A stretch of 64,000 bases of DNA, taken from positions 310,001 to 374,000 of the forward strand of contig JAAOMT010000040.1 of the NCBI GenBank assembly GCA_016748015.1, written 5' to 3'. Within the stretch, counting starts at the first letter, position 1. Every line of letters begins with the position of its first letter. The notes beneath the pieces were generated by a model. It had not been told where the DNA came from and did no database searches. It saw only the letters and a list, made by a program, of their open reading frames with translations. This document shows, piece after piece, positions 1-64,000 of the stretch. The position numbers and the translations under genes were made by a program. This DNA is from Geosiphon pyriformis uo1 (lineage: Eukaryota; Fungi; Glomeromycota).

Positions 1-448
1 CTGTTGTCAGCAAGTCCAGCTTGACAAAGACATTTATTGGTTTTTGGTGTCTTCTTCTTTGATATTAATGATTTGCGAAGATCTTTTCTGAACTGTAGAT
101 GAGTTATTAGTTGGCCAAATGTAATGTGTGCTGGGGTTTTCATAAGATTTTTAACAACAGAATAGGGGCCAGATTTTTGTACTATTTTTGGAGGTTCCAA
201 CTTTGAAAGATTTTTAAAAACTTTAGTCTTTGGTGGCTCATTGTTGTCAACAGTGGAAGTTAAGACTTTGTTGGAATTTAGAATGAAATCAACCTTGGCT
301 TTCTTCTTCTTTCTTGTCAAGTCAGAGTTATTAATTGTCAGTTTATTTATATTATGGTCATTATTAGTTAGGTTAAAAGCGTAAAAAGAGTTTTTTTCTG
401 GTTGGCTTGTACTCTTACCCTTTGGAGGTGCGCCTACTAGTTTAAAGG

Positions 449-1814
449 CTAATAAACAATAGCTTCAACTAAGAGATTTTTTTCAAAAAAATTGATGTTG
501 GCATGATTGGTTCTTTGATTGGGAACATTATTATTGTTGGGTCTGTTATTCTGGGTGTTATTATTTCTAAGAGCTGGAGAGAGCAATAGAGGATTGTTGC
601 AGTTTTTGGAAAAGTGTTCAGTTAGTTCACAGCAATAGCACACAGGTGGGCCATAATTTTGTTGTCTTTGATATGATGGTTGTTGGGGCTGATTGAAGCA
701 GGATTCAAATCTGGATCTTTGGAGTTGCTGGTTGTCTCTGATTGCTTGGGCTAATAGTTCTAATAGCCAAGCAAAGTTAGCAGTAAGTTTGTCTATTAAT
801 TGTTCATTGGGGTCTTGAATATGAGTGGCAAAAGAAGTAGCAGTCATTTGTGAAGCTGAAACCATGGCAAAAGCAGAAGCAAAAACTGGAAGAGTAGATC
901 CCAGATGTATTCTTTGGTTATCTTCTATTTTCTGGACAAGTTCAATAGTCATATCCATTGTGGGATTATTTTTTAAGGCCAGAAAGAGCCAAAGAGCATA
1001 TGATAGATTAGTTCTCAGTCTTTTTGTGAAGGAATGTATTTTCTGCTTTTCTGTCCAATTTTTTCTAAAGTCTACTCATTTAATGAGTTTTTTTATTGCT
1101 TTGGCATATTTTATCACAATTTTATCAGAGTCTTGAGTTCTTTTTTCCAATTCTATGCACCATTTGAATATTAAGATAGGAGTTCTAAATTTTGTTTCAA
1201 ACTGAATAGTAAAAGAGGTGTTATTTTCTCCAGCATTTGTTGATATTCATCTAATGATTTTTTGCTGGACATTAGTATTGGTTTTTTGTAAGAATTAAGT
1301 AGCAGAAAAGCCTTGAAGGTAGCCACCAATGATTTGAAACTTGTATTCATTATCATATTGGTTTGCTGTGACAGCTCTCTCAAAATCATCCAGCTATTCA
1401 ATTGGATCTTGGATATCACCTCTGAATAATAATAATGGGGTGTTGTTTTTTCGCCCTAAAGCAGTCAGCAATCCAAATGTGAATTTGATAATTTAGATAT
1501 TCGAAATCAGAGGGCTGTTGTTTAAAGATTGTAGAATATAAGAGCTGATTGATACTGTTGTTCTTTTCTTTAAAGTTGTCTTCAAAATAAGCTTGGTCAA
1601 AGTAATAGGTTGTATAAGCTGTGTAAGTTTTAGCTGAATGCTTGTTCAGAAACCAGTTTCAAAAGTCTTGGAATTGTTTACTGGATTGTTCTTTAATGGG
1701 GAAGCAAATCAAGCAAAAGGGCAAAGGATTGAGTTTAATAAAGTTTAGATCTTTTTTGTTGTGTGCTTCAAAGTGTTCTTCTGATTATTGTGGTAAGTAT
1801 AAATAATCACTCAT
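449..1814 (-). pseudogene. gag: gag of element A (capsid-like region and CCHC knuckle), disrupted
   Basis: ORF 449-958 has CYCCELTEHFSKNC (degenerate CX2CX4HX4C) and matches C ORF 25658-26116. It has stops and an internal deletion near 1463. Confidence 0.85.
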
Positions 1815-1843
1815 ATAATAGGAAACAAAGTAGATTTTGACAA

Positions 1844-1860
1844 TTTCATAGAGAGCACCA
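1844..1860 (-). promoter_or_regulatory. Primer-binding site of A
   Basis: Minus strand reads TGGTGCTCTCTATGAAA, 6 nt after the LTR end; TGG complements the tRNA CCA end. Confidence 0.8.
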
Positions 1861-1866
1861 CTTTTA

Positions 1867-2509
1867 TGTTACAAGTTGAAGTAACAAGCTAATGGATAGC
1901 AAAGGAGAACAAGATTGTAGGATAATGAAAGGAATCAAAGAGATTTCAACTTCAAAGAGCAAATTGAATAAGTATGGATTCAATGTGCAAGATCAGTTTC
2001 ATAAAATATCTCAGTCACTATACTTTTCAAAGATAACTGAAGAATTTAAAGATAGAGAGATAGTCCGTACTGTCAACAAATGATCATACTTGGTATAATT
2101 TTATGCCTCACATTAGCACTCTTAGAATTTAATATCAAGTATCAGATGTGCTTTTCAGTCACTTTTTATTTAATAATCTTCAAATGCTACATGTATATGT
2201 TTCAGGAAAAGAGTAAGGAATAACCAACAAGTAATCTTTTATCCCAAGATGTTCCGATACTTAAAGATAGGGAAAGAGAATTTTAGTGATAAGAAAATGA
2301 TTGAGATAAAAGTTGTTATTTTATTTATTTAATTTCCTTGATTTTTACATACTTTTCTACAGCTAAGAGATTTATTACTTATATAGCTATCAAAAGTAGT
2401 CAATGATCAGGTCAATAATCACTTTCTAAAAATAGAATGGCTAATTTATATAATATTAGTGGCTAATATATGTGATAATTAATAAGAAGTATAAGTTTCA
2501 ACCATAATA
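1867..2509 (-). repeat. 5' LTR of element A (A/C family)
   Basis: Aligns end to end with 20300-20917 and 27252-27905 and has short terminal inverted repeats. Confidence 0.92.
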
Positions 2510-2717
2510 CTAATATTGTCTAGAATATTTAAATGACCTTTAATTTTCATTTATTTAATAGAAAAATTTTTATTTTTGATCAGATTGGCAATATGTTTTC
2601 TTTCTATTTAATACTAATTATAGAAATCTGGTGCAGCAAACAAAATCTTAGAAATATATACATTAATAGCAAATTGGCTATCTAAATGTAAGATTACAGC
2701 ACAAAAAAATGAAATAC
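2510..2717 (-). pseudogene. LINE-1 ORF2 RNase H fragment lying between insertions A and E
   Basis: Minus strand translates to ..VILHLDSQFAIN..PDFYN*Y*IERKHI..MKIKGHLNILDN, matching LFLDSQAALDAC..PDF..KIKGHSGVLGN of ORF 48861-49664. It joins 31323 once E is removed. Confidence 0.85.
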
Positions 2718-3971
2718 TATTACTCAATAAAAATTAACAAAAATCAAAAGTAATAATATCATAATATATTAATCAATCATTAAATAATAGTATAAATAAC
2801 ACAAATTGATAAATAAAATTAGAAAATATAATGTATATACAATAATATACAAAATGTATACAAATGCATTCAATTTAACACAATTATAAACAAGTGAGCT
2901 AAAAAGTATTTACAGTTAAATAGAAGGTCTAATAACTTAGTAATTACTTATTAATCAATTAAAATAGACATAATTATATATAATAATTTTCTAACTAGAA
3001 AAAAAAATAATAAAAAACAAAAAGTCAATTAAATAAAATAAAAATAAAGAAAAAATAGAAGAATTGAATTATATTTTCAAGAAAATCTAAATAATATATT
3101 TTTCAAGCTTTATATTATTTAATAATACTGAGATTAATGGAATTGGAAATCTTTATTTTTTATAATCCAGTCTCTTACAAATGATCAAAAAGGCCATTAT
3201 TCTTTTTTTTACTATTGTATTTTTATTAAAAAAAAACAATAATAGAAATATTTAATACACTAATAAAAGCATGAACAAGACCCAAGCTTAACAAGATTGA
3301 AAATACATTAAAAAAATATTAAATACATGAAATTACTTAGAAAATACTTGTAATATCTTGGCCAAAATTAACAGTTGACTTAAAAATTTAGAACAAACTC
3401 TCTATATCTTTGGAAAAATAATCTCTAATTAAGCTTATTTTATGAATACTAATTTTGTTGAATTCTATTTTTTATTTTAATTTTCTTTGAATTTATTAGA
3501 AATAAAATATTGCTTTATTACAAGCAAAAAAATACAAATATTTGATATTAGCATAAAATAAATAAAATATCTTTATAAAAATCTCAAAGAAAAACATAAT
3601 TAAAAACATAAGAATATAACAAAAATTTTCCTTAGAGAACTAGTATAACAGTAGGTATTAACAGCAATTTTGATAGAAACATTATATTATATACCAAATC
3701 TAATAACAAAAACACTTACCAAAAAAAATTATCAAATATCTGTTAAGAAATTAAAAAAACTTATTAAGTTAATCTTTAGATTCTTAAATAAGAGAATAGT
3801 AATAATATATTAAACAAGAATTTAGCATAAATTAAAAGTGATGTTAATTGAGACTAATACACTTATTTTTATATCAAAATTAGATAATTTACTATATTAT
3901 TGCTTAATCTAAAAAGCTGTAAAAATTAATCATAATATGATTACTAAAGAAAGTAAAAAATCTTTATAATA
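2718..3971 (+). repeat. 5' LTR of E
   Basis: Direct repeat of 30036-31322; termini TATTA...TAATA are decayed TGTTA...TAACA. Confidence 0.9.
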
Positions 3972-4065
3972 TTTGGTATTTACTTTAAGATTCAATTTTG
4001 ATTTATTCAAGCCATTTAAATCTTAGCAATAATTAATTGCATAAATTAGTAAATTAAAATAATAG

Positions 4066-5162
4066 TGTTATTTATGAAAATTAGGAATTATAATAAGTAA
4101 ATAAAATAATTAATCAGAAATAAACATAGTAAAAAAAGAAATTTTAGAATTTTTTTAGGAAATTGCAGAATTGCAGAATTCCAAGATTTTTGTTAAAGAA
4201 ATTAAAAAATTTTAAGAAATCTTATATAATATAAATTATGTATATATAGTAAAAGTATTAAAAACAAAAAAAAACAGAATAGTAACTAGCAATAATTACT
4301 TATTCTATACTTATTTCTTTAAAAAATGGAAATTTTTGGTTGATTATCTTAATTACTGTTGTTTTTTCTGTTTTTATTAAAGATGAATAAAAAACTTTGC
4401 TAAGTATATTTCTTGATTTCTTGGTGTATTTGTACCAGATTTATTGGAAATAATTATGTGTTAAATAGTGTAATAGATTAGGTTAATTTTTAAAATAGAC
4501 TTTATTTTTGTTCTTAGAATTTTAAATCTTGTCCAAGTAAGTATTGAATTTGATAATGCACATAATAGTTAAAAATTAATTTAGTTAGAGAACAATTATT
4601 AAGTAATTTCAATTTTTCTTGAAATTGGAAATATAAATTTTGGCTAAAATAATTAGTAATTATTACTAATTCTATTGTTATAGATAATTATTTGGGGTGT
4701 TAAAACAAATAAAAAACCTGTAACTTAATACTTAATAGCTAAGAATATTGGTAATTTTTAAAAATTTTAAAGTCTAAAAATTTTGGTTGAGTCTTTTGTA
4801 TAATGAACAAAGATTCAATTAATGGTTTCTTCTGTGAATTTTTTTTTTTACTATGATAGCCAGTTTATTCTGGCAGTTGTGCTTTTCTGGTAAGCTATTT
4901 TTAAGTTTTTTATTCTTGTTTTCAGGTCTTTTACCAGGCTATTTTTGACATTAAATACTCAATGCTTAATTTCTTTAATTAATTAGTAAACAACAAAAAA
5001 ATAAAATAAAATAAAATAAAATAAAAAAATGAAATAAAAAATTAATATTCTGTTAATAACTATAATCAAGAATTATTGGTTCAGTGTGATTAAGTTTTGA
5101 ATTCTATCAACATAGAGTATTAATAGTATAAAATAGATTAATATTTTTTTAATCAAGTAATA
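4066..5162 (+). repeat. Probable solo or compound LTR of the B/F clade inserted in E
   Basis: Starts TGTTATTTATG, has short U3-like repeats and a TATATATAG..AGTATTAAAAA block like the B and F LTRs. Candidate end AAGTAATA with TSD ATAG/ATAA; the right boundary is uncertain. Confidence 0.45.
4676..5140 (-). repeat. Inverted 3' (R/U5-like) portion of a B-related LTR
   Basis: Reverse complement matches B LTR 10650-11157, e.g. ATAGCCTGGTAAAAGACC, ATAGCTTACCAGAAAAGCACAACTGCCAGAATAAAC and terminus CCCCAAATAATTATCTATAACA. Confidence 0.85.
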
Positions 5163-5169
5163 ATAACAT

Positions 5170-8100
5170 AAATTAGATAATAATTAGATATTTTATTAAT
5201 ATTAATATAATTCTATTTTAAGTTATAAAAAAGTATAAATATTCTATCAAGAAATTATGAATTAATAGCAAATTCTAATATTATTATATAAAAAATCTTG
5301 AGTTATATTACCAGAAGCTCTATCTTACTATCTGTTATTAAATAATCAAATTAATATACCATTAAAAGTCATGTTCTTATTTATTACAAAAACAATCTCC
5401 TAAACTCCTAACTATGTTTATACTTTAATCAAAAAAAACTCTTTAAAAAACTCATTCTAAAGGAATACTTGTTACAATTCTTAAACCCATCTTCTTTATA
5501 ACTAAACTTTTAGACCACTTAGAAATTTGAACTTAAATCTAAACCAGAATTCAAGTTTGAACATAACCAAAAAAACAAAATATCAAAAAAAAAAAAAAAA
5601 ATCTTCAAGCAAATTAAAACCAAAATTAATAGCTTTTTTTGTTTAAATACCTGTAAATACTCAAAAAATGGCCACTTCTTATATCATAAAATTGACCAAC
5701 TTTATTGAAAAAGAAAAAGATATTTATACTTAGATTAAAAAAACACAAAAAGCAATTCTAATAAATAATTGGAATAAAATACACAGCTTTTAGATCTTAT
5801 TATTTTTCTTGAAAAACACAGCTAATTTTTGATATTAGAATTTAAATCCCAAAACCAATACTTTTGCATAATTTTAAAATGTATTCTTAAAATATTTCTG
5901 TAATTCAAACACTATTATTAAATTTCAAAATAGATTCAATACTATTAAATAATAGTTTAGCAAAACAGTGATTAAATATTTCAGTAGGTTTAATCATGTC
6001 TTATAACAGATTAAAACTATAAAAGACAACTATTATATAGCCTCTTAGATTTTTAATTAGTTTATAAGAAGATTAAGAAATAGTATCCTAGAATAAGTAA
6101 AATCACAACACACAGAAGGTTTACTTCAAGCTATTATCTTGGTTTAAGATATTAAGTCAGCTAAAAAAGAAGCTAATCACAATAAAATAGTAAACTTAAT
6201 AATAAATAACAATAATATCAAAGAACTGAAAGACAAAATTACTTAACTTAAAAAAAAATCATCTTGAAAAATAAAAAGTTATCTTGCCAATACCAGATTT
6301 CAAATACCAAACTAATATTAACTACTGTAATAATAAAACCAAATATCTCTTTAAAATTATGGTCATTAAAACCTAAATAGAAACAGCACAGATATATCAA
6401 AACCAAATACTGATTACTATAGTCTTATTAAAATTTGCAAAAAAACAATTTGTGAAATCTATTTCTCAGCAATCAATACATAATATCTTAAAATCAATAC
6501 TCAATACCAATTCAACAGTATTTTCAGTAATAGCTATTATGGCAACAAAAATTGGCCCAGTCATAATGCTTAGTTCTATCACAACAACTATAACAAACAC
6601 TAATTTCTAAACCACATTTCCAGAACTTAAATTGAAGAAAAAATTATTTACTTCCAAATTTAAACTTCTTGGATTAGCCAGCAGTAAATACAATAATATT
6701 ATGAAACCTGAGTCTAAATAATAATAAATAATATAATACATTTATATATTATTAATAAGCATTTTTTAATTTACCCAAATTACAAGATTTTTATAATATA
6801 ATATTTTACAAAGATCAGAATATTAGTATTATTAAAAGCCCTATTATTAATATCAACAAAAGTACCAGTACTTTTATTATTACTACCAACAGAGCCAAAA
6901 AAATACCAATTGGAGAAATTAATTTCTTTCTCTTTAACATAAATAGAATAATTATTTCCACTAAAGTATTAATTATGAATACAACTCAATATCAAACACT
7001 AGTTAGAAATAATTGATTAAAAAAAGTAAATGCTATTTTGAATTGGTCAACTTAAGAGTTATAATTAACTTATTAGAAACAATACACATAAGTACTTATT
7101 ATGTGTAAATATTTTAAAAAAAATTTTTACACAAATAATTTATTCCAGTTTGAATTTGAAGAAATATTAGAAACAAAAACTATTAAAATATATCAGATTA
7201 AGTGAAACAAAAATAACTGTAAAAACTACAATTTGTTTTTGGATAAACTAACAAAATCTCCAACTTTATATTATTGCACTTTTTTTATCTTCAATATTAC
7301 TAAAGTTATTAATCAAGATTAAAATATTTAGTTTGTTAGAAGAAACTATCTTCTATAACAGTTTATATTACTTTATATGAGAATAACTAACAGACTACTT
7401 ATTATTATCATAACTAATATTACAAAAAAATGTATAAATATTCAAAATAATCAGGAAAATAAAACAAAACTCTTTGTATTATATGTAAAAAAATCTTATT
7501 CAATAAATACAACTAGATTAATATACAATTTAAAAAAGCCATATGTAATCTTATTTGTTAATACACTATTTTTATTACTAACTGAGTAAAAGAAGAAATC
7601 TTCTTTGACACTGCTTATAATAAAGCCTTAAATCACCTATATTATTATCTATATAATACTAAACAATTATATAATATGGCTAAAGCAAACATACAAGATA
7701 AAATGGCTGAAGAAATTCAAAAATTAGAAAACACTAACAGAAATTATTAAAAAAGTCATTAAGTACAACTTTTTAGATCTTTTACAAAAATTTCAAGATT
7801 ACTATCAGAAACTTTATCCAACACAAAAAAAGCAGAAAAAATACCTTATACAGATAAATATTTACTTATATAAAGACTGCTTAATTTTTTGTTAATTACA
7901 ATAGTGTTTTGATTGTCAGTTCCAATTTAAATTATCTGAAAAAACAGCTCAATCTAGAAATTATTCAGACTATAAAGCAAAACACAATCTTATAAACACT
8001 AGAAATGCATTCAAACAACTTACATATTTTCATCAATTTTTAATAAAAACTGAATATTAAATGCTTTATTAATAATAACCAAAAAATTCTTTCAGAGTAG

Positions 8101-10272
8101 ATGTATCCGATTAATATTAAATTTGACTTCTAATATTTCAGAAACTAAATACTAATGTTGAAACCATTTGTCATTATCACAATTGACTTAAAATTAGCAT
8201 TTAAAATACCAACTAGAATCATAATACAAATAGTCTTTTAATCTAGTTTAGCCAAAAAAAAATTAATATTAAAAAAGAAATTATAAATTTCAGATACATG
8301 AAAAATTTTATAGTTTTATTATACAATAAATCAGACTAACTATATATAATTAAACCAAAAGAAAGAATTGCATAAGCAATTTTCTTATTTTTACTTCAAA
8401 TCACCAAATTAATTACTATTAAGATCTAAAAAGAGCTAGAAAAGACCAAATGCAAAACTCAAAATCTTGATTTCATGAAAACAGTCATATTACTTATTAA
8501 CTACATAAAAACAATACAGAAAAACTTAAACATAATCTAAATTAATAAAATAATTACAATCTTATTATTTAAAATGTACTTATTTGACACATACAAAAAA
8601 GCAACAAAAAAAAATTTATTTGAACTGTATATTTTTTTTGTAAACAATTTTCAATCAGTTTTACCAATCTGTATATATTATGTCATAGCTATTTATAAAT
8701 AGAAATACTTATTTACAACTTATCTAAAAAAATTATACACTTATCTAAAAATACAGTTTTAAGATATTTAAACACAAATATTGTTAATTAACATAAATCT
8801 TAAGAAATCCTTGACTTCTTTCAGTTGGTGTTATATTGTAAAACTGAATTAATTCTATTAAGACCAAGTACTAAATACTATTAAATAATTAATGAAAATT
8901 TAATTAAGTTTAATCTTGGATCATTAAACTCTTTACAACAAAGACAATTAAAAGCATTTATTTTAAAATATTCAAACATTTTTGCCAAAAAAAATAAGTT
9001 TAGATGAATTAACTTGGTTTATTATTAGATTTATATAAGAAATATATTACCCATTAAGCAACATGTCTACCAAGTATTATTATTTGAACATAATTTTATA
9101 AAAAAAAAAGTTAATCAAATATTAAAAAATGGGCTTATACAATTCTTTATAAGCTTTTAATCTTTATTTGTTATTTTAGTATAGAAAAAGAATAAAAAAA
9201 TCCAATTTTGCATTAACTATAAAAAACTTAATAACATTATTAAGAAAAATGTTTACTTTTTACTATAAATTAATGAAATCTTGAATATTTTAAGAAAATC
9301 TAAATGGTTCTTGATCATAAATCTCATTAATGAATATTAACAAGTAGCCATTAATTTTAATGACTAAAAAAAAACTACTTTTACAACTTAAAATAACAAT
9401 TACAAATTTAATATAATATTATTTAGATTAACTAATACTCTCATAATATTTCAATGGCTAATAAATATTATTTACACTGGAATTCTATGGAAATCTATAA
9501 TGATTTACTTGGATAACACAAATGTATTCTTACCAATATTTGAGAAGCATTTTAAATATTTATAACAAGTCTTTAAAAAACTTCAGGCCACTGAATTAAA
9601 ACTTAATCTCAAAAAATATTTCTTTAGAAAATTACAACTTGTTTTCTTAGAACATATTATTAAAAAAAAAAGAATAAAATCTGACTTTGCAAAAATTGAA
9701 AAAATCTAAAATTTTTTTTGTTTTCAAAATTTAATTGAACTTTATAAATTTTTAAAACTTGCTTTATACTACTAAAAATTCATTAACAGTGGCTCAACTG
9801 TTAAATCAATTATTAGCTAAAAATACAACACAAAAATAAAACAAAAAACAAAAATAAGTATTCAACTATCTAAAACAAAGACTTACCAAAGCTTTTATCT
9901 TATTATATCTTAACTTTACCAAGAAATTTGTACTTACAATTAATGTTGCTAGAATTTGTTTAGATGCTGTGTTATCACAACAAAATAAAAAAAGAAAAAA
10001 ACACATAATTACATATGTTAACAGAAGTCTAAATATAGCCAAAAAAACTATGCAGCTTATAAAATAAAATGTCTTGTGATCATATAGATTGTAAAATATT
10101 TTAAACAATATTTGTTACATAACTTATTTGGTTAATAAACAAAAATTTATTAAAAAAACATTATATCAAATAGATTACTATTTTAAAATTTTATATATAT
10201 AATATTATTTATAAAAAAGAAACCAAGAATACAAATACAGACTGTTTATTCTAAATAAATATACATGACTAC
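5170..10272 (+). pseudogene. E gag-PR-Cys-rich-dUTPase-RT-RNase H remnant
   Basis: Collinear with B: capsid ~5670-6200, protease ~6780-7050, dUTPase ~8080-8480, RT with YLDNTNVF ~9505, RNase H to ~10250. The 5' boundary is approximate. Confidence 0.8.
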
Positions 10273-11157
10273 TATTACTCATAAAAAGAAAAACAGATAT
10301 AAAGAGAATAGTAGACCAATGAGTGAATAGTATGTAGCACATGAGCACATTGCTCAGCAATATAAAGCAATAATAAAAATCATGGCACATTGCTTAGCAA
10401 TGTGGAGCAATGTCAGAAAACACGGCACATTGCTCAGCAATGTGGAGCAATGTTAGAAAATTAGAGCATATCACTCAGCAATATAAGCATTACTCAAGAA
10501 ATCATAACACATTGCTTGGGAATGTGAGCAATCTTGTAGAACATTAATTATATATATATAGCAGTAGTATTAAAAATAGAAAGATAAGAATCTTTTAGTT
10601 AGAAATCTTCCATCTACAAATATTAAATAAATAAATCATTCACTATTCAAATCCACTCTCCACTATCAACACTTTATGTTGATAGTAATTAATATCTAAC
10701 CACATTAGAACAATAGCTCTTGATCACAGCTATTGACAAGGTACTAACGTGTACATTGCCTTGGCTCATTTCTTTATTTTCTTTTATTTCTTTCTTTCTT
10801 TGATTTTTACTGTTATATACTAACTGATTAAGGATTAAAGCACTGAGTGATTAACGTCACAGATAGCCTGGTAAAAGACCCAGAAATAAGAGTAAAATTA
10901 TATATATATTAATGGATAGCTTACCAAAAGGGCACAACTGCCAGAATAAACCAGCCACCAAGCTGAAAACAGAAATTGGGAACACAACTTACCAACTAAC
11001 TATATCATCATTAAATCTTTATCCATTATACAAAGAACTCAACTCTAAAACCTTCAGATACAACCAATGTATCAGTATTACCAGTATTGTTAAGATATTA
11101 AGCACTAAGTTACAAATTTGTTATTTGATTTGAGACCCCAAATAATCATCTGTAAAA
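10273..11157 (+). repeat. 5' LTR of B
   Basis: Direct repeat of 19376-20236, with U3 dyad repeats and a TATA-like run at ~10548-10560. Confidence 0.95.
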
Positions 11158-11159
11158 TT

Positions 11160-11176
11160 TGGTACTTTCTGTAAGA
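11160..11176 (+). promoter_or_regulatory. Primer-binding site of B (decayed)
   Basis: TGGTACTTTCTGTAAGA lies 2 nt after the LTR and is a transition-decayed version of the A/C/D PBS. Confidence 0.75.
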
Positions 11177-11219
11177 TATAATCTTACAGAGAACACCACC
11201 AACCATAATCATCTAAACA

Positions 11220-14200
11220 GTGGCAGAATCTGAAGAAATAGGAACAAACCATTTAGGATTTGCAAAATCCTTATTCCAACACTATTACACTCATTTCGGA
11301 TTAACAAATAATAGTTGGCCAACCAAATCAGCTTTTAATTGCTACATTAACAAAAGAATAGTATATTACTTGGAAGACCAAGAAGATCCAGAATTTACTT
11401 TCAACAACTTCTTTAGTGAATTACTCCAAAGCACCATCTTTCCACAAAATTATCTATTTGCACCCCTAATTACAGAAATAAACAGGGAAATTGAAAAATA
11501 CACCAAACAGAGATTTCTTATCACTTTTGCAAACAAAAGCAAAGAAAGGCTACAAACACCAGCAGGAACACCAAAGCAAATCCAACTACCCACTTGGAAG
11601 AAACAAAAATTTAATTTACCTGCTAATACATCATATTACTATATACTTGGAAGCACTATCAATATAATAAACATAGCTACAACAAGCGCGACAATGCCAC
11701 TAAACAGAATCCCATTCCAAAGTAAACAAAAAAAGGCAGAGTTATTAGGAACATACAGTGATTATTTCGAGAGATTTAAATCATGATCCCCAACACCATC
11801 AGGAATTTGATTACTACCACCACAACCAGATTTCAGAGCCATTAGTCCTTGGGAAATAACCGACTCCAAGGAAGAAGAGAGTAGTAATCAGGAAGTTAAT
11901 AAGCAAAACCCAATTATAGAACATTCAGAAATTAAAACTTTGGTTAATCAAACTTCAGAAAATCAGAATAATCAAAATTCTGACATAATTAATCAGCACT
12001 TACCTCCAGTAATTGTAATCAATCCATCACCAGTTCTACCAAACACCCAACAGCAACAACAGCCACAACTGCTACCTCAACAACAAATTCAGCAGCAACT
12101 ACAACCCAACTTAGATTCAATGGCATATGTACCAATAGTCAAACTCGAAAAATTCACTGGTGAAGAAGACAATGCCCAAGTATGGCTAAATGATGTGGAA
12201 AAAGCCATTGCAGCTAATAGATGGAATGATGCCTGAGCCATGCAAGTCATTCCATATTTTCTCCAGAATACTGCTAATTCATGGTACCAAAGTCTGATCA
12301 ACAAACCCCAAGATTTCAATACATTCAAAATTGAGTTTTTAAGATACTTTAGCAACAATAACAGCATTAACAGACTAGCAAACACATTTACTACCATCAA
12401 ACAAGGAGAAAATGAAGCAGTCACTACTTATTTAAGATGCTTCCACAAAAATTTGTGCCAGATCCAAGCCATTAATGCCAATTATTTCATAGTGGCCCAG
12501 ATCCTAAATCAGTTTATTTGTGGATTATGCAGTAGTATTCTACAATGCATATGTTTATTGCATGTTATCAATCTGCAAGCAGCCATCACAAATGCCCGAG
12601 ATTTTGAAGCTGCTGAACTTAAAGCTAACCATGCCCAAGCCATTAACCTAGTAATGAATAGATTATCTGAATTGGATTCCAAATTGAAACAATTTAGTGA
12701 TTCCATCAATCAGAAATTAGAGAGATACTTAGCTAACAATTGCACAATTTATCAACCATTACAACAACACAATAATTCTGGAAACATGAATCATTTCTAG
12801 AATCAGTCACATCTATTATTGTCAACCAATCAACAGTGGCAACAAGAAATGCGTGTTTGCCACTATTGTGATAAACAAGAACACCTACAAATTGATTGCC
12901 ACCATCACTTAAATAACCAACAATCAGGAAATCAATATCAAAACTCTGATCACTGGTTTCAAATTCTGAATAACCTATCAAACTCAGAGCCATATCATTA
13001 GAATTACATACCTATAACACAGCAGCCACTTTATCATCCATCAGTATATCAAGTGCCAATTTATTAATTGACAATACCAACAATTTATCAGCTGCAGTCA
13101 CAACTCATTTATCAGCTGCAGTCTCAGATAATCTATCAGCTTCAACAAATTCAAACACCGCCACAGAACTTACCTCAAAACAGAACCCAAGGGCCAAAAT
13201 TGACCCAACAAAGCTGGAGATCATTGATGGTAGTTCACTAACCAATCCCCAGTTTTTCCACACAACCAGCAGAATTTTGACAATGGAATTTGGGCACCGA
13301 GTACACCCAAAACCTGAATTTTCAGAACTATTTAAGTCTTCTGGTTACCATAGAAAACACCCAACCCAATAATCTGGAGACCAACCAACAACCAACACTT
13401 ACCAGCAACATTCCGCCAGCTATCATCACTGAGAACAAATCACTGGATGCTATCTTCCCATTTAAACTCGAAGAACTGTTGACCACACCATTATTTAGTG
13501 GAGCTGCTCTAAAAGAAAAACCTATTACAGTCATGTATACTGATGCCAAAGTTGATGGCCACTTCATCAAACTGATCCTAAACAGTGGATTAGCTGGCAG
13601 CATTATTACAAAACAACTCATAGACCAATTAAGTCGCCAAGTTGATTGTGCTGCCAACACCAGAATCATAACCACCAATAAAGCAACAAAAACTCCCATT
13701 GGTAAGATTGACGACTTCTCCATCAAAGTCAATGATATTATGGTTCCAATCAAAGTACTGGTCATGGAAGCCACCCAATACCAAGCACTTGTTGGGAATG
13801 ATTGGCTATCCAAAACCAACGCATTGTTTGATTAGAATATGCAGAAGCTTCAAATTAGTCAGAACAGCTGACACACATGCATACCAGCTATGTGTAGCCA
13901 TTTTAAGACCACCAACTTGACAACTCCACTTATTGAATTCAAGGAAGAGAAGAAGAAACCTACTTGAAAAGCCTACCAAGTTTCCTGGGCCAATATTGAA
14001 CACAATAAACTGCTGCCAGTACCTTTGTGGGACAACAACAGCAAAAAAAAGCAGAGTAAAGAACTTACCTGGAAAGCCAACCAAGCCTGGGAAACTAACA
14101 ATGACCAGAAAGAACAAATAAATTGGAAATGGAAAGAAGACAAAAAGAGAAAAGAAAAGAGGAAGAAAGAAAAACCAACAACCGACAGCAACTCCACTTA

Positions 14201-17200
14201 TAATTCCTACACTACACCCTACCAATCCACTTATCATTACCCAAAACTGGTATGTGTCAATTGTGGCAAGAAATTGTCGTTAATGGGCACTTGTTGTAAT
14301 GACGATGAGAAATACACTTTGGCAACAAAATTCTACTGCTGCTCATGTGTTATTGAACACTTTGGAAGGCCAAAACGGGTTGGAAAATAGGACAATGAAT
14401 CATGTTTGGCTTGTGGAGAAACTCTTCTAGATGAAGAAATGTGGAATGACATTCCTGGGCAAAAAAAAACATGTAATAAATTGTGTTAATACACGATTCT
14501 CATAAGTGACTGGGTGAGGAAAAAAATGCCCATAAACGCTGCCTGGAGATGAGCTTTCAAATGTTTGGATGGATGTTCACATGACAATGACAAAATTTGG
14601 TGAATAGCACTTGCCAAAATCAAAGGAGCGACACCAGAAGAAATAAAAACAATTAAAAATAATCTATCTGAACCTATAGAACTCAACTGGGACCCAAAAC
14701 CAGTCATAAATCTTCTAAATCCAGAACAATTCCATGAACATTATTAAGAGCTAGCACCTATGAGAAAAAAGCAGAAGCAACACTTGGAAGAAATCAACAC
14801 TTAACTATGTGACCACTGTTTGATTCCATATGACTTTCAATATTGTAATAAGTATGACCTCATTTACAATCTACCACTACACATGATTTACATAATTCCA
14901 GAGGAAAAAAAACCAATCAGCAACTGTGCATTGGAATCAGAATCAATTTTCAATCTCGATTCAAACTCCAACAATGATGATAATAAAAATAATAGTTCTA
15001 GCTCTACTCAAAATTGCAACAAAAATATCAGCAATTCAGACTCTGATTTAAATCCCAAAATATATATTGCACTTCCTAATCTATCTAAGGAACAGAAACT
15101 CAAATAGTATAGTAACAATAATGAAGATATCATGCCAGAACACATGCATAATACCAACGCAGAGTTTGATCTGAGATATCTGGGAAAAAAAGCCATCAAA
15201 TTGAAACCAAATTTGCACATATATATTGATCTCAAAATAGCTTTGGAAATTTTAACAACAATCATGGTTTAATTAGCATTTAGAAGTAGCCTAGCAAAAA
15301 AAGGAATCAACATCAGAGGAGAAATAATTAACACAGGATATATAGGAAATATTATTGCTATGCTACAAAATGACTCTGAAAAGACCTATATCATAGAGCT
15401 AAATGAAAAAATAGCACAAGCAATATTTCTACCTCTGGTAAAAATAGCTCAATTAGTGTCAGTAGGAAACAGAGAAGAATTAGGGATTATTGCTAAAGAA
15501 ATACAGGAATTCGGATCAACAGGTAGAATAGACATACCAGTTAATATAGTAGAGGAAGAGGTTATTGACAAATAAGAAATTATTTCAACCCGTCAATCAA
15601 TTTCTATTCTACCATATAACCAGTATATGTTACCTATAAAAAGAGAAATAAAGAATCAGGCTCAGTTGTTTGAAGCAGAAGTCACCATTTGTGAATTAGG
15701 GGAGATTGGACTTACTAATCTCTATATATCAGCCAAAAGCCCTAAAAACATCAAAATTCCCATCTACAACACAACCAGAAGTATTATTGAAATACCAAAG
15801 AGAACTATTATTGGATATTTGACTACTGAAGTTGAGGATTAACCACCAAATTACATTCCAGATTTTCTACAGCTTTGCAGATATGTGGACATTACATCAT
15901 AAACCATCTACAGACAAAGTAAATGTTATCTACTCCAACCAGAACAATTGGAACAGATGAACATGAGGAATCTAGATTCACTTCAATGGATGCAATTCAA
16001 GATGTTACTCAACAATTTCAATGACATCTTTGCTAGCAAAAATGAATTTGGCTGAACCAACATCATCCGGCATCAGATCAAGACTGAAGATGCAATGCCA
16101 ATTAAACAAAGAGCATACAGAGTACCACCAGCTAGCCATGAGATCATTTATTAAGAAATCAACCAGATGCTTGACAATAGACTAATTCAGCCATCAATGA
16201 GTCTATGGTCATCACCAGTAATACTAGTTCATAAGAAGAATGAAAAAATCCATTTTTGTGTAGACTACTAAAAACTGAATGGAGTAACAAAAGGTGATAG
16301 CTATTCAACTCCAAAGATCCAAGAACTATTTGACACTTTTGGAGGAAATAAATGGTTTTCAATACTGGACTTAGATAGTGGTTATTAACAAGTAGCCATG
16401 AATCCAGCTAACAAAGAAAAAACAGCATTCACCACAAGAAAAAAAAATTTTGAGTTTGAAGTCATGCCATTTGGCTTGATGAATGCTCTAGCAACATTCC
16501 AATAACTCATGGAAATTGTCTATACTGGATTACTATAAAAATCAGTAGTCATATACTTGGATAACACCAATGTGTTCTCAAAAACATTTGATAATCATTT
16601 GTATTATCTCCAACAAGTATTCAAAAGATTAAAAAGAGCTAGATTGAAACTAAATGCAATTAAATGTTTCTTTAGAAAAACTGAACTCAAGTTTTTGGGA
16701 CATGTAATGAGCAAAGATGGAATCAAAACAGATCCAGACAAGATCAAAGTAGTTAAGAACTTTCCAGTACTAGCCAACTTGTCAGAATTAAGAGCATTTT
16801 TGGAATTTACAAACTACTATTGCTGCTTCATCAAGAACTTTTCTAAACTAGCTCAGCCACTTCACCATCTACAAACCAAGAATATGAAGTATAAATAGAC
16901 TGAAGCTTAACAAGAAGCATTCGACACATTGAAAAAAAAGCTTATCCAAGCTCCAGTATTGATGTATCCAAATCACAACAAACCATTCATCATTACTATT
17001 GATACATCAGGTCAAGCATTGGGAGCAGTATTATCACAGAAAGGACCTGATGGAAGAGAGCATCCAGTAGCTTACACCAGTAGAAGTTTAAGTCCAGCTG
17101 AAAAAAACTATGGAACTTTAGCACTGGAACACTTAGCAATCTATTGGGCTGTCATTAAATGGAAAAAATACTTAAGCCAAAAGTTTGAAATATATACAGA

Positions 17201-17357
17201 TCACAAAGAATTGACTTCAATTCAGAAACAAGAATTTGCAGACAATTGCCATGCCAGATAGAAAATAGAACTTTTACCATTCAATTATATAGTACATTAT
17301 AAAAAGGGAAAAGACAATGAAAATGCTGATAGATTGTTGCGAATAAGACAAATCTAA
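11220..17357 (+). pseudogene. gag-pol: B ORF1: single-frame gag-protease-Cys-rich-dUTPase-RT-RNase H polyprotein with nonsense mutations
   Basis: ORF fragments at 11220, 11940, 12240, 12819, 13290, 14025, 14820, 15360, 15627, 16557 and 16929 share one frame. Motifs: CHYCDKQEHLQIDC, LILNSGLAGS, YLDNTNV, IDTSGQALGAVLSQ, YTDHK. Confidence 0.92.
15100..15530 (+). pseudogene. dut: Trimeric dUTPase domain in B pol
   Basis: Five dUTPase motifs in order: AEFDL, RSSL, GEIINTGYIG, KIAQAI, EFGSTG. Confidence 0.88.
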
Positions 17358-17387
17358 AAACATTTCAACCCAAAAATATAATAAAAG

Positions 17388-18763
17388 ATGAACACACAAA
17401 AATACCAACAACTTCAGCATTATATAAATACTTAATCATTCAAGGAGAAATTATCTCAAAAAGAACAAAACAACATAAAACAGCAATCAAAATATTTCAT
17501 CAATTATCAAAATATACTTTACTGGAAAAACAGAAGAAATCCAGACCAACCAACCAAAGTAATTACAAAATCAGAAAAAGAAACAATATTGTTTAACATG
17601 CACTCAGATCCAACAGCAGGATATTTTTATAAAAAAGCAACCATAAAAAGAACCAGAAAAAAATATTATTGGCCATCAATGTATCCAGACATCATCCAAT
17701 ATGTTTAAAGTTGTAATGCTTGTTAAAGAAAAAGTGGAACAAAATTTAGTGAACCATTAAGACCAATCAAAGTAGGACAACTATTTGATTACATTGGAAT
17801 TGACTTAGTCAGACCATTAACAATCACCAGTAAAGGCAACAAATATATTGCAGTAGTTATGGACTATCTCACAAAATAGCCAGAAGCAAAAGCCATTCAA
17901 AGAGCAGATGCAGAATCCATTGTCAAATTCATCTATCAAAATTTGATATGTCAACACGGATGTCCAAAAGAACTACTATCAGATCAAAAAATTCATTTTG
18001 TGAATAAAACATTAACAGAATTAAGTCAGAGATTTGGGATAAAAAGACCATTATCATTATTATATCATCCACAAACTAATAGACTAGTTGAAAGATTCAA
18101 TAAAACATTGTGTAAAGCAATCACCAAAATCAGTCAAAAAAACCAAGATGAATAGGATTTGTTTATACCATCAGTATTATTTGCTTATCGAACAATAAGA
18201 CAAGATACTATACAAACAACACTATTTAAATTAGTATATAGTAGAACAGCAACATTACCAGTTGAGATAGAGGTCAACACATATCCAACTGAACCAATAA
18301 CAGAAGCTAATTTCTAAGAAACATTGTTGAGAAGAACATATGACCTAATAGAACATTAGAAAACAGACAATGAAAAGCAGCTGATAACATTCAAAAGTCT
18401 CAAGAAAAACAAAAAAAACAACATGATAACCAATTACCAGATAAATCAGTTGAATTCAAGATTAGAGACAAAGTACTTCTACATCATACCAAAGTGGAAA
18501 AACAATGGAGTGGAAAATTTGACCCCAAATGGGATAGACCATTTTACATAGAAAAAATTCTTGGAAATAGAACTTATAAATTAAGATGGGACAACAAAAT
18601 CTTAACCAAAGCAGCACATGGTGATTGACTGAAACCATATTACCAAATAGCATTATCATTTACCAATAACATTCCATAATTGGAAATACAATGAATACTA
18701 GTTCAACCAGAGGAGATTCCATGAGATCTGGAACCAATCATAATCATTGGACCAAACACGTAA
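17388..18763 (+). pseudogene. int: B integrase (HHCC-DDE-SH3-like), starting at its own ATG
   Basis: MHSDPTAG..YYWP..CNAC, IGIDLV, ELLSDQ, HPQTNRLVERFN, WSGKFDPKWDRPF; ends DLEPIIIIGPNT*. One 1-nt deletion near 18350. Confidence 0.9.
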
Positions 18764-18772
18764 AATCAAACA

Positions 18773-19361
18773 ATAAAAGAGTATATAAAAACACAGTATA
18801 CATGACAAAGGCAACCAAGAAAAAAAATGGAAATACCAAATCATATTTACATTATAGCTCAACAATTATTCCAGGCCTTAAGTCAACAACTTTAAGGCAT
18901 AGAAATTATCGTTAACAACCAAACAATTTGCTATCAAAACACCAAAAAAAAGACAAAGAATACACCATATTAGCAGTTACCAAAAAAAATTGGAAGCAAT
19001 GGACAGAACAACTTCCAATATCATACTGTTACTACCAGTTAGATTGAAAGTTAAATATTCAAGAGTTGTATATCAACAAATCCAAGAAGATATTTAACCA
19101 AAACATAATACAACAAATTGAAGAATTTATTGGGAAAAAGACAAACTCAACACTACATATGAGAACAATTTACTGACTGCACAATATATTTCAGAACTAT
19201 CCAGAAATACTGTTATACTCTAACATAGAAATCATAACCATTAACCAATGGGGAAAAATGTACAAGTAGAAAACATAAAAAATAAAGTCAAACAAACAAT
19301 ACTAGAAAAAGAAGTATTAAAGCTAATTCAGAATGAAGATTTTGATGGAGCTCAATATTAA
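18773..19361 (+). pseudogene. B ORF3, unknown function
   Basis: Reconstructed QQLFQAL..EIIVNNQTI and YYQLD*KL..MRTIY*LHNIF align with D ORF 32787-33233; ends DFDGAQY* at the PPT. Confidence 0.7.
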
Positions 19362-19375
19362 AAAAGAGGAGATAA

Positions 19376-20236
19376 TATTACTCATAAAAAGAAAAACAGA
19401 TATAGGGAGAATAGTAGACCAATGAATGAATAGTATGTAGCACATGAGCATATTGCTCAGCAATATAGAGCAATAATAGAAATTATGACATATTGCTCAG
19501 CAATATAGAGCAATATCAGAAAACACAGCACATTGCTCAGCAATATGGAACAATGTTAGAAAATTAGAGCACATTGCTCAAAAAATCATAGCACATTGCT
19601 TAAGAATGTAAACGATCTTATAGAACATTAATTATGTATATATAGCAGTAGTGTTAAAAATAGAAAGATAAGAATCTTTTAGTTAGAAATCTTCCATCCA
19701 CAAATATTAAATAAATAAATCATTTACTATCCAAATCCACTCTCCACTATCAACACTTTATGTTGATAGTAATTGATATTTAACTATGCTAGAACAATAG
19801 CTCTTGATCACAGCTATTGACAAGATACTAATGTGCATATTGCCTTGGCTCATTTCTTTATTTTCTTTTATTTCTTTCTTTCTTTGATTTTTACTGTCAT
19901 ATACTAACTGATTAAGGATTAAAGTGCTGAGTAATTGATATCATAGATAGTCTGGTAAAAGACCCAAAAATAAGGGTAAAATTATATATATATTAACGGA
20001 TAGCTTACCAGAAGGGCACAACTGCCAGAATAAACCAGTCACCAAACTGAAAACAGAAATTGGAAACACAACTCACCAACCAACTACATCATCATTGAAT
20101 CTCTGTTCATTATACAAAAAACTCAACTCTAAAATCTTCAGATATAACTAACATACTAGTATTACCAGCATTGTTAAGATATTGAGCACCAAGTTATTGT
20201 TATTTGATTTGAGACTCCAAATAATCATTTGTAACA
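19376..20236 (+). repeat. 3' LTR of B
   Basis: Preceded by PPT AAAAAAGAGGAGATAA; ends TGTAACA. Confidence 0.95.
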
Positions 20237-20299
20237 CCACCAAAAATTATCTACTATTTAATTAAAATAAACACCAAAACACATTAACACCTAATATAT

Positions 20300-20917
20300 T
20301 GTTACGGGTTGGAGTAACAAGCTAATGGATAGCAAGAGAGAACAGGATTGTAGGGTGATAGAAATAATCAAAGAGAATTCAACTTTAAAGAGCGAATTAA
20401 ATGAATATGGATTCAATGTGCAAGATTAGTCTCATAAAATATCTCAGTCGCTATTCTTTTTAAAGGTAACTGGGGAATCTGAAGGTAGAGGGATAGTCTG
20501 TACTGTTAACAATTGATAACTGCTGGTATAATTCTATGCCTCATGTCAGCACTTTTAGAATTCAATATCAGGTATCAACTTGTGTTCTTCAGTCACATTT
20601 ATTTAAATAATCTTCAAATACTACAATTATATATGTCAGGAAAAGGCCAACAAGTAATTTTTTATCCTAAGATGTTCGGATACTTGAAGATAGGGAAAGA
20701 GAAATTAGCAATAAGAGAGTGATTGAGATGAAAGTTGTTATTTTTATTTATTTGATTCTTGTCTGAGAGATGATTTTCTACAACTAAGAGACTCATTGCT
20801 TATATAGCTAATGAAAGTGGTCAATGATCACTATCTAAAAATAGAGTGACTAATTATATAACATCAGTGACTAATACATGTGATAACTAATAAAAATTAT
20901 GGGTTTCAACCATAACA
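20300..20917 (-). repeat. 3' LTR of C
   Basis: TGTTACGGG...CCATAACA; direct repeat of 27252-27905 lacking 36 bp. Confidence 0.95.
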
Positions 20918-21542
20918 TTATCTTCTCCAAAAAGATTGAGCTCTGGCAAAATCAAGCTATTTATAGGGTATTCTAATTGAAGGTTTTTGTCTAACTCAAA
21001 ACTAACTAGTTTGTTGAAGTTTTTTGTGGATAAAATATATAGTACTTGAGGCGAAATAAGCTTTGTATCCAAGAGACCAAATCTTTGTATAAGAGTTTTG
21101 GCTCTTCTTGCAATGGTCAAAACTCTTGGAACATCTAAACATATAATGCCCAAAATTTCACTTGTATCTCTGAAGTTGTTTTTTTTATGAGCTTCATTTC
21201 TTCTATGATTTCACCAAGACAACCATAGAGTTCTAGTTGCCTTTTATATGACAAGTTTTTGTCTATGAGCAAGATTTTCTTAATCGTTTTTCCAATTGTC
21301 ATGGAAGGTGTAAGTATTGCTGCTGTTATGCTTTCCAGCAAATACTTATCCATTTTGCTACCAATTTTTTCTCTTCTGGTAGTAATTTTCTTTGGTCTAA
21401 TAACAGTATGTGTTCTACTGTTATTAGTTATAGTGGTTTGTTTTCCAATAGTCAGAGTAGCATTTGGATAATTTTTGATCCAGTACTCATGGAGAGTGTA
21501 GAAAGCGTTTTGAATGTTTTGATTTAGAAAATAATTGTTCAT
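20887..21542 (-). pseudogene. C ORF3, unknown function (frameshifted near 21150)
   Basis: ORFs 21135-21638 and 20887-21153. LYGCLGE..IARRAKTLI..LYILSTKNFNKL parallels the ORF3 pattern of B, D and E. Confidence 0.65.
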
Positions 21543-21583
21543 GTTGATTGAAGATACCTCTGTTTTGGGAATGGTGCATTTAT

Positions 21584-22897
21584 TTATATCTGATTTTTGT
21601 TGATCATTTGGGTCGGTATTACCACAACAGGTAACCAATCAGGTTGTTTGTGATATTTTTTGAGTTGTATATCATGAACAAGGCGATCATTAAAGATTGT
21701 TCCATTTTGATCTTGTAAGATATAAGAACTATTGTTCAAAACTTTGTTGACTATAAAGGATCCTTTCCACCAGCTAGAGAATTTATCACCATAGATATTG
21801 TCTCTGTCTGAATAGTATTCTAAAACTAAGTCACTAATACTTAAGGAAAGTGTTTTATATGTTTTTTTTTTCTTAAGCTTCTCTTGGAATTGTTTTATCT
21901 TTTCAAAAGCAATTATCCGTGTTTTTACCAATGAGTCAAGAATGGTACCAAGTCTTTTTTGCAAAATGTCCTTGTAATCTCCTATTGTTATTTCATCAAA
22001 AGGTATTGTTTCTATATCTGTTTCTATTGGTAAAGTTGCCATTCGTCCATAGAACAGATAAAAGGGTTCATAACTTTTTATGTCATAATTCACAGTTCTG
22101 TAGGCGAATAAAGCTGAAGGCAATACTTTGTCCCATAGGTTGGTTTCTTTACTGGTTTTGGCTAGGGTTTCACATAGTGTTTTATTGAAACGTTCCACTA
22201 GGCCATTTGTTTGGGGGTAATAAGGGGAAGAGAGTTTATGATGTATTTCCATTTTTCTGCAAAGTTCTTCAACCAGTGTATTGAGAAAAGCTCTTCCTCT
22301 ATCAAATAAAAGTTCTTTGGGGCAGCTGTGACAACAGATAATATTTTCATAAATGAAATTGGCAATTGAGACTGCTGTTTGATCTGGGGTGGCTCTTGTT
22401 TCTACTCACTTTATAAGATAGTCGGTAGCTGTGATAATGTATCTGTTGCCATCAGGAGTTACTGTTAAAGGTCCAACAACATCTATACCAATTCTGTCAA
22501 ATAGTTGACCAACAGAAATCAAATAGATATCTTTCTTGTGATTGGGTTTTCCTCTTCTTTGGCAGATATCACAGGTTTTAATGTATTCAGCAATGTCTTT
22601 TTCCAAGGTAGGCCAATAATAATGAGCTAAAGTTTTCTGAATCGTTTTTGTTTTTCCAAAGTGTCTAGCTAATGGATCAGTGTGCATATTGTAAATTACA
22701 ATTTTTCTTTCTTCAAATCTAATGACTCTCTGGGAATGGTCAGAATCTTTTCTATTTCTTTTATATAATTGGTTTTGGCGAATCAAATAGAAATTTGATT
22801 GTTTGCACAAATGTTCTCTTTGCTGTCGAGTATAGTCTGGCGGGTATTGTCTTTTACCCAAAAATTTCATTAAGGCAGAGTAGTTGTCCAAGTCCAT
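21584..22897 (-). pseudogene. int: C integrase as a separate ORF
   Basis: ORFs 22406-22897 and 21584-22252 share one frame: H..H..CDIC, IGIDVVGPL, YPQTNGLVERFN; ends WLPVVVIPTQMINKNQI*. Confidence 0.92.
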
Positions 22898-22962
22898 TAT
22901 TGTGTTTGTTTGTGGGGGAGTTACAAATAATTAAGTTGGTTTGGTTTGAGAGAGTTTTACTA

Positions 22963-25655
22963 TCACTGGATGGTAAGTCTGGAGAGAGCATCAGCATTTT
23001 GATGATTAGCTCCTTTGTGGTGTTGAATGTCATAGTTGAATTCATTCAAGTGGAGTATTTAGCAAGTTATCCATTTATGTTCCAGGTTTTTTTTGTTGCA
23101 TAGCCAAACCAAAGCTTGGTGATCTGTTACCACCAAAAATTTCACACCCTTAAGATATTTGTCCCAGTAGCTGGTAGCCCAAACTACTGCTAAGCATTCT
23201 TGCTCAGTAACTGAGTAGTTCCTTTCTGCTGGTGTGAGAGTTCTACTGGCATATGCTACGGTGTGTTCTTTGTTATCTTCATCTTTTTGGGAAAGAACAG
23301 CACCAAGTCCATAGCCAGATGTATCAGTATGGAGGATAAAAGGTTGATTCAGATTAGGTTGTATGAAGATGAGTTTTGTAACCAGTTTTTCCTTCAGAAT
23401 TTCAAATGCTTTTTGTTGATGAGTGCCCCAGTGATAATTGAAGTTTTTCCTAAGTAGCTGATTGAAAGAAACAGCAATTTTGGAGAAATTCTTGACAAAC
23501 TTGTGATAATAAGAGGCCAAACCAAGAAAAAAGTGTAGTTTATGAACATTCATTGGTTGTCTAATGTTTTGAACTTTTTCAATTTTGGCTGGATCAGGGA
23601 AGATTCCATCTTTTGTAATAAAATGGCCAAAGAACTGGGTGGATTGACATCCAAAAAATAATTTGATTGGATTGATCTTGAGGCCAGCATTTCTAAGGAG
23701 GTCAAAAACCTTTTGCAAATGTTCAAGGTGTTCATCCCAGGTTTTTGAGTATACCATTATGTCGTCCAAGTAAACTAGAACAAAGTTTTTTTTTACTGAT
23801 TCAAATACTTTGTCTATTAAGTGTTGAAAGGTGGGAGGAGCATTTGTGAGACCAAAAAGCATGACTGTGAATTCGTAGGTGCTATACTTGGTGATGAAAG
23901 CAGTTTTCTTTCTGCTTTCTGAATCCATCTCTACTTGCCAGAATCCAGCAGTTAAGTCAATGGTTGAAAAGAAAGTGGCACCATGGAATTGGTCTAGCAT
24001 TGCATCAATCTTGGGAAGTGGGTACATGTTTCTTTCAGTAATAGCATTTAATTGGCAATAGTCAACACAAAAGCATAGGGTTCTTCCTTTCTTAAATACC
24101 ACTACAACTGGGAATGCCCATTCATTCTTGGTTTCTTATATGAATCCAAGGTTTTTTATTTGGGTTATTTTCTTTTTGATAAACTCATCATTGTGCTGGT
24201 TAAATTAATAGGGCTTCAAATGGATGAGGCGAGTTTTTCTGGTGATGATGGTGTGTTGTATCACATGTGTATGTCCAGGAGATTTACTTTCTTTTGAGAT
24301 AACTGGGCTGTTTCTAGCCAGCAGATTTTCAATGTTTATCTTTCTTTCTTCTGGAGAGAGTTCTCTTTGTTCTACAACCAATGATTGGATTTCAGGTGGT
24401 TCGTTTTCAAAGGACTTTTGGACTTCTTTTATTTCCTCATGGAGTATCAAGCTGATTGGTTCTCAATCTTTGTAATAGATTAAGCAGAACATGCATTCAT
24501 TGCTAGGAGAATACAATGGTTTGTTGCACCAGCACCAGGCACAAGAACCATGCCACCAATAACTGTATTTGGCTTTCTTGTCTGGCTTTCTGTCAAAGGT
24601 TCTTCTAAGCATGTCATAATAAGGCCAGCAAATCAGCTTGCCATTGACAATGATTCCTTTTTTATCTGCCTTGACATTATCCAGTGGTTTGCCATTGCTG
24701 GTAAAGATGGTATAAGCGAGTTCAGCAGTTTCTTCTTGTTCTTTTTGTTTTTCTTCTTCTTCACTTTCTTCATCATTTGATTCATCTGATTCATTTTCTT
24801 TTGGGCTCTGCTTGGGTACTGGGGGAGTTGTTCAATGGTGACATTTAACCACAATGGGTTTCTCACCACATCTGATGATTAGTTCACAAAGTTCATAATC
24901 AAGCAAAGCTTTTGCTTTCTTGAGCCATTCATTGCCAACAATGATAGTGTATTTTTTTGCTTTAGATACTTTCATATCAGTTTCAATGCTGATGCCATTG
25001 ATGCGAACAGGAATAGCTTTGGCTATGCCAAGCCCTTTTTTTTATTACCATGCACATTGATCATTGGTCGTGTGAATGGTTCATTAATTTTTCTGCCAAT
25101 TGTTTCAAGAAAGTGTTTAGCAATAACACTAACAGATGATCCACTGTCTAGGATCAAATCAATAAAGTAGCCAGCCATTTGGGCTTTGCAAATTAGAGAA
25201 ATGACATTGCTATTGTCAGCAAGTCCAGCTTGGCGAGGGTGTTTGTTGGTTTTGGGTGTCTTTTTCTTTGGAATCAAAGATTTGTGAAGATTTTTTCTGA
25301 ATTGTGGATGGGTCATCAATTGGCCAAAGGTTATATATGCTGGGGTTTCTATGAGGTCTTTGACAACAGAATAGGGGCCAGATTTTTGTACTATTTCTGG
25401 GGGTTCTAACTTTGGAGGGTTCTTGAAAACTTTGGCTTTTGGGGGCTCATTGTTGTCAGCAGTTGATGTAGAAGCTTTATTGGGGTCCAGAATGAAATCA
25501 ACTTTGGCTTTTTTCTTCTTTCTTGTGAATTCAGAGAAGTTGATTGCTAGTTTATCTATGTCATGATTATCATCAGTTAAGTTAAAAGTGTAAAAGAGGT
25601 TTTCTTCTGGTTGGCTTGCACTCTCACCCTTTGGAGGTGCATCTACCAGTTTAAA
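22963..25655 (-). pseudogene. pol: C pol: protease-RT-RNase H
   Basis: LILDSGSS, LVYLDDIMVYS, HTDTSGYGLGAVLSQ, VTDHQAL, NADALSR followed by TGA-TAG-TAA. Confidence 0.93.
25617..25655 (-). promoter_or_regulatory. -1 ribosomal frameshift signal (U UUA AAC, 7-nt spacer, stem-loop) between gag and pol
   Basis: The heptamer is in gag phase (CCT TTA AAC TGG TAG) and the -1 frame opens FKLVDAPPKGESASQPEEN into the protease frame. Hairpin TGCAC-CTC..GAG-A-GTGCA. The same heptamer is at A 440-446. Confidence 0.78.
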
Positions 25656-25657
25656 GG

Positions 25658-27199
25658 CTAATAAACAGTGGCTTCAACTAAGGGATCCTCTCCAAAGAAA
25701 TTGATGTTGGCATGATTAGGTCTTTGATTGGAGACATTGTTGTTGTTGTTGGGTCTGTTGTTTTGGTTGTCATTTTTTCTGGGAGCTGGAGGAGGCAGTA
25801 AAAGATTGTTATAATCTCTTGAATAATGTCCTGTTAATCCACAATAATAGCACACAGGTGGGCCATGATTTTGCTGTCTTTGATAGGGAGGTTGCTGGGG
25901 CTGGTTAAAACGAGGTTCATATCTAGGTCTTGGTGGTTGCTGATTATCTCTGACTGCTTGTGCCAAAGGTTCTAATAACCGGGCAAGATTAGCTGTGAGT
26001 CTATCAATTAATTGTTCATTTGGATCTTGAGTTTGGACAGCAAAAGAAACAGCAGCCATTTGAAGGGCAGTAGCCATGACAGGAGCAGAAGCAAAAACTG
26101 AAAGTGTAGATCCCAAATGTATTCTTTGGTTGTCTTCAATTCATTGGGCAAGTTCAATGGCCATGTCCATTGTAAGGTTGTCTTTTAGAGCCAAGAGAGG
26201 CCAAAAAGCATAAAATAAATCGGTTTTCAATCCTTTTGTGAAGGAATGAATCTTTTGTTCTTCTGTCCAGTTTCTCCCAGAGTCTACACATTTGATTAGC
26301 TTTCTAATAGCTTTGGCATATTTAGTCACTACTTCTTCAGGGCCTTGAGTTCTTCTTTCCAATTCCATGCACCATTTGGATATTAATATTGGGGTTCTGA
26401 ACTTGGCCTCAAATTGGGTAGTGAAAGAGGTATTTTCTTCTTCAGCATTGATTAGTGTCCATCTGATTATTCTGTGTTGAGCATTGGCATCTGTTTCTTG
26501 TGAGAACCAGATAGCAGGAAAGCCTTGGAGGTAGCCACCAACGATTTGAAACTTGTATTTTTCATCATACTGGTTGGCTGTGACAGCTCTCTCAAAATCA
26601 TCTAACCATTCAATTGGATCTTGTGCATTACCTCTAAATAATAGTAGTGAGATATTGTTTCTTCTTCTTAGAGCAATTTGTATATCTTGGAGGGTGGCCA
26701 GAATGTTTGCTTGCATGGAGTCATTAGCCATTGGTTCAGGAGTAACTGTTTGTATAGATGAGTCTGATTTGTTTGATAAAAAGTCAAAAACAGGGGCAGT
26801 TTGGTAGCTTTTTTTTTCTGTTTCAAAGGGAGTTTCAGTTGCTTAATGGGCAGCAATCCAAATGTGGATTTAATGATTCAGATATTTGAAATCAGGGGGC
26901 TGTTGTTCAAAAGTTGCAGAATATAAGAGCTGATTGATACTGTTGTTTCTTTCTTCAAAGTTATTTTCAAAATAAGCTTGGTTAAAGTAATAGGTTGTAT
27001 AAGTTGTGTAGGTTTCAGCTAAATGCTTGTTCAGAAACCAGTTCCAAAAGTCTTGGAATTGTCTACTGGATTGTTTTTCAATGGGAAAGCAAATCAAGCA
27101 GGAGGACAAAGAATTGAGTTCAATAAAGTCTAAATCGTTTTTGTTGTGTGCTTTAAAGTGTTCTTCTGATTGTTGTGGCAAGTATGAATAATCATCCAT
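25658..27199 (-). pseudogene. gag: C gag
   Basis: ORFs 26870-27199, 26141-26731 and 25658-26116 share one frame; DPIEWLDDFE capsid-like segment and CYYCGLTGHYSRDY knuckle. Confidence 0.9.
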
Positions 27200-27228
27200 A
27201 CAATAAAAAACAAAGTGGATTTTGACAA

Positions 27229-27245
27229 CCTTACAGGGAGCACCA
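27229..27245 (-). promoter_or_regulatory. Primer-binding site of C
   Basis: TGGTGCTCCCTGTAAGG after a TAAAAG spacer. Confidence 0.82.
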
Positions 27246-27251
27246 CTTTTA

Positions 27252-27905
27252 TGTTATGGGTTGGAGTAACAAGTTAACGGATAGCAAGGGAGAACAGAAT
27301 TGTAGAGTAATGGGAATAATCAAAGGGAATTCAACTTCAAAGAGTGAATTAAATGAGTATGGATTCAATGTGTGAGATCAGTCTCATAAAATATCTCAGT
27401 CGCTATTCTTTTCAAAGATAACTGGGGAATTTGAAGGTAGAGGGATAGTCTGTATTGTTAACAATTGATAACTGCTGGTATAATTCTATGCCTCATGTCG
27501 GTGCTCTTAGAATTCAATATTAGGTATCAACTTGTGCTCTTCAGTCATGTTTATTCAAATAATCTTCAAATACTACAATTATATACGTCAGGAAAAGGCC
27601 AACAAGTAATCTTTTATCCTAAGATGTTCGGATACTTGAAGGTAGGAAAAGGGAAATTAGTGATAAGAGAGTAATTGAAATAAAAGTTGTTATTTTTATT
27701 TATTTGATTCTTGTCTAAGAGATGATTTTCTACAGTTAAGAGACTCATTGCTTGTATAGCTAATGAAAGTGGTCAATGACCAGGTCAACAACTAGGTCAA
27801 TAATTAGGTCAATGATCACTATCTAAAAATAAAGTGGCTAATTATATGACATTAGTGACTAATACATGTGATAACTAATAAAAATTATGAGTTTCAACCA
27901 TAACA
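27252..27905 (-). repeat. 5' LTR of C
   Basis: TGTTATGGG...CCATAACA with the PBS adjacent. Confidence 0.95.
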
Positions 27906-27909
27906 ATAT

Positions 27910-29246
27910 TATCTTATAACTCTTTAATTACCAAGAAAATTATTATTAAAAGAACAAACAAAAATTCAAAAACAAGTTAAACATTACTTGGTTGATAATA
28001 ATATACTATATTAATATTATCAACATAATTTATTCTAATTGATTACTGAAATTAAGAAGTAAATTATTTTTTATAACATATATTCAGATCCAAATACAGA
28101 ACATTTTGCAAAAGAAGTCACAATTCAACAAACAATTAGTCAGTATTACTGGTTAAAGATACATGTTAATATTATTTAATATATTTACAATTGTAATATA
28201 TGTTAAAGAAAAAAAGTATTAAAAGCAACTGAACTATTATAACTCATTAAAATAAGAAAACTATTTAACAGAGTAAAAATTAATCTGGTAAAACCACTAA
28301 CTATTACTATTAAAGAAAACTAATACATTGCAGTTATCATGAACTACTTAACAAAATAGCCAGAAACAAAGACTATTAAAACTGCAGATGCTAAATCAGT
28401 TGTTAATTTTATGTATAAAAATTTGATTTGTAGATATAATTGTTCAAAAGAGCTACTCTTAAATCAAAGAACTCACTTTGTAAACAATTTGCTTGCTGAA
28501 ATCAGTTAATACTTTGAAATAAAATAATTTTTTTGTTATCTTATCATTTATAGACAAATAGATTAATAGAATGTTTCAATAAAACATTATGTAAATTACT
28601 AATAAAAATAAGCAATAAAATAGAACAAGAATGGAATTTATTTATCTCTTTAGTTTTATTGGCTTATCAAACATTAAAACATGACATTATAAAATTCACA
28701 TTATTTGAATTAACATGTAAAAAGAATATTATATTATTTATAAACTAATAATAAATATTTATCTAACAAAACCAATAAATAAAAACAACTTACAAGAAAC
28801 TATTAAAAAACAGACTTATAAACTGCTAGAAAAACTAAAAGGCAATTGCTAATACACAACCAATAATGTTGAATACTCTTAAAAACAACAAAAATTCGAC
28901 ATAATAGCAAATTATCAGAACAACTTATTATCTACAAAATAGAAAACAAAGTTTTATTATATTAAACAAAAGCAGAAAAACAATAGAACAAAAAATTTAA
29001 AATAAATAAAACAGACTTTTTTATGTTTACAATGTTTTGGATAATAGAACATATGAGTTATGTTTAGATAATAAAATTTTGAAAAAAATTGTACATGATA
29101 ACTGATTAAAAATCTATTATTAATAACAATTATCTGATCTGTTAATGTTTAAATTAGGGATACATATACTAATTATGTTTTCTAACCAAATTCTATAAGA
29201 CTTAGAGCCAATAGTAATTATCAAACATTACCCAAAAGACAATTAA
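27910..29246 (+). pseudogene. int: E integrase remnant (first codons at ~20266-20299, split by C)
   Basis: Collinear with B 17430-18763; ends DLEPIVIIKHYPKDN*. Confidence 0.82.
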
Positions 29247-29299
29247 TTTGATCAATTATATTTGAATTATTACTATTAATATTTAAAAAAGAATTAAAA

Positions 29300-30023
29300 C
29301 AAAATCAAAAATAGTTAGAAAAATCAGAAACATTAAACTATTAAAGAAATTCTTTTAAATTTTAATATATAAAAATAATTTATTTTAGTATTTATTTATT
29401 ATAAATATATTTGAAAATATTATAAATACTTCTCAACTTTTATTTCAGGTACTACAAGAAAATAATTTCCTATTAGAAATTACTTTTAATAATTTTTAAA
29501 TATTATATAGAAAAAAAAATTCAGTTATATAAAAAAATAAGTCAAACACAAATCATTTTAACTCTTATAGCAAGAAACAAAAAATACTAACACATTAATT
29601 GATAAAATCATGGAAAAATTCCAGCTTCTAAAAAGTATAATATTCAAAAAAAAAACTTAATTGCTTTTTTTTGCTATATATACTTCATAATAATCACACA
29701 ATTAGACTTTTAAATAATCTATATTAAAAAAAGTAGCAAAAAAATTGACAAACAAAACTCCAGAAGTTTGAAGAACTAATTAGAAAAAACAATTTTAAGC
29801 ACTGTTTTAGGGCAGCATACTAACTCTATGTGTTGTTTCAACATATAACAAAAGTATTATTAACAAACAAAATAAATATGCTTATTTTTAATGAAATTGA
29901 AAGACTTACTAATAATAAATTTCAGAACTTGCAAGAATAAATAGTTCAAACAAATATACAGACTTTTATGTTAGATGTTAACATTGGAAAAATGCACATC
30001 AATTTTAATAGAGCTTAATCTTA
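29300..30023 (+). pseudogene. E ORF3 remnant
   Basis: SQLLFQVLQE..LEITFNN and FRAAY*LYVLF..EIERLTNNKFQNL align with D ORF3. The start is approximate. Confidence 0.68.
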
Positions 30024-30035
30024 AGAGAAGAATAA

Positions 30036-31322
30036 TATTATTTAATAGAAATTAACAAAAATCAAAAGTAATAATATTATAATATATTAACCAATTATTA
30101 AATAATAGTATAAATAGCACAGATTAATGGATAAAATTAGAAAACATAATATATATACAATAGTGTACAAAATGTGCACAAATGTATCTAATTTAACATA
30201 ATTACAAACAAGTAAGCCAAAAAGCATTTACAATCAAACAAAAGACCCAATAGCTTAGCAATTACTTACTAATTAGTTAGAATAAACACAATTATATATA
30301 ATTCGAAATATGTATATATATAATAACTTTTTAACTAAAAAAAAAAACAGACAAAAAAAAAGAATAATAAAGAACAAAAAATCAATTAAACAAAATAAAA
30401 ATGAAAAAAAAGTGGAAGAATTAAATTATAATTTCAAAAAAAACTAAACAATATGTCTTTTTGTATTATTTACTAATATTGAGATCAGTAAAATTGGAAA
30501 TTTTTCTCTTTTATAATCTGGCTCTCTTTTACAAATAACCAAAAAGACTATTATTTTTCTTTCATTATTATTTTTCTATTGAAAAAAAACAACAGTAAAA
30601 ACATCTAATATGTCAACAAAAACATGAATAAAATCCAAACTTAACAAGATTGAAAACACATTAAAAGATATTAAATACATAAAATTACTTAAAAATTACT
30701 TGTAATATCTTGGTTAAAATTAACAGTTGACTTAAAAATCTAGAATAAGCTTTCTATATCTTTGAAAAAATAATTTTTGATTAAAATTATTTTATGAATA
30801 CTAATTTTGTTGAATTTTACTTTTTATTTTAATTCTCTTTGAATTTGTTAGAAATATAATACTGCTTTATTATAAATAAAAAAATACAAACATCTGATAT
30901 TAGTGCAAAATAAAAAAATATTTCTATAAGAGTCTTAAGAAAAAACACAATTAGAAGTGTAAAGATATGACAAAAATTCTCCTTAGAAGATTAGTATAAT
31001 AATAACTATTAACAACAATATTAACAAAAACATTATATTATATACTAAATTCAATAACAAAAACACTTACCAGAGGAAATTATCTAATATCTGCTAAGAA
31101 ATTAAGAAAACTTACCAAGCTAACTTTCAAATTTTTAAATAAAAAAATAGTAGTAATATATTAAACAGAAATTCAACATAAATCAAAAATAACATTAATT
31201 AAGATTAATATACTTATTTTCACATCAAAATTAAATAATTCATTATATTATCACTTAATCTAAAAAGCTATAGAAATTAATCATAGTATAACTACTAAAA
31301 GAAAAGAAAAACACCTATAATA
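30036..31322 (+). repeat. 3' LTR of E
   Basis: Direct repeat of 2718-3971, preceded by the PPT. Confidence 0.9.
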
Positions 31323-31781
31323 ATATATTTTAAGAACAGCATAATAGCCTATAATTTGGCTATTGTAAAGAACAGAAGTCCATACATTTTAACACTAATG
31401 TTTGTATTTACAACTGGAAAGTAAGCAGCCATCTTATTAGTAACTTTAACAAAACTAGTACATTTTAAAAAACTATCTATATAAACTTTAATAGAACTAA
31501 ACCAAATCTCAAGCAAGCTTTCTTGTATATTAAAGAATTTTTTAGATTTCAAAACATTTAACCCAGATAATTTACCAGCTTTTGCAAAATTAACTACCAA
31601 AGAACTCTTATTATTTAAAAATTTAGATGCCACTTAAACCAATTAGACACAAAGTCTCTTAGATCCAATTTTTTTTATTAATAAGATATTTTCCAGTTTA
31701 TCACATTTTTTTTTGGTTCAAAAGTCTGTTACTAAATACAATTTTAAACTGCTTCAAAGAAAAAGCAGAGCTATAATACAG
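31323..31781 (-). pseudogene. LINE-1 ORF2 fragment (RNase H N-terminal half) between E and D
   Basis: ORF 31349-31633 IKVYIDSFLK..AAYF..GLLFFTIAKL matches LSVYIDGSVK..AVAFF..GLMLSTLVEL of LINE-2. Confidence 0.82.
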
Positions 31782-32752
31782 TGTTACTGGAGGTTTTTGG
31801 TCTCTTTTCTTAAATGTTGTTAATGTTGACTTGCTGTGAATTCATGTTCTCAAGAAGTAGTTGGACTTCCAGTAACTGAATTTATCTTTAAATTATCTCT
31901 TATAATTTGAACTGCTGGACTTATAAGTAGAATGGCCATTTCTGTACCAGTTGCTTGTGTAGTTATATTGTAGTAAACATCAACTCTTTTCCAAGAATTG
32001 CTCATCTGGAAGCTTACTAAAATATGTAGTTACTTTGCTATGAAAGTTAACTCTTCTACAGAAATCTTGTCTGTAGGCTACTTTAATGATTATAATAAGA
32101 AAAGAAAAAGAAAAATAAAAGAAATGTAAAAGAAATAGAATTTTATCAAGAAAAACGTTTTCTATCCAGACCTGGAGTCACTAACAATTTACTGAAATTG
32201 GTAGCTAATCAATTTCGAAATGTTAGTTGTATTTAAGGAAATTTCAAGTATAATAATTTAAGAATTTGGTTTTTGAATATTTAATTTTTATTTGAATGTA
32301 TAAAAAGTAATTTGTTTTGATTAAGATATCTAAAATAAGATACTATGTTAAAATATTGTAAGAAGATACATTTTTTTGAAGAAAAAAGCTCTTCTTTTAT
32401 ACAACTTGTTATAGTACTAGTCTTTGAACTTGCATTTTTTTCTTTGCTACAATTTGAGTAAACTAAAGATACATTTCGGCAAACTACAAATTATTTCACT
32501 GAACTATTAATTATTTCGGCCAATTTTTATTAATTTCGGCGAATTTTGACTATGTTAAATGGTTCAGGATATTGTGTAATTTGATCATCTTACTTTCTAT
32601 AGTACAAATTGGATTATTGATTGAGTAATAATATTTGATAATTTGATTAAATAATAAGTGGTAATCGAAATGATAATAATATATGCTAATTAATAATAGA
32701 AATTATGAGAGTAATTTTATGTTAATTAATAGCTAAAATTTTACTGGTAACA
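31782..32752 (-). repeat. 3' LTR of D
   Basis: TGTTACTGG...CTGGTAACA; repeat of 40587-41557. Confidence 0.95.
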
Positions 32753-32763
32753 TAATTTCCTTT

Positions 32764-33450
32764 TTAAGACTGAGCTTCATCAAAGTTCAAGCACTATCTG
32801 TGATGTTAAAATAGTGGTCCAAAATAATTGAAGTAATTTGGTCTGAAAATTGTTGAAATTTCAGTTCTGTAAGCTTTTTAATATATTGAATCTTTATTGA
32901 ATAAAGTATTGAATTTTGTAGAACGTTTTTACAAGTGTTGAATAACTCATAGAGTCTAAATGCTGCTCTAAGTTTGTAGCAAGTGTTTGTTAATCCAGCT
33001 GCTGTCTTGAATTCATTGTGAATTTGTTTTTGTATAGTCTCAGAAGTAATGTTGGTTGCTTCAAGTTCTAGTTTCTGTTTATAAAGTGTTTTTCCAATAT
33101 GAAAATATTTATATATAAAGGTATGTTCATTGTTCTGTTCATTGAGAAATAGTAGAAGTTTTTGTTGAATGGTGGCATTTGGTGGAATGTCAATAGAGAC
33201 AATTAAAAAGTTTTCTTTTAATGCTTGCTTCAAAAGTTCTGGTAATTGGATTCCAGAGTGATCTTTTGTTTTTTTTATAGAAGTGATAATTTTGAGAATT
33301 TTTTACTACTGGTATTGTGGTTTTTTTCTGAATGTAATTAATTTGACTTCTATTAATCATTATGGATAAGTTAAAAAGTGTTTTCAAGACTAACATTAAT
33401 TTTTGGAATATTTGTTGAATATTTCAGGGAATAATCATGATAAAAAAATT
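32764..33450 (-). pseudogene. D ORF3, unknown function (best-preserved copy)
   Basis: ORFs 33190-33396 and 32787-33233: YKYFHIGKTL..LRAAFRLYELF..YIKKLTELKFQQF. The start is uncertain. Confidence 0.75.
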
Positions 33451-33605
33451 GACTAATTAATAAAAAAAATTTGAAAAAGAATAAAGAAAATTATTTTTGG
33501 GTATAGAATTTTTATTTGTTTTTGGGTTTGAATGTTTTTTGTAATTATTTACTATTTTTGTTTTATATCTTGTGTATTTTAAAGGGATTATTAAAAAATG
33601 TTAAA

Positions 33606-34987
33606 TTAAATGTTCAAGTTTGGTTGTTGTTCTATTATAACTATTGGTTCTAAATTTTGGAAAATATTTTCAGGACTAATTAAAAAAAAATGTGTACCAA
33701 TTTGTGGAATTAATGGTTTAGACTTGTTTCTGGAATGATAGCATTTCAATCTATCTCCATGTGCAACTTTTGCTAGTACTTTGTCATTAAGTCTTAACTT
33801 GTATGATATATTGCCTAGAATTTCGTAAATATAAAATGGTCCATCCCATTTATGTTCAAATTTTCCACTCTATTGTTTTTCAGTCTTAGTTCTGTGTAAG
33901 AGAACTTTATTTCCAACTTTAAATTCATTGATAACTGGTGGCAGTTTATTGTCATGTTTTTTTTTGTAGGGCTTGAGAATGTTTAATATGAGTGGCTGCT
34001 ATGTGTTTCTTTTCTTTCAATATACTAAAAAGAGTGTAAGCTCTTCTTTGAAGTGTTTCTTGAAAGTTTTTTTTATTGATTGGTTGCACTGGGTATGTTT
34101 CCACTGTGAAATTAATTGGTAATATTGCTGTTCTTTTATAAGTAAAATCAAATAGTGTGTTTTGTAGTATTTTGTTTTAGTGTTCTGTATGTTAGTAACA
34201 CTGATAAAATAAAAATATCCCATTCCTGTTCAAAATCTGTTGAGACTTTGGCTAAAGATTTACACAATGTTCTGTTAAAACATTCTACAAGTCCATTTGT
34301 TTGAGGGTAATAAAATGATAATAGAGGTCTTTTGACATTGAATTGTTCACAAATTTTTTGTATCAAGTTGTTCACAAAATGTGTTTTTTGATTAGATAAG
34401 AGTTCAATTGGGCATCTATGTCTACAAATAATGTCTTCATAGATAAAATTTGCTATTGATTTTGCATCTGCTCTTTGGATGGCTTTAGCTTCAGATTATT
34501 TGGTGAAATAATCTACTGCAACTGTAATATAACGATTTTCTTGGGTTGTGATAGGTAATGGTCTGACTAAATCAATTTCAACTCTGTTAAAAAGTTGTTC
34601 AACTTTGATTGGATTTAAAGATTCTGTAGGGCAAGTTTTTTCTCTTCTTTGACAATTATCACAAGATTCTATATATTGTCGGATGTCTTTTTGCATGTGG
34701 GGCCAAAAATAATGTTCAAGAGTTCTTTGAATTGTTTTATCTTTTTCCAAGTGTGCTAAAAATGGATTTGTGTGCATGTTGTATAGGATTGTTTTTTTTT
34801 AATTTTTCTGTACTAATCTGAGTGATTGGTTTGGGTTTTTGCAATTTTTGTAATAGATTTTGTTATGATGTATAAAATATTGTTTGAATTGGTATTGTAA
34901 TCAATGTTTTTTACTTGGAGACCAATTTTCTGGCATGGTAAGAGTCTCCAAATAGTTTTTAAGATTGTTGTAAATTCTGGGATCTAT
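33606..34987 (-). pseudogene. int: D integrase as a separate ORF (start ATG decayed to ATA)
   Basis: (M)DPRIYNNLKNYLE; ORFs 34496-34777 (H..H..CDNC) and 34148-34375 (YPQTNGLVE); ends NLEPIVIIEQQPNLNI*. Confidence 0.88.
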
Positions 34988-35042
34988 TGTTGTTTTGTTG
35001 TTTTGTTAATAGTAGTAAGTTGTAGTGGATTTGTTGATGGTG

Positions 35043-38000
35043 TTAATCTTGTCTTATTTTTGAGAGACTATTAACATTGGTGTGTAGTTTTTCTGGTTTG
35101 TGGTGTACAATATATTTGTAGTCGGCTAAGAAATCATTCTATCAAAACTGTTTGGCACTTTGTTCAGTTTTCTTTTTATTGAGCCATTTAAGACCAATAT
35201 TGTCAGTTATGATATCAAATTCTTTTTCATTCTTCAAGTATTGCTAAAAGTGTTTAAGAGCCCAAATAACTGCAGCAGCTTTTAATTCAGTTAAGCCATA
35301 TTTGAGTTCTGTTGGTTTAAGTATTCTACTGACATAGACAATAACTTGTTCCTGGCCATTTTCATCCAATTGTGATAGAATGGCACCAAATGCTATGTGT
35401 GAAGCATTAGTGGCTAGTTGAAATCATTTGTTAAAGTCTAGGTAAGCAAGAACTGGGGTTGTTGTTAATTTTGTTTTGAGAGTTTCAAAAGTTTTTTGTT
35501 GTTTTCAGTTTATTGGTATGGCACGTTTTTGTTGGTAAAATAATTAAGTGGTTTGGCAATTTCTGAGAATCCTTTTATGAATTTTTGATAGTAAGAGGCT
35601 AATTCTACAAATCTTTATAGCTCTGTGATATTTTTGGGAGTTTGAAAGTTTTTGACAGCATTGATTGTTCTAGAATTTGGTTTGATTCCATCTTTACTGA
35701 CAATGTGTCCAAGAAAAATTAAACTTGTTTTTCCAAAGTGACATTTCTCAATGTTTAACTTCAATCCTATTTTCCATAATTGTTGAAAAACTTCTCATAG
35801 GTGGATAAAATAAGCTTCAAAACTTGGTGAGTATATATTAGTGTTATCCAAATAGACAACTATTGATTGCTATAAGAGTCTTTCATATACAACATCCATG
35901 AGTTGTTGGAATATTGCTGGTGTATTGCAAAGTTCAAAAGACATAACATTGAACTCATAATTTCCTTCTTGAGTAGTAAATGCTGTTTTAGATCAATCTT
36001 TTAGGTTTATTTTGACTTGCCAGTATCCACTTTTTAAGTCTAAAGTTGAGAAAAACTTGGCTTTTCTTAGAGCATCTAGCATGTTATCAATTCTTGGAAG
36101 AAGATAGGTATCTCCAATTGTCACACTGTTCAGTTGGTAATAGTTAACACAAAATCTGATTTTTCTATTTTTTTTTAACAAGAACTACTGGTAAGGCCCA
36201 AGAACTTCTTGATGGTTAAATCAATTCATTATTGAGTATTCTCTAAACTTCTTCTCTAATAAATTGGTGGCTGGCAGATGGTACTTGATAAGCTTGTTAA
36301 TGTTTTGGTAAAGCATCTCCTGTGTAGATCTGATGTTGAACAATTTTAGTTTTTCCAAGGTCATTGTTATCTTTTGCAAATATGTTAGCGAATTCAGCTA
36401 TTAGCTATTTCAATTGTCTTTGTTGTTAAGATTCTAAGAGACCTATGTTAATTCAAGAAAGTTTTTCTTCCAAAAGATGGTAGTTTTCAATAATAAAAAT
36501 AATGTTTGGATTTGGGAGTAGTGTATGTTTTATAATTTCGATAAAATTAGAGACAATTTAAGAGTTTTTATCTTGGAAAATATTGCTGTATATAATTCCA
36601 ATCTCTAATTTATTCAATAAAACAATAGGGTAATTATTGGGGTTGTAAAATATAACTTAAAATTTTTTTATTTCTTTAAGAATATAAACATTTGGAATTA
36701 AGATTTCATGCTTTAAACAGATTTGTTCATTGGATTCAAAGATTTGTTGAGTAGTAATGAGTTTTAAGCAAATGTAAATTTCTTGATGTTTTCTAAAAAG
36801 TGAAATAGTAATTGGTTGGGGAAGTTGAAGAATCTGGTAAGATTCATTCTGTGTATTGAAAACTATATTTACTGGCACTGTAAATCATCCAGTTAAACCA
36901 AAACTTTGAGTTCCTCTTTTACTTTTTCCCAATTGTTCTCTGTTGTTAACTAATTGTAAATCCAAAATGTTAATTAAGAGTAGGTAAATTGCTTGGGCAA
37001 TTTTTTTAGCATGTTCAATTCTGACTGGTTTGTCTGTTTCATTCTGTAACATGATGGTAATATCTCCAGTATATTTTGCATCTATGATTCCTTCTTTAAT
37101 ATTGATTTTTTTGTTTGCCAATGATGATTGGAAAGCAATTTGTATTATTGCTCCTGGTGGTATTTTAAAAGCAATTTTGAGATTAATATTGGTTAAGGAT
37201 TTTGGTTAAAAAACCAAAGTATCTTTGCCAGAATATCTTAGGTCATATTCTGTATTAATTTCATGGGCTTTTTTTGGTTTTATTCTTTTTCCATTGTTGT
37301 CAAAGTATTTGAGTTGTATAACAGGCTGGTTTTTAATAAGATAAATTGGAGTTGTTGTACTTTCTTCTTCTGTTTTATGTTCTCCAAATTCAATTTCTTC
37401 TTGGTCATTTTTACTGGATAAGAAGATACTAAGAGCATAGCATTCTGAACACCATTTGTCATCACAAGACATAATGTATTCTTTACACAATTGAATGTTC
37501 ATCTGCTCTAATTGTTGAATTTGAGCTTTTTGGATTGGGTAAGTATGACTTGCAATTTGATGGTATGTTTCTACTTCATCTTCATAATTAAATCTAATTA
37601 ATTCCATTGTGTATTCAATATACTCAGCTTCTTTCATTTGGTGGACATTTTCTTGTGTGATTCCATTAATTAAAGTCATTGCTAAGTCAAAGATCATTTC
37701 AGCATTATAAGGATAATAGTAGAGTTTATTGAGAGTGCTGTTATATGCTGCATCAAATAGTATTCTTTTTCTGACTTTTTCTAATATTGATAGAGCATAT
37801 TGGCAGGTTTAATCACATACTTTTTTTCTCATTGCAATATCAATCCAATTGCATTTTTTTGGTAGCATATCTCCACATGTGAGACAAGAAGTGTTGTCCT
37901 ATTTTCTATTTCTTTTGGGATATTTAAATCGTTCTCTATGATATGCTTTATAATAGTAACAGGTGCAAGTTTCATATTCTTCTTCTGAAGAAATACATGC

Positions 38001-40540
38001 TCTTATTGATGAAAGTTTTTTGTTGCAATCTTTGCATTTAAGTAGGATGTTAATTCAAGAGCCATAAAGGTTTTAGTAATTGGTAGTTTTTTCTCCTCTT
38101 CAAATTCAAATACTGGAGCTTTTTTAGATTTTTTATTAAAAGTACTATAGTTAACAGGTACTCTAGTATATTGTTCTTGATATGAAATCTTCAATTCTTG
38201 TTTCTCAATTTAAATTTGCATTGGCCTTGAAAAGCCAATTATTTCCGACAAGAGCCTGGTATTGTGGTATATTTATAACTAAAACTTTGACTAGAATGGT
38301 AATTCCATCAATAGTGAATGAGAAATTGTTAATTTCTCCTACTGGTGTCTTTTTTATATCATTTGCTATAACAATTACAGTTTGGGCTGGTCTGTCAACA
38401 GTTCTTTAAAGTTGTTGTATTAATTGGTAGATAATAATATTTCTAGCTAATCTACTGTCTAAGATTAACCAAATTGGTTTTCTTTCAACTTCAGTTTCAG
38501 TATACATTGCTGTAATTGCTTTTTGTTTATTGATTGCTGTATTGCTAAGCAAGAATGGTAATTCATTGGCTTCAAATTTAAATGGAAATATATTTGAGAG
38601 ATTGGCATTTTAAGCAATTTGAGCTGGTAGAATAGTATTGTTGGAAGGATTTGATCTTGGTGCTGTAACTTTATCTTCAGAAAGTACAGTTTATTAAAAA
38701 TCCGATTCTTTAGGCATTGTAAAATAACTGAGTTGAGTATGGTAGTGATTGGGTCTTTGCTGACCAGAATTTCGAGAAACCAATTAGTTGTTTGAATTGA
38801 TTTTGTTGTTATTGTTCTGAAATTGATTTTGAGATGCGAATTGGTTATGTTGAACCAATCTTCGGGCTGGTATTTGATATTGTTGTATAGGTGGTTATTG
38901 ATACTGTTGAATTGATAGAGGTTGTTAGTATTGTTGCTATGGAGCAGATTAATAGTAATTAGTTTGCTGCTGGGATCTTGAGAAATAGTAGGCTGGTGGT
39001 GGAGACTAATAATAAGATTGCTGTATTGAAGAGTAATGTTGATTACTTCTGTTTTGCTGGTTTCTTTGTAGCTTTTTGCAGTCTTGTTTCCAATGTTCTG
39101 AAATTTCACAATAATGACAACTTTGGTTTTAACTGTTTGATGAAAATGGGTAGTTGATTTGGTTTTATTGTTGTGGTGGCTGATATCTTTGTGGTTGTTG
39201 CTGTTATTGTTGGTTGGTAAAATAGTTCTCAACCTTTTTTGTAAGTTGGTCAATTTTTTTTTCAGCTGCTGAGCTGGTTTTTTCAATAGCAAGATTTACA
39301 AGTTTAATATGATTTGCTTCTTCTATTGCCATTTCATAGTTCTTTGCATGTCTAATGGCTGTTGCTAAGTCTTCTGGAGCATGTAAACAAACTTTTTTGA
39401 TTAACTTGTCTTCAATCCTGCTATAAACTGATCTAAAATCTGGACATTGAAATAGTATTCATTGGTTTCCAATTGTCAAATTTATTGAAAAAGTTTGTTG
39501 AATCTCTCAAGATAGGTCATAACAGTTTCAGATGTTTCTTGTTTGATATTTCAAAAGCAATTGCAGAGAGTAATAAAGGTGTTGTTGTTAATAAATTGTT
39601 GTAAAAAAGCATCTTTGAATGCTTGCCAGTTTTCAAATGGTTTTTCTAAGTTTTCAAACTATTCTTCTGCAGTTTTTTGAAAAAAGTATGGAATTGCTTT
39701 GAGCATTTTTGCTGCATTCCAACTATTTGTGTTTTCTGCTTTTTGAATTTTGTCAAGCTATTTTTGAGAGCTGGTATCATTATCTTCACCAGTAAATTCT
39801 AAGATTTTTACAATATAAGCAGTTGCTATTTTTTCTTTATTTTCTGTAATTTCTTCTGGTTTTGATTCAGTTTCTTCACTTTTCAGGTTTTCTGAATGAT
39901 TGCTTTTGTTTTCTTGTAAGTAATCAAAAAGATTGGTGCTAGTTGATATTAGTTCCTGCTGTTGAATAAGATTTCTAGGTAACTAAAAATTTTCTGGTCT
40001 GAAGAAATAGTTAAATAGTGAATTTAGTGTTTGTGGTCAAGCAAGTAAAATTGGAAATAGTGTAATAGAAAGTGGTAATTTGACACTGGTTCTTTGTTCA
40101 GGTGTTTGTAAGTGTTTGGCAGTTATCTTTGGTATCTTTGGAGTATTTTAGAATAGTACTTGAGTGTTGTTTTTGTTTGTCTTTGTTGTTTGTTTTTGTC
40201 TCAGATTCAAAGTCAATAGAGTATTTAGACTGTACTAGATATGTTTTTTTACAATACTTGATAATGTTAAAATTAAGTTCTTGAAAGTAGGTGACAAGTG
40301 TTTTATTGTTAAGGTCTTCAGTTTCTAACTGTGAATAGTGTACTAAATTATTGTAGAAATTGCTTCTAACTTTTGAAATGTTGTAATTTCCAAGAAAATA
40401 ATTGTTGATATGGTTTTCAATATACTAATAAAGTGTTTTTTTAACAATTTCAATTCCGTCTGGAATGTTGAATTTTTGTTTGCAATAGGTGTAAATTGAC
40501 TGATAATACTTTAGAGTTGTTGTGTCTGGTGTGGTCACTA
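35043..40540 (-). pseudogene. gag-pol: D gag-PR-Cys-rich-dUTPase-RT-RNase H
   Basis: LILDS protease ~38460; dUTPase EYDLRY/GIIDAKYTG/KIAQAI/RGTQSFGLTG at 36885-37320; RT LDLKSGYWQV and YLDNTNIY; ends SLSKIRQD*. Confidence 0.88.
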
Positions 40541-40586
40541 CTTTGAAGTTGTTATTGCTGTGTTATTTCTGTAGGAGAGCACCAAA

Positions 40587-41557
40587 TATTACCAGAAATT
40601 TTTGGTCTTTTTTCTTGAATGTTGTTAATATTAACTTGCTGTGAATTCACATTCTTAGGAAGTAGTTGGACCTCTAGTAACTGAATTTATCTTCAAATTA
40701 TCTCCTATAATTTGAACTGCTGGGCTTATAAGTAAAATGGCCAATTTTGTGCCAATTGCTTATATAGTTATATTGTAGTAAATGTCAACTCTTTTCCAGG
40801 AATTGCTTGTCTAGAAGCTTACTAAAAATGTGTAGTTACTTTGCTGTGAAAGTCAACTCTTTTACAGGAATCTCGTCTATAGACTACTCTAATGATTATA
40901 ATAAGAAAAGAAAAATAAAAATAAAAGAAATGTAAAAGAAATAGAATTTTATTAAAAGAAACGTTTTCTATTCAGGCCTGAAATTACTAACAATTTACTG
41001 AAATTGGTAGCTAATCAATTTTGAAATATTAGTTGTGTTTGAGGGAATTTCAAATGTAATAATTTAAGAATTTGGTTTTTGAATATTTAATTTTTATTTG
41101 AATATGTAAAAGGTAATTTGTTCTAATTAAGATATTTAAAGTGAGATACTATGTTAAGATACTGTGAAAAGATACATTTTCTTAAAGAGAGAAGCTTTTT
41201 TTTATACAACTTGTTGTAATACTAGTCTTTGAACTTGCACTTTTTTTTTTGCTACAATTTGGGTAAATTAAAGATATATTTCAGCAAACTACAAGTTATT
41301 TCACTAAACTATTGATTATTTCGGCGAATTTTTATTAATTTCGGCGAATTTTGACTATGTTAAATGGTTCAGGATATTGTGTAATTCGATCATCTTACTT
41401 TCTATAATACAAATCGGATTATTAATTAAGTAATGATATTTGATAATTTGATTAAATAATAAGTGATAATTGAAATAATAATAATATATGCTAATTAATA
41501 ATAGGAATTATGAGAGTAATTTCATGCTAATTAATAGCTAAAATTCTATTGGTAACA
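40587..41557 (-). repeat. 5' LTR of D
   Basis: Repeat of 31782-32752; PBS 2 nt downstream on the minus strand. Confidence 0.95.
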
Positions 41558-44500
41558 ACAGAAATTTTTCCAAAATATTTGATATTAAAAACCTATTAAG
41601 ATTATGAAATGTACAAGACAAATTGTTTACCAAGAATAAATTATTGTTTAAAAAAATCTTTACCACCTTAGCCAAAAAATTGTTCACTAGACTAACATAC
41701 AACTTGACAAAAAACTGCAAAGAATTTAAAAAAGACCACCCTAGAACTTGCAAACCAAAAACTTATGTTTAAACAAATGCCCAAGAATATTTAATACATT
41801 AGAAAATGTAATCAATAATGCCATTTTTCTTTCAGACTGTACTTGCTTAAAGAGCTTTAAATTATACAAAGATAGATAATACAAAGTTTTATTAAGAAAG
41901 TTTTGTAACAAATCAGTCTTGGCCTTAAAATTTTTTCTGATTATTACATCTTATTTATAATACACACTTAATAAAATAAAACTAAACTATAATTAATAAT
42001 TAATAATAAACTATAAGACAATTAATACCAAATAAGAAAACTGTTTATCCATAATTACTCTTAGTACTACATTAAAAAAAACTTAATATTAGCATAAGCT
42101 TAAATTATATTAGGCTTTAAAAAATTCTCAGTTGACAAAAAAATTCTCAAGTATTTGTGCAATTTACCTCTTTTAACAATTGAAATTGGCAAATCATGAT
42201 TATTAATAAAGCATTTTTAATATTTTGATTAAAAGAAATACTTATTGTCTTCTTATTATTAATTAAAATATTATTAACATCAAAAAATTTATTAACAATA
42301 TTCAAAATATATTGTGTAGAAGTTTGACTACTTTTAATCTAAATTGTATCATTAACAAAAATACTGGTAGCAAAAAATGAAGTTTTTCTTTTAATAGCTT
42401 CAATTTTGTTAGTTTTGGCTATAAACTTAGTATTAATTCAATATTCACACAAGTGTTTATGTCTCTTAACTTTGCACAAAAATGAATTGTAAAAAATTAT
42501 TCAAAAGAAAAAAGAAATAATCTTATTTTGATACAATTTATTATGCACTTTGTAATTATCTAAAAGTTCAAAATTAGTTATTATTCTATTGATCTACTTT
42601 TTATATATGTTGTCAAAAAACTTAATAAATTAATTGCATATCTTAATGTATTTTAAGCTAACTTTTAAATAATGTCATCCTACTAAATCATAAGTTTTGT
42701 ACATATCTTACAAAACCAACCAAAACTCTTTATTTTTTTTAGTGTATTTTTAACAACCAATTTAATGGCAAAAATAGAAGATTGAGTTAAGATACTTTTC
42801 AATACCAAAAAGTTATTATCATAAAAAACATCAAATTTGCTATATGCTAAGAATATTTGATTAAAAAAAATCTTAAATAAAATTTTTTTAACTGTTTCAA
42901 TTAGTGCAATAGACTAAATATTTATTTAAAATACTATCTCACTTATAAGATTTAGAGATTATTGAAATCTATGTTCTCTTTCAAAAAGCCAAAACTATAC
43001 CCAAAGTTAAATACAAATTCAACAACTTCAAAAAGCATTTTAACACTTTATTATTACAATATTTCTATAGTTTATTTGAAATCTCTAATAACTTAACAGT
43101 CTTGCTACTTGGCAAATCATTAATAATCAAAGTTAACTTTTCCATATTAATCTTTTTTATCACATCAAAAAAGGCATTATTATTTACATACTTTAAAAAT
43201 ATATATTAATAAGACCAAAATTCAAGTATTTTTAGGAATACTGATTACTTTTTCATCTATTTTTCTATAATTTCGTTAATTCTAAGCTTTACCTTATTAA
43301 ACTTTACTACCAATTCATTTTCAACTATCAGATAATCCAAAACAACTTTGCAAAAAGACCATTTTAAAATATTTTTTATTATTTATTCTTTGTTAGAGCA
43401 AAAATTTTCTATATATTGTTTAATTGCTTTTTTAATAGTTGTATTCTTAAATGCCTTTAATTTATAATACTTAGATTTTTAATACTTTTTTCTAATCATT
43501 AACAAATGTTTAATTATATCTATTAACTTTATATTATCTTGAATTATACTAACAATCTTAGATATTTTAACACTATCAATAGTTAACCAAACTTTGATAA
43601 GTTATTTAAATTTCAACAGATCTTTAGAATTTTATTTCTTTATAATCTTAGCAATGAGGAGTTCTAATTTGAAAAATTTTGATGACTGTCTGTTTTTTAA
43701 ACAATTATACTCATTATACCAATGTCTAAAAAACACCATATTGGCAAACTATATTAAAGCTTTTTTTAAAATTTCTTATATTGTATTTAAATTACTATAA
43801 TCTTTTACTTTTTTAAACATATTTAATATTGCCAACAATTCAGCAAAAAAGTGCTTTTTAAATTGCATCTACTTGATTTTATTAGCATCTTTTATTTTGA
43901 ATTTCTATTGATTTTATTAGCTTGCTTATAAATACTATTAAGACAAATATTCAGAAGACCATTCAAACCAACTAAAACTAAGATTGTCTTATAATCTGTA
44001 TCAAAAAATTCCAATACAATATCAACTTTATGACTTGTAATTGCAGATATTAGATTTTTATTTACAAATATAAAATTTAATACTTTTTCAACACCCTTAG
44101 AATTTCTTTAAGTAAAAGTTTTAATCAATAGATGCTTATTAAATACATTAACCAAACTTAAATCCAAACAAAACTTGAAACTTGCACTTTTTTTGAATCT
44201 ATTCTTATTAAAATTTTTACTTAAGACCACAAAAGTACTAGAATTAACTGCTTTATTAATAAAAAAAATTGATTTTTAACACTTGTTTAAATCTAATCTT
44301 AGCAGAAGCACCAGCATATAATTTTAAAATTATCACTGAAAATTTATTTTTAAATAAAAAATAAACCAAAATAATTATGTTCAAAATTTTATTTATCTTT
44401 AAAATATACCAAATTAAAAAATTGTTTATAATTATAGTTACTTTAATATTAAAAAAATTTTTGTCCAAATTAAACATAAAGATTTGTACTTTTTTAAACT

Positions 44501-46663
44501 TATTTACAATCCAAGACTTAATATTAGATCTTAATTTAGTTTTTGTAATAATAAAAATCATATTATCTGGATTAATATATCAATAAACAATATTTTCTTG
44601 CTAAGCAAAAACATCAACTTTTTTAATATTGTATATAGTAATTTTCAAGATCAAATCAGTTATTATTGAAAAAAAATATCTGAATTCAAACTTTTATTAT
44701 CCATCTTTGGCCAGCAGATTGATAATCATACTTAACAAATTGTTTATTTTATCCTTAAATCTTTTAATAGTTAATAGATTAAAAAACTTTACTTTTACTA
44801 CAGTCTTATTACTAGTGGCTACACTTGAACTCTTACTTATTATTATATCTATTTTTTAATTCTGTGATAAAAAAATTGCCAATAATTGACATTCAGAGCT
44901 AGACTGAAAAATCATTGGCCTAAGTGCATCTAATTTTTTAGCCAACTTGTTAATTTATTCTATAAAATTGGTAAAACTGTGCTTAAAAATGACAAACTTA
45001 TTATTTACATCTAAAAAAACTAGTAAAGAAAGTTTAATATTTGAAAATAAACCAGCATTAGAAAAAACCAAAGACATTACACAAAAAGTAAAATCACCAA
45101 CAATTTGTATTCAAGTCTTTGTACTAAATGAAACTAAACAAACAATTAATATCTGTTTTTTTTTATATATATTTACCAAACAAATTTGATCTTGAAAATT
45201 GACCACCTATTTATTGTGACCACCTAAATTCTCATTTACTAAACACATATCAGAAACATGACCAAATTGTTTGCACTAAGTACAACAAACCAAAAAAAGA
45301 CCAGCCCAATATAAATTTTTCTTCTTAAAAACAGAATAAAAATCAATAACAGCTTTTTTAATGTCTTATTAGCAAAAAAAATTACAGCATATCTGTTATA
45401 TATATATAAATCTAAATTGCAGTTAATTGAGCAAGTTTTCTTATCATATAATTTTAACAAAGCAGAAAGATCATAAATAGTAGTATTAACTAGCAAAATA
45501 TACAACAAAATCTGATAATAATTCCTAATTACTTATGTTTGTTTATTATTAATAGTCAATATTACATGTATTAAATCTTTACCCATAAATATTAACTATT
45601 TAGATACTATCAAACCAGTAATTTTAGATAATTTAAATTCAACTAAGATCTTTTGCCAAAGATCAATAAGCTATATTTTAATTAACACAATATTACCAAA
45701 TTTAGAGAAAACTGACTTTACAGCTAATTTAGAAAAATCTACTGAAATTTTTTTAGCAATTACTTTTTGATCTGTATGGTTGTTTATTTTTTTAACATTA
45801 TTATTGACCAGAATTTTCTTATAAATCGCCATTTTTTAGTCTTTTTTAAGCTTAATTTAAATGTAAAGGTTGATATAATAATTTCTGAAAATTTTAAAAG
45901 AGTAAATGTCTTTTCAAACTATTTACATGATAAAAAAATTTTTTTATAGCCATTAACTTATTATCAAAAGTTTTTTTTGGCACAGTAGAAAGTTTAATAT
46001 TCAATGCAAAAAATTTTATAACAACAAAATTTTGTTTTTCTAATACATGTGATCCAGCCAATAATAACTGTTTAGAGCCAACAAACTTGAAAAATAAAAG
46101 CACTAAAATGTTATTATTGTTTATAACATTAAACAAAAGAGTCTTCAATGAGTATTTTAACACATATATCTAAGTATAAGTTTTTTTCAGTATGGTTTTA
46201 TTCCTATTCTTACCACTTTCAGAAACATCTAAGTTTACATAATTGGTTTTTTTAGTAAACATATTTTTCATATTTTCTATATCCAAAAAACTACTAACAC
46301 TATTAGCTATGTTGCCAATTTTGCTATCTTAAAACAGATTTTATACCAAATTCTCCAATATTTATTATACTTAAAAAGCTAGCAGATAAGTCAACTATAT
46401 TATTTCCCATTTTAGGTTTTTTAGGCTTTTTATAAGATGTATTATAAAAGTAGACACTTATTACACTTTTTTTTTTAGTGCTTGAACAGATTTTCAGATT
46501 AGCCAAACCAAAGCCAGAATTATTAACAAAAGAGCCCATTAATTTTATTACTACAAAAATAAGTATACTAAAAAAAATAACTTAAAAAAAAATAAAATAA
46601 GAAAAGCTATTTCTTTAACAATTCTATGCTCTTATTATAACCAAAAAATTAATAAGAGAAAGA
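41558..46663 (-). mobile_element. LINE-1 main body (5' UTR, ORF1, endonuclease, RT), heavily decayed
   Basis: Collinear with LINE-2. ORF 44256-44561 is an APE-like endonuclease (ITKTKL..LYAGAS); RT FVNDT at ~42350; ORF1 remnants 44670-46540; pyrimidine-rich 5' end like LINE-2. Confidence 0.85.
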
Positions 46664-48281
46664 GTTTTTTAATTTTATAGAATTATTGTTTTAATATTAT
46701 TAATAATACTATTAATATTAATATAAAATTGGTTAAATTTTAATATAATAAGTATGAATTCATAAAATATATAAAATAATATAATTTAAATAGATTTATT
46801 TTTGAAATAATTATAGATTTTAAATATTAGATTATTAATTATAAAAGTTATTTAATAAAATAAAAACAAAATTTATCTTTAATTAAACTTGTTTTTTTTC
46901 TGTTTTTAATATTTTTGTAAATTTTTATAAATAAAATTTCTAATATTTCTGAAATTTCTGAAATTTTTAATATTTTTGCTAAAATTTTTAAAATTTTTAG
47001 CATTTTAAATTATTAAAATCTTTATTAACATTTTTAAAATATTTGATATTATATATTTTAATAATTAATATTATGTTATTAGCTATTTATATTATATTTT
47101 TTTCTTATTTTTTTTGTTTTATTTTATGAATAATAATATATATTTTTTTAATATTAAACTTTAGTAAAATTTTTTGAATTTTGTTTGAATAAGTTTAAGT
47201 ATTTTTTTTTATAATATTAAAAATTTTTGTTCTTAGTTTTTTAAACTGTAAATTAATTATTTTTTTAATTGGTTTATTATTAATGTTTTTATAATTAAGT
47301 ATAATAATATTTTATTATATTTGTAAAAAATTGCATATAATTAATATATTATTTTTAAGTAGATTATTAAATTGTTTTATTTATTGTATTATTTTTTTGT
47401 TAAATATTTGTTTGGATTTATTAATATACAATATCTATTATTTTAAGTAATAATTAAAAATTGTTTTTTCCAACCTTTTAAATAACTGTTAATGGATTTT
47501 TAAAAGTTTTTTTTTATTTTTTTAACAATTCTTTTTATATAGTTATCTATTTGTATTTATAATTTATTATATAAAGCTATTTAAATTGTTTTTTTTTAAA
47601 ATGTTTTTATAGCAAATTTTTTGGCTATTAACTATTAGTTTTATGTTTAATTTTTTTTTAAATACTTAAAATAATTATTAAGTAATTAAGTAAATATTAT
47701 TTATAATTTTTATTTTATTGGTTATTTTGTTATATTTTAATAGTATTTATATATATATTTTTTAATTTTATAATATATTAGCTTTAATAATAATAATTGG
47801 TTTCAGATCTTGTAGAATTTTATTTGGTTTAATCAATATTTTTTGTGTTTTTAATTGTAATGTATTAGATAGTAATAATAACTTAATATAATTTTAATCA
47901 ATTATTATGTTTTGTTTTAATTAAAACTTTGTTTTTTAATTATAATTATATGTTCTATTTTCAAGTATTTTTTAATATAACTTATTTTGGATTTAATTTT
48001 TTATTTTATTGTTTTTTTACTTTAATATAATATAATAATATTTTGTTTTTAATTTTTAATTTAACTAATTTATTTAACAATTAATTATTATAAATTTTTT
48101 TGTTTTTTTTATAATATTTCAATATAATTAATTGCTTTTTTAATGTTTTTTTTTTTTATTATCATTTAACGAGTGAGATCCAAACACTACCTAGAACTAT
48201 ACATCAAAGAAATGATCTAAACTAAGCATGAATTATGCACTGTCTACATGTGACCAGCCACTTGAGCCAGTCAGGACAACA

Positions 48282-51200
48282 CTACGCAATTATATTAATT
48301 GAAACTGGGTTGCCAATACCTGAAAAAAAAGAGCAAGATTTGCAAAAGCCAAAATGGACACCAAAAGCTTCAGCAACACCAAGCAGTTTAACCACACCAT
48401 CTGAGAATCTCGAAGTTAAACCAGAAATTGAGACGGAAACTAAGCCATCCACCAGGATCAGGCCATTTCTTTCCATGTAAGCACAATGCTTAGCACAGAC
48501 CAACCAAATGTTACTCCTGAAAGCAATACATATAGAGCATACAAAATCAGCAATTTTAATGCCAGCAACTTTGGGAACATGGAAGACAGAAACAGTCTCC
48601 TGAAGCCATCCTTTGAAAACAAAACCCTTGTAAAGAGTTGAGAACACTAAAAAATCCAAGACACAGGCTGACAGCAGCTGTAAAACACTTGAAGCAGAGA
48701 GAGAGAGACCAGAAAACACCTTCCAAGAAAACATACAGAATTCCAAAACCTGACGACGAGCTGCATCATCAATAACACAAGAAAACACCTGATTAGACAC
48801 CTTCACTTCACCACAATACAGACACAAAACACTAGGATAACATTTATCATAAACGCATTTTCAAACAGCCATGGAAAGCCAATGGTGCAAGACCTTCATG
48901 AAGTAAGTATGAATATCAGCAGTGCACCTGCTGGTGAAACCAGTCACCATATGCAAATCAGGATGCCAAACTCTGGAAGAGGCAAGCCAATCGACATTCG
49001 AGCACAAATCACCAGCTAGGAACCCAGAACTGGAACCGACCTTCCAGTGCGTCTGACAGACAGAACAAAAAACATCATGAACAAAGTGTTTAGAATTGCC
49101 TGAAACAATACCACCACCCGCCAACAAAAACCGTTCAGCCACACAAGGAGGGAGAAACCAATTAGAGAGAGCTGCAGCGTCAGTGATACTATCAGTGCAA
49201 TCATTTCCCAACACACCAGAGTGGCCCTTAATCTTGTGCCAGCTAACCTTCAAATTCTTTCCGCATATAACATTCCTAATATGCCAGCACTCAACCCAAC
49301 ACCAATTGCAAAAGTCAGGACATACCAAGTCAACCTCTGACTTGCAAGCATCCAAAGCTGCCTGGCTATCCAAAAACAGGCGAACAGAATGATCCACAGA
49401 TACACATTCCAGAGCCAACACTACAGCCTGCAACTCCACCAAAGTAGATAACATCAAACCCTGAACACAGACACCTAAATCCAAGTCAATGTCCTCAAAA
49501 AAGGCAACAGCCCCGGCCCTACAACCAGTCATGCCCAAATTTTTTACTGACCCATCTATATACACAGACAAACTATCAGCACCAACCTGAGAAAGACAAT
49601 CACATACAGACACAAAACCATCAGAACCACAAATGTCTGCAGGGCCAACACCACTCAAGGCCAATAGAGAGAGAAATGCACTACTGAGAAATGCAACAGA
49701 GCACCCGAACCACTCAGGAACTAGGCCACAAAGATCCAGTTTCTTCTACCACTTAAAGGTGTACCAGTCGAAGATATCCCCATAATGATCCTGAAGCTGA
49801 TCCACAAAGGCAATGCCATAACACCAGAGAGAAGGCAAGTATTTTAAAAACAGGGATTTGCTGAGAACAACAGACATAGGCACCCCATCACAAAACTGAA
49901 AAGAGCTGGTCAAGGAGCCACCTAAAGACAAATTGCATTCAAGAAGAATGTGTACCATACCTGACAAGAAATTATTGGAAATGCTGACACAGATATGAGC
50001 TGGTGAACTTAATGAATGAATGAGGCACCAGCACAGAACTTGCAAGTCATGAGACCTGTGACTAAACAATTGACCTAGAACCCCGCAGAAGTTTGCAAAA
50101 CTAATAAGTGAAGCAATCTTGCTTTCAGACTGACATTGTGAGAAGGACTTCAGACCATAAAAAAAAAGATGATGAATCGTGTCACTAGGAAAATTGAGAG
50201 GAAGACCAGATTTAAGTTTTAAACTCTTGTGAATCAGAGCATCCTACTTGTCACACACACTAATAGGGACAAAGCTGAACTGTGTTCTGTAGCTGACTAT
50301 AGGTTGGAGAACTGCCAACACCAGGTACAAGAACTGCTTATCTGAAACTGCTTTCTTTAGAACCAAATTACTGAAAAAACAAACGTCTGAATGCACTTTA
50401 GCCAAACTAGACTTAGAAAAACCATCAGTTGAGAGAAAGATACCAAGATACCAATGAGATTCGTCTTTTTTGGTTACAGAAATGGGTAAACTACTAATAA
50501 AAAGAGACGGATTGCTGATCCTGGCATTAATAAGAATGGCTACAGTTTTGTCATTATTAATTGAAATGTCATTAATTCGAAAAAATTCACTAGCAATATT
50601 GAGAATATGTTGAGTAGCAGCCTGACTGCTGCCAACCTAAATCGTGTTATCAACAAAAGCCCCAGCAGTGAAAAAAGTAGAAAACCCAGCCTGAAATTCA
50701 GCATGACCACTCCTAAAGACAAAATGGGAATTGAGTCTATACCCATATACACTCTCTTGACGCTTAACTTTGCACAAAAGAGGATCATAAAATATGTGCC
50801 AAAGAAGAGGGGAAAAAACTTTCCTTTGGTTCAACCCATCATGTACACTATAACCATCAGTTAAATTAAAGTCTGTCATAACCCGATTGGTCCGATTTCT
50901 ATGAATATTGCTAAAAAAAAGAATAAACTTGCCACACATTTTGATCCTGACCAAACACTTCTTGAGATGCTTCCATTCAACAGAGTCATATGCCTTCCAC
51001 ATGTCCTGCAACACCAGCCAGAGCTTTCAATTTTTCTCCAAAGCATCCTCCACAACTGAACCAATAGCAAAAATAGGAGTCTGGGTAGTAGTACCCTTCA
51101 AAACTGAAAAATTATCCCCACAAAGAATATCATGAGTACTGCATGCCAACGATATCCTGTCAGAAAGAATCTTAGAAAGGATCTTATGAGCTGTTTTAAT

Positions 51201-52961
51201 CAAGGCTATTGGTTGGGTATTTGTGAGAACACCTTCCCACTTGTATGGTTTAGGGATCATTGAAACCCAAGCTTTCCTTCAAGGACCAGGCACAGACTCA
51301 TGAGACAGACAAGAATTCAGAAGCACCAAGAACATATCCAGAACAGACCTATTACTATGCATCCACAGCTCATTTGAAATACCTGAAAGACCAGTAGTTT
51401 TACCAATAAGCAGATCAGAAACCACACCAAACAATTCCAAAAACTCAATTGGCTGCATAACACCAGAAAAAGCCTCATCAAAAACATAATCCAACGGCTA
51501 ATACTGACGGTACCACACATCAGGGACATTGGGAACCACCCTACGCTTCCTAGTCCACCCTTCCATGATATCATCCATTCTCGATTTCACAGGACCAGGT
51601 TCCAAAATCAGCTCATCATCCACAACTAAGTGGTCTAAAATGACCTTACAGAAAGGGTGCTCCAAGACGCTCTAAATAGTGTGACTCTTGTTTAGTTTGA
51701 AACTTTCCATCCTCTTTTCGATTACTGACTTGATCTGAGATTCCTCTACACTCTTCAATTTTGCCATTTTAAGTAAGCAATAAGTTTTTTTGACCTTGGA
51801 AAGAGCTGACCGAACAGTATCAAGAGGAGAACTGGAGAGAAAAAGAGATTTGACCACAGAGGCATTATCATTATCAAGAGAACTCCAAACATCCAACAGT
51901 AAAATAAATTTGTCACGACAAATCGACCAAGAAGCTTTAACCAGCTTTGAAATCAAAAGTTCCAACTTATGAAATTTGAATGATTCCTTAGTGAAGACAC
52001 TGTCATAGTCTTTAAATCATTTTTTCTTGAACACCTCATCAGCTGAAAGAACCATTACCTTGTGGACAATATTCCACATCACATCCAAATCTGAGAATTG
52101 CTGGGAGGCAATAAAATCATTAGAGAACATGGCAGCATTAGCTGCCATAACACCCCTAAACTTGTTTCATTTTGCATCATCAACATTCTTAAAATTAAAC
52201 TTCCAATGATCTTTATTCGCCTGTTTGCGAAGAGAGTTCAACTGCACATCCAGCAAACCACCCAAACCCAAAGACACAGAAACAGCCTGATGATCCATTT
52301 CAAAATATTCACCAGCATCAAAAACACCACAGTGTATAATTGCATTAACCAAATTCAAAGAAACCAAAACATAGTCAATCGTTTTTCTAACACCCCTAGA
52401 GTTTGCCTAAGTAGGCATTTTAACAGCTGGGCTTCCGACCAAAGAATTAGCCAGACCCAAATCAAGACACTTCCTAAAACTTGCACATTTATAAGAATCA
52501 TTTTCATTGAAATCACCACCAAGAACAGTAAAAGAAGATTCATTAACAGCCTTTGCAATAAGAGAATTGATTTCACCAGTCTGAAAAAACCGAACTGCCG
52601 AAGAGGCACCAGCATAAAGCTCCAGAATCAATATAGAAAGTTTACCCTTGAAAAATAATTTAATAAACAGGAGCCAACCAGGCACCTCAGAAATCTTGCA
52701 CATATAACAAGCCAAAAAAACATCCAAGACAATAGCAACACCTGCACTCAAGTGACCAGAGTCCAAACCAGAAATGAATACTCAGACACCATTGAACTTA
52801 TCTGCAATCTATGGACGAACCTTACTCCTCAATTTCGTTTCAGTAACAATAGAGACCATATTGTTTATTTCCTTATGCCACCTAATAATATCCTTCTGCT
52901 TAGCAGAATTGTTTATGCTCCTGACGTTGCACATAGCAACTTTCCAGATCAAACTGCTCAT
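48282..52961 (-). pseudogene. LINE-2 ORF2
   Basis: MCNVR..TETKL, LGGDFNE and EMDH (APE); QDMWKAYDSV, GLNQRKVFSPLLW and AFVDNT (RT); VYIDGS..ELQA..LDSQA..KIKGHSGVLGNDCTD (RNase H); CLYCGE..VFSC (C-terminal zinc finger). Confidence 0.92.
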
Positions 52962-53986
52962 TGAGTACAGGGTAGAGACACCAAACACACACCAATACTA
53001 TTCACTTTAGCCAAAAGGCCCAGAACTGTTTCTATTAGACACTTTATGCTGTCTTCCAGCTTAGACATTGAAGATATATCAAAAGACACCACTCCCGTGA
53101 CATTCCCACCACCAGTAGACGCACCTGAATTCTCACTCATCACTACATCCGCCCCTTGATCCTGTGATGAAGGGATCACCAATGGCTGACATTTAGGGCT
53201 AGGCTGAGGAACCATTGGTCTGAATGCATCCAACCTTATAGCCAGCTTACTAACTTGCTTCGTGAGACTGCCTCAGCCGATGTCCTAATTGGAATTTCTT
53301 TAATAACCACAGCCTGATCTGACTGCCCAGAAGATTTTTTGAGATTGGTGTTCACTAGGATTTTTACACTTGCAGCCTTATCAGTAGCTTTTATTAGACT
53401 CAATTTGGAAGTAAACGTCGCTCTGATAATTTCTGAGAATTTTGAGGAGGTAGACGCCCTCCCAAAACCATTAATTCCAGAAAACAATTTCCTTACCTCC
53501 ACAAGCTTTTCCTGAGAATATTTGCCGGCCACCTTATCCAAGCCAATATCCAACGCAAATGACTTCCTGACTTGGAACATTGACCAAATTTTTCATAGGA
53601 GGAGGGAGCTCAAGAGGAGCATCCGAGAGAACACTATCATCATCACTATTTTTTGAGAAATCAATCTTTTCCAATGGCTTGCCCAATGCCTTTTTGGTTT
53701 TAACTTTTGAACTTGTGAGTGTCTGATCATAATCTCCACCAACCAGAGCACCACCTTCACCATAATCAAAGCTGGTTTCTTCTACTAGACACTCCTCTTC
53801 CATATCAATACTCTCAGACTCAGTAGTGTCCCCAGTCTCTGAACTCCATAAACAAACACCAGGAACTTCAGCAGCAATTCCTCTATTATCAACACCCTCT
53901 GCCAATGCACCTCTCTTTCTCTTTTTCCTTGATGCAACTGCCTTAAAACCACTCTTAGAACCAGAAACTTTAACAGTCTTTTTCAT
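52958..53986 (-). pseudogene. LINE-2 ORF1 with internal deletion
   Basis: ORFs 53534-53986, 53236-53580 and 52958-53233; the stop overlaps the ORF2 start as ATGA at 52958-52961. Confidence 0.8.
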
Positions 53987-55118
53987 AACAACAATAACAG
54001 AGCCAACAGTAGCCTTGTAATCGAAAAACGGTTTTGATTTATCGTACTGAATGGTAAAAAAACTTCTTTCAAAAAAACTTTTGACTCTTTTTTGGGAATT
54101 TTGAACGAAGAAGAGAAAGAAGTTTTTTAATGTTTTTTAATGTTTTTATTAAGTTATATATTGTTTTAATAATTTTTTTTAAAATATATTTTTAGTTATT
54201 AATTTAGTTGAATATGTTATTATTTTTATTTTTATTAATAAAATTGTTATTTTATTATATATTAATTTAAATAATATTATTTAAATTATATCTTGTTTTA
54301 TTATTTATTTAATAAATAAATAATATTAATAATATAAACAAATTCTATTTTTTTTGATTTTTTGACTGATTTTGGCTAATATTTTACATAATATTCTATT
54401 AAATTTTTTGATTAAACTATTTGTTTATAAATAATATAGTAATAATAATAATTTTTTTACTTTGAATTTTTAATTTAATTTAGATAATATTTTTGTTTAC
54501 AAAATAAACTTTTTAGTTAAATAACAATTTTTTTAAATATTTATATTGATATATTAAGTTTTAGTAAATAAATTCAACTATTAATTTAATATTGGCTTTT
54601 TAAATTGCTTTAATTTTTGGCTATTTGATAAAATAATTTATAATAATTACAATATATTTATTGTTTTTAAATATTATAACTAATAATCTAATTAAGTTAA
54701 TTATTTAATTAAATAATTGTTTAACTTTAATAAATCTTAATAATTTACTTGATTTTTTTTGATAGATATTACAATTTTATATGTATTAAATTATATTTAA
54801 ATATATAGTCAATAATATGATTTTTTGGTTTTTTTAATTTTTAATTTATAATTAAAATATTTTGTTATTAAATTAAATTGTTTTTTTTTTGTTACTATTT
54901 TTAATAGATTGTTTAGTTTTTATTAATTCTTTTAATATAATATATTTTGGTAAATAAAATAGTATTTAAATTAATAATATATTCTATTTTGTTTATTTTA
55001 AAAAATTTTTTCTTAAACTATTAAATATTAATAGATTTAATTATTTATTTTAGAGCTTTTATAATAATATAGTTAATATTTTTTTATATTTGTTTTGTTT
55101 ACAATAAATTATTAATAT

Positions 55119-55879
55119 TGTTATGGTTAAAACCCATACTTTTTATTAATTATCACATGTATTAGCCACTAATGTCATATAATTAGCCACCTTATTTTTA
55201 GATGGTGATTATTAATCTAATCAATGATCTAATTATTAATTTGATTATTGATCTGATTATTGATCTGATTATTAATCTGATTATTGACCTAATTATTGAT
55301 TTAATTGTTAACCTAGTTATTGATCTGATTATTGACTACTTTCAATAGCTATATAAGTAATAAGTCTTTTAGCTATAGAAAAACATGATAAAAGTAATGA
55401 GATAAAACACACTATTAATTACTTTTTTTCATATCATTTATTTATTTTTTCTATTTTCAAGTATTTGAACATCTTGGGATAAAAAATTACTTGTTGGTAT
55501 TTACATATCTTATCTTTTTCTCTTCTTAATTTGTATTTGTTAGAATTAATCTGAGAAGCAATTGCTTGTTTTTGTAATTTATTGAATAAAAAAACAATTG
55601 AAAAGCACAAAAATACTTATTATTAATTCTAAAAATTACCAAATTAAGACATAAAATAATAGCAGTAGTGTTATTTTGTTAACAATTACAAACTATTCCT
55701 CTATCTTCAGATTTCCAGAAAGAATTTGCAATTGTAATTTTTATAAGATTGATTACACACATTGAATTTTTACTCATTCAATTCACTTCCTTATTGTAAT
55801 TCTCTCTTTGATTATTTTTATCATTTTACAATTCTGTTTTTCCTTGCTATTTGTTAGCTTGTTATTTCAATCCATAACA
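55119..55879 (+). repeat. Solo LTR of the A/C superfamily inserted in F
   Basis: TGTTATGG...TCCATAACA with a perfect ATAT TSD; reverse-complement homology to the C LTRs. Confidence 0.93.
55205..55340 (+). repeat. 12-bp tandem repeat (ATTGATCTGATT-like, about 11 units) in solo LTR U3
   Basis: Visible periodicity; the same unit occurs 1, 2 and 4 times in the C and A LTRs. Confidence 0.85.
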
Positions 55880-58800
55880 ATATTTTTTTTTTATTTTTTT
55901 TATAATAAATTTTGTATTTAAATAACAAATATACTATTTTTTATTTAATATTTTTATTATTATTAGATTTTTTTTATAATAATATTAAATATTTGTAATT
56001 AGTATAAATATTAAATTGTTTGTCAAAATAATTTTTTTATTTTATAATTGTTTAATAGATTTTTAAGTATTTTAATATTAAAATTTTTTAATTTTATTTA
56101 ATTAAACTTAAGTTTTTGTTAGTATATATTACTAATTGTTTTTGTTTATTTTGGTTTTTTTTGTAATAGTACTGTTTTTAATGTTGTATTGAATACATTA
56201 ATTACAATTATAAATGGCTTGTTATAGTTTAAATAAATTAAAACTAAAACTTTAATTAGTTTTTGTTTTAACTTTTTAAAAAAATTTTGTTGTATATTTA
56301 TTTATTTATAATTGATAAAACAGTTAAACAATTGCCAAAAAGTTTTGAATAAATCAACAATATTATTTAGCTAGTTTCAAAAAAAATTTATTTTTGTTAA
56401 ATTTTTAGATCTTAAAAAGTTTTTTATTTTTTTAATTTTATTTAAATTAATCTTAATACTATTTTTCTTATTATATGTTTTAAAAATTTAAGTTTTTTAA
56501 AAAAACATTTGTTAATATTAAATTTTAATTTAACTTATTAAAATTATTTAAATACTTTTTGTAAATAATAAAAATATTTATTAATAGTTTTTAAGAATAT
56601 ATTAATATTATCTAAATAAATAACTATTAATTTTTATAATATACATAAATACATAATTTTTATTAGTTGTTAAAATATTTTTGATATACTAATTAAGCTA
56701 AATAGTATTATATTAAATTCAAAATTTTTTTTTCATGTAATAAATATTGTTTTTTTTTTATATTTAAAATTATGATTACTTATTAGTAATTATTATTTAA
56801 ATTTAATATAAAACTACTTTTTTTTATTAAATAAATTTTAATGATTTTTAAATTCATAAATTTAAATGATTATTATCATAAATAATACTATTAAGCTTTT
56901 AATAGTTTATATAAAGCCGAATTTTTCTATTTTTTTTCTAAATTAATATTATTAATAATAATTATAAATTTATAAATAATTAAATTAATTTGCTATTTAA
57001 TATTTAATTGATTTCTTGTTAGATAATTTTATAACTTGTTAATAATACTTAATATGCTTTTTGTTTAATTAACATAATATTTTTAGTTTTAATTTGGTAT
57101 TAAATAATATTTGTCTTTTTAAATTTATTTTTACTTATAAAAATATTAGCATATTAATTAAATAATACTTTAATTTGTATTTTTTGTAATAAATTCAAGT
57201 TTTTTAAGTTTATTTTCTTTAATTGTTTTGGCTAAAACAAATAAAAATTTTTTTTCTGGTTTAAACTTATAATATAAAATATAAAATATATATAAGTAAT
57301 TAGTCTTCAATTTATAAATTTAAGTATTTAATAATAGTATTAACTAGAACTTTTACATAGTTTTTAGTATTGTTGTGAATTAAAATTCTGATGTTTTTGT
57401 AATTTTTGGTTAATATATACATATTAGTAATAATAATAAATTTATTTTAATATTTTTTTGGTTTTTTCTTAAAAATTTGAAACTAATTTTTAAATTTTCA
57501 AGATATTATTAATAAATAATAGCAATATAATAAAATAAAAACAATGTAATTGATAAACATAAATTTTTTTGTTATATTAATAAACATAGTAATTTTTTTA
57601 ATAGATTTAAATCTATTAATTTTTTTATTAATATTAATTAAGCTATTTTAATCAAAAACAAAAATATAATCTGTATTATTTTTTTGGTTTTATTTTATAA
57701 ACTTTTTTCAAGTTATTTTATAGTATAACAACAATATTTTTTACATATTTTGTGTTAATTATTCTTTTTTTTATACTGATTTCTTTTTTTATTAAACCAA
57801 ATTTTAATATTAATTGTATTATTGTTATTATTAAAATTTTTAATGCTATTTTTAAATCTATATTAGTAAAAAAATAAGGTTTTAAAACTATTAAAATCTG
57901 TTTAAAATATCTTAAGTCAAATCTAATATTTGTATTATAAATTTTTTATGTATAATATTTTTATTATCTTTATTAAATTATTTTAGTTTCTGTTTTATTA
58001 ATAAGTTTAAACATAAAATATATTATTTAATATTAAAAGCAATGTTTAAATTCTTGTTAAATTTAAAAATAGCATTTAAATTAAGATTAATTTTGTTAAT
58101 CTTAGAAATCAAAATCAAAAATGTATAATTGTAAATTATAAATAAAATTACACTTATTATAATATTATATAAAATTAAATAATATTTACAGAGTGTGTTA
58201 TTTAGCTTAACAAATTTTTGCTTTTGTTTTTTTCTAATTAAAGTTAATATTTAATAATATTTGTAAAAAACTTTTAAATTATTTATAAAAAATAAAAATT
58301 AATATAGTATTATTAATTTTGATTAAATTTTATTTTTATTATATATATTTTTATTTTGGAACATTGTTTTATATTTTTTTTATTAAATAAAATATTATTA
58401 CAAATAAAACATAATTTGTTATTTTATTTGTTTTGTTTTTTTAATTAACTAAATTTTTTCAAAATATATGATTAACAATAAAATTTAATTGCTATTGGTT
58501 ATTTTTTATTATTTATTACAATATGTTTTTATTAAAAATAATTTTTTTATAGTTAACAAAAACAAGTTTTAAATATTAATAATTTAGGTTTTTTAAAGTT
58601 TTATATTAATAAAAAATTATTATAATGTTTTTTTTAGTTTAATAAAATATATATAAAAATATTAACTTGTAGATTTTTTTTGTTTTTAAAATTAAATAAT
58701 AGAAATAAGTTGGTTCTGTTATTATTAACTTATAAAACTTAATAAGTTTTAATTATAAAATTTTTATTTAATTTAATAATTAGTACTTTATTAATAATAA

Positions 58801-59075
58801 AATAACTATAAATTATTAGTCTATATATATAATATTTATTATAACTTAATTAAAGTTTTTAAATATTTTAATTAAGTGTAATATTGATTTTAAACAATTA
58901 ATTATTATTAATAAAAACTTAATATTAAGTAGTTTACATAATTAATACTTTAATAAATATAATATTATTATTAATTTTAAAAAAAAGTTGTTAATTTTAT
59001 CAATTAAAGTTTTTATAACTTTATTAATAGTAATAATACATATATTAGTAATTTAATAATTTAATTAGTCTACAA

Positions 59076-61621
59076 TATATACAACTTAATTTCAAATAAA
59101 ATTTTTTTAAGTAATTAAATTTGAAATATTAATCTATTATCATAAAAAACAGCAATATTATAATTTTATTAATGTAAATTTGAATTTCTAAATTACATAT
59201 TTATGTAATTTTACAATTATAATCTATATATTTTACTATAATATATTTGAATTAAAGAGAATTAACTAATTAGAGAATGTTTAAAAATATTTTAATTTTT
59301 TTTAATTATATATATAATATATATATAAAGATAATAACAATTGAATTAACAAAAAGACAATTAAATTTTAAATATCACAAAATAAATAAAAGTTATTATT
59401 TGTGTACAAAAAAAAATTAATTATTAATTAATAATTATTATTATTATTTAAATATTATAATGATCATAAAAATTGTGATTAATAAAAACCAAATTTAAAT
59501 AAAAAAAATATATTAAAAAATATAAAACTAACATAAAATATACTTATAAATAAATAAATAAAATTATTTATTTTTTAATTAAAATTATTACTAATTAACA
59601 AAATTAATATTACTTATAAATATAATAAAAAAGTTCTTAGAATTTCAGAAATTTATTTTTTTAATATAATAATTTAGTTTAAGTTTTTCTTTTTTGTTAT
59701 AATTAAAGTTTGTTAATTATTAAATAAAAGTAATAATTGGTTATATTAATTAGATTTTATTAAAGAAAATTTTTAATTTACTAATATATTATATTTAGTA
59801 AAATATTAAAAACATTTAAGAAAGACTTATAAAACAAAAATTACATATTAATATATTAAAAACATATTTATAAATAATGACTTTAAAGATTATTTTAATA
59901 TTAACAATGGCTTTTTTATAATAAACTAGACAATTATAATGATATTAATAGTTTTTCTGTTTATAATAAGCCAGTAAAAAATAATAATGCTGTAAATATT
60001 GTTAAAAAACTTTAAAAAACAGCATAAAAATATAATTAAGAACAAAACACATAACTATATTACATAAAAGATATATTAAAAAAAATTAATAACAACATAA
60101 AACAATAAAAAAACTCTTATATTATATATCTTTTATAATATCAAAAGATCTGTTAAAAAAATTAATAAAGAATTAGCTAATAAGATTAATATATAAAAAT
60201 AATAGACAAACAATTAAATAATAAAAATATAAATTGTAATTGATATAATAAACTTTCAATAATTTTTAAAAACTTAATATTAGATATTAAAAAAATATAA
60301 ATAATAAATTTAAATATATATAAATAATATTTATTTTTATCCTTAATTTGTAAAATACTGTTATTTAAATATAGAAGCAAACAAGATTATTGTTAATATA
60401 ATAATAAAAAAAGTATATTATACTAAATATATTTATTTTTAAACACATAAATACATAATAATTTATCAAATTTTTTATTTTTATTAATATTATGTCAAAT
60501 ATAAAGCTTTTTCTAAGATAAAAATATTTTTTTTAAGTAAAATCATATATTTAAGGACATAATTAAGATATTATTTTATAAATATTAATAATACAAATAA
60601 ATAAAATTATTTTACTAAAATTTAAATTTATACTATTGTTAATTATTTATTTTAATACAACAAAAAATTATTTGAAAAAACTTAAATATATATATACTAA
60701 AATAAAAAAAATATAATAATTTATTAAAAAATATTTTTAGAAAAAATAAGTAAACTTGAACATAAAATGCTTATTTTTTTAGAAAATAATTTAGAAAAAA
60801 TAATTTATTTTTATTATACATAATAAATGTATTTTTTTAGCTTATAATAAAAGTTAAAGTTTTTAAATTCTTAATAAAAAACAATTTTTATAAAAAAAAT
60901 AATTATTATTTAATAAAAAATAATAAATTTTTAACTAATATTTATAGTTATTTTGTATTTTTTAAGAAAATACAAACATCAAACAATTTTTTTAAAAAAG
61001 TTTATATTATTATATATCTAATAATAGTTAATAAAAACCAAAAACTTAGTTAATTAGATAATTAAATATGCTATTTTAATATTTAAAACATGTTTTTTAG
61101 AATATTAAGTTTGTTTGTATTTAATAATATATTAATTATGGTGCTTTTTTATTATATGTATTTATTACTAAATATATAAATTTCAGCTAATAAAAAGCAA
61201 GCAAAAATGTAAAACATATATTTTAGTAAAAAAATTTAACAAAATATGGTTTTTTTATTAGACTATTATATTTTTAAATTGTGTAAATAACCAAAAAAAT
61301 TAAAACAAATTTTAATTAAAAAAAAATTATAACCAAATAAAAATTGAAATTAAAAGAAATATAAATAAACAATCAAACTTTTTAGCACAAAAAAAATAGT
61401 TAAAAAAATTTATTTTTTTAGTTAAATATTAAATTGTGTTTTATTTAAAGTTTTATTGTAAGTTTAACTATATTAAAAACTTTTAAAAATAGCCAAAAAG
61501 TTAAGTTAATTATATTATGATTATTTATAAACAAAATTACAAAAAACTGGTTTATTAACTTTTGTTTTTATTCTATTTATAATTATTTATTAATATACAA
61601 AAAAAAAATTTTGTTATATAA
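59076..61621. other. Unidentified hyper-AT decayed sequence
   Basis: Homology to F stops at ~59075, strand skew turns A-rich, and I could not recover any motif. Confidence 0.4.
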
Positions 61622-64000
61622 TTTTTTTTTTTTTTCATTTAATGAGTAAAGTCCAAACACTGCCTAATGCAATACATTATACAAAATAATCTAAACTAGG
61701 TATGAATCATGCTCTTTCTATATGTGACCAGCCACTTGGACCAATCAGAACAACACTATACACCTATATGAACAGAAACTTTATCATCTATGCCTAAAAA
61801 AAACAAACAAGACTTATGAAAACCAAAACCAACACCAATTGCCTCAGCAACACCCAGCAATCCAATCACGCCTGCTGACAGCACTAAAGGAAGCCCAAAA
61901 ATTAAGATAGGAACAGATTCATTGCATAGAATAAGCCCATTTTTTTCCATAAAGACACAGTACTTGGCACAAACCAACCAAATGTCTTTCCAAAAAGCAT
62001 GACTAAACTTACACACAAAGACTACAATGATCTAACTTGCTACTCTGGAACTCTTGAAAACAAAGACAGATTCATGAAACCAATCCTTGAAAACAAAACC
62101 CTTGCACAAAGCAGTACTGACCAAAACATTGGATGAACAAGTAAACAATAGCTGCGAGACAACTAAGGAAGAACAACCTAAACCAGATTGCATTCTCCAA
62201 GCTGAAGCATGAGAGTCCAACAAATGAGCACAAACATTGACATCAAATGGACAAGAAAAAACATGGTCTGAAACTTCAACATCACCATAAAACAAACACA
62301 CCACACTAGGGTAACTCTTATCATAAAGCCATTTTTGCATGACAATAAGAAGCCAAAGATGCAATGCCTTCATAAAATACGTTTGGAAACCAGCAGTTCA
62401 TTTGTTAGTGAAACCAGCAGCCATATGAAAGTCTGGATGCCACACCAGTGATGATTTGAACCAATTAATATCTACATACAGACTATCTACTACCACCTGC
62501 AAACCAGAACCAATTTTCCAATATGCACAATGAACTAACCAAAAAACATCCCAAACAAAATGTCTAGAATTACCAGAAATGACAGCACTACCAACTCTAA
62601 AATAGTATTCATTGATAGAATGGGGCAGATTCCAGCTAGAGAGAGCCACAGCTCTGGCCAACTCATCTGTACACTCATTGTCTGAAACACCTGAATGACT
62701 TTTGACCTTATACAAATTAATGTTCAAATTTTTATGACAAATAATGTTCACAATGTAACAACATTCAATCCAACACTGATTTTTAAAGTCCGGGCAAACC
62801 AAATCCAATTTCAACTTGCAAGCATCCAAAGCCGCTTGACTGTCTAAGAACAAGTCAATTGAGTGAGAAGGAGAGACACACTCAAGAGCTAAAGCAATGG
62901 TCTGCAACTCTGTTAAGGTAGAAAACATCAAACCAGAAACTCCCACACCCAAATTCATACTAATGTCTTCAAAAAAAACAGCAGCTCCGGCTTTTATATC
63001 AACAGACTCCAAGCCACTCAAAGATCCATACATATAGACAGAAAGGCAATCAACATTAGAACACAACAAATTTGCACTAATAGCACTAAACCCACAAGAA
63101 CAAAGAATATTTGAAAAGCCACCATCATCTAAAGATGAAAAGTAAACAGAAAAAGAGGACACATCACTAAGAAACCGAACAGAAAGCTCAAACCAGGTAG
63201 GAACTGGACCATATGGATCCAACCACTTCCATCACTTGAAGGTTTTCCAATCAAAAATAGCCCCACTTCAGTTAAGCAGCTGGTCCATGAAGGCAATCCC
63301 ATAATGCTAAAGTGAAGAAACACACTTAAAATAGGCTGATTCACCAAAAACACAAGACATAGAAGTTCCACTCCAATAATGAAAAGCATTGGTTAGGAAG
63401 CCACCTAAGAACAAATCACTTTTAAAGAAAATGTGCACCATACCAGCCAGAAAATTATTCAGAGAGTTGATCTTAACATGAACTGAATACTGCAAAGAGT
63501 GAAGTGGATGCCAGCAAAGGACCTGAAAATCATGTGACCAGTGAGAAAATAGATGACCCAAAATACCAATAGAGTTTGTGAAAGAAATAACTGAAGCTAA
63601 CTTATTTTCGGCCTGAATCTGTTCAAAAGTTTTCAAATCATACAGAGAAAAATGATGAATTGTATCACTAGGGAAGTCACATAGCACACCAGACTTAGAT
63701 TTCAAGTCCTTATGAATCAGAGCATCCCACTTTTTACAAGCACTGACAGAAACATAACTGAATTGTGTTCTATAACCAATGATAAGAAAGAGGACTGCCA
63801 AAACCAAATACAAAAACTGCTTATCAGATACTGCTTTTTTGAGGACCAGATTAGCAAAAAACCAGACATCAGAATGTGCTTTGGCCAGACTAAGTTAGGA
63901 AAGACCCTCAGTTGACAAATAGATCCCTAAATAGTAATGTAATTCCTCTTTCTTGGCAATAGAAATAGGTGACCCACTGATCAACAGAGAAGGATCTGCA
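61622..64000 (-). mobile_element. LINE-3 3' portion (end of RT region, RNase H, zinc finger, 3' UTR, poly(A))
   Basis: Poly(T) at 61622-61635; ORFs 62398-63222 (RNase H) and 62032-62373 (CLFYG..HVFSC); 3' UTR homologous to LINE-2. Confidence 0.92.

Follow-up and report, generated by a model that had tools for sequence, protein, structure and literature searches.

The 64,000-nt stretch of DNA analyzed in the present work (the window) contains a stack of nested gypsy elements and LINEs, and the question it raises is whether the loss of cytosine and guanine from these elements records a repeat-directed mutagenesis of the RIP type, a decay of methylated cytosines, or a mutational bias of the whole genome. 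The preliminary description of the locus proposed RIP-like C>T/G>A decay in all sequence contexts, in a host that might be a glomeromycete. The host assignment is upheld, since the protein matches of the window's element families are all to Geosiphon pyriformis (120 of the 120 listed, and 91 of 91 for the young LINE L2a), and the source DNA is very likely that of this mycorrhiza-related fungus. A search of IMG/VR gave zero matches. A search of sequencing runs found one that contains the sequence (run X1), with no RNA runs among the matches listed and with runs X2 and X3 nearly empty. The likeliest explanation of the decay, to which the sequence comparisons described below lend a probability of roughly 0.55, would be that silenced repeats slowly accumulate C-to-T mutations linked to methylation.

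Elements of the window, with positions counted from its first nucleotide
Element	Position	Strand	Structure and setting
C2, second C-type Ty3/gypsy copy	1..2510	-	gag and 5' LTR; cut by window start; inside old LINE
E, old Ty3/gypsy	2718..31322	+	LTRs 2718-3971 and 30036-31322; carries B and C
B, Ty3/gypsy	10273..20236	+	LTRs 10273-11157 and 19376-20236
C, Ty3/gypsy	20300..27905	-	LTRs 20300-20917 and 27252-27905; Pfam gag, RVT_1, RT_RNaseH, rve
D, Ty3/gypsy with dUTPase	31782..41557	-	LTRs 31782-32752 and 40587-41557; within old LINE
Old LINE (LINE-1 of the preliminary description), main piece	41558..46550	-	found by tblastn with L2a; limit toward F approximate
F, oldest element, B-related Ty3/gypsy	46600..61500	-	ends approximate; interrupted by L2a and solo LTR
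L2a, young LINE, RT and RNase H	48100..54130	-	inserted in F; GC 0.40
Solo C-type LTR	55117..55882	-	inside F; 4-bp target duplication; GC 0.22; aligned to C LTRs
L2b, second young LINE, 3' part	61565..64000	-	66% identity to L2a; GC 0.37

Elements B, C and D each possess TG...CA LTRs, a target duplication and the gag-RT-RNase H-integrase order of Ty3/gypsy elements. The target duplications of C and D are perfect and that of E (4 bp) differs by one transition; C, whose TG...CA ends are intact, is the least decayed of the LTR elements. Elsewhere the termini have decayed as the preliminary description held: TG has become TA at the two starts of B, at one of D and at the two of E, and CA has become TA at both E ends and at the end of C2. 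The coding content of B (gag, dUTPase, RT, RNase H and integrase) lies, as described earlier, in a single frame with many stops, which number 39; the frame extends over 2361 codons (7.1 kb) rather than the 6.1 kb first given. Twelve of the stops can be compared with at least five homologues, and in 10 of them most homologues have W, Q or R, in agreement with the decay of Gln, Arg and Trp codons first described. The gag-pol region of E is collinear with B on either flank of its inserts, and F is collinear with B with a score of 3604, compared to 811-870 in 5 shuffles, while a search within the window recovered no LTR pair for F. When the old LINE is aligned with L2a by tblastn, residues 3-1118 fall in the main piece, residues 1141-1268 at 31707-31316 and residues 1271-1332 at 2700-2515, which places its other pieces at about 31323-31781 and 2515-2717; because these pieces are split across the window, the old LINE must host D, E and C2. 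The last of these is 79-82% identical to C, and the LINE residues pick up again at 2515, just beyond it.

The differences between the two LTRs of each element are almost exclusively transitions. Over exact ends, transitions and transversions number 76 and 1 in B (861 columns), 48 and 0 in C (618 columns), 96 and 3 in D (970 columns) and 195 and 13 in E (1245 columns), with 1-7 indel events in each pair, so that the young pairs B, C and D together contain 220 transitions and 4 transversions (98% transitions); the gap-masked ratio of 219:4 departs from an expected 4:1 with p=1e-16. The first 125 nt of the B pair contain exactly the 10 differences counted in the preliminary description, all of them transitions and none at CpG. 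For comparison, 12 direct-repeat pairs from 79 metagenome loci, which represent mixed eukaryotes of unnamed origin and are no controls for AM fungi, contain 219 transitions and 69 transversions, with ratios from 2:1 to 12:0 where there are at least 12 differences. If only non-CpG sites are considered, the young pairs have 180 transitions against 4 transversions, and the comparison pairs, here two pairs of one family from these same mixed-eukaryote loci, have 71 against 13 (p=1e-4). The transition bias of the window's LTR pairs thus far exceeds that of the comparison pairs.

That these transitions run in one direction, as had been claimed, is established by codon positions fixed in at least 90% of 120 RT homologues, none of them named Geosiphon: the RTs of the window have lost 124 of 371 conserved C/G to T/A and have exchanged only 1 of 417 conserved A/T for G/C. 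Ancestral CpG pairs are represented by TG/CA 16 times and by CG/TA once. In run X1, within a comparison limited to positions 10200-14100 and to the best 40 of 315 rows, whose short contigs provide polarity but neither a spectrum nor a second isolate, the window carries A/T against a family-majority G/C at 193 places; the opposite occurs at 74, and 31 differences are transversions. In repeats throughout the genome, amino-acid changes attributable to C>T/G>A exceed their opposites by 961:246 in 120 gag proteins and by 862:142 in 59 of 91 LINE proteins. The outgroup RTs control this asymmetry only weakly, since they belong to selected lineages and not to dead copies.

The loss accumulates with residence time. 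Conserved C/G positions of the RT are lost at 9/86 (0.105) in C, 14/86 (0.16) in B, 16/82 (0.195) in D, 41/62 (0.66) in E and 44/55 (0.80) in F, and the per-copy loss in the LTRs is 0.10 in C, 0.13 in B, 0.19 in D and 0.44 in E, so that the LTR clock and the RT clock agree on the ages of the elements. For E the two clocks give different values, 0.44 and 0.66. LTRs and internal regions decay at equal rates in B, C and D, the internal regions being likewise present in high copy. GC content is 0.40 in L2a, 0.37 in L2b, 0.36 in C, 0.34 in B, 0.29 in D, 0.21 in the old LINE, 0.20 in E and 0.09-0.11 in F (0.03-0.18 in 100-nt steps), and the sharp boundaries previously noticed at insertion junctions are present, as at 54130, where GC passes from 0.27-0.45 to 0.03-0.14. 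The accompanying proposal that GC falls with nesting depth is correct in that loss is cumulative with age and nesting, but it is the innermost elements that are GC-richest, and between families GC does not keep exact time, because the old LINE hosts E and nevertheless has nearly the same GC content. The observed process is a one-way loss of C and G on both strands and in all contexts, which accumulates with age to 10% GC. A gross count of the C/G lost from B to F (70%) was discarded as evidence when a shuffled F gave 66%; only the collinearity of the two elements and a context effect persist against the shuffle control.

The dependence of the decay on neighbouring bases was computed from the young LTR pairs, where 39/66 cytosines differ at CpG, 35/124 at CpC, 84/306 at CpA and 61/298 at CpT (rates of 0.59, 0.28, 0.27 and 0.20). 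The lead of CpG (p=2e-8) is about 4-fold over the other contexts, the per-C rate being 0.57 at CpG and about 0.1-0.2 elsewhere; non-CpG sites contribute 82% of the differences, and CpG observed/expected ratios across the elements are 0.0-0.27. The broad-context claim is accordingly right that all cytosine contexts mutate, but the context missing from the 125 nt first inspected is the most mutated of all. No CpA preference is detected in the young LTR pairs (p=0.16), and the trinucleotide spectra of the pairs give TpCpG no special status (TCG 6/11 and ACG 5/7 mutated). On the 5' side the rates are 0.32 after T, 0.29 after C, 0.23 after A and 0.18 after G (pyrimidine versus purine, p=0.005); from B to F, in the same order, they are 0.88, 0.86, 0.67 and 0.70 (p=2e-8), and in shuffles they are flat. 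Young and old DNA bear the same signature. With increasing age the GpC observed/expected ratio climbs from 1.0 to 1.3-1.7 to 2.1-2.6, which matches a simulation from the young-pair rates (one run per condition), although in old DNA the 3' term of the same simulation is too high for CpT and too low for CpA. A simulation with a CpA model leaves CpA ratios of 0.12-0.72 in old DNA, compared to 1.01-1.22 observed.

Each of the closest known systems differs from this combination in some respect. The lead and depletion of CpG are consistent with 5mC and are what passive CpG decay produces, but such decay leaves other cytosines near background, which the 180 non-CpG transitions do not. The non-CpG erosion that the preliminary description set against methylation decay is indeed strong; the contrast is nevertheless weaker than was thought, because CpG leads and because AM fungi are reported to have both CG methylation of transposons and DIM-2. 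In Pucciniomycotina TpCpG is hypermutated and in other Basidiomycota CpG decays, other cytosine contexts being unraised according to the available text of Horns et al. 2012 (PMC3318451); Geosiphon shares the CpG target and the 5'-pyrimidine effect and differs in its large non-CpG share, in the 80% of conserved C/G lost from F and in its unremarkable TpCpG. The Dim2-dependent mitotic mutation of Zymoseptoria tritici is more than 95% C>T, gradual, restricted to methylated repeats and independent of meiosis, and places more than 98% of its changes at CpA while sparing CpG, as reported in the available part of Moller et al. 2021 (PMC8016269). The Geosiphon decay resembles it in the predominance of C>T in repeats and in gradual accumulation, and differs from it in being fastest at CpG, in lacking a CpA preference and in its dependence on the 5' base; it is also known from sequence alone. 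Within the same phylum, transposons of Rhizophagus irregularis are highly CG-methylated, with which the CpG depletion in Geosiphon is consistent, and the portions of the two sources available (PMC8647823, PMC8298701) describe no non-CpG erosion to 10% GC.

Under the favoured explanation, silenced repeats would probably be methylated in all contexts and methylated cytosine would become thymine over a long time, so that each transposon copy, once inserted, would exchange C/G for T/A in both strands, most rapidly where the cytosine is in CpG and at a steady pace in every other context. The process would be confined to repeats or heterochromatin and would advance little by little, probably in vegetative nuclei, rather than by one premeiotic burst. 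A DNMT1-type enzyme may act on CpG and a DIM-2-type enzyme on other contexts; the AM clade is said to possess DNMT1, DNMT2, DNMT5, DIM-2 and RID in the part of PMC8298701 available, a claim with which a review table that places RID in Ascomycota only conflicts (PMC13297926), and transposons of Phycomyces carry CG and CHH methylation (PMC11258239, as far as available). Known DIM-2 mutagenesis is strongly CpA-specific in the accessible text of 10.1101/115501 and PMC8016269, which counts against the favoured explanation, since the Geosiphon decay is not. The conversion itself could be passive deamination or, as with Dim2 in Zymoseptoria, enzyme-coupled, and the size of the bias leans toward enzyme coupling or very dense methylation. 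A more specific proposal, that of an active, enzyme-coupled, repeat-targeted mutator of a hitherto undescribed kind which would take no account of the 3' base except in CpG, would prefer a 5' pyrimidine and would act lifelong until about 10% GC, is put forward tentatively.

Possible, but somewhat improbable, is a genome-wide C-to-T bias in which deamination would go without efficient repair everywhere (through weak uracil or T:G repair, or long dormancy), with CpG methylation added, and which dead transposons would reveal because selection is absent there. The lack of CpA or any other sharp motif, the near-random spacing of mutations (140 close pairs compared to 144 expected) and a ratio to transversions that changes little (some 120-130 per site in both D and E, from 3 and 11 transversions) all agree with such a bias, as do the generally AT-rich genomes of AM fungi, 25-29% GC in five of six (PMC9453076 Table 1). 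Simple arithmetic speaks against it: with loss about 100 times gain, neutral DNA would equilibrate at a few percent GC, whereas five young copies from three clades have fourfold-site GC of 19-37%, and the genome totals of 29.25% GC and 64% repeats (PMC9453076 Table 1) imply a non-repeat GC of about 33%, a rough value that assumes the window to be typical of repeats. Between C and C2, moreover, transversions number 5, 15 and 37 and transitions 68, 84 and 98 at the three codon positions, and this concentration of transversions at third positions, with transitions spread, suggests that the source lineages are under another regime. Young-copy fourfold GC, the C-C2 pattern and the non-repeat GC would thus favour repeat targeting, if indirectly. 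Even if the bias were genome-wide, however, errors of reverse transcription could refill GC in the source lineages, since fourfold-site GC is only 18% in the B pol, a low value which itself suits such a bias, and B differs from F by 31% transversions at these sites. The 93% BUSCO completeness of the G. pyriformis genome (PMC9453076) fits a genome-wide bias and a repeat-targeted process alike.

True RIP or a homologue of it, in which a pairing-triggered premeiotic RID/DIM-2 system, with a sequence context particular to the lineage, would have a weak effect in each of many sexual cycles, is unlikely. RIP is triggered by homology, affects linked duplicates most and spares single-copy DNA, and in its Neurospora form a single round leaves strand-coordinated runs of mutations. 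In the window, linked LTRs are hit no harder than internal DNA, all but one of the 8 LTR copies have C>T and G>A in balance, and strand coordination is marginal, with 196 of 345 neighbouring mutations on the same strand compared to 181 expected (p=0.048) and none of six runs tests on single copies significant; this slight excess could still reflect RIP, because many light rounds would blur the runs. The families also reach very high copy number, so their expansion has not been stopped by the process, while the annotated proteins include no near-identical family member (86% and 72% at best), as RIP would predict. Geosiphon shares with the RIP of Neurospora crassa and other Pezizomycotina (RID, DIM-2; 10.1101/115501 and PMC12543289) the cumulative, transition-only change on both strands and the AT-rich remnants in which reading frames persist but W, Q and R codons have become stops, and RID is reported in the AM clade; its host, in contrast, lies outside Dikarya, and RIP indices are mostly negative, with a TpA/ApT index of at most 1.11 in all 32 windows scored. 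Since CpG leads, a preference for CpA is lacking, a 5' pyrimidine is favoured and the strands are at best weakly coordinated, the decay is not Neurospora-type RIP, the label "RIP-like" was overstated, and standard RIP indices miss the decay.

APOBEC-like editing during reverse transcription, UV damage in this soil-surface fungus and sequencing artefact, although the 5'-pyrimidine preference resembles both APOBEC and UV spectra, are very improbable and were rejected, being largely refuted by the equal effect on both strands within a copy and by loss that increases with residence time, and further opposed by the similar decay of LINEs and LTR elements, by the absence of a CC>TT excess (8 same-copy and 9 opposite-copy doubles), by the presence of ACA, no dipyrimidine, among the most mutated trinucleotides (28/94), and by the same polarity in thousands of public-run contigs and in annotated proteins.

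A literature search, whose coverage stopped short of the G. pyriformis genome paper, found no report of comparable decay in Glomeromycota. Surveys describe RIP-like defences as sharing a CpA preference and as restricted to few fungal clades (PMC12543289, section 9), and neither the article itself nor the 12 of its 19 supplementary files searched mention Geosiphon. No RIP signature is reported for Gigaspora and Mucoromycotina (as cited in the available part of PMC8647823). The RIP signal reported outside Dikarya in the Ty3-rich genome of Zoophthora radicans rests, in the accessible text of PMC11105155, on dinucleotide indices that are CpA-type by construction, whereas the Geosiphon spectrum was counted directly and is non-CpA. 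Strong transition-only decay of this kind in a glomeromycete implies that CpA-based indices can overlook a heavy mutator. If the decay is repeat-targeted, mutational genome defence would date to before Dikarya, and the window would offer a testable handle on the roles of DIM-2/RID-like genes in AM fungi and on the need for sex; if the tentative active-mutator proposal is true, Glomeromycota would have their first demonstrated case of mutagenesis serving genome defence, one which CpA-based RIP surveys cannot see and which is possibly the ancestral state of which RIP is a later narrowing. For the G. pyriformis genome itself, dating by LTR divergence is invalid, and many of its annotated "hypothetical proteins" are pieces of decayed transposons.

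The decay of repeats in the Geosiphon genome is real, strong and directly countable. The 10 differences previously noticed in the first 125 nt of the LTR pair of B, one of the Ty3/gypsy elements B, C, D, E and F, are transitions only, and over whole LTR pairs transitions and transversions number 76:1 in B, 48:0 in C, 96:3 in D and 195:13 in E, compared to 89:13 in two about equally diverged LTR pairs of one family from metagenome loci (p=1e-4), taken from 12 comparison pairs that together give 219:69; when CpG is removed the ratios are 180:4 in B, C and D together and 71:13 in the two comparison pairs. B keeps a single frame of 2361 codons containing 39 stops, and 10 of the 12 testable stops fall at W, Q or R, in agreement with the preliminary description; several stops are TAA in place of W or R, a change that takes two mutations from an ancestral TGG or CGA.

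Because an LTR pair by itself gives no direction, four direction tests were made. At RT codon positions fixed in at least 90% of 120 outside homologues, C/G has become T/A at 124 of 371 positions and A/T has become G/C at 1 of 417, with 15 transversions; ancestral CpG pairs appear as TG/CA 16 times versus CG/TA once; and of the 32 differences outside CpG in C, 26 are C/G in one or both of the outgroups (two related LTRs), the other six limiting the reverse share to about one fifth and being compatible with repeat hits. Against the majority of X1, a public sequencing run (27,595 contigs), the window has A/T for G/C at 193 places, the reverse at 74 and a transversion at 31. Proteins of annotated G. 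pyriformis copies elsewhere are biased in the same direction, both for gag (961:246) and for LINE proteins (862:142, 59 of 91 used).

The condition that the host be a glomeromycete is borne out by the relatives of its elements: all 120 listed of the 222 relatives of a B gag piece are G. pyriformis proteins (best among those listed 86%), as are all 91 relatives of the RNase H piece of the young LINE L2a (best 72%), and Rhizophagus accounts for most of the named relatives of the C RT. None of the matches was an exact self-hit, so that G. pyriformis is a strong inference as the species; it belongs to the Glomeromycota (Archaeosporales), and an ascomycete host is thereby rejected. More than 200 annotated “hypothetical proteins” (P0001-P0120, P0241-P0331) are single-member fragments of decayed gag and LINE frames, which would swell gene counts and TE-in-exon figures for this species.

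All four CpN contexts are changed, as the description of broad-context decay held, with CpG fastest (39/66, p=2e-8; CpA 84/306, CpC 35/124, CpT 61/298); allowing for hidden double hits, the CpG rate is 0.57 per C versus 0.1-0.2 elsewhere. The rate also depends on the 5' base (T 0.32, C 0.29, A 0.23, G 0.18), and the same effect appears in the B-to-F alignment (pyrimidine 0.86-0.88, purine 0.67-0.70, p=2e-8; five shuffles flat). With age, GpC o/e rises from 0.98-1.22 in young through 1.33-1.66 in middle to 2.14-2.55 in the oldest DNA, and TpC falls to 0.56-0.66. Decay simulated with young rates, in single runs whose 3' term fits old DNA poorly, gives GpC of 1.5-1.9 at 20% GC and 2.3-2.8 at 10% GC, versus 0.75-1.39 without the 5' term. 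One process with one signature thus extends from F, the oldest element, to C. In the LTR pairs of a gypsy family at two other loci (L062, 5961-6852/13151-14008; L066, 2066-2947/10171-11053), the non-CpG signature is a different one: CpT is most changed (18/118 and 27/125) and CpC almost spared.

The lost fraction of conserved C/G (C 0.105, B 0.16, D 0.195, E 0.66, F 0.80) follows the same order as GC (0.36, 0.34, 0.29, 0.20, 0.10), and non-CpG loss per copy in LTR pairs is 0.10 in C, 0.13 in B, 0.19 in D and 0.44 in E; in D and E, where transversions are few, a cytosine outside CpG has gone to T about 120-130 times as often as a site has undergone a transversion. The proposal that nesting serves as a clock holds in so far as this order agrees with the nesting (B and C in E; L2a and a solo LTR in F), with the exception of the old LINE, which hosts E yet equals it in GC, probably owing to a higher GC content of LINEs at the outset.

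We favour, at a probability of roughly 55%, a gradual, methylation-linked C-to-T change confined to repeats, in which the CpG lead would come from DNMT1-type methylation and the non-CpG remainder from a broad-context DIM-2-type enzyme. The methylation and methyltransferase papers behind this mechanism all concern organisms other than Geosiphon: TEs carry CG methylation in R. irregularis (PMC8647823), and CG and CHH methylation in Phycomyces, with DIM2 and DNMT1 (PMC11258239, PMC7862722); the AM clade is reported to have five 5mC methyltransferase types (PMC8298701), and RID in this clade is contradicted by a review table (PMC13297926); Dim2 mutates CpA mitotically (PMC8016269), and in Neurospora RIP DIM-2 methylates all contexts and mutates CpA (10.1101/115501).

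The alternative that C-to-T bias acts genome-wide is unlikely but deserves weight. At fourfold sites, GC in young copies is still 19-37% although loss exceeds gain about 100-fold, which counts for targeting, as do an implied non-repeat GC of about 33% (calculated with PMC9453076 Table 1) and the comparison of C with C2, a second C-type copy cut by the window start, in which third-position transversions come first and transitions at all positions later. Against targeting, GC at the fourfold sites of B pol is only 18% and the transversion divergence between B and F is 31%, so that element replication errors could refill GC. True RIP is distinctly improbable: the outcome works like RIP, as the label “RIP-like” implied, but by context the process is not a member, because the LTR-pair counts contain no CpA preference (p=0.16) and a CpA-model simulation, run once per condition, gives CpA o/e of 0.12-0.72 versus 1.01-1.22 observed. 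Standard RIP indices give little signal, TpA/ApT never exceeding 1.11 in 32 windows; it lies above the substrate index in 7 of these, with a margin of more than 0.2 in 2. The pattern along the DNA largely rules out UV and the editing of a single-stranded intermediate, and such explanations, artefact included, are very improbable: 7 of 8 LTR copies have C>T in balance with G>A, LTRs and internal regions bear equal loads, the LTR copies have no short-range clustering, a CC>TT excess is absent, and neighbouring changes share a strand in 196 of 345 cases versus 181 expected (p=0.048), which looks like many independent events rather than one or two bursts.

No description of such decay was found in the literature searched for Geosiphon and Glomeromycota, a scope exclusive of the G. 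pyriformis genome paper, which may mention the pattern. An AM transposon survey puts the LTR content of G. pyriformis at 41% and does not use the term RIP (PMC11952901). Sections 7 and 9 and 12 of the 19 supplements of a kingdom-wide survey do not name Geosiphon, and there CpA preference is concluded to be common to RIP-like defences (PMC12543289). Other papers report a RIP-like index signal outside Dikarya, in Zoophthora (PMC11105155), and no RIP signature in Gigaspora and Mucoromycotina (PMC8647823).

By self-comparison and translated searches, the whole window is transposon DNA in two nests. In the first, the old LINE (minus strand) is cut into three pieces by D, E and C2, its protein running up to residue 1118 at 41553, with residues 1141-1268 in the piece that separates D from E and residues 1271-1332 in the one that separates E from C2; B and C lie within E. 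In the second, F (B-related, 9-11% GC) contains L2a and a solo C-type LTR, with the young LINE L2b next. An LTR pair and a target duplication of 4 bases are present in every one of B, C, D and E, and the Pfam domains found are gag, RT, RNase H and integrase, with dUTPase in B and D; none was seen in a translation of C inspected by eye. The dUTPase may serve against uracil in DNA in this host, or may simply be a clade trait.

Coordinates of individual features in the window
Feature	Position	Strand	Remarks
dUTPase (PF00692) of B	15273-15572	+	Pfam E 6e-10, upstream of RT
dUTPase (PF00692) of D	36888-37205	-	Pfam E 5e-14, upstream of RT
Decayed B-like LTR fragment inside E	4676-5127	-	opposite orientation; ~69% identity to B LTRs; probably an older solo LTR
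Single reading frame of B gag and pol	11217-18300		
12-base tandem repeat of C-type LTRs	55225-55337, 27771-27818		
Interval between C insertion and right end of B	20237-20299		~60 bases

B has a long insert between protease and dUTPase, and C appears to have a frame shift between gag and pol. The 12-base repeat differs in copy number among both C LTRs, C2 and the solo LTR, and a 40-base repeat is present in the LTR of B; variation in these repeats accounts for most LTR indels. AT-alternating target sites are common to C, E and the solo LTR, which, together with the closeness of C to B, hints at a target-site preference.

What the first reader, a model, noticed from the sequence alone, without database searches (positions are those of the whole stretch)
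17340..35050. Integrase appears to be a separate cistron: pol stops right after RNase H in three gypsy families
Seen: C ends RNase H with tandem TGA-TAG-TAA (22965-22957), then a 59-nt spacer with one G, then integrase at ATG 22897 in a different frame. D ends ..SKIRQD* (35045), has a 55-nt spacer with no G and CAA/ACA richness, and integrase starts in another frame at (M)DPRIY (34987). B stops at the homologous codon (..RIRQI*, 17355) and restarts at ATG 17388 in the same frame. Decayed E is compatible. All integrases begin with a similar M-D/N-x3-Y segment. Established: Ty3/gypsy integrase is normally cleaved from the Gag-Pol polyprotein, which is also how it is packaged. Inference: these elements are tricistronic (gag-pol, IN, ORF3) and need reinitiation, internal initiation or a subgenomic RNA, plus Pol-independent packaging of IN. 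I do not know of this being described. Caveat: B's stops could be CAA>TAA decay, and G>A decay inflates G-poverty.
Basis: partly seen in the sequence, partly recalled or inferred. Interest (0 to 1): 0.88.

Follow-up and report, generated by a model that had tools for sequence, protein, structure and literature searches.

The report
Retrotransposon integrase as its own gene
In a large group of gypsy-type jumping genes whose named relatives come from mycorrhizal fungi, the integrase is a separate gene instead of the tail of the polymerase polyprotein, and it is likely made by ribosomes that stop and restart on the same RNA, an operon-like layout that is unusual for a eukaryote.

Summary
Confirmed and clade-wide. 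In window elements B, C and D, Pol stops four codons after the last RNase H motif; integrase (IN) starts 30-65 nt later. Host-genome contigs keep these stops, so they are not decay; only B's third stop is. Of 48 related loci holding both domains, 18 of 18 in the window's clade are split and 22 fused ones are distant. 105 of 120 IN homologues keep the same Met; 92 of 120 Pol homologues end within 30 residues of RNase H. Junctions use all three frames and range from stop-start overlaps (AUGA, UAAUG) to AUG-poor spacers (3 AUG against 14 expected); longer gaps mostly hold chained small ORFs. Best reading: termination-reinitiation on one polycistronic RNA (0.6); rival: subgenomic IN RNA (0.22). 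Translation and packaging are inferred, not shown. Also found: a covarying RNA motif before the IN AUG in one subclade, a conserved helical ORF3, one re-fused element. The scan noted the same split twice before on other DNA; eight literature searches found no description.

The parts
10273..11157 (+). Element B 5' LTR (followed by a PBS starting TTTGGT)
   Evidence: LTR pair 90.6% identical
11217..17357 (+). Element B gag-PR-(dUTPase-like, by eye)-RT-RNase H, one decayed frame ending at TAA 17355-17357
   Evidence: stop unchanged in host contigs
17358..17387 (+). B spacer, 30 nt, no AUG; TAA 17379 family-wide, TAA 17382 decay
17388..18646 (+). B integrase cistron (decayed), starts MNTQKY
19376..20236 (+). 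Element B 3' LTR, preceded by a purine tract; 4-bp target duplication CTAC/CCAC
27252..27905 (-). Element C 5' LTR (TG...CA), followed by PBS TGGTGCTCCC; 4-bp target duplication ATAT
   Evidence: LTR pair 92% identical
22957..27150 (-). Element C gag-PR-RT-RNase H (decayed), ending NADALSRLTIQ and TGA-TAG-TAA at 22965-22957
22898..22956 (-). C spacer, 59 nt after the third stop, one G, no AUG
21584..22897 (-). C integrase cistron, 437 codons with one internal stop; YPYY-like N-terminal motif, H2C2 zinc domain, rve core
20920..21542 (-). C ORF3 (frame-shifted; likeness to the ORF3 family is weak, E about 0.06, not significant)
20300..20917 (-). Element C 3' LTR, preceded by a purine tract
40587..41557 (-). 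Element D 5' LTR, followed by PBS TGGTGCTCTCC; target duplication CTGT
35043..40500 (-). Element D gag-PR-RT-RNase H (decayed), ending SKIRQD and TAA 35045-35043
34988..35042 (-). D spacer, 55 nt, no G
33708..34987 (-). D integrase cistron (decayed), starts at ATA (ATG inferred) DPRIY
32790..33302 (-). D ORF3, member of the conserved ORF3 family (E 4e-8 over the six-frame set)
31782..32752 (-). Element D 3' LTR
   Evidence: LTR pair 90% identical
9879..10272 (+). Older element E: RNase H end, cut off by the insertion of B
20237..20299 (+). Older element E: Pol tail, TAA 20259-20261, 5-nt spacer, IN start at ATA 20267; lies between the B and C insertions
27906..29129 (+). Older element E: rest of the integrase, resuming after the insertion of C

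Best explanation
These gypsy-type LTR retrotransposons end Pol after RNase H and carry integrase as a separate gene with its own conserved start codon, and the integrase is likely made by ribosomes that terminate on Pol and re-initiate on the same RNA. Shown: the stop, the separate frame, the conserved Met in a strong start context, stop-start overlaps in some relatives, AUG-poor spacers in others, chained small ORFs in most long gaps, and a further cistron (ORF3) spaced the same way. Inferred: the 40S subunit stays on the RNA after the Pol stop and either restarts in place (overlap junctions) or scans 30-160 nt to the IN AUG; this would make IN on the same RNA as Gag-Pol at or below Pol level, next to the assembling particle, where it would be taken in by binding the RNA, RT or ORF3 and not as part of a polyprotein. 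In one subclade a structured RNA motif in the spacer is predicted to assist this step or to process the RNA.
For: Split is ancestral to the clade: 18 of 18 clade loci with both domains are split; IN tree gives the clade 93/90 support and the RT-RNase H tree groups 107 IN-less Pols with one fused row. 95 of 120 IN homologues start exactly at the window's Met and 10 more keep it; the next residue is D, E or N in 104 of 105. Purine at -3 in 32 of 36 IN AUGs against 99 of 167 internal AUGs (p 5e-4). Frames 0/1/2 occur 5/5/10 times in 20 junctions. Distance from the nearest upstream stop: overlap or up to 5 nt in 10 of 25, 30-163 nt in 14 of 25, 727 nt in 1. The 14 mid-length spacers hold 3 AUG against 14.1 expected, 0 of 5000 shuffles as low. 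L017, L030, L021, L031/L051 chain extra ORFs by AUGA, UAAUG or 8-28 nt overlaps. Precedent: SART1 stop-start coupling, LINE-1 63-nt spacer, TAV-driven reinitiation over a few to 700 nt (PMC5972666, passages).
Against: The mechanism rests on DNA anatomy alone. An AUG-poor leader and a good start context fit a subgenomic RNA equally well. No shared cis-signal lies upstream of the stops: the calicivirus-type pentamer (recalled as UGGGA) is in 1 of 25. L019 has a 727-nt gap with 12 AUGs and no long ORF. Over all 20 raw Pol-stop-to-IN gaps AUG is not depleted (37 against 43); the depletion appears when gaps are measured from the nearest upstream ORF, which I chose by eye (this changes 1 of the 14 spacers, L008, and moves L021, L031 and L051 to the overlap class). 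IN-to-ORF3 spacers are not significantly depleted as counted (7 against 10.4, p 0.19; six of the seven are in L011). L025/L052 have an acceptor-like sequence just before the AUG. Reinitiation after a very long ORF is usually inefficient (general knowledge).
Confidence: 0.6

Rival explanations
1. IN is a separate gene but is translated from its own subgenomic RNA (internal promoter, splicing from a 5' donor, or RNA cleavage or nuclease stalling at the structured motif).
For: Own Met and start context fit any monocistronic RNA. L019's 727-nt AUG-rich gap; acceptor-like sequence in L025/L052; a covarying RNA motif 3-50 nt before the AUG in 7 loci plus 2 found by the model.
Against: No YAG within 60 nt of the AUG in 8 of 20 junctions and no fixed position in the rest; RNase H codons before the stop vary freely at silent sites; chains of overlapping ORFs would need one transcript each; L082, sister to motif-bearing L012 and L083, lacks the motif.
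Confidence: 0.22
2. IN is started by internal ribosome entry on the genomic RNA, independent of Pol translation (structured motif in one subclade, unstructured A/U/C-rich leaders in others).
For: Structured motif placed between the Pol stop and the AUG; A-rich, G-poor spacers in window B, C, D and in L015, L082.
Against: In 10 of 25 junctions there is no spacer at all; spacer composition is not conserved; no shared sequence upstream.
Confidence: 0.1
3. A Pol-IN polyprotein is still made, by readthrough, frameshift or an intron that removes the stop.
For: 5 of 20 junctions are in frame, L003 and L006 with a single stop; four Rhizophagus clarus gene models join RNase H to IN (P0122, P0364, P0366, P0375); relatives seem to use a UGA-CUA stop elsewhere in pol.
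Against: All three frames occur; tandem stops in B and C; slippery heptamers near the stop in only 3 of 20; 16 of 20 junctions allow no in-frame GT-AG intron that spares the RNase H motif; the gene models use three different joins and all delete the last RNase H motif; an invariant Met would not be needed.
Confidence: 0.05
4. The stops are mutational decay of dead copies, or the stand-alone integrases are Ginger-like DNA transposons.
For: Window copies are heavily decayed by C>T and G>A transitions; B's third stop is decay.
Against: Stops are kept in host contigs and in intact relatives with long open Pol and IN frames; elements have LTRs, PBS, purine tract and RT.
Confidence: 0.03

Closest known systems
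Ty3/gypsy LTR retrotransposons (Ty3 itself; YPYY-motif lineages near Athila/Tat)
   Same: LTRs, PBS, purine tract, 4-bp target duplication, order gag-PR-RT-RNase H-IN, H2C2, DDE core, GPY/F and a YPYY-like motif (motif described in PMC2836005, passages). Nearest outgroup in the IN tree holds a fern Pol, P0137.
   Different: In Ty3 IN is part of Gag-Pol (PMC4974528, passages); here Pol ends after RNase H, IN has its own AUG, and ORF3 and sometimes cargo ORFs follow or intervene.
LINE-1 ORF2 and SART1 ORF2 translation (non-LTR retrotransposons)
   Same: Second long ORF on the same RNA reached by a stop-start overlap (SART1) or across a 63-nt spacer (LINE-1); seen as passages in PMC5972666, primary papers not held. 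Junctions here include UAAUG (L020, L030) and 62-65 nt spacers (window C, L003, L006, L012).
   Different: Those couple a Gag-like ORF1 to the enzyme ORF; here the coupling splits the enzyme region itself, follows a much longer ORF, and can chain three to five cistrons.
Caulimovirus polycistronic RNA with TAV-activated reinitiation
   Same: Reverse-transcribing element with tightly spaced or overlapping ORFs and tolerance of a few to 700 nt between them (PMC5972666, passages).
   Different: Caulimoviruses have no integrase (general knowledge); no TAV likeness was established for ORF3.
Ginger1 DNA transposons
   Same: Free-standing gypsy-like integrase with YPYY, H2C2, DDE and GPY/F; proposed to derive from a gypsy element (PMC2836005, passages).
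   Different: Ginger1 has terminal inverted repeats and no RT; these elements keep LTRs, Gag and RT.
Foamy virus Pol (recalled; only a search listing of PMC7828637 seen)
   Same: An enzyme packaged without being fused to Gag.
   Different: There the whole Pol, IN included, comes from a spliced RNA; here only IN is detached.

Membership tests
Ty3/gypsy LTR retrotransposon | Direct LTRs with TG...CA ends, PBS, purine tract, short target duplication | tested here: met
   B, C, D: (B's TG is decayed to TA)
Ty3/gypsy LTR retrotransposon | Domain order Gag, PR, RT, RNase H, IN | tested here: met
   Pfam on C and B; L012, L019
Ty3/gypsy LTR retrotransposon | Gypsy-type IN (H2C2, DDE core, GPY/F) and RT that group among gypsy elements | tested here: met
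   no reference-named lineages (GyDB) were in the trees
Ty3/gypsy LTR retrotransposon | IN encoded in the pol frame and released from the polyprotein | tested here: not met
   hence filed as a gypsy-derived variant, not as a canonical member
Chromovirus | Chromodomain at the IN C-terminus | tested here: not met
   No chromo family on C's IN or in the precomputed domains of the 120 IN homologues
Ginger1 DNA transposon | YPYY, H2C2, DDE and GPY/F in a free-standing ORF | tested here: met
   (Y/F12, P19, F/Y37, Y/F45; GPY), motif as described in PMC2836005
Ginger1 DNA transposon | Terminal inverted repeats and no reverse transcriptase | tested here: not met
   direct LTRs and RT present
TURBS-dependent termination-reinitiation (calicivirus type) | Stop and start within a few nucleotides | tested here: inconclusive
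   true for 10 of 25 junctions, not for window B, C, D
TURBS-dependent termination-reinitiation (calicivirus type) | 18S-complementary motif 1 upstream of the stop | tested here: not met
   recalled pentamer in 1 of 25; the host's 18S rRNA was not at hand
LINE-1/SART1-type coupled translation | Downstream ORF needs translation of the upstream ORF on the same RNA | not testable with these tools
   needs reporters or ribosome profiling
TAV-type transactivated reinitiation | Element-encoded transactivator that binds eIF3 and ribosomes | tested here: inconclusive
   ORF3 folds with confidence but no family was assigned

The most novel reading that the evidence does not exclude
These are operon-like eukaryotic retroelements: one RNA carries three to five cistrons that ribosomes read in a stop-restart relay, which lets the element pick up cargo genes (such as a restriction-nuclease-like ORF) between Pol and IN; the conserved helical ORF3 is the element's own reinitiation activator or the adaptor that brings free integrase into the particle, an undescribed RNA motif tunes the restart, and the freed YPYY integrase is the kind of intermediate from which Ginger1-like DNA transposons could arise.
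Probability: 0.25. Interest if true: 0.9.

Novelty: new variant of a known kind. Interest (0 to 1): 0.75.

Why it matters
LTR retrotransposons are thought to package RT and IN by making them one polyprotein with Gag. A deep, abundant clade that dropped this link for IN shows the rule is not obligatory and asks how free IN is dosed and packaged. It would be a natural, very large set of polycistronic junctions in fungi, directly testable in reporters and possibly useful for multi-gene expression. It also matters for annotation: gene finders join RNase H to IN with invented introns or call the integrase a stand-alone gene, and LTR elements are a large part of some of these genomes (41.2% in Geosiphon pyriformis, PMC11952901, passages).

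Tried and rejected
No whole genome is held for the window, so no genome-wide family reconstruction was made; host contigs of run X1 were laid instead (X1 may be the window's own sample; X2 and X3 laid nothing). No RNA holder listed: no evidence on expression either way. Viral contigs gave nothing close. Rfam: no family for the motif, best E 2.7 elsewhere; the motif model finds nothing in the window. ORF3: no Pfam match under E 0.01, no Foldseek match at E 0.001 in PDB or BFVD, best VIA-align Z 4.6, Atlas hits were low-overlap leads only; this shows neither that the fold is new nor that it differs from known ones. IN with ORF3 complex: not folded, no verdict. Splice acceptor hidden in the NADALSR codons: rejected, the AG is absent in 7 of 21. 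Shared slippery sites or upstream motifs: none. Searching four bacterial bins that carry these elements as contamination gave no new junction. L051 was mislabelled fused and corrected. L082's Pol end was first read at 941 and moved to 1147 by likeness to L012. Loci L101-L161 (bacterial insertion-sequence-like hits, E 5e-19 or weaker) were left out of all counts. The AU test group was named after seeing the fast tree. Primary SART1 and LINE-1 papers were not held.
Full report
Setting. The window is an AT-rich, CpG-poor nest of decayed mobile elements. Three complete LTR elements, B (10273-20236, +), C (27905-20300, -) and D (41557-31782, -), have LTR pairs 90-92% identical that differ almost only by transitions, with PBS, purine tract and 4-bp target duplications. 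B and C both inserted into an older element E, on either side of its RNase H-integrase junction. Named relatives are from Rhizophagus, Entrophospora and Geosiphon; a Geosiphon pyriformis gene model (P0160) matches C's integrase at 65% over a quarter of its length and shares Gag and protease text by eye, so the host is likely a Glomeromycotina fungus (inference).

Observation. Pol ends four codons after the last RNase H motif in B, C and D; IN starts 30 nt (B, same frame, two more stops between), 65 nt (C, other frame) and 55 nt (D, other frame, ATA for ATG) later.

Is it decay? Contigs of run X1, which holds the host's copies and may be the window's own sample, were laid at 80% likeness. On B's junction 1423 contigs show no variant of 5% or more at TAA 17355 and 17379; 17382 reads C in 94% of depth, so only the third stop is decay; the ATG shows 23% G>A, the change that explains ATA in D and E. 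On C's junction 5392 contigs show no indel of 5% or more, and the first two stops and the ATG are not among the 40 listed variants, with 145 weaker ones not shown.

Relatives, proteins. Among 220 hits to C's integrase in the 240-765 residue class, of the best 120, 95 begin exactly at the window's Met, 10 keep it behind 1-16 extra residues and 15 begin downstream; identity is only 36-66%. The second residue is D, N or E in 104 of 105, which fits a retained, NatB-acetylated Met (recalled) but may also reflect structure. This length class cannot show fusions, so the longer class was searched: 53 hits, of which two are close. P0122 is a gene model whose join deletes the RNase H end and the IN start; P0123 is a true RT-RNase H-IN fusion that also carries ORF3 at its end. 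A search with Pol, open to 457-1455 residues, gave 92 of the best 120 ending within 30 residues of RNase H, 5 with longer tails, 7 incomplete and 16 with IN; of the 16, three are Rhizophagus clarus models whose joins delete the RNase H motif, and the 13 others fall outside the clade in the RT tree.

Relatives, DNA. 48 of these 100 hold both domains: 20 split, 22 fused, 6 with IN first. 18 of the 20 split loci have the conserved Met; 17 of them lie in one IN clade with the window elements (L088 has gaps and was not in the tree). The two others, L060 (decayed, no Met) and L089 (frame change, sister to fused L090), lie outside. The 21 fused loci placed in the tree are all outside the clade. With a careful tree of 49 rows the clade has 93/90 support, its sister holds a fern Pol, and forcing P0123 out of the clade is rejected (p-AU 0.001; group named after the fast tree), so P0123 is best read as a later re-fusion. 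The RT-RNase H tree agrees with weaker support (88).

Junction anatomy. Frames 0, 1 and 2 occur 5, 5 and 10 times in 20 junctions; IN AUGs have a purine at -3 in 32 of 36 against 99 of 167 internal AUGs. Measured from the nearest upstream ORF stop, 10 of 25 junctions overlap or lie within 5 nt (AUGA in L017, UAAUG in L020 and L030, 8-65 nt overlaps in six more, 5 nt in L034), 14 have 30-163 nt spacers with 3 AUG against 14.1 expected, and L019 has 727 nt. Long raw gaps mostly hold small ORFs that are themselves chained by overlaps: L017 (90 and 238 codons, the second a Mrr_cat_2 nuclease-like ORF), L030, L021, L031/L051, L025. Against this reading: raw gaps as a whole are not AUG-depleted (37 against 43), L019 does not fit, and no shared upstream signal exists. 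A hidden polyprotein is unlikely: 16 of 20 junctions allow no in-frame intron that spares RNase H, and slippery sites are rare.

RNA motif. Seven loci of one subclade share a roughly 40-nt motif 3-50 nt before the IN AUG. A 13-pair structure is 97.8% paired with two-sided changes in 5 pairs, covariation 0.454 against 0.172 in shuffles and at most 0.121 when slid (the structure was derived from these sequences). The model finds two more loci, L035 and L005, both just before IN, and nothing in the window. Sister locus L082 has a plain U/A-rich spacer, so the motif is optional.

ORF3. A cistron of about 145 codons follows IN at -4 to 150 nt in 14 elements. Its profile finds 526 clusters at 50% identity and it folds as an all-helical domain with pLDDT 92. 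D's ORF3 is a clear member, E's a weak one, C's and B's are too decayed to score. Its fusion to IN in P0123 hints at a linked role (inference).

Mechanism. Shown: separate cistron with its own start. Inferred, 0.6: termination-reinitiation on the genomic RNA, as described for SART1 and LINE-1 and, with a viral activator, for caulimoviruses (PMC5972666, passages). This would tie IN output to Pol and make IN where particles form; packaging would rely on binding to RNA, RT or ORF3. A subgenomic RNA (0.22) or internal entry (0.1) remain open and may hold in single subclades.

Known or new. Ty3 makes IN as part of Gag-Pol (PMC4974528, passages), and a fungal survey describes IN as the last domain of pol (PMC3248453, passages). 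Two papers on AM fungal elements do not describe gypsy gene layout in the passages seen (10.1101/2021.03.30.436303; PMC11952901); PMC6431247 has no such case in its passages. Eight full-text searches (listings read, one of them 25 of 510 hits and one 25 of 29) found no description; subscription journals, Repbase and supplements were not seen. The integrase carries the YPYY-like motif shared by Athila/Tat-related elements and Ginger1 (PMC2836005, passages). Two earlier notes of this scan reached the same reading on another genome; I saw them after stating my own, and they are not independent support.

Verdict. A real, conserved and apparently undescribed gene layout in a large gypsy-derived clade: new variant of a known kind, interest 0.75.

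Noticed in passing
L008:870-875, L027:1585-1590, L088:2879-2884, L019:3358-3363: A single in-frame TGA followed by CTA lies between protease and RT in four relatives; UGA-CUA is a readthrough context (recalled), so Pol may be made by readthrough after the protease in part of the clade.
   Followed up: partly
L004, L005, L007, L012, L022, L023, L033, L035, L083, just before the IN AUG: Covarying RNA motif of about 40 nt with no Rfam match; function open.
   Followed up: partly
L019:7390-7410 and L068:50-65; L025:470-485 and L052:387-402: Two other short shared elements before the IN AUG: a 14-nt hairpin-like motif, and a pyrimidine-CAG acceptor-like or hairpin sequence.
   Followed up: no
L017:521-1237: A Mrr_cat_2 restriction-endonuclease-like ORF sits before IN, chained by AUGA overlaps on both sides.
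   Followed up: partly
L012:3494-4441, L082, L019, L004, L033: Pol carries a long acidic, partly Cys/His-rich extension after RNase H in some subclades.
   Followed up: no
window 15160-15530 (+) and 37260-36900 (-): dUTPase-like segment between protease and RT in B and D, seen by eye; relatives P0432, P0461, P0465 carry PF00692 and P0377, P0385, P0387, P0459 a NUDIX domain.
   Followed up: no
window 10272, 20237-20299, 27906: B and C inserted about 60 nt apart in the unoccupied target, flanking element E's Pol-IN junction.
   Followed up: yes
P0123: RT, RNase H, IN and ORF3 in one frame, nested among split elements: likely re-fusion.
   Followed up: yes
L002, L009, L012, L082: Gag follows ORF3 on the same contig, as in a circularly permuted element; assembly through one LTR or true circles.
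   Followed up: no
L082, L083, L084, L088: These elements occur as contigs in bacterial genome bins, likely host or soil fungal contamination.
   Followed up: partly
window 48097-54136 and 61565-63995 (-): Two related non-LTR-like elements with RT-like and C-terminal RNase H-like frames, seen by eye.
   Followed up: no
window 55194-55349 and 27780-27815: 12-bp tandem repeats inside LTR-like sequence, including C's 5' LTR.
   Followed up: no

Follow-up and report, generated by a model that had tools for sequence, protein, structure and literature searches.

A conserved third gene behind the integrase of Ty3/gypsy retrotransposons of Geosiphon pyriformis

Retrotransposons of the fungus Geosiphon pyriformis carry a sense frame, ORF3, between the integrase and the polypurine tract (PPT), which raises the question of whether this frame is a gene and, if so, what its product does. 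In the initial annotation of a 64,000-nucleotide stretch of the genome (hereafter the window) it was described as coding for an accessory protein that could bind the LTR, serve in reinitiation in the manner of caulimovirus TAV or counteract silencing. The analysis presented here shows that the sense frame behind the integrase is a real third gene of these Ty3/gypsy retrotransposons. It codes for a conserved accessory protein family that occupies a known architectural slot and is apparently new to description.

Position of ORF3 in the elements of the window

The window consists of AT-rich, CpG-depleted DNA (CpG observed/expected of 0.16) made of decayed Ty3/gypsy elements, and this depletion suggests cytosine methylation in the host. 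The elements display the LTRs, primer-binding site (PBS), PPT and target-site duplication of Ty3/gypsy as well as the gene order gag-PR-RT-RH-IN, and the RT-RNase H of the related metagenome locus L001 has Ty3 as its closest solved structure (E 6e-47). With Pfam, no chromodomain was detected on ORF3 or on the pieces of integrase scanned from C and L001, and the elements are accordingly not classed as chromoviruses. PBS-like sequences beginning with TGGT are found a few bases past the 5' LTRs, at 40570-40586, 27235-27251 and 11155-11170. In the four elements examined (B, C, D and L001) a stop closes the RT-RNase H frame just past an ADALSR-like motif; a short A/C-rich spacer follows, and then the integrase with an ATG of its own (ATA in D). 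Pol is thus split in all four.

In element D, ORF3 lies in sense orientation between integrase and PPT, on the minus strand of the window, and its ATG at 33438 is separated from the integrase stop by ~190 bases. The slot had been drawn as 32764-33450; the sense ORF stands, but its true end (32733) is found 31 bases beyond 32764, seven codons inside the 3' LTR. In D, C, B and L001 alike, it reads across the PPT and stops 7-17 codons inside U3. Kept in sense by many copies in the interval from pol to the 3' LTR, it belongs to the aORF-3S class. The D copy is decayed, with a stop at codon 5, another at 32787-32789 and a shift of frame within a run of A near 33275, while its open part is 84% identical to the Geosiphon protein P0001. 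None of the five copies in the 64-kb window (B, C, D, E and F) is intact; C displays one frameshift, and B, E and F many stops. The coordinates are given in Table 1.

Table 1. Features of the window elements and of metagenome locus L001 (positions in the window unless stated otherwise).
Feature	Position	Strand	Remark
ORF3 of element D	32733..33438	-	~235 codons; decayed; through PPT into U3
Conserved helical core of D ORF3, predicted HTH-like pair	32790..33140	-	approximate limits
PPT of D with short DNA motif before it	32753..32778	-	codes for the EL(S/N)LxEE tail
3' LTR of D	31782..32752	-	three ATTTCGG repeats in U3
5' LTR of D	40587..41557	-	90% identical to 3' LTR
Integrase of D	33620..34990	-	approximate limits; separate frame after RNase H stop; GPY/F SH3-like tail; no chromodomain seen
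ORF3 homologue of element B	18827..19449	+	decayed; through PPT into U3; HMM iE 6e-21
ORF3 homologue in E	29401..30023	+	decayed; HMM iE 5e-15
ORF3 slot of F	47150..47750	-	B-like; heavily decayed; HMM iE 0.003, weak
ORF3 slot of element C	20887..21542	-	probable remote homologue; through PPT; database relatives 218 aa
Three palindromes in U3 of B	19450..19544	.	core ATTGCTCAGCAAT; 40-bp spacing; candidate binding sites
RNase H stop / integrase start sites	D 35040-34990; B 17350-17390; C 22970-22897; L001 772-799		L001 in its own numbering
Target-site duplications, 4 bp	D 31778-41561; C 20296-27909; B 10269-20240		ACAG; ATAT; CTAC/CCAC
Pre-PPT motif sites	32766-32777, 19348, 20932, 30011

In the initial annotation, B, C, D and E had been taken to share a conserved ORF3, with a slot of equal size in F. 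With HMMs built from database proteins alone, no window sequence being included, this grouping holds for B and E, weakly for F, of which the ORF3 region aligns with that of B at 67% over 587 nt of DNA, and only probably for C. The C family was not detected with an HMM from which C had been left out (median of 0.05 bits over 20 C-family proteins, with shuffles reaching 10.0), and local hhalign of C with the other ORF3s gave a probability of just 0.4-2.5%. The global profile alignment of the whole C protein scored 14.8 compared to a maximum of 12.6 in 50 shuffles and is collinear over 210 columns, part of this signal coming from the PPT-encoded tail. On these sequence comparisons, we consider it fairly probable that the C slot is homologous to the other ORF3s. 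Regarding the shared motifs described at the outset, RAA(F/Y)RLYxLF and IxxLTxxKFQ occur literally in D and E but not in the other window copies.

E probably represents the 3' half of an element that begins near 2713 and was split by the insertions of B and C. The resulting nested stack occupies 2713-31326, its outer element having LTRs at about 2713-3972 and 30031-31326 and having apparently landed in a LINE-like RNase H fragment. RNase H (PF00075) is also observed in two related non-LTR-like segments, at 48097-50512 and 61565-63995, the first of which apparently interrupts F. Element D also contains, at about 37206-37808 between protease and RT, a segment which we take to be dUTPase-like from a motif and from PF00692 on the chimeric model P0100.

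Relatives of ORF3 and constraint on the frame

With the open part of D ORF3 as query, 189 of 258 candidates matched, and the 120 listed are all from Geosiphon, many of them 221-239 aa long; with the C slot as query, 117 of 139 matched, all from Geosiphon and typically of 218 aa. All named close relatives of the window ORF3 proteins are hypothetical proteins of G. pyriformis, many of them near-full-length. When 1.84 billion representatives were searched by profile, 35 matched, and the eight most distant ones, when looked up, were six Geosiphon proteins and two unnamed full-length metagenome proteins showing 27-29% identity to D-family members. A third search (7994 candidates scored) gave 50 matches and added the Geosiphon family H. 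At least three further sequence groups have ORF3 at 20-30% identity, including metagenome elements with ORF3 after the integrase. Leave-one-family-out HMMs link D, H, J and environmental proteins with scores of 89.6, 55.8, 117 and 74.8 bits, compared to shuffle maxima of 4-9. The earlier proposal of an accessory protein that families with unrelated LTRs have retained is supported. Furthermore, with the 189 and 117 matches and most of the 50, several hundred Geosiphon gene models labelled "hypothetical" can be accounted for as genes of transposons. In C-family models, gene predictors splice the 12-bp tandem arrays of C-type LTRs (55206-55335 and 27771-27813 in the window) onto ORF3, which produces a spurious repetitive tail.

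At least two metagenome loci were confirmed among 592 candidate stretches. In L001, the stop of RT-RNase H is followed by a separate integrase, 316 bases of spacer, ORF3, the PPT and the start of an LTR, and the ORF3 of this locus, directly behind the integrase, is an intact frame of 230 codons. In L002 the order is integrase tail, a 137-codon frame and then ORF3; this extra sense frame (398-811 of L002) has no Pfam family. Moreover, seven of the 50 gene models of the third search splice the SH3 tail of the integrase onto ORF3, showing the adjacency of the two. No ORF3 copy was seen outside an element in the DNA context available (the window, L001 and L002). The ORF3 profile matched none of 401 bacterial genomes, viral contigs contained no ORF3 relatives, and tblastn of ORF3 against phages gave one match at chance level.

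ORF3 thus lies behind the integrase in every element with visible context (window, L001 and L002), a position from which it could supply an integration cofactor in trans, binding chromatin or cDNA ends and steering the integrase from the slot of the chromovirus chromodomain. This would suit its location between the GPY/F tail of the integrase and the PPT, the lack of a chromodomain in the scanned integrases and the nesting of the window elements in one another. However, such nesting is expected with 41% of LTR sequence (PMC11952901), and we regard a role of this kind as improbable.

Concerning purifying selection, clear signs of constraint were found, while no dN/dS value is claimed because pairwise dS is saturated (2.1-2.2, Nei-Gojobori) and pN between D and L001 falls within the alignment null. 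The longest frame in 5000 shuffles of L001 was of 145 codons compared to 230 for the real ORF3. Two D subfamilies differ at 16 of 95 positions in the core, whereas outside it, in the linker and the N-terminal part, they differ at 33 of 75 (p=1.5e-4), and among the 50 residues identical between L001 and L002, 23 are written with different codons.

The EL(S/N)LxEE pattern at the end of the protein, present in 98 of the 120 D-family matches listed, results from translating the PPT and the DNA ahead of it. In family H this pre-PPT stretch is read otherwise, with a GAQF-like tail in 18 of 48 models and no acidic tail. Since this family does without it, the acidic tail is not needed as protein; it is a by-product of read-through across the PPT, and a function as activation domain was rejected on the same grounds. 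As DNA, the pre-PPT pattern occurs nine times in the window against a chance mean of 7.75, four of the nine being just before a PPT, and beyond the window it was matched once, in an unrelated phage gene.

One could go further and see in the whole frame no functional gene at all but a side effect of base composition and of the cis sequence before the PPT, given that every window copy is broken and that the PPT dictates the tail, acidic or, from the same stretch in family H, GAQF. Nevertheless, the pol genes of the same window copies are equally broken, and the HMM scores across families, the frame of 230 codons open in L001, the core-biased conservation and the confident fold described below make this extremely improbable.

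Predicted fold and likeness to known domains

In the predicted layout of the ORF3 protein, a helix and a hairpin at the N-terminus (low confidence) precede a disordered linker, in which a basic stretch was observed in all seven proteins inspected, a helical core and a tail. The core modelled alone with AlphaFold shows seven helices with a pLDDT of 88.8 and a pTM of 0.80, and the helical character suggested at the outset is supported by two models. Invariant or near-invariant residues cluster in helix 2, in the turn before helix 4 and in helix 4. In the six proteins tested, the maximum 19-residue Kyte-Doolittle mean ranges from 0.44 to 1.29. With no membrane segment by hydropathy in these six proteins and a soluble helical model, the product is not env-like, in agreement with the first description.

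No described domain is significant for ORF3 in Pfam, PHROGs, PDB sequences or Foldseek, consistent with its having been called uncharacterised. Three Foldseek runs against PDB and BFVD gave no match at E<=0.001, the top BFVD row being the uncharacterised A0A6J5P0G3 (E 0.098). In the VIA structural search none of 48,161 chains reached Z>=8, and the best Z of 5.2 lies within the tool's stated background. Most of the top VIA rows cover just the first half of the core. Those of the best 50 that span nearly the whole core include Spo0J (Z 4.9, 87 aligned residues, rmsd 4.0), Raf1 (Z 4.3), which we take to be ParB-like, KorB (3.9), ParB (3.8) and SopB (3.7); these ParB/KorB-type natural-chain alignments extend over 87-96 residues with rmsd of 4.0-5.3 Å and sub-significant Z of 3.7-4.9, and the core is likewise spanned by unrelated rows, 8ftu (rmsd 4.7) and 7mwr among them. 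Resemblances to RGS and TetR were rejected, as VIA gave them no support.

At the sequence level, Pfam leans most to DUF1016_N in ORF3 alignment A1 (in 9 of 61 members, with a best E of 0.0028, below significance), while in alignment A7 an unrelated family (6 of 57) comes ahead of it (5 of 57), and two members scored 14.6 and 12.9 bits, under the gathering cut-off of 32.8 bits (PF17761). Bacterial profiles were aligned from 22 DUF1016_N, 14 DUF3102 and 30 ParB domains, and with hhalign these three interlink at 33-88%, the 88% being that of DUF1016_N with ParB-HTH. ORF3 gave null results with ParB and with DUF3102. With DUF1016_N, its local hhalign score is 17.0, in the expected register, compared to a maximum of 16.0 in 40 shuffles and at a probability of only 1.5%, while the global profile score lies within the null. 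Given that ORF3 links solely to DUF1016_N, at this low probability and above shuffles locally but not globally, the HTH assignment of its core is a lean and not a membership. The core resembles the HTH of ParB, Spo0J, KorB and SopB, as well as DUF1016_N, in being an all-helical domain of similar size, and shares with DUF1016_N the register Y-x-I-G ... R-L-Y. Unlike ParB-type and DUF1016_N proteins, ORF3 has no CTPase or nuclease domain and sits in a eukaryotic retroelement. DUF1016_N itself is the N-terminus of YhcG, termed a helical domain of unknown structure (PMC1189080).

An Atlas search with the core placed it nearest to clusters of unnamed Mucoromycota proteins (0.94 and 0.93; 170 and 164 of 256 features), and the search with the whole ORF3 protein was weak. 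These clusters speak for ORF3 being a captured copy of a helical domain widespread in Glomeromycotina, acting on host proteins or sibling elements and not on the element's own nucleic acid. However, no such proteins appeared in the HMM searches and the clusters may be transposon-derived themselves, so that a capture of this type appears quite unlikely.

A possible regulator of the LTR and its counterparts

The palindromes of B recur in its 5' LTR at 10349-10441. An excess of palindromes over shuffles is clear in B's two LTRs only, out of nine LTR regions tested, and these are tandem copies, not independent ones. The U3 of D, C and L001 display other short repeats without clear palindrome excess, the repeats differing by family.

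We tentatively propose that the ORF3 product binds DNA in the nucleus and regulates the LTR of its own element. The soluble helical protein would likely enter the nucleus, with the basic linker as a putative nuclear signal, and its HTH-like core would likely bind the LTR through a presumed scaffold helix, a G-K-T-N turn and a helix with invariant Asn and Leu-Tyr-x-x-Phe. The N-terminal helix and hairpin may be an oligomerising piece and the U3 repeats the putative targets, and once bound to the LTR, ORF3 would regulate transcription or counteract silencing. Among the three functions first considered (LTR binding, TAV-like reinitiation and anti-silencing), an LTR-binding factor fits best because of the weak ParB/KorB-type fold likeness, the basic linker and the family-specific U3 repeats, anti-silencing being a variant of it. 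Counting against LTR regulation, L002 keeps ORF3 despite little CpG depletion (0.72). In an extended scenario, which we hold to be unlikely as a whole, a split-pol gypsy lineage would have recruited a ParB/KorB-type bacterial HTH protein as a sequence-specific LTR regulator, with protein and U3 repeats co-diverging, as a counterpart of VANC and Tas that helped the LTR expansion of Geosiphon.

The gene layout alone would favour a TAV-like reading. Indeed, given that RT-RNase H ends in a stop and that the integrase has its own start, the downstream cistrons need a special route, and separate integrase and ORF3 cistrons follow the RNase H stop in all four elements. ORF3 could then be an RNA-binding factor, either for the export of unspliced RNA as CERV or Rev or for the translation of these two cistrons as TAV. 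CERV is a precedent for an export factor of an LTR element (PMC10309623), and a phage translation repressor family is found at 0.89-0.90 in the Atlas, at the level of a lead. On the other hand, no TAV- or RNA-binding-linked Pfam domain, including viroplasmin, is among the recurrent matches, and the structural leans go to DNA-binding domains. Moreover, TAV is much longer than the ORF3 protein. An RNA-binding factor therefore seems somewhat unlikely, and TAV-like reinitiation less likely than LTR regulation.

Extra ORFs in this slot are known, yet almost never with an assigned function, and several gypsy families of G. pyriformis keep ORF3 in a genome of which LTR elements make up 41.2% (PMC11952901). 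Natural intact versions, a confident fold and obvious candidate sites in one family make the role of a non-env third gene directly testable.

Caulimovirus TAV, foamy virus Tas and lentiviral nef are all accessory regulators of reverse-transcribing elements, and nef overlaps the PPT and U3; they stand beside ORF3 as analogies only. The same applies to CERV of Cer1 (PMC10309623), also an accessory regulator of a reverse-transcribing element; for none of these was a match to ORF3 in domain or fold found. The VANC anti-silencing proteins of Arabidopsis VANDAL transposons target family-specific tandem repeats (PMC5735166). As with ORF3, an element-encoded accessory protein goes together with family-specific repeats (candidate targets in the case of ORF3) in a host that methylates cytosine, as presumed here for Geosiphon. 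Unlike ORF3 elements, VANDALs are plant DNA transposons. Demethylation is a VANC trait, and the likeness is one of description.

As regards ORF3 itself, no description of the protein was found in the freely accessible literature searched, and the parts of PMC3248453 covered contain nothing on such an ORF. The closest counterparts by architecture are the sense additional ORFs (aORF-3S, env-like) that Ty3/gypsy elements carry between pol and their 3' LTR (PMC7264820) and the functionally unassigned "add. ORF" shown for fungal Gypsy elements (PMC2864245), among which, on a comparison by description only, ORF3 may have relatives. As far as the portions of these two sources consulted go, ORF3 shares with them the slot, the orientation and the many copies, and differs in belonging to an unnamed helical family without transmembrane segment, in the frame that runs through the PPT into U3 and in the integrase being a separate ORF.
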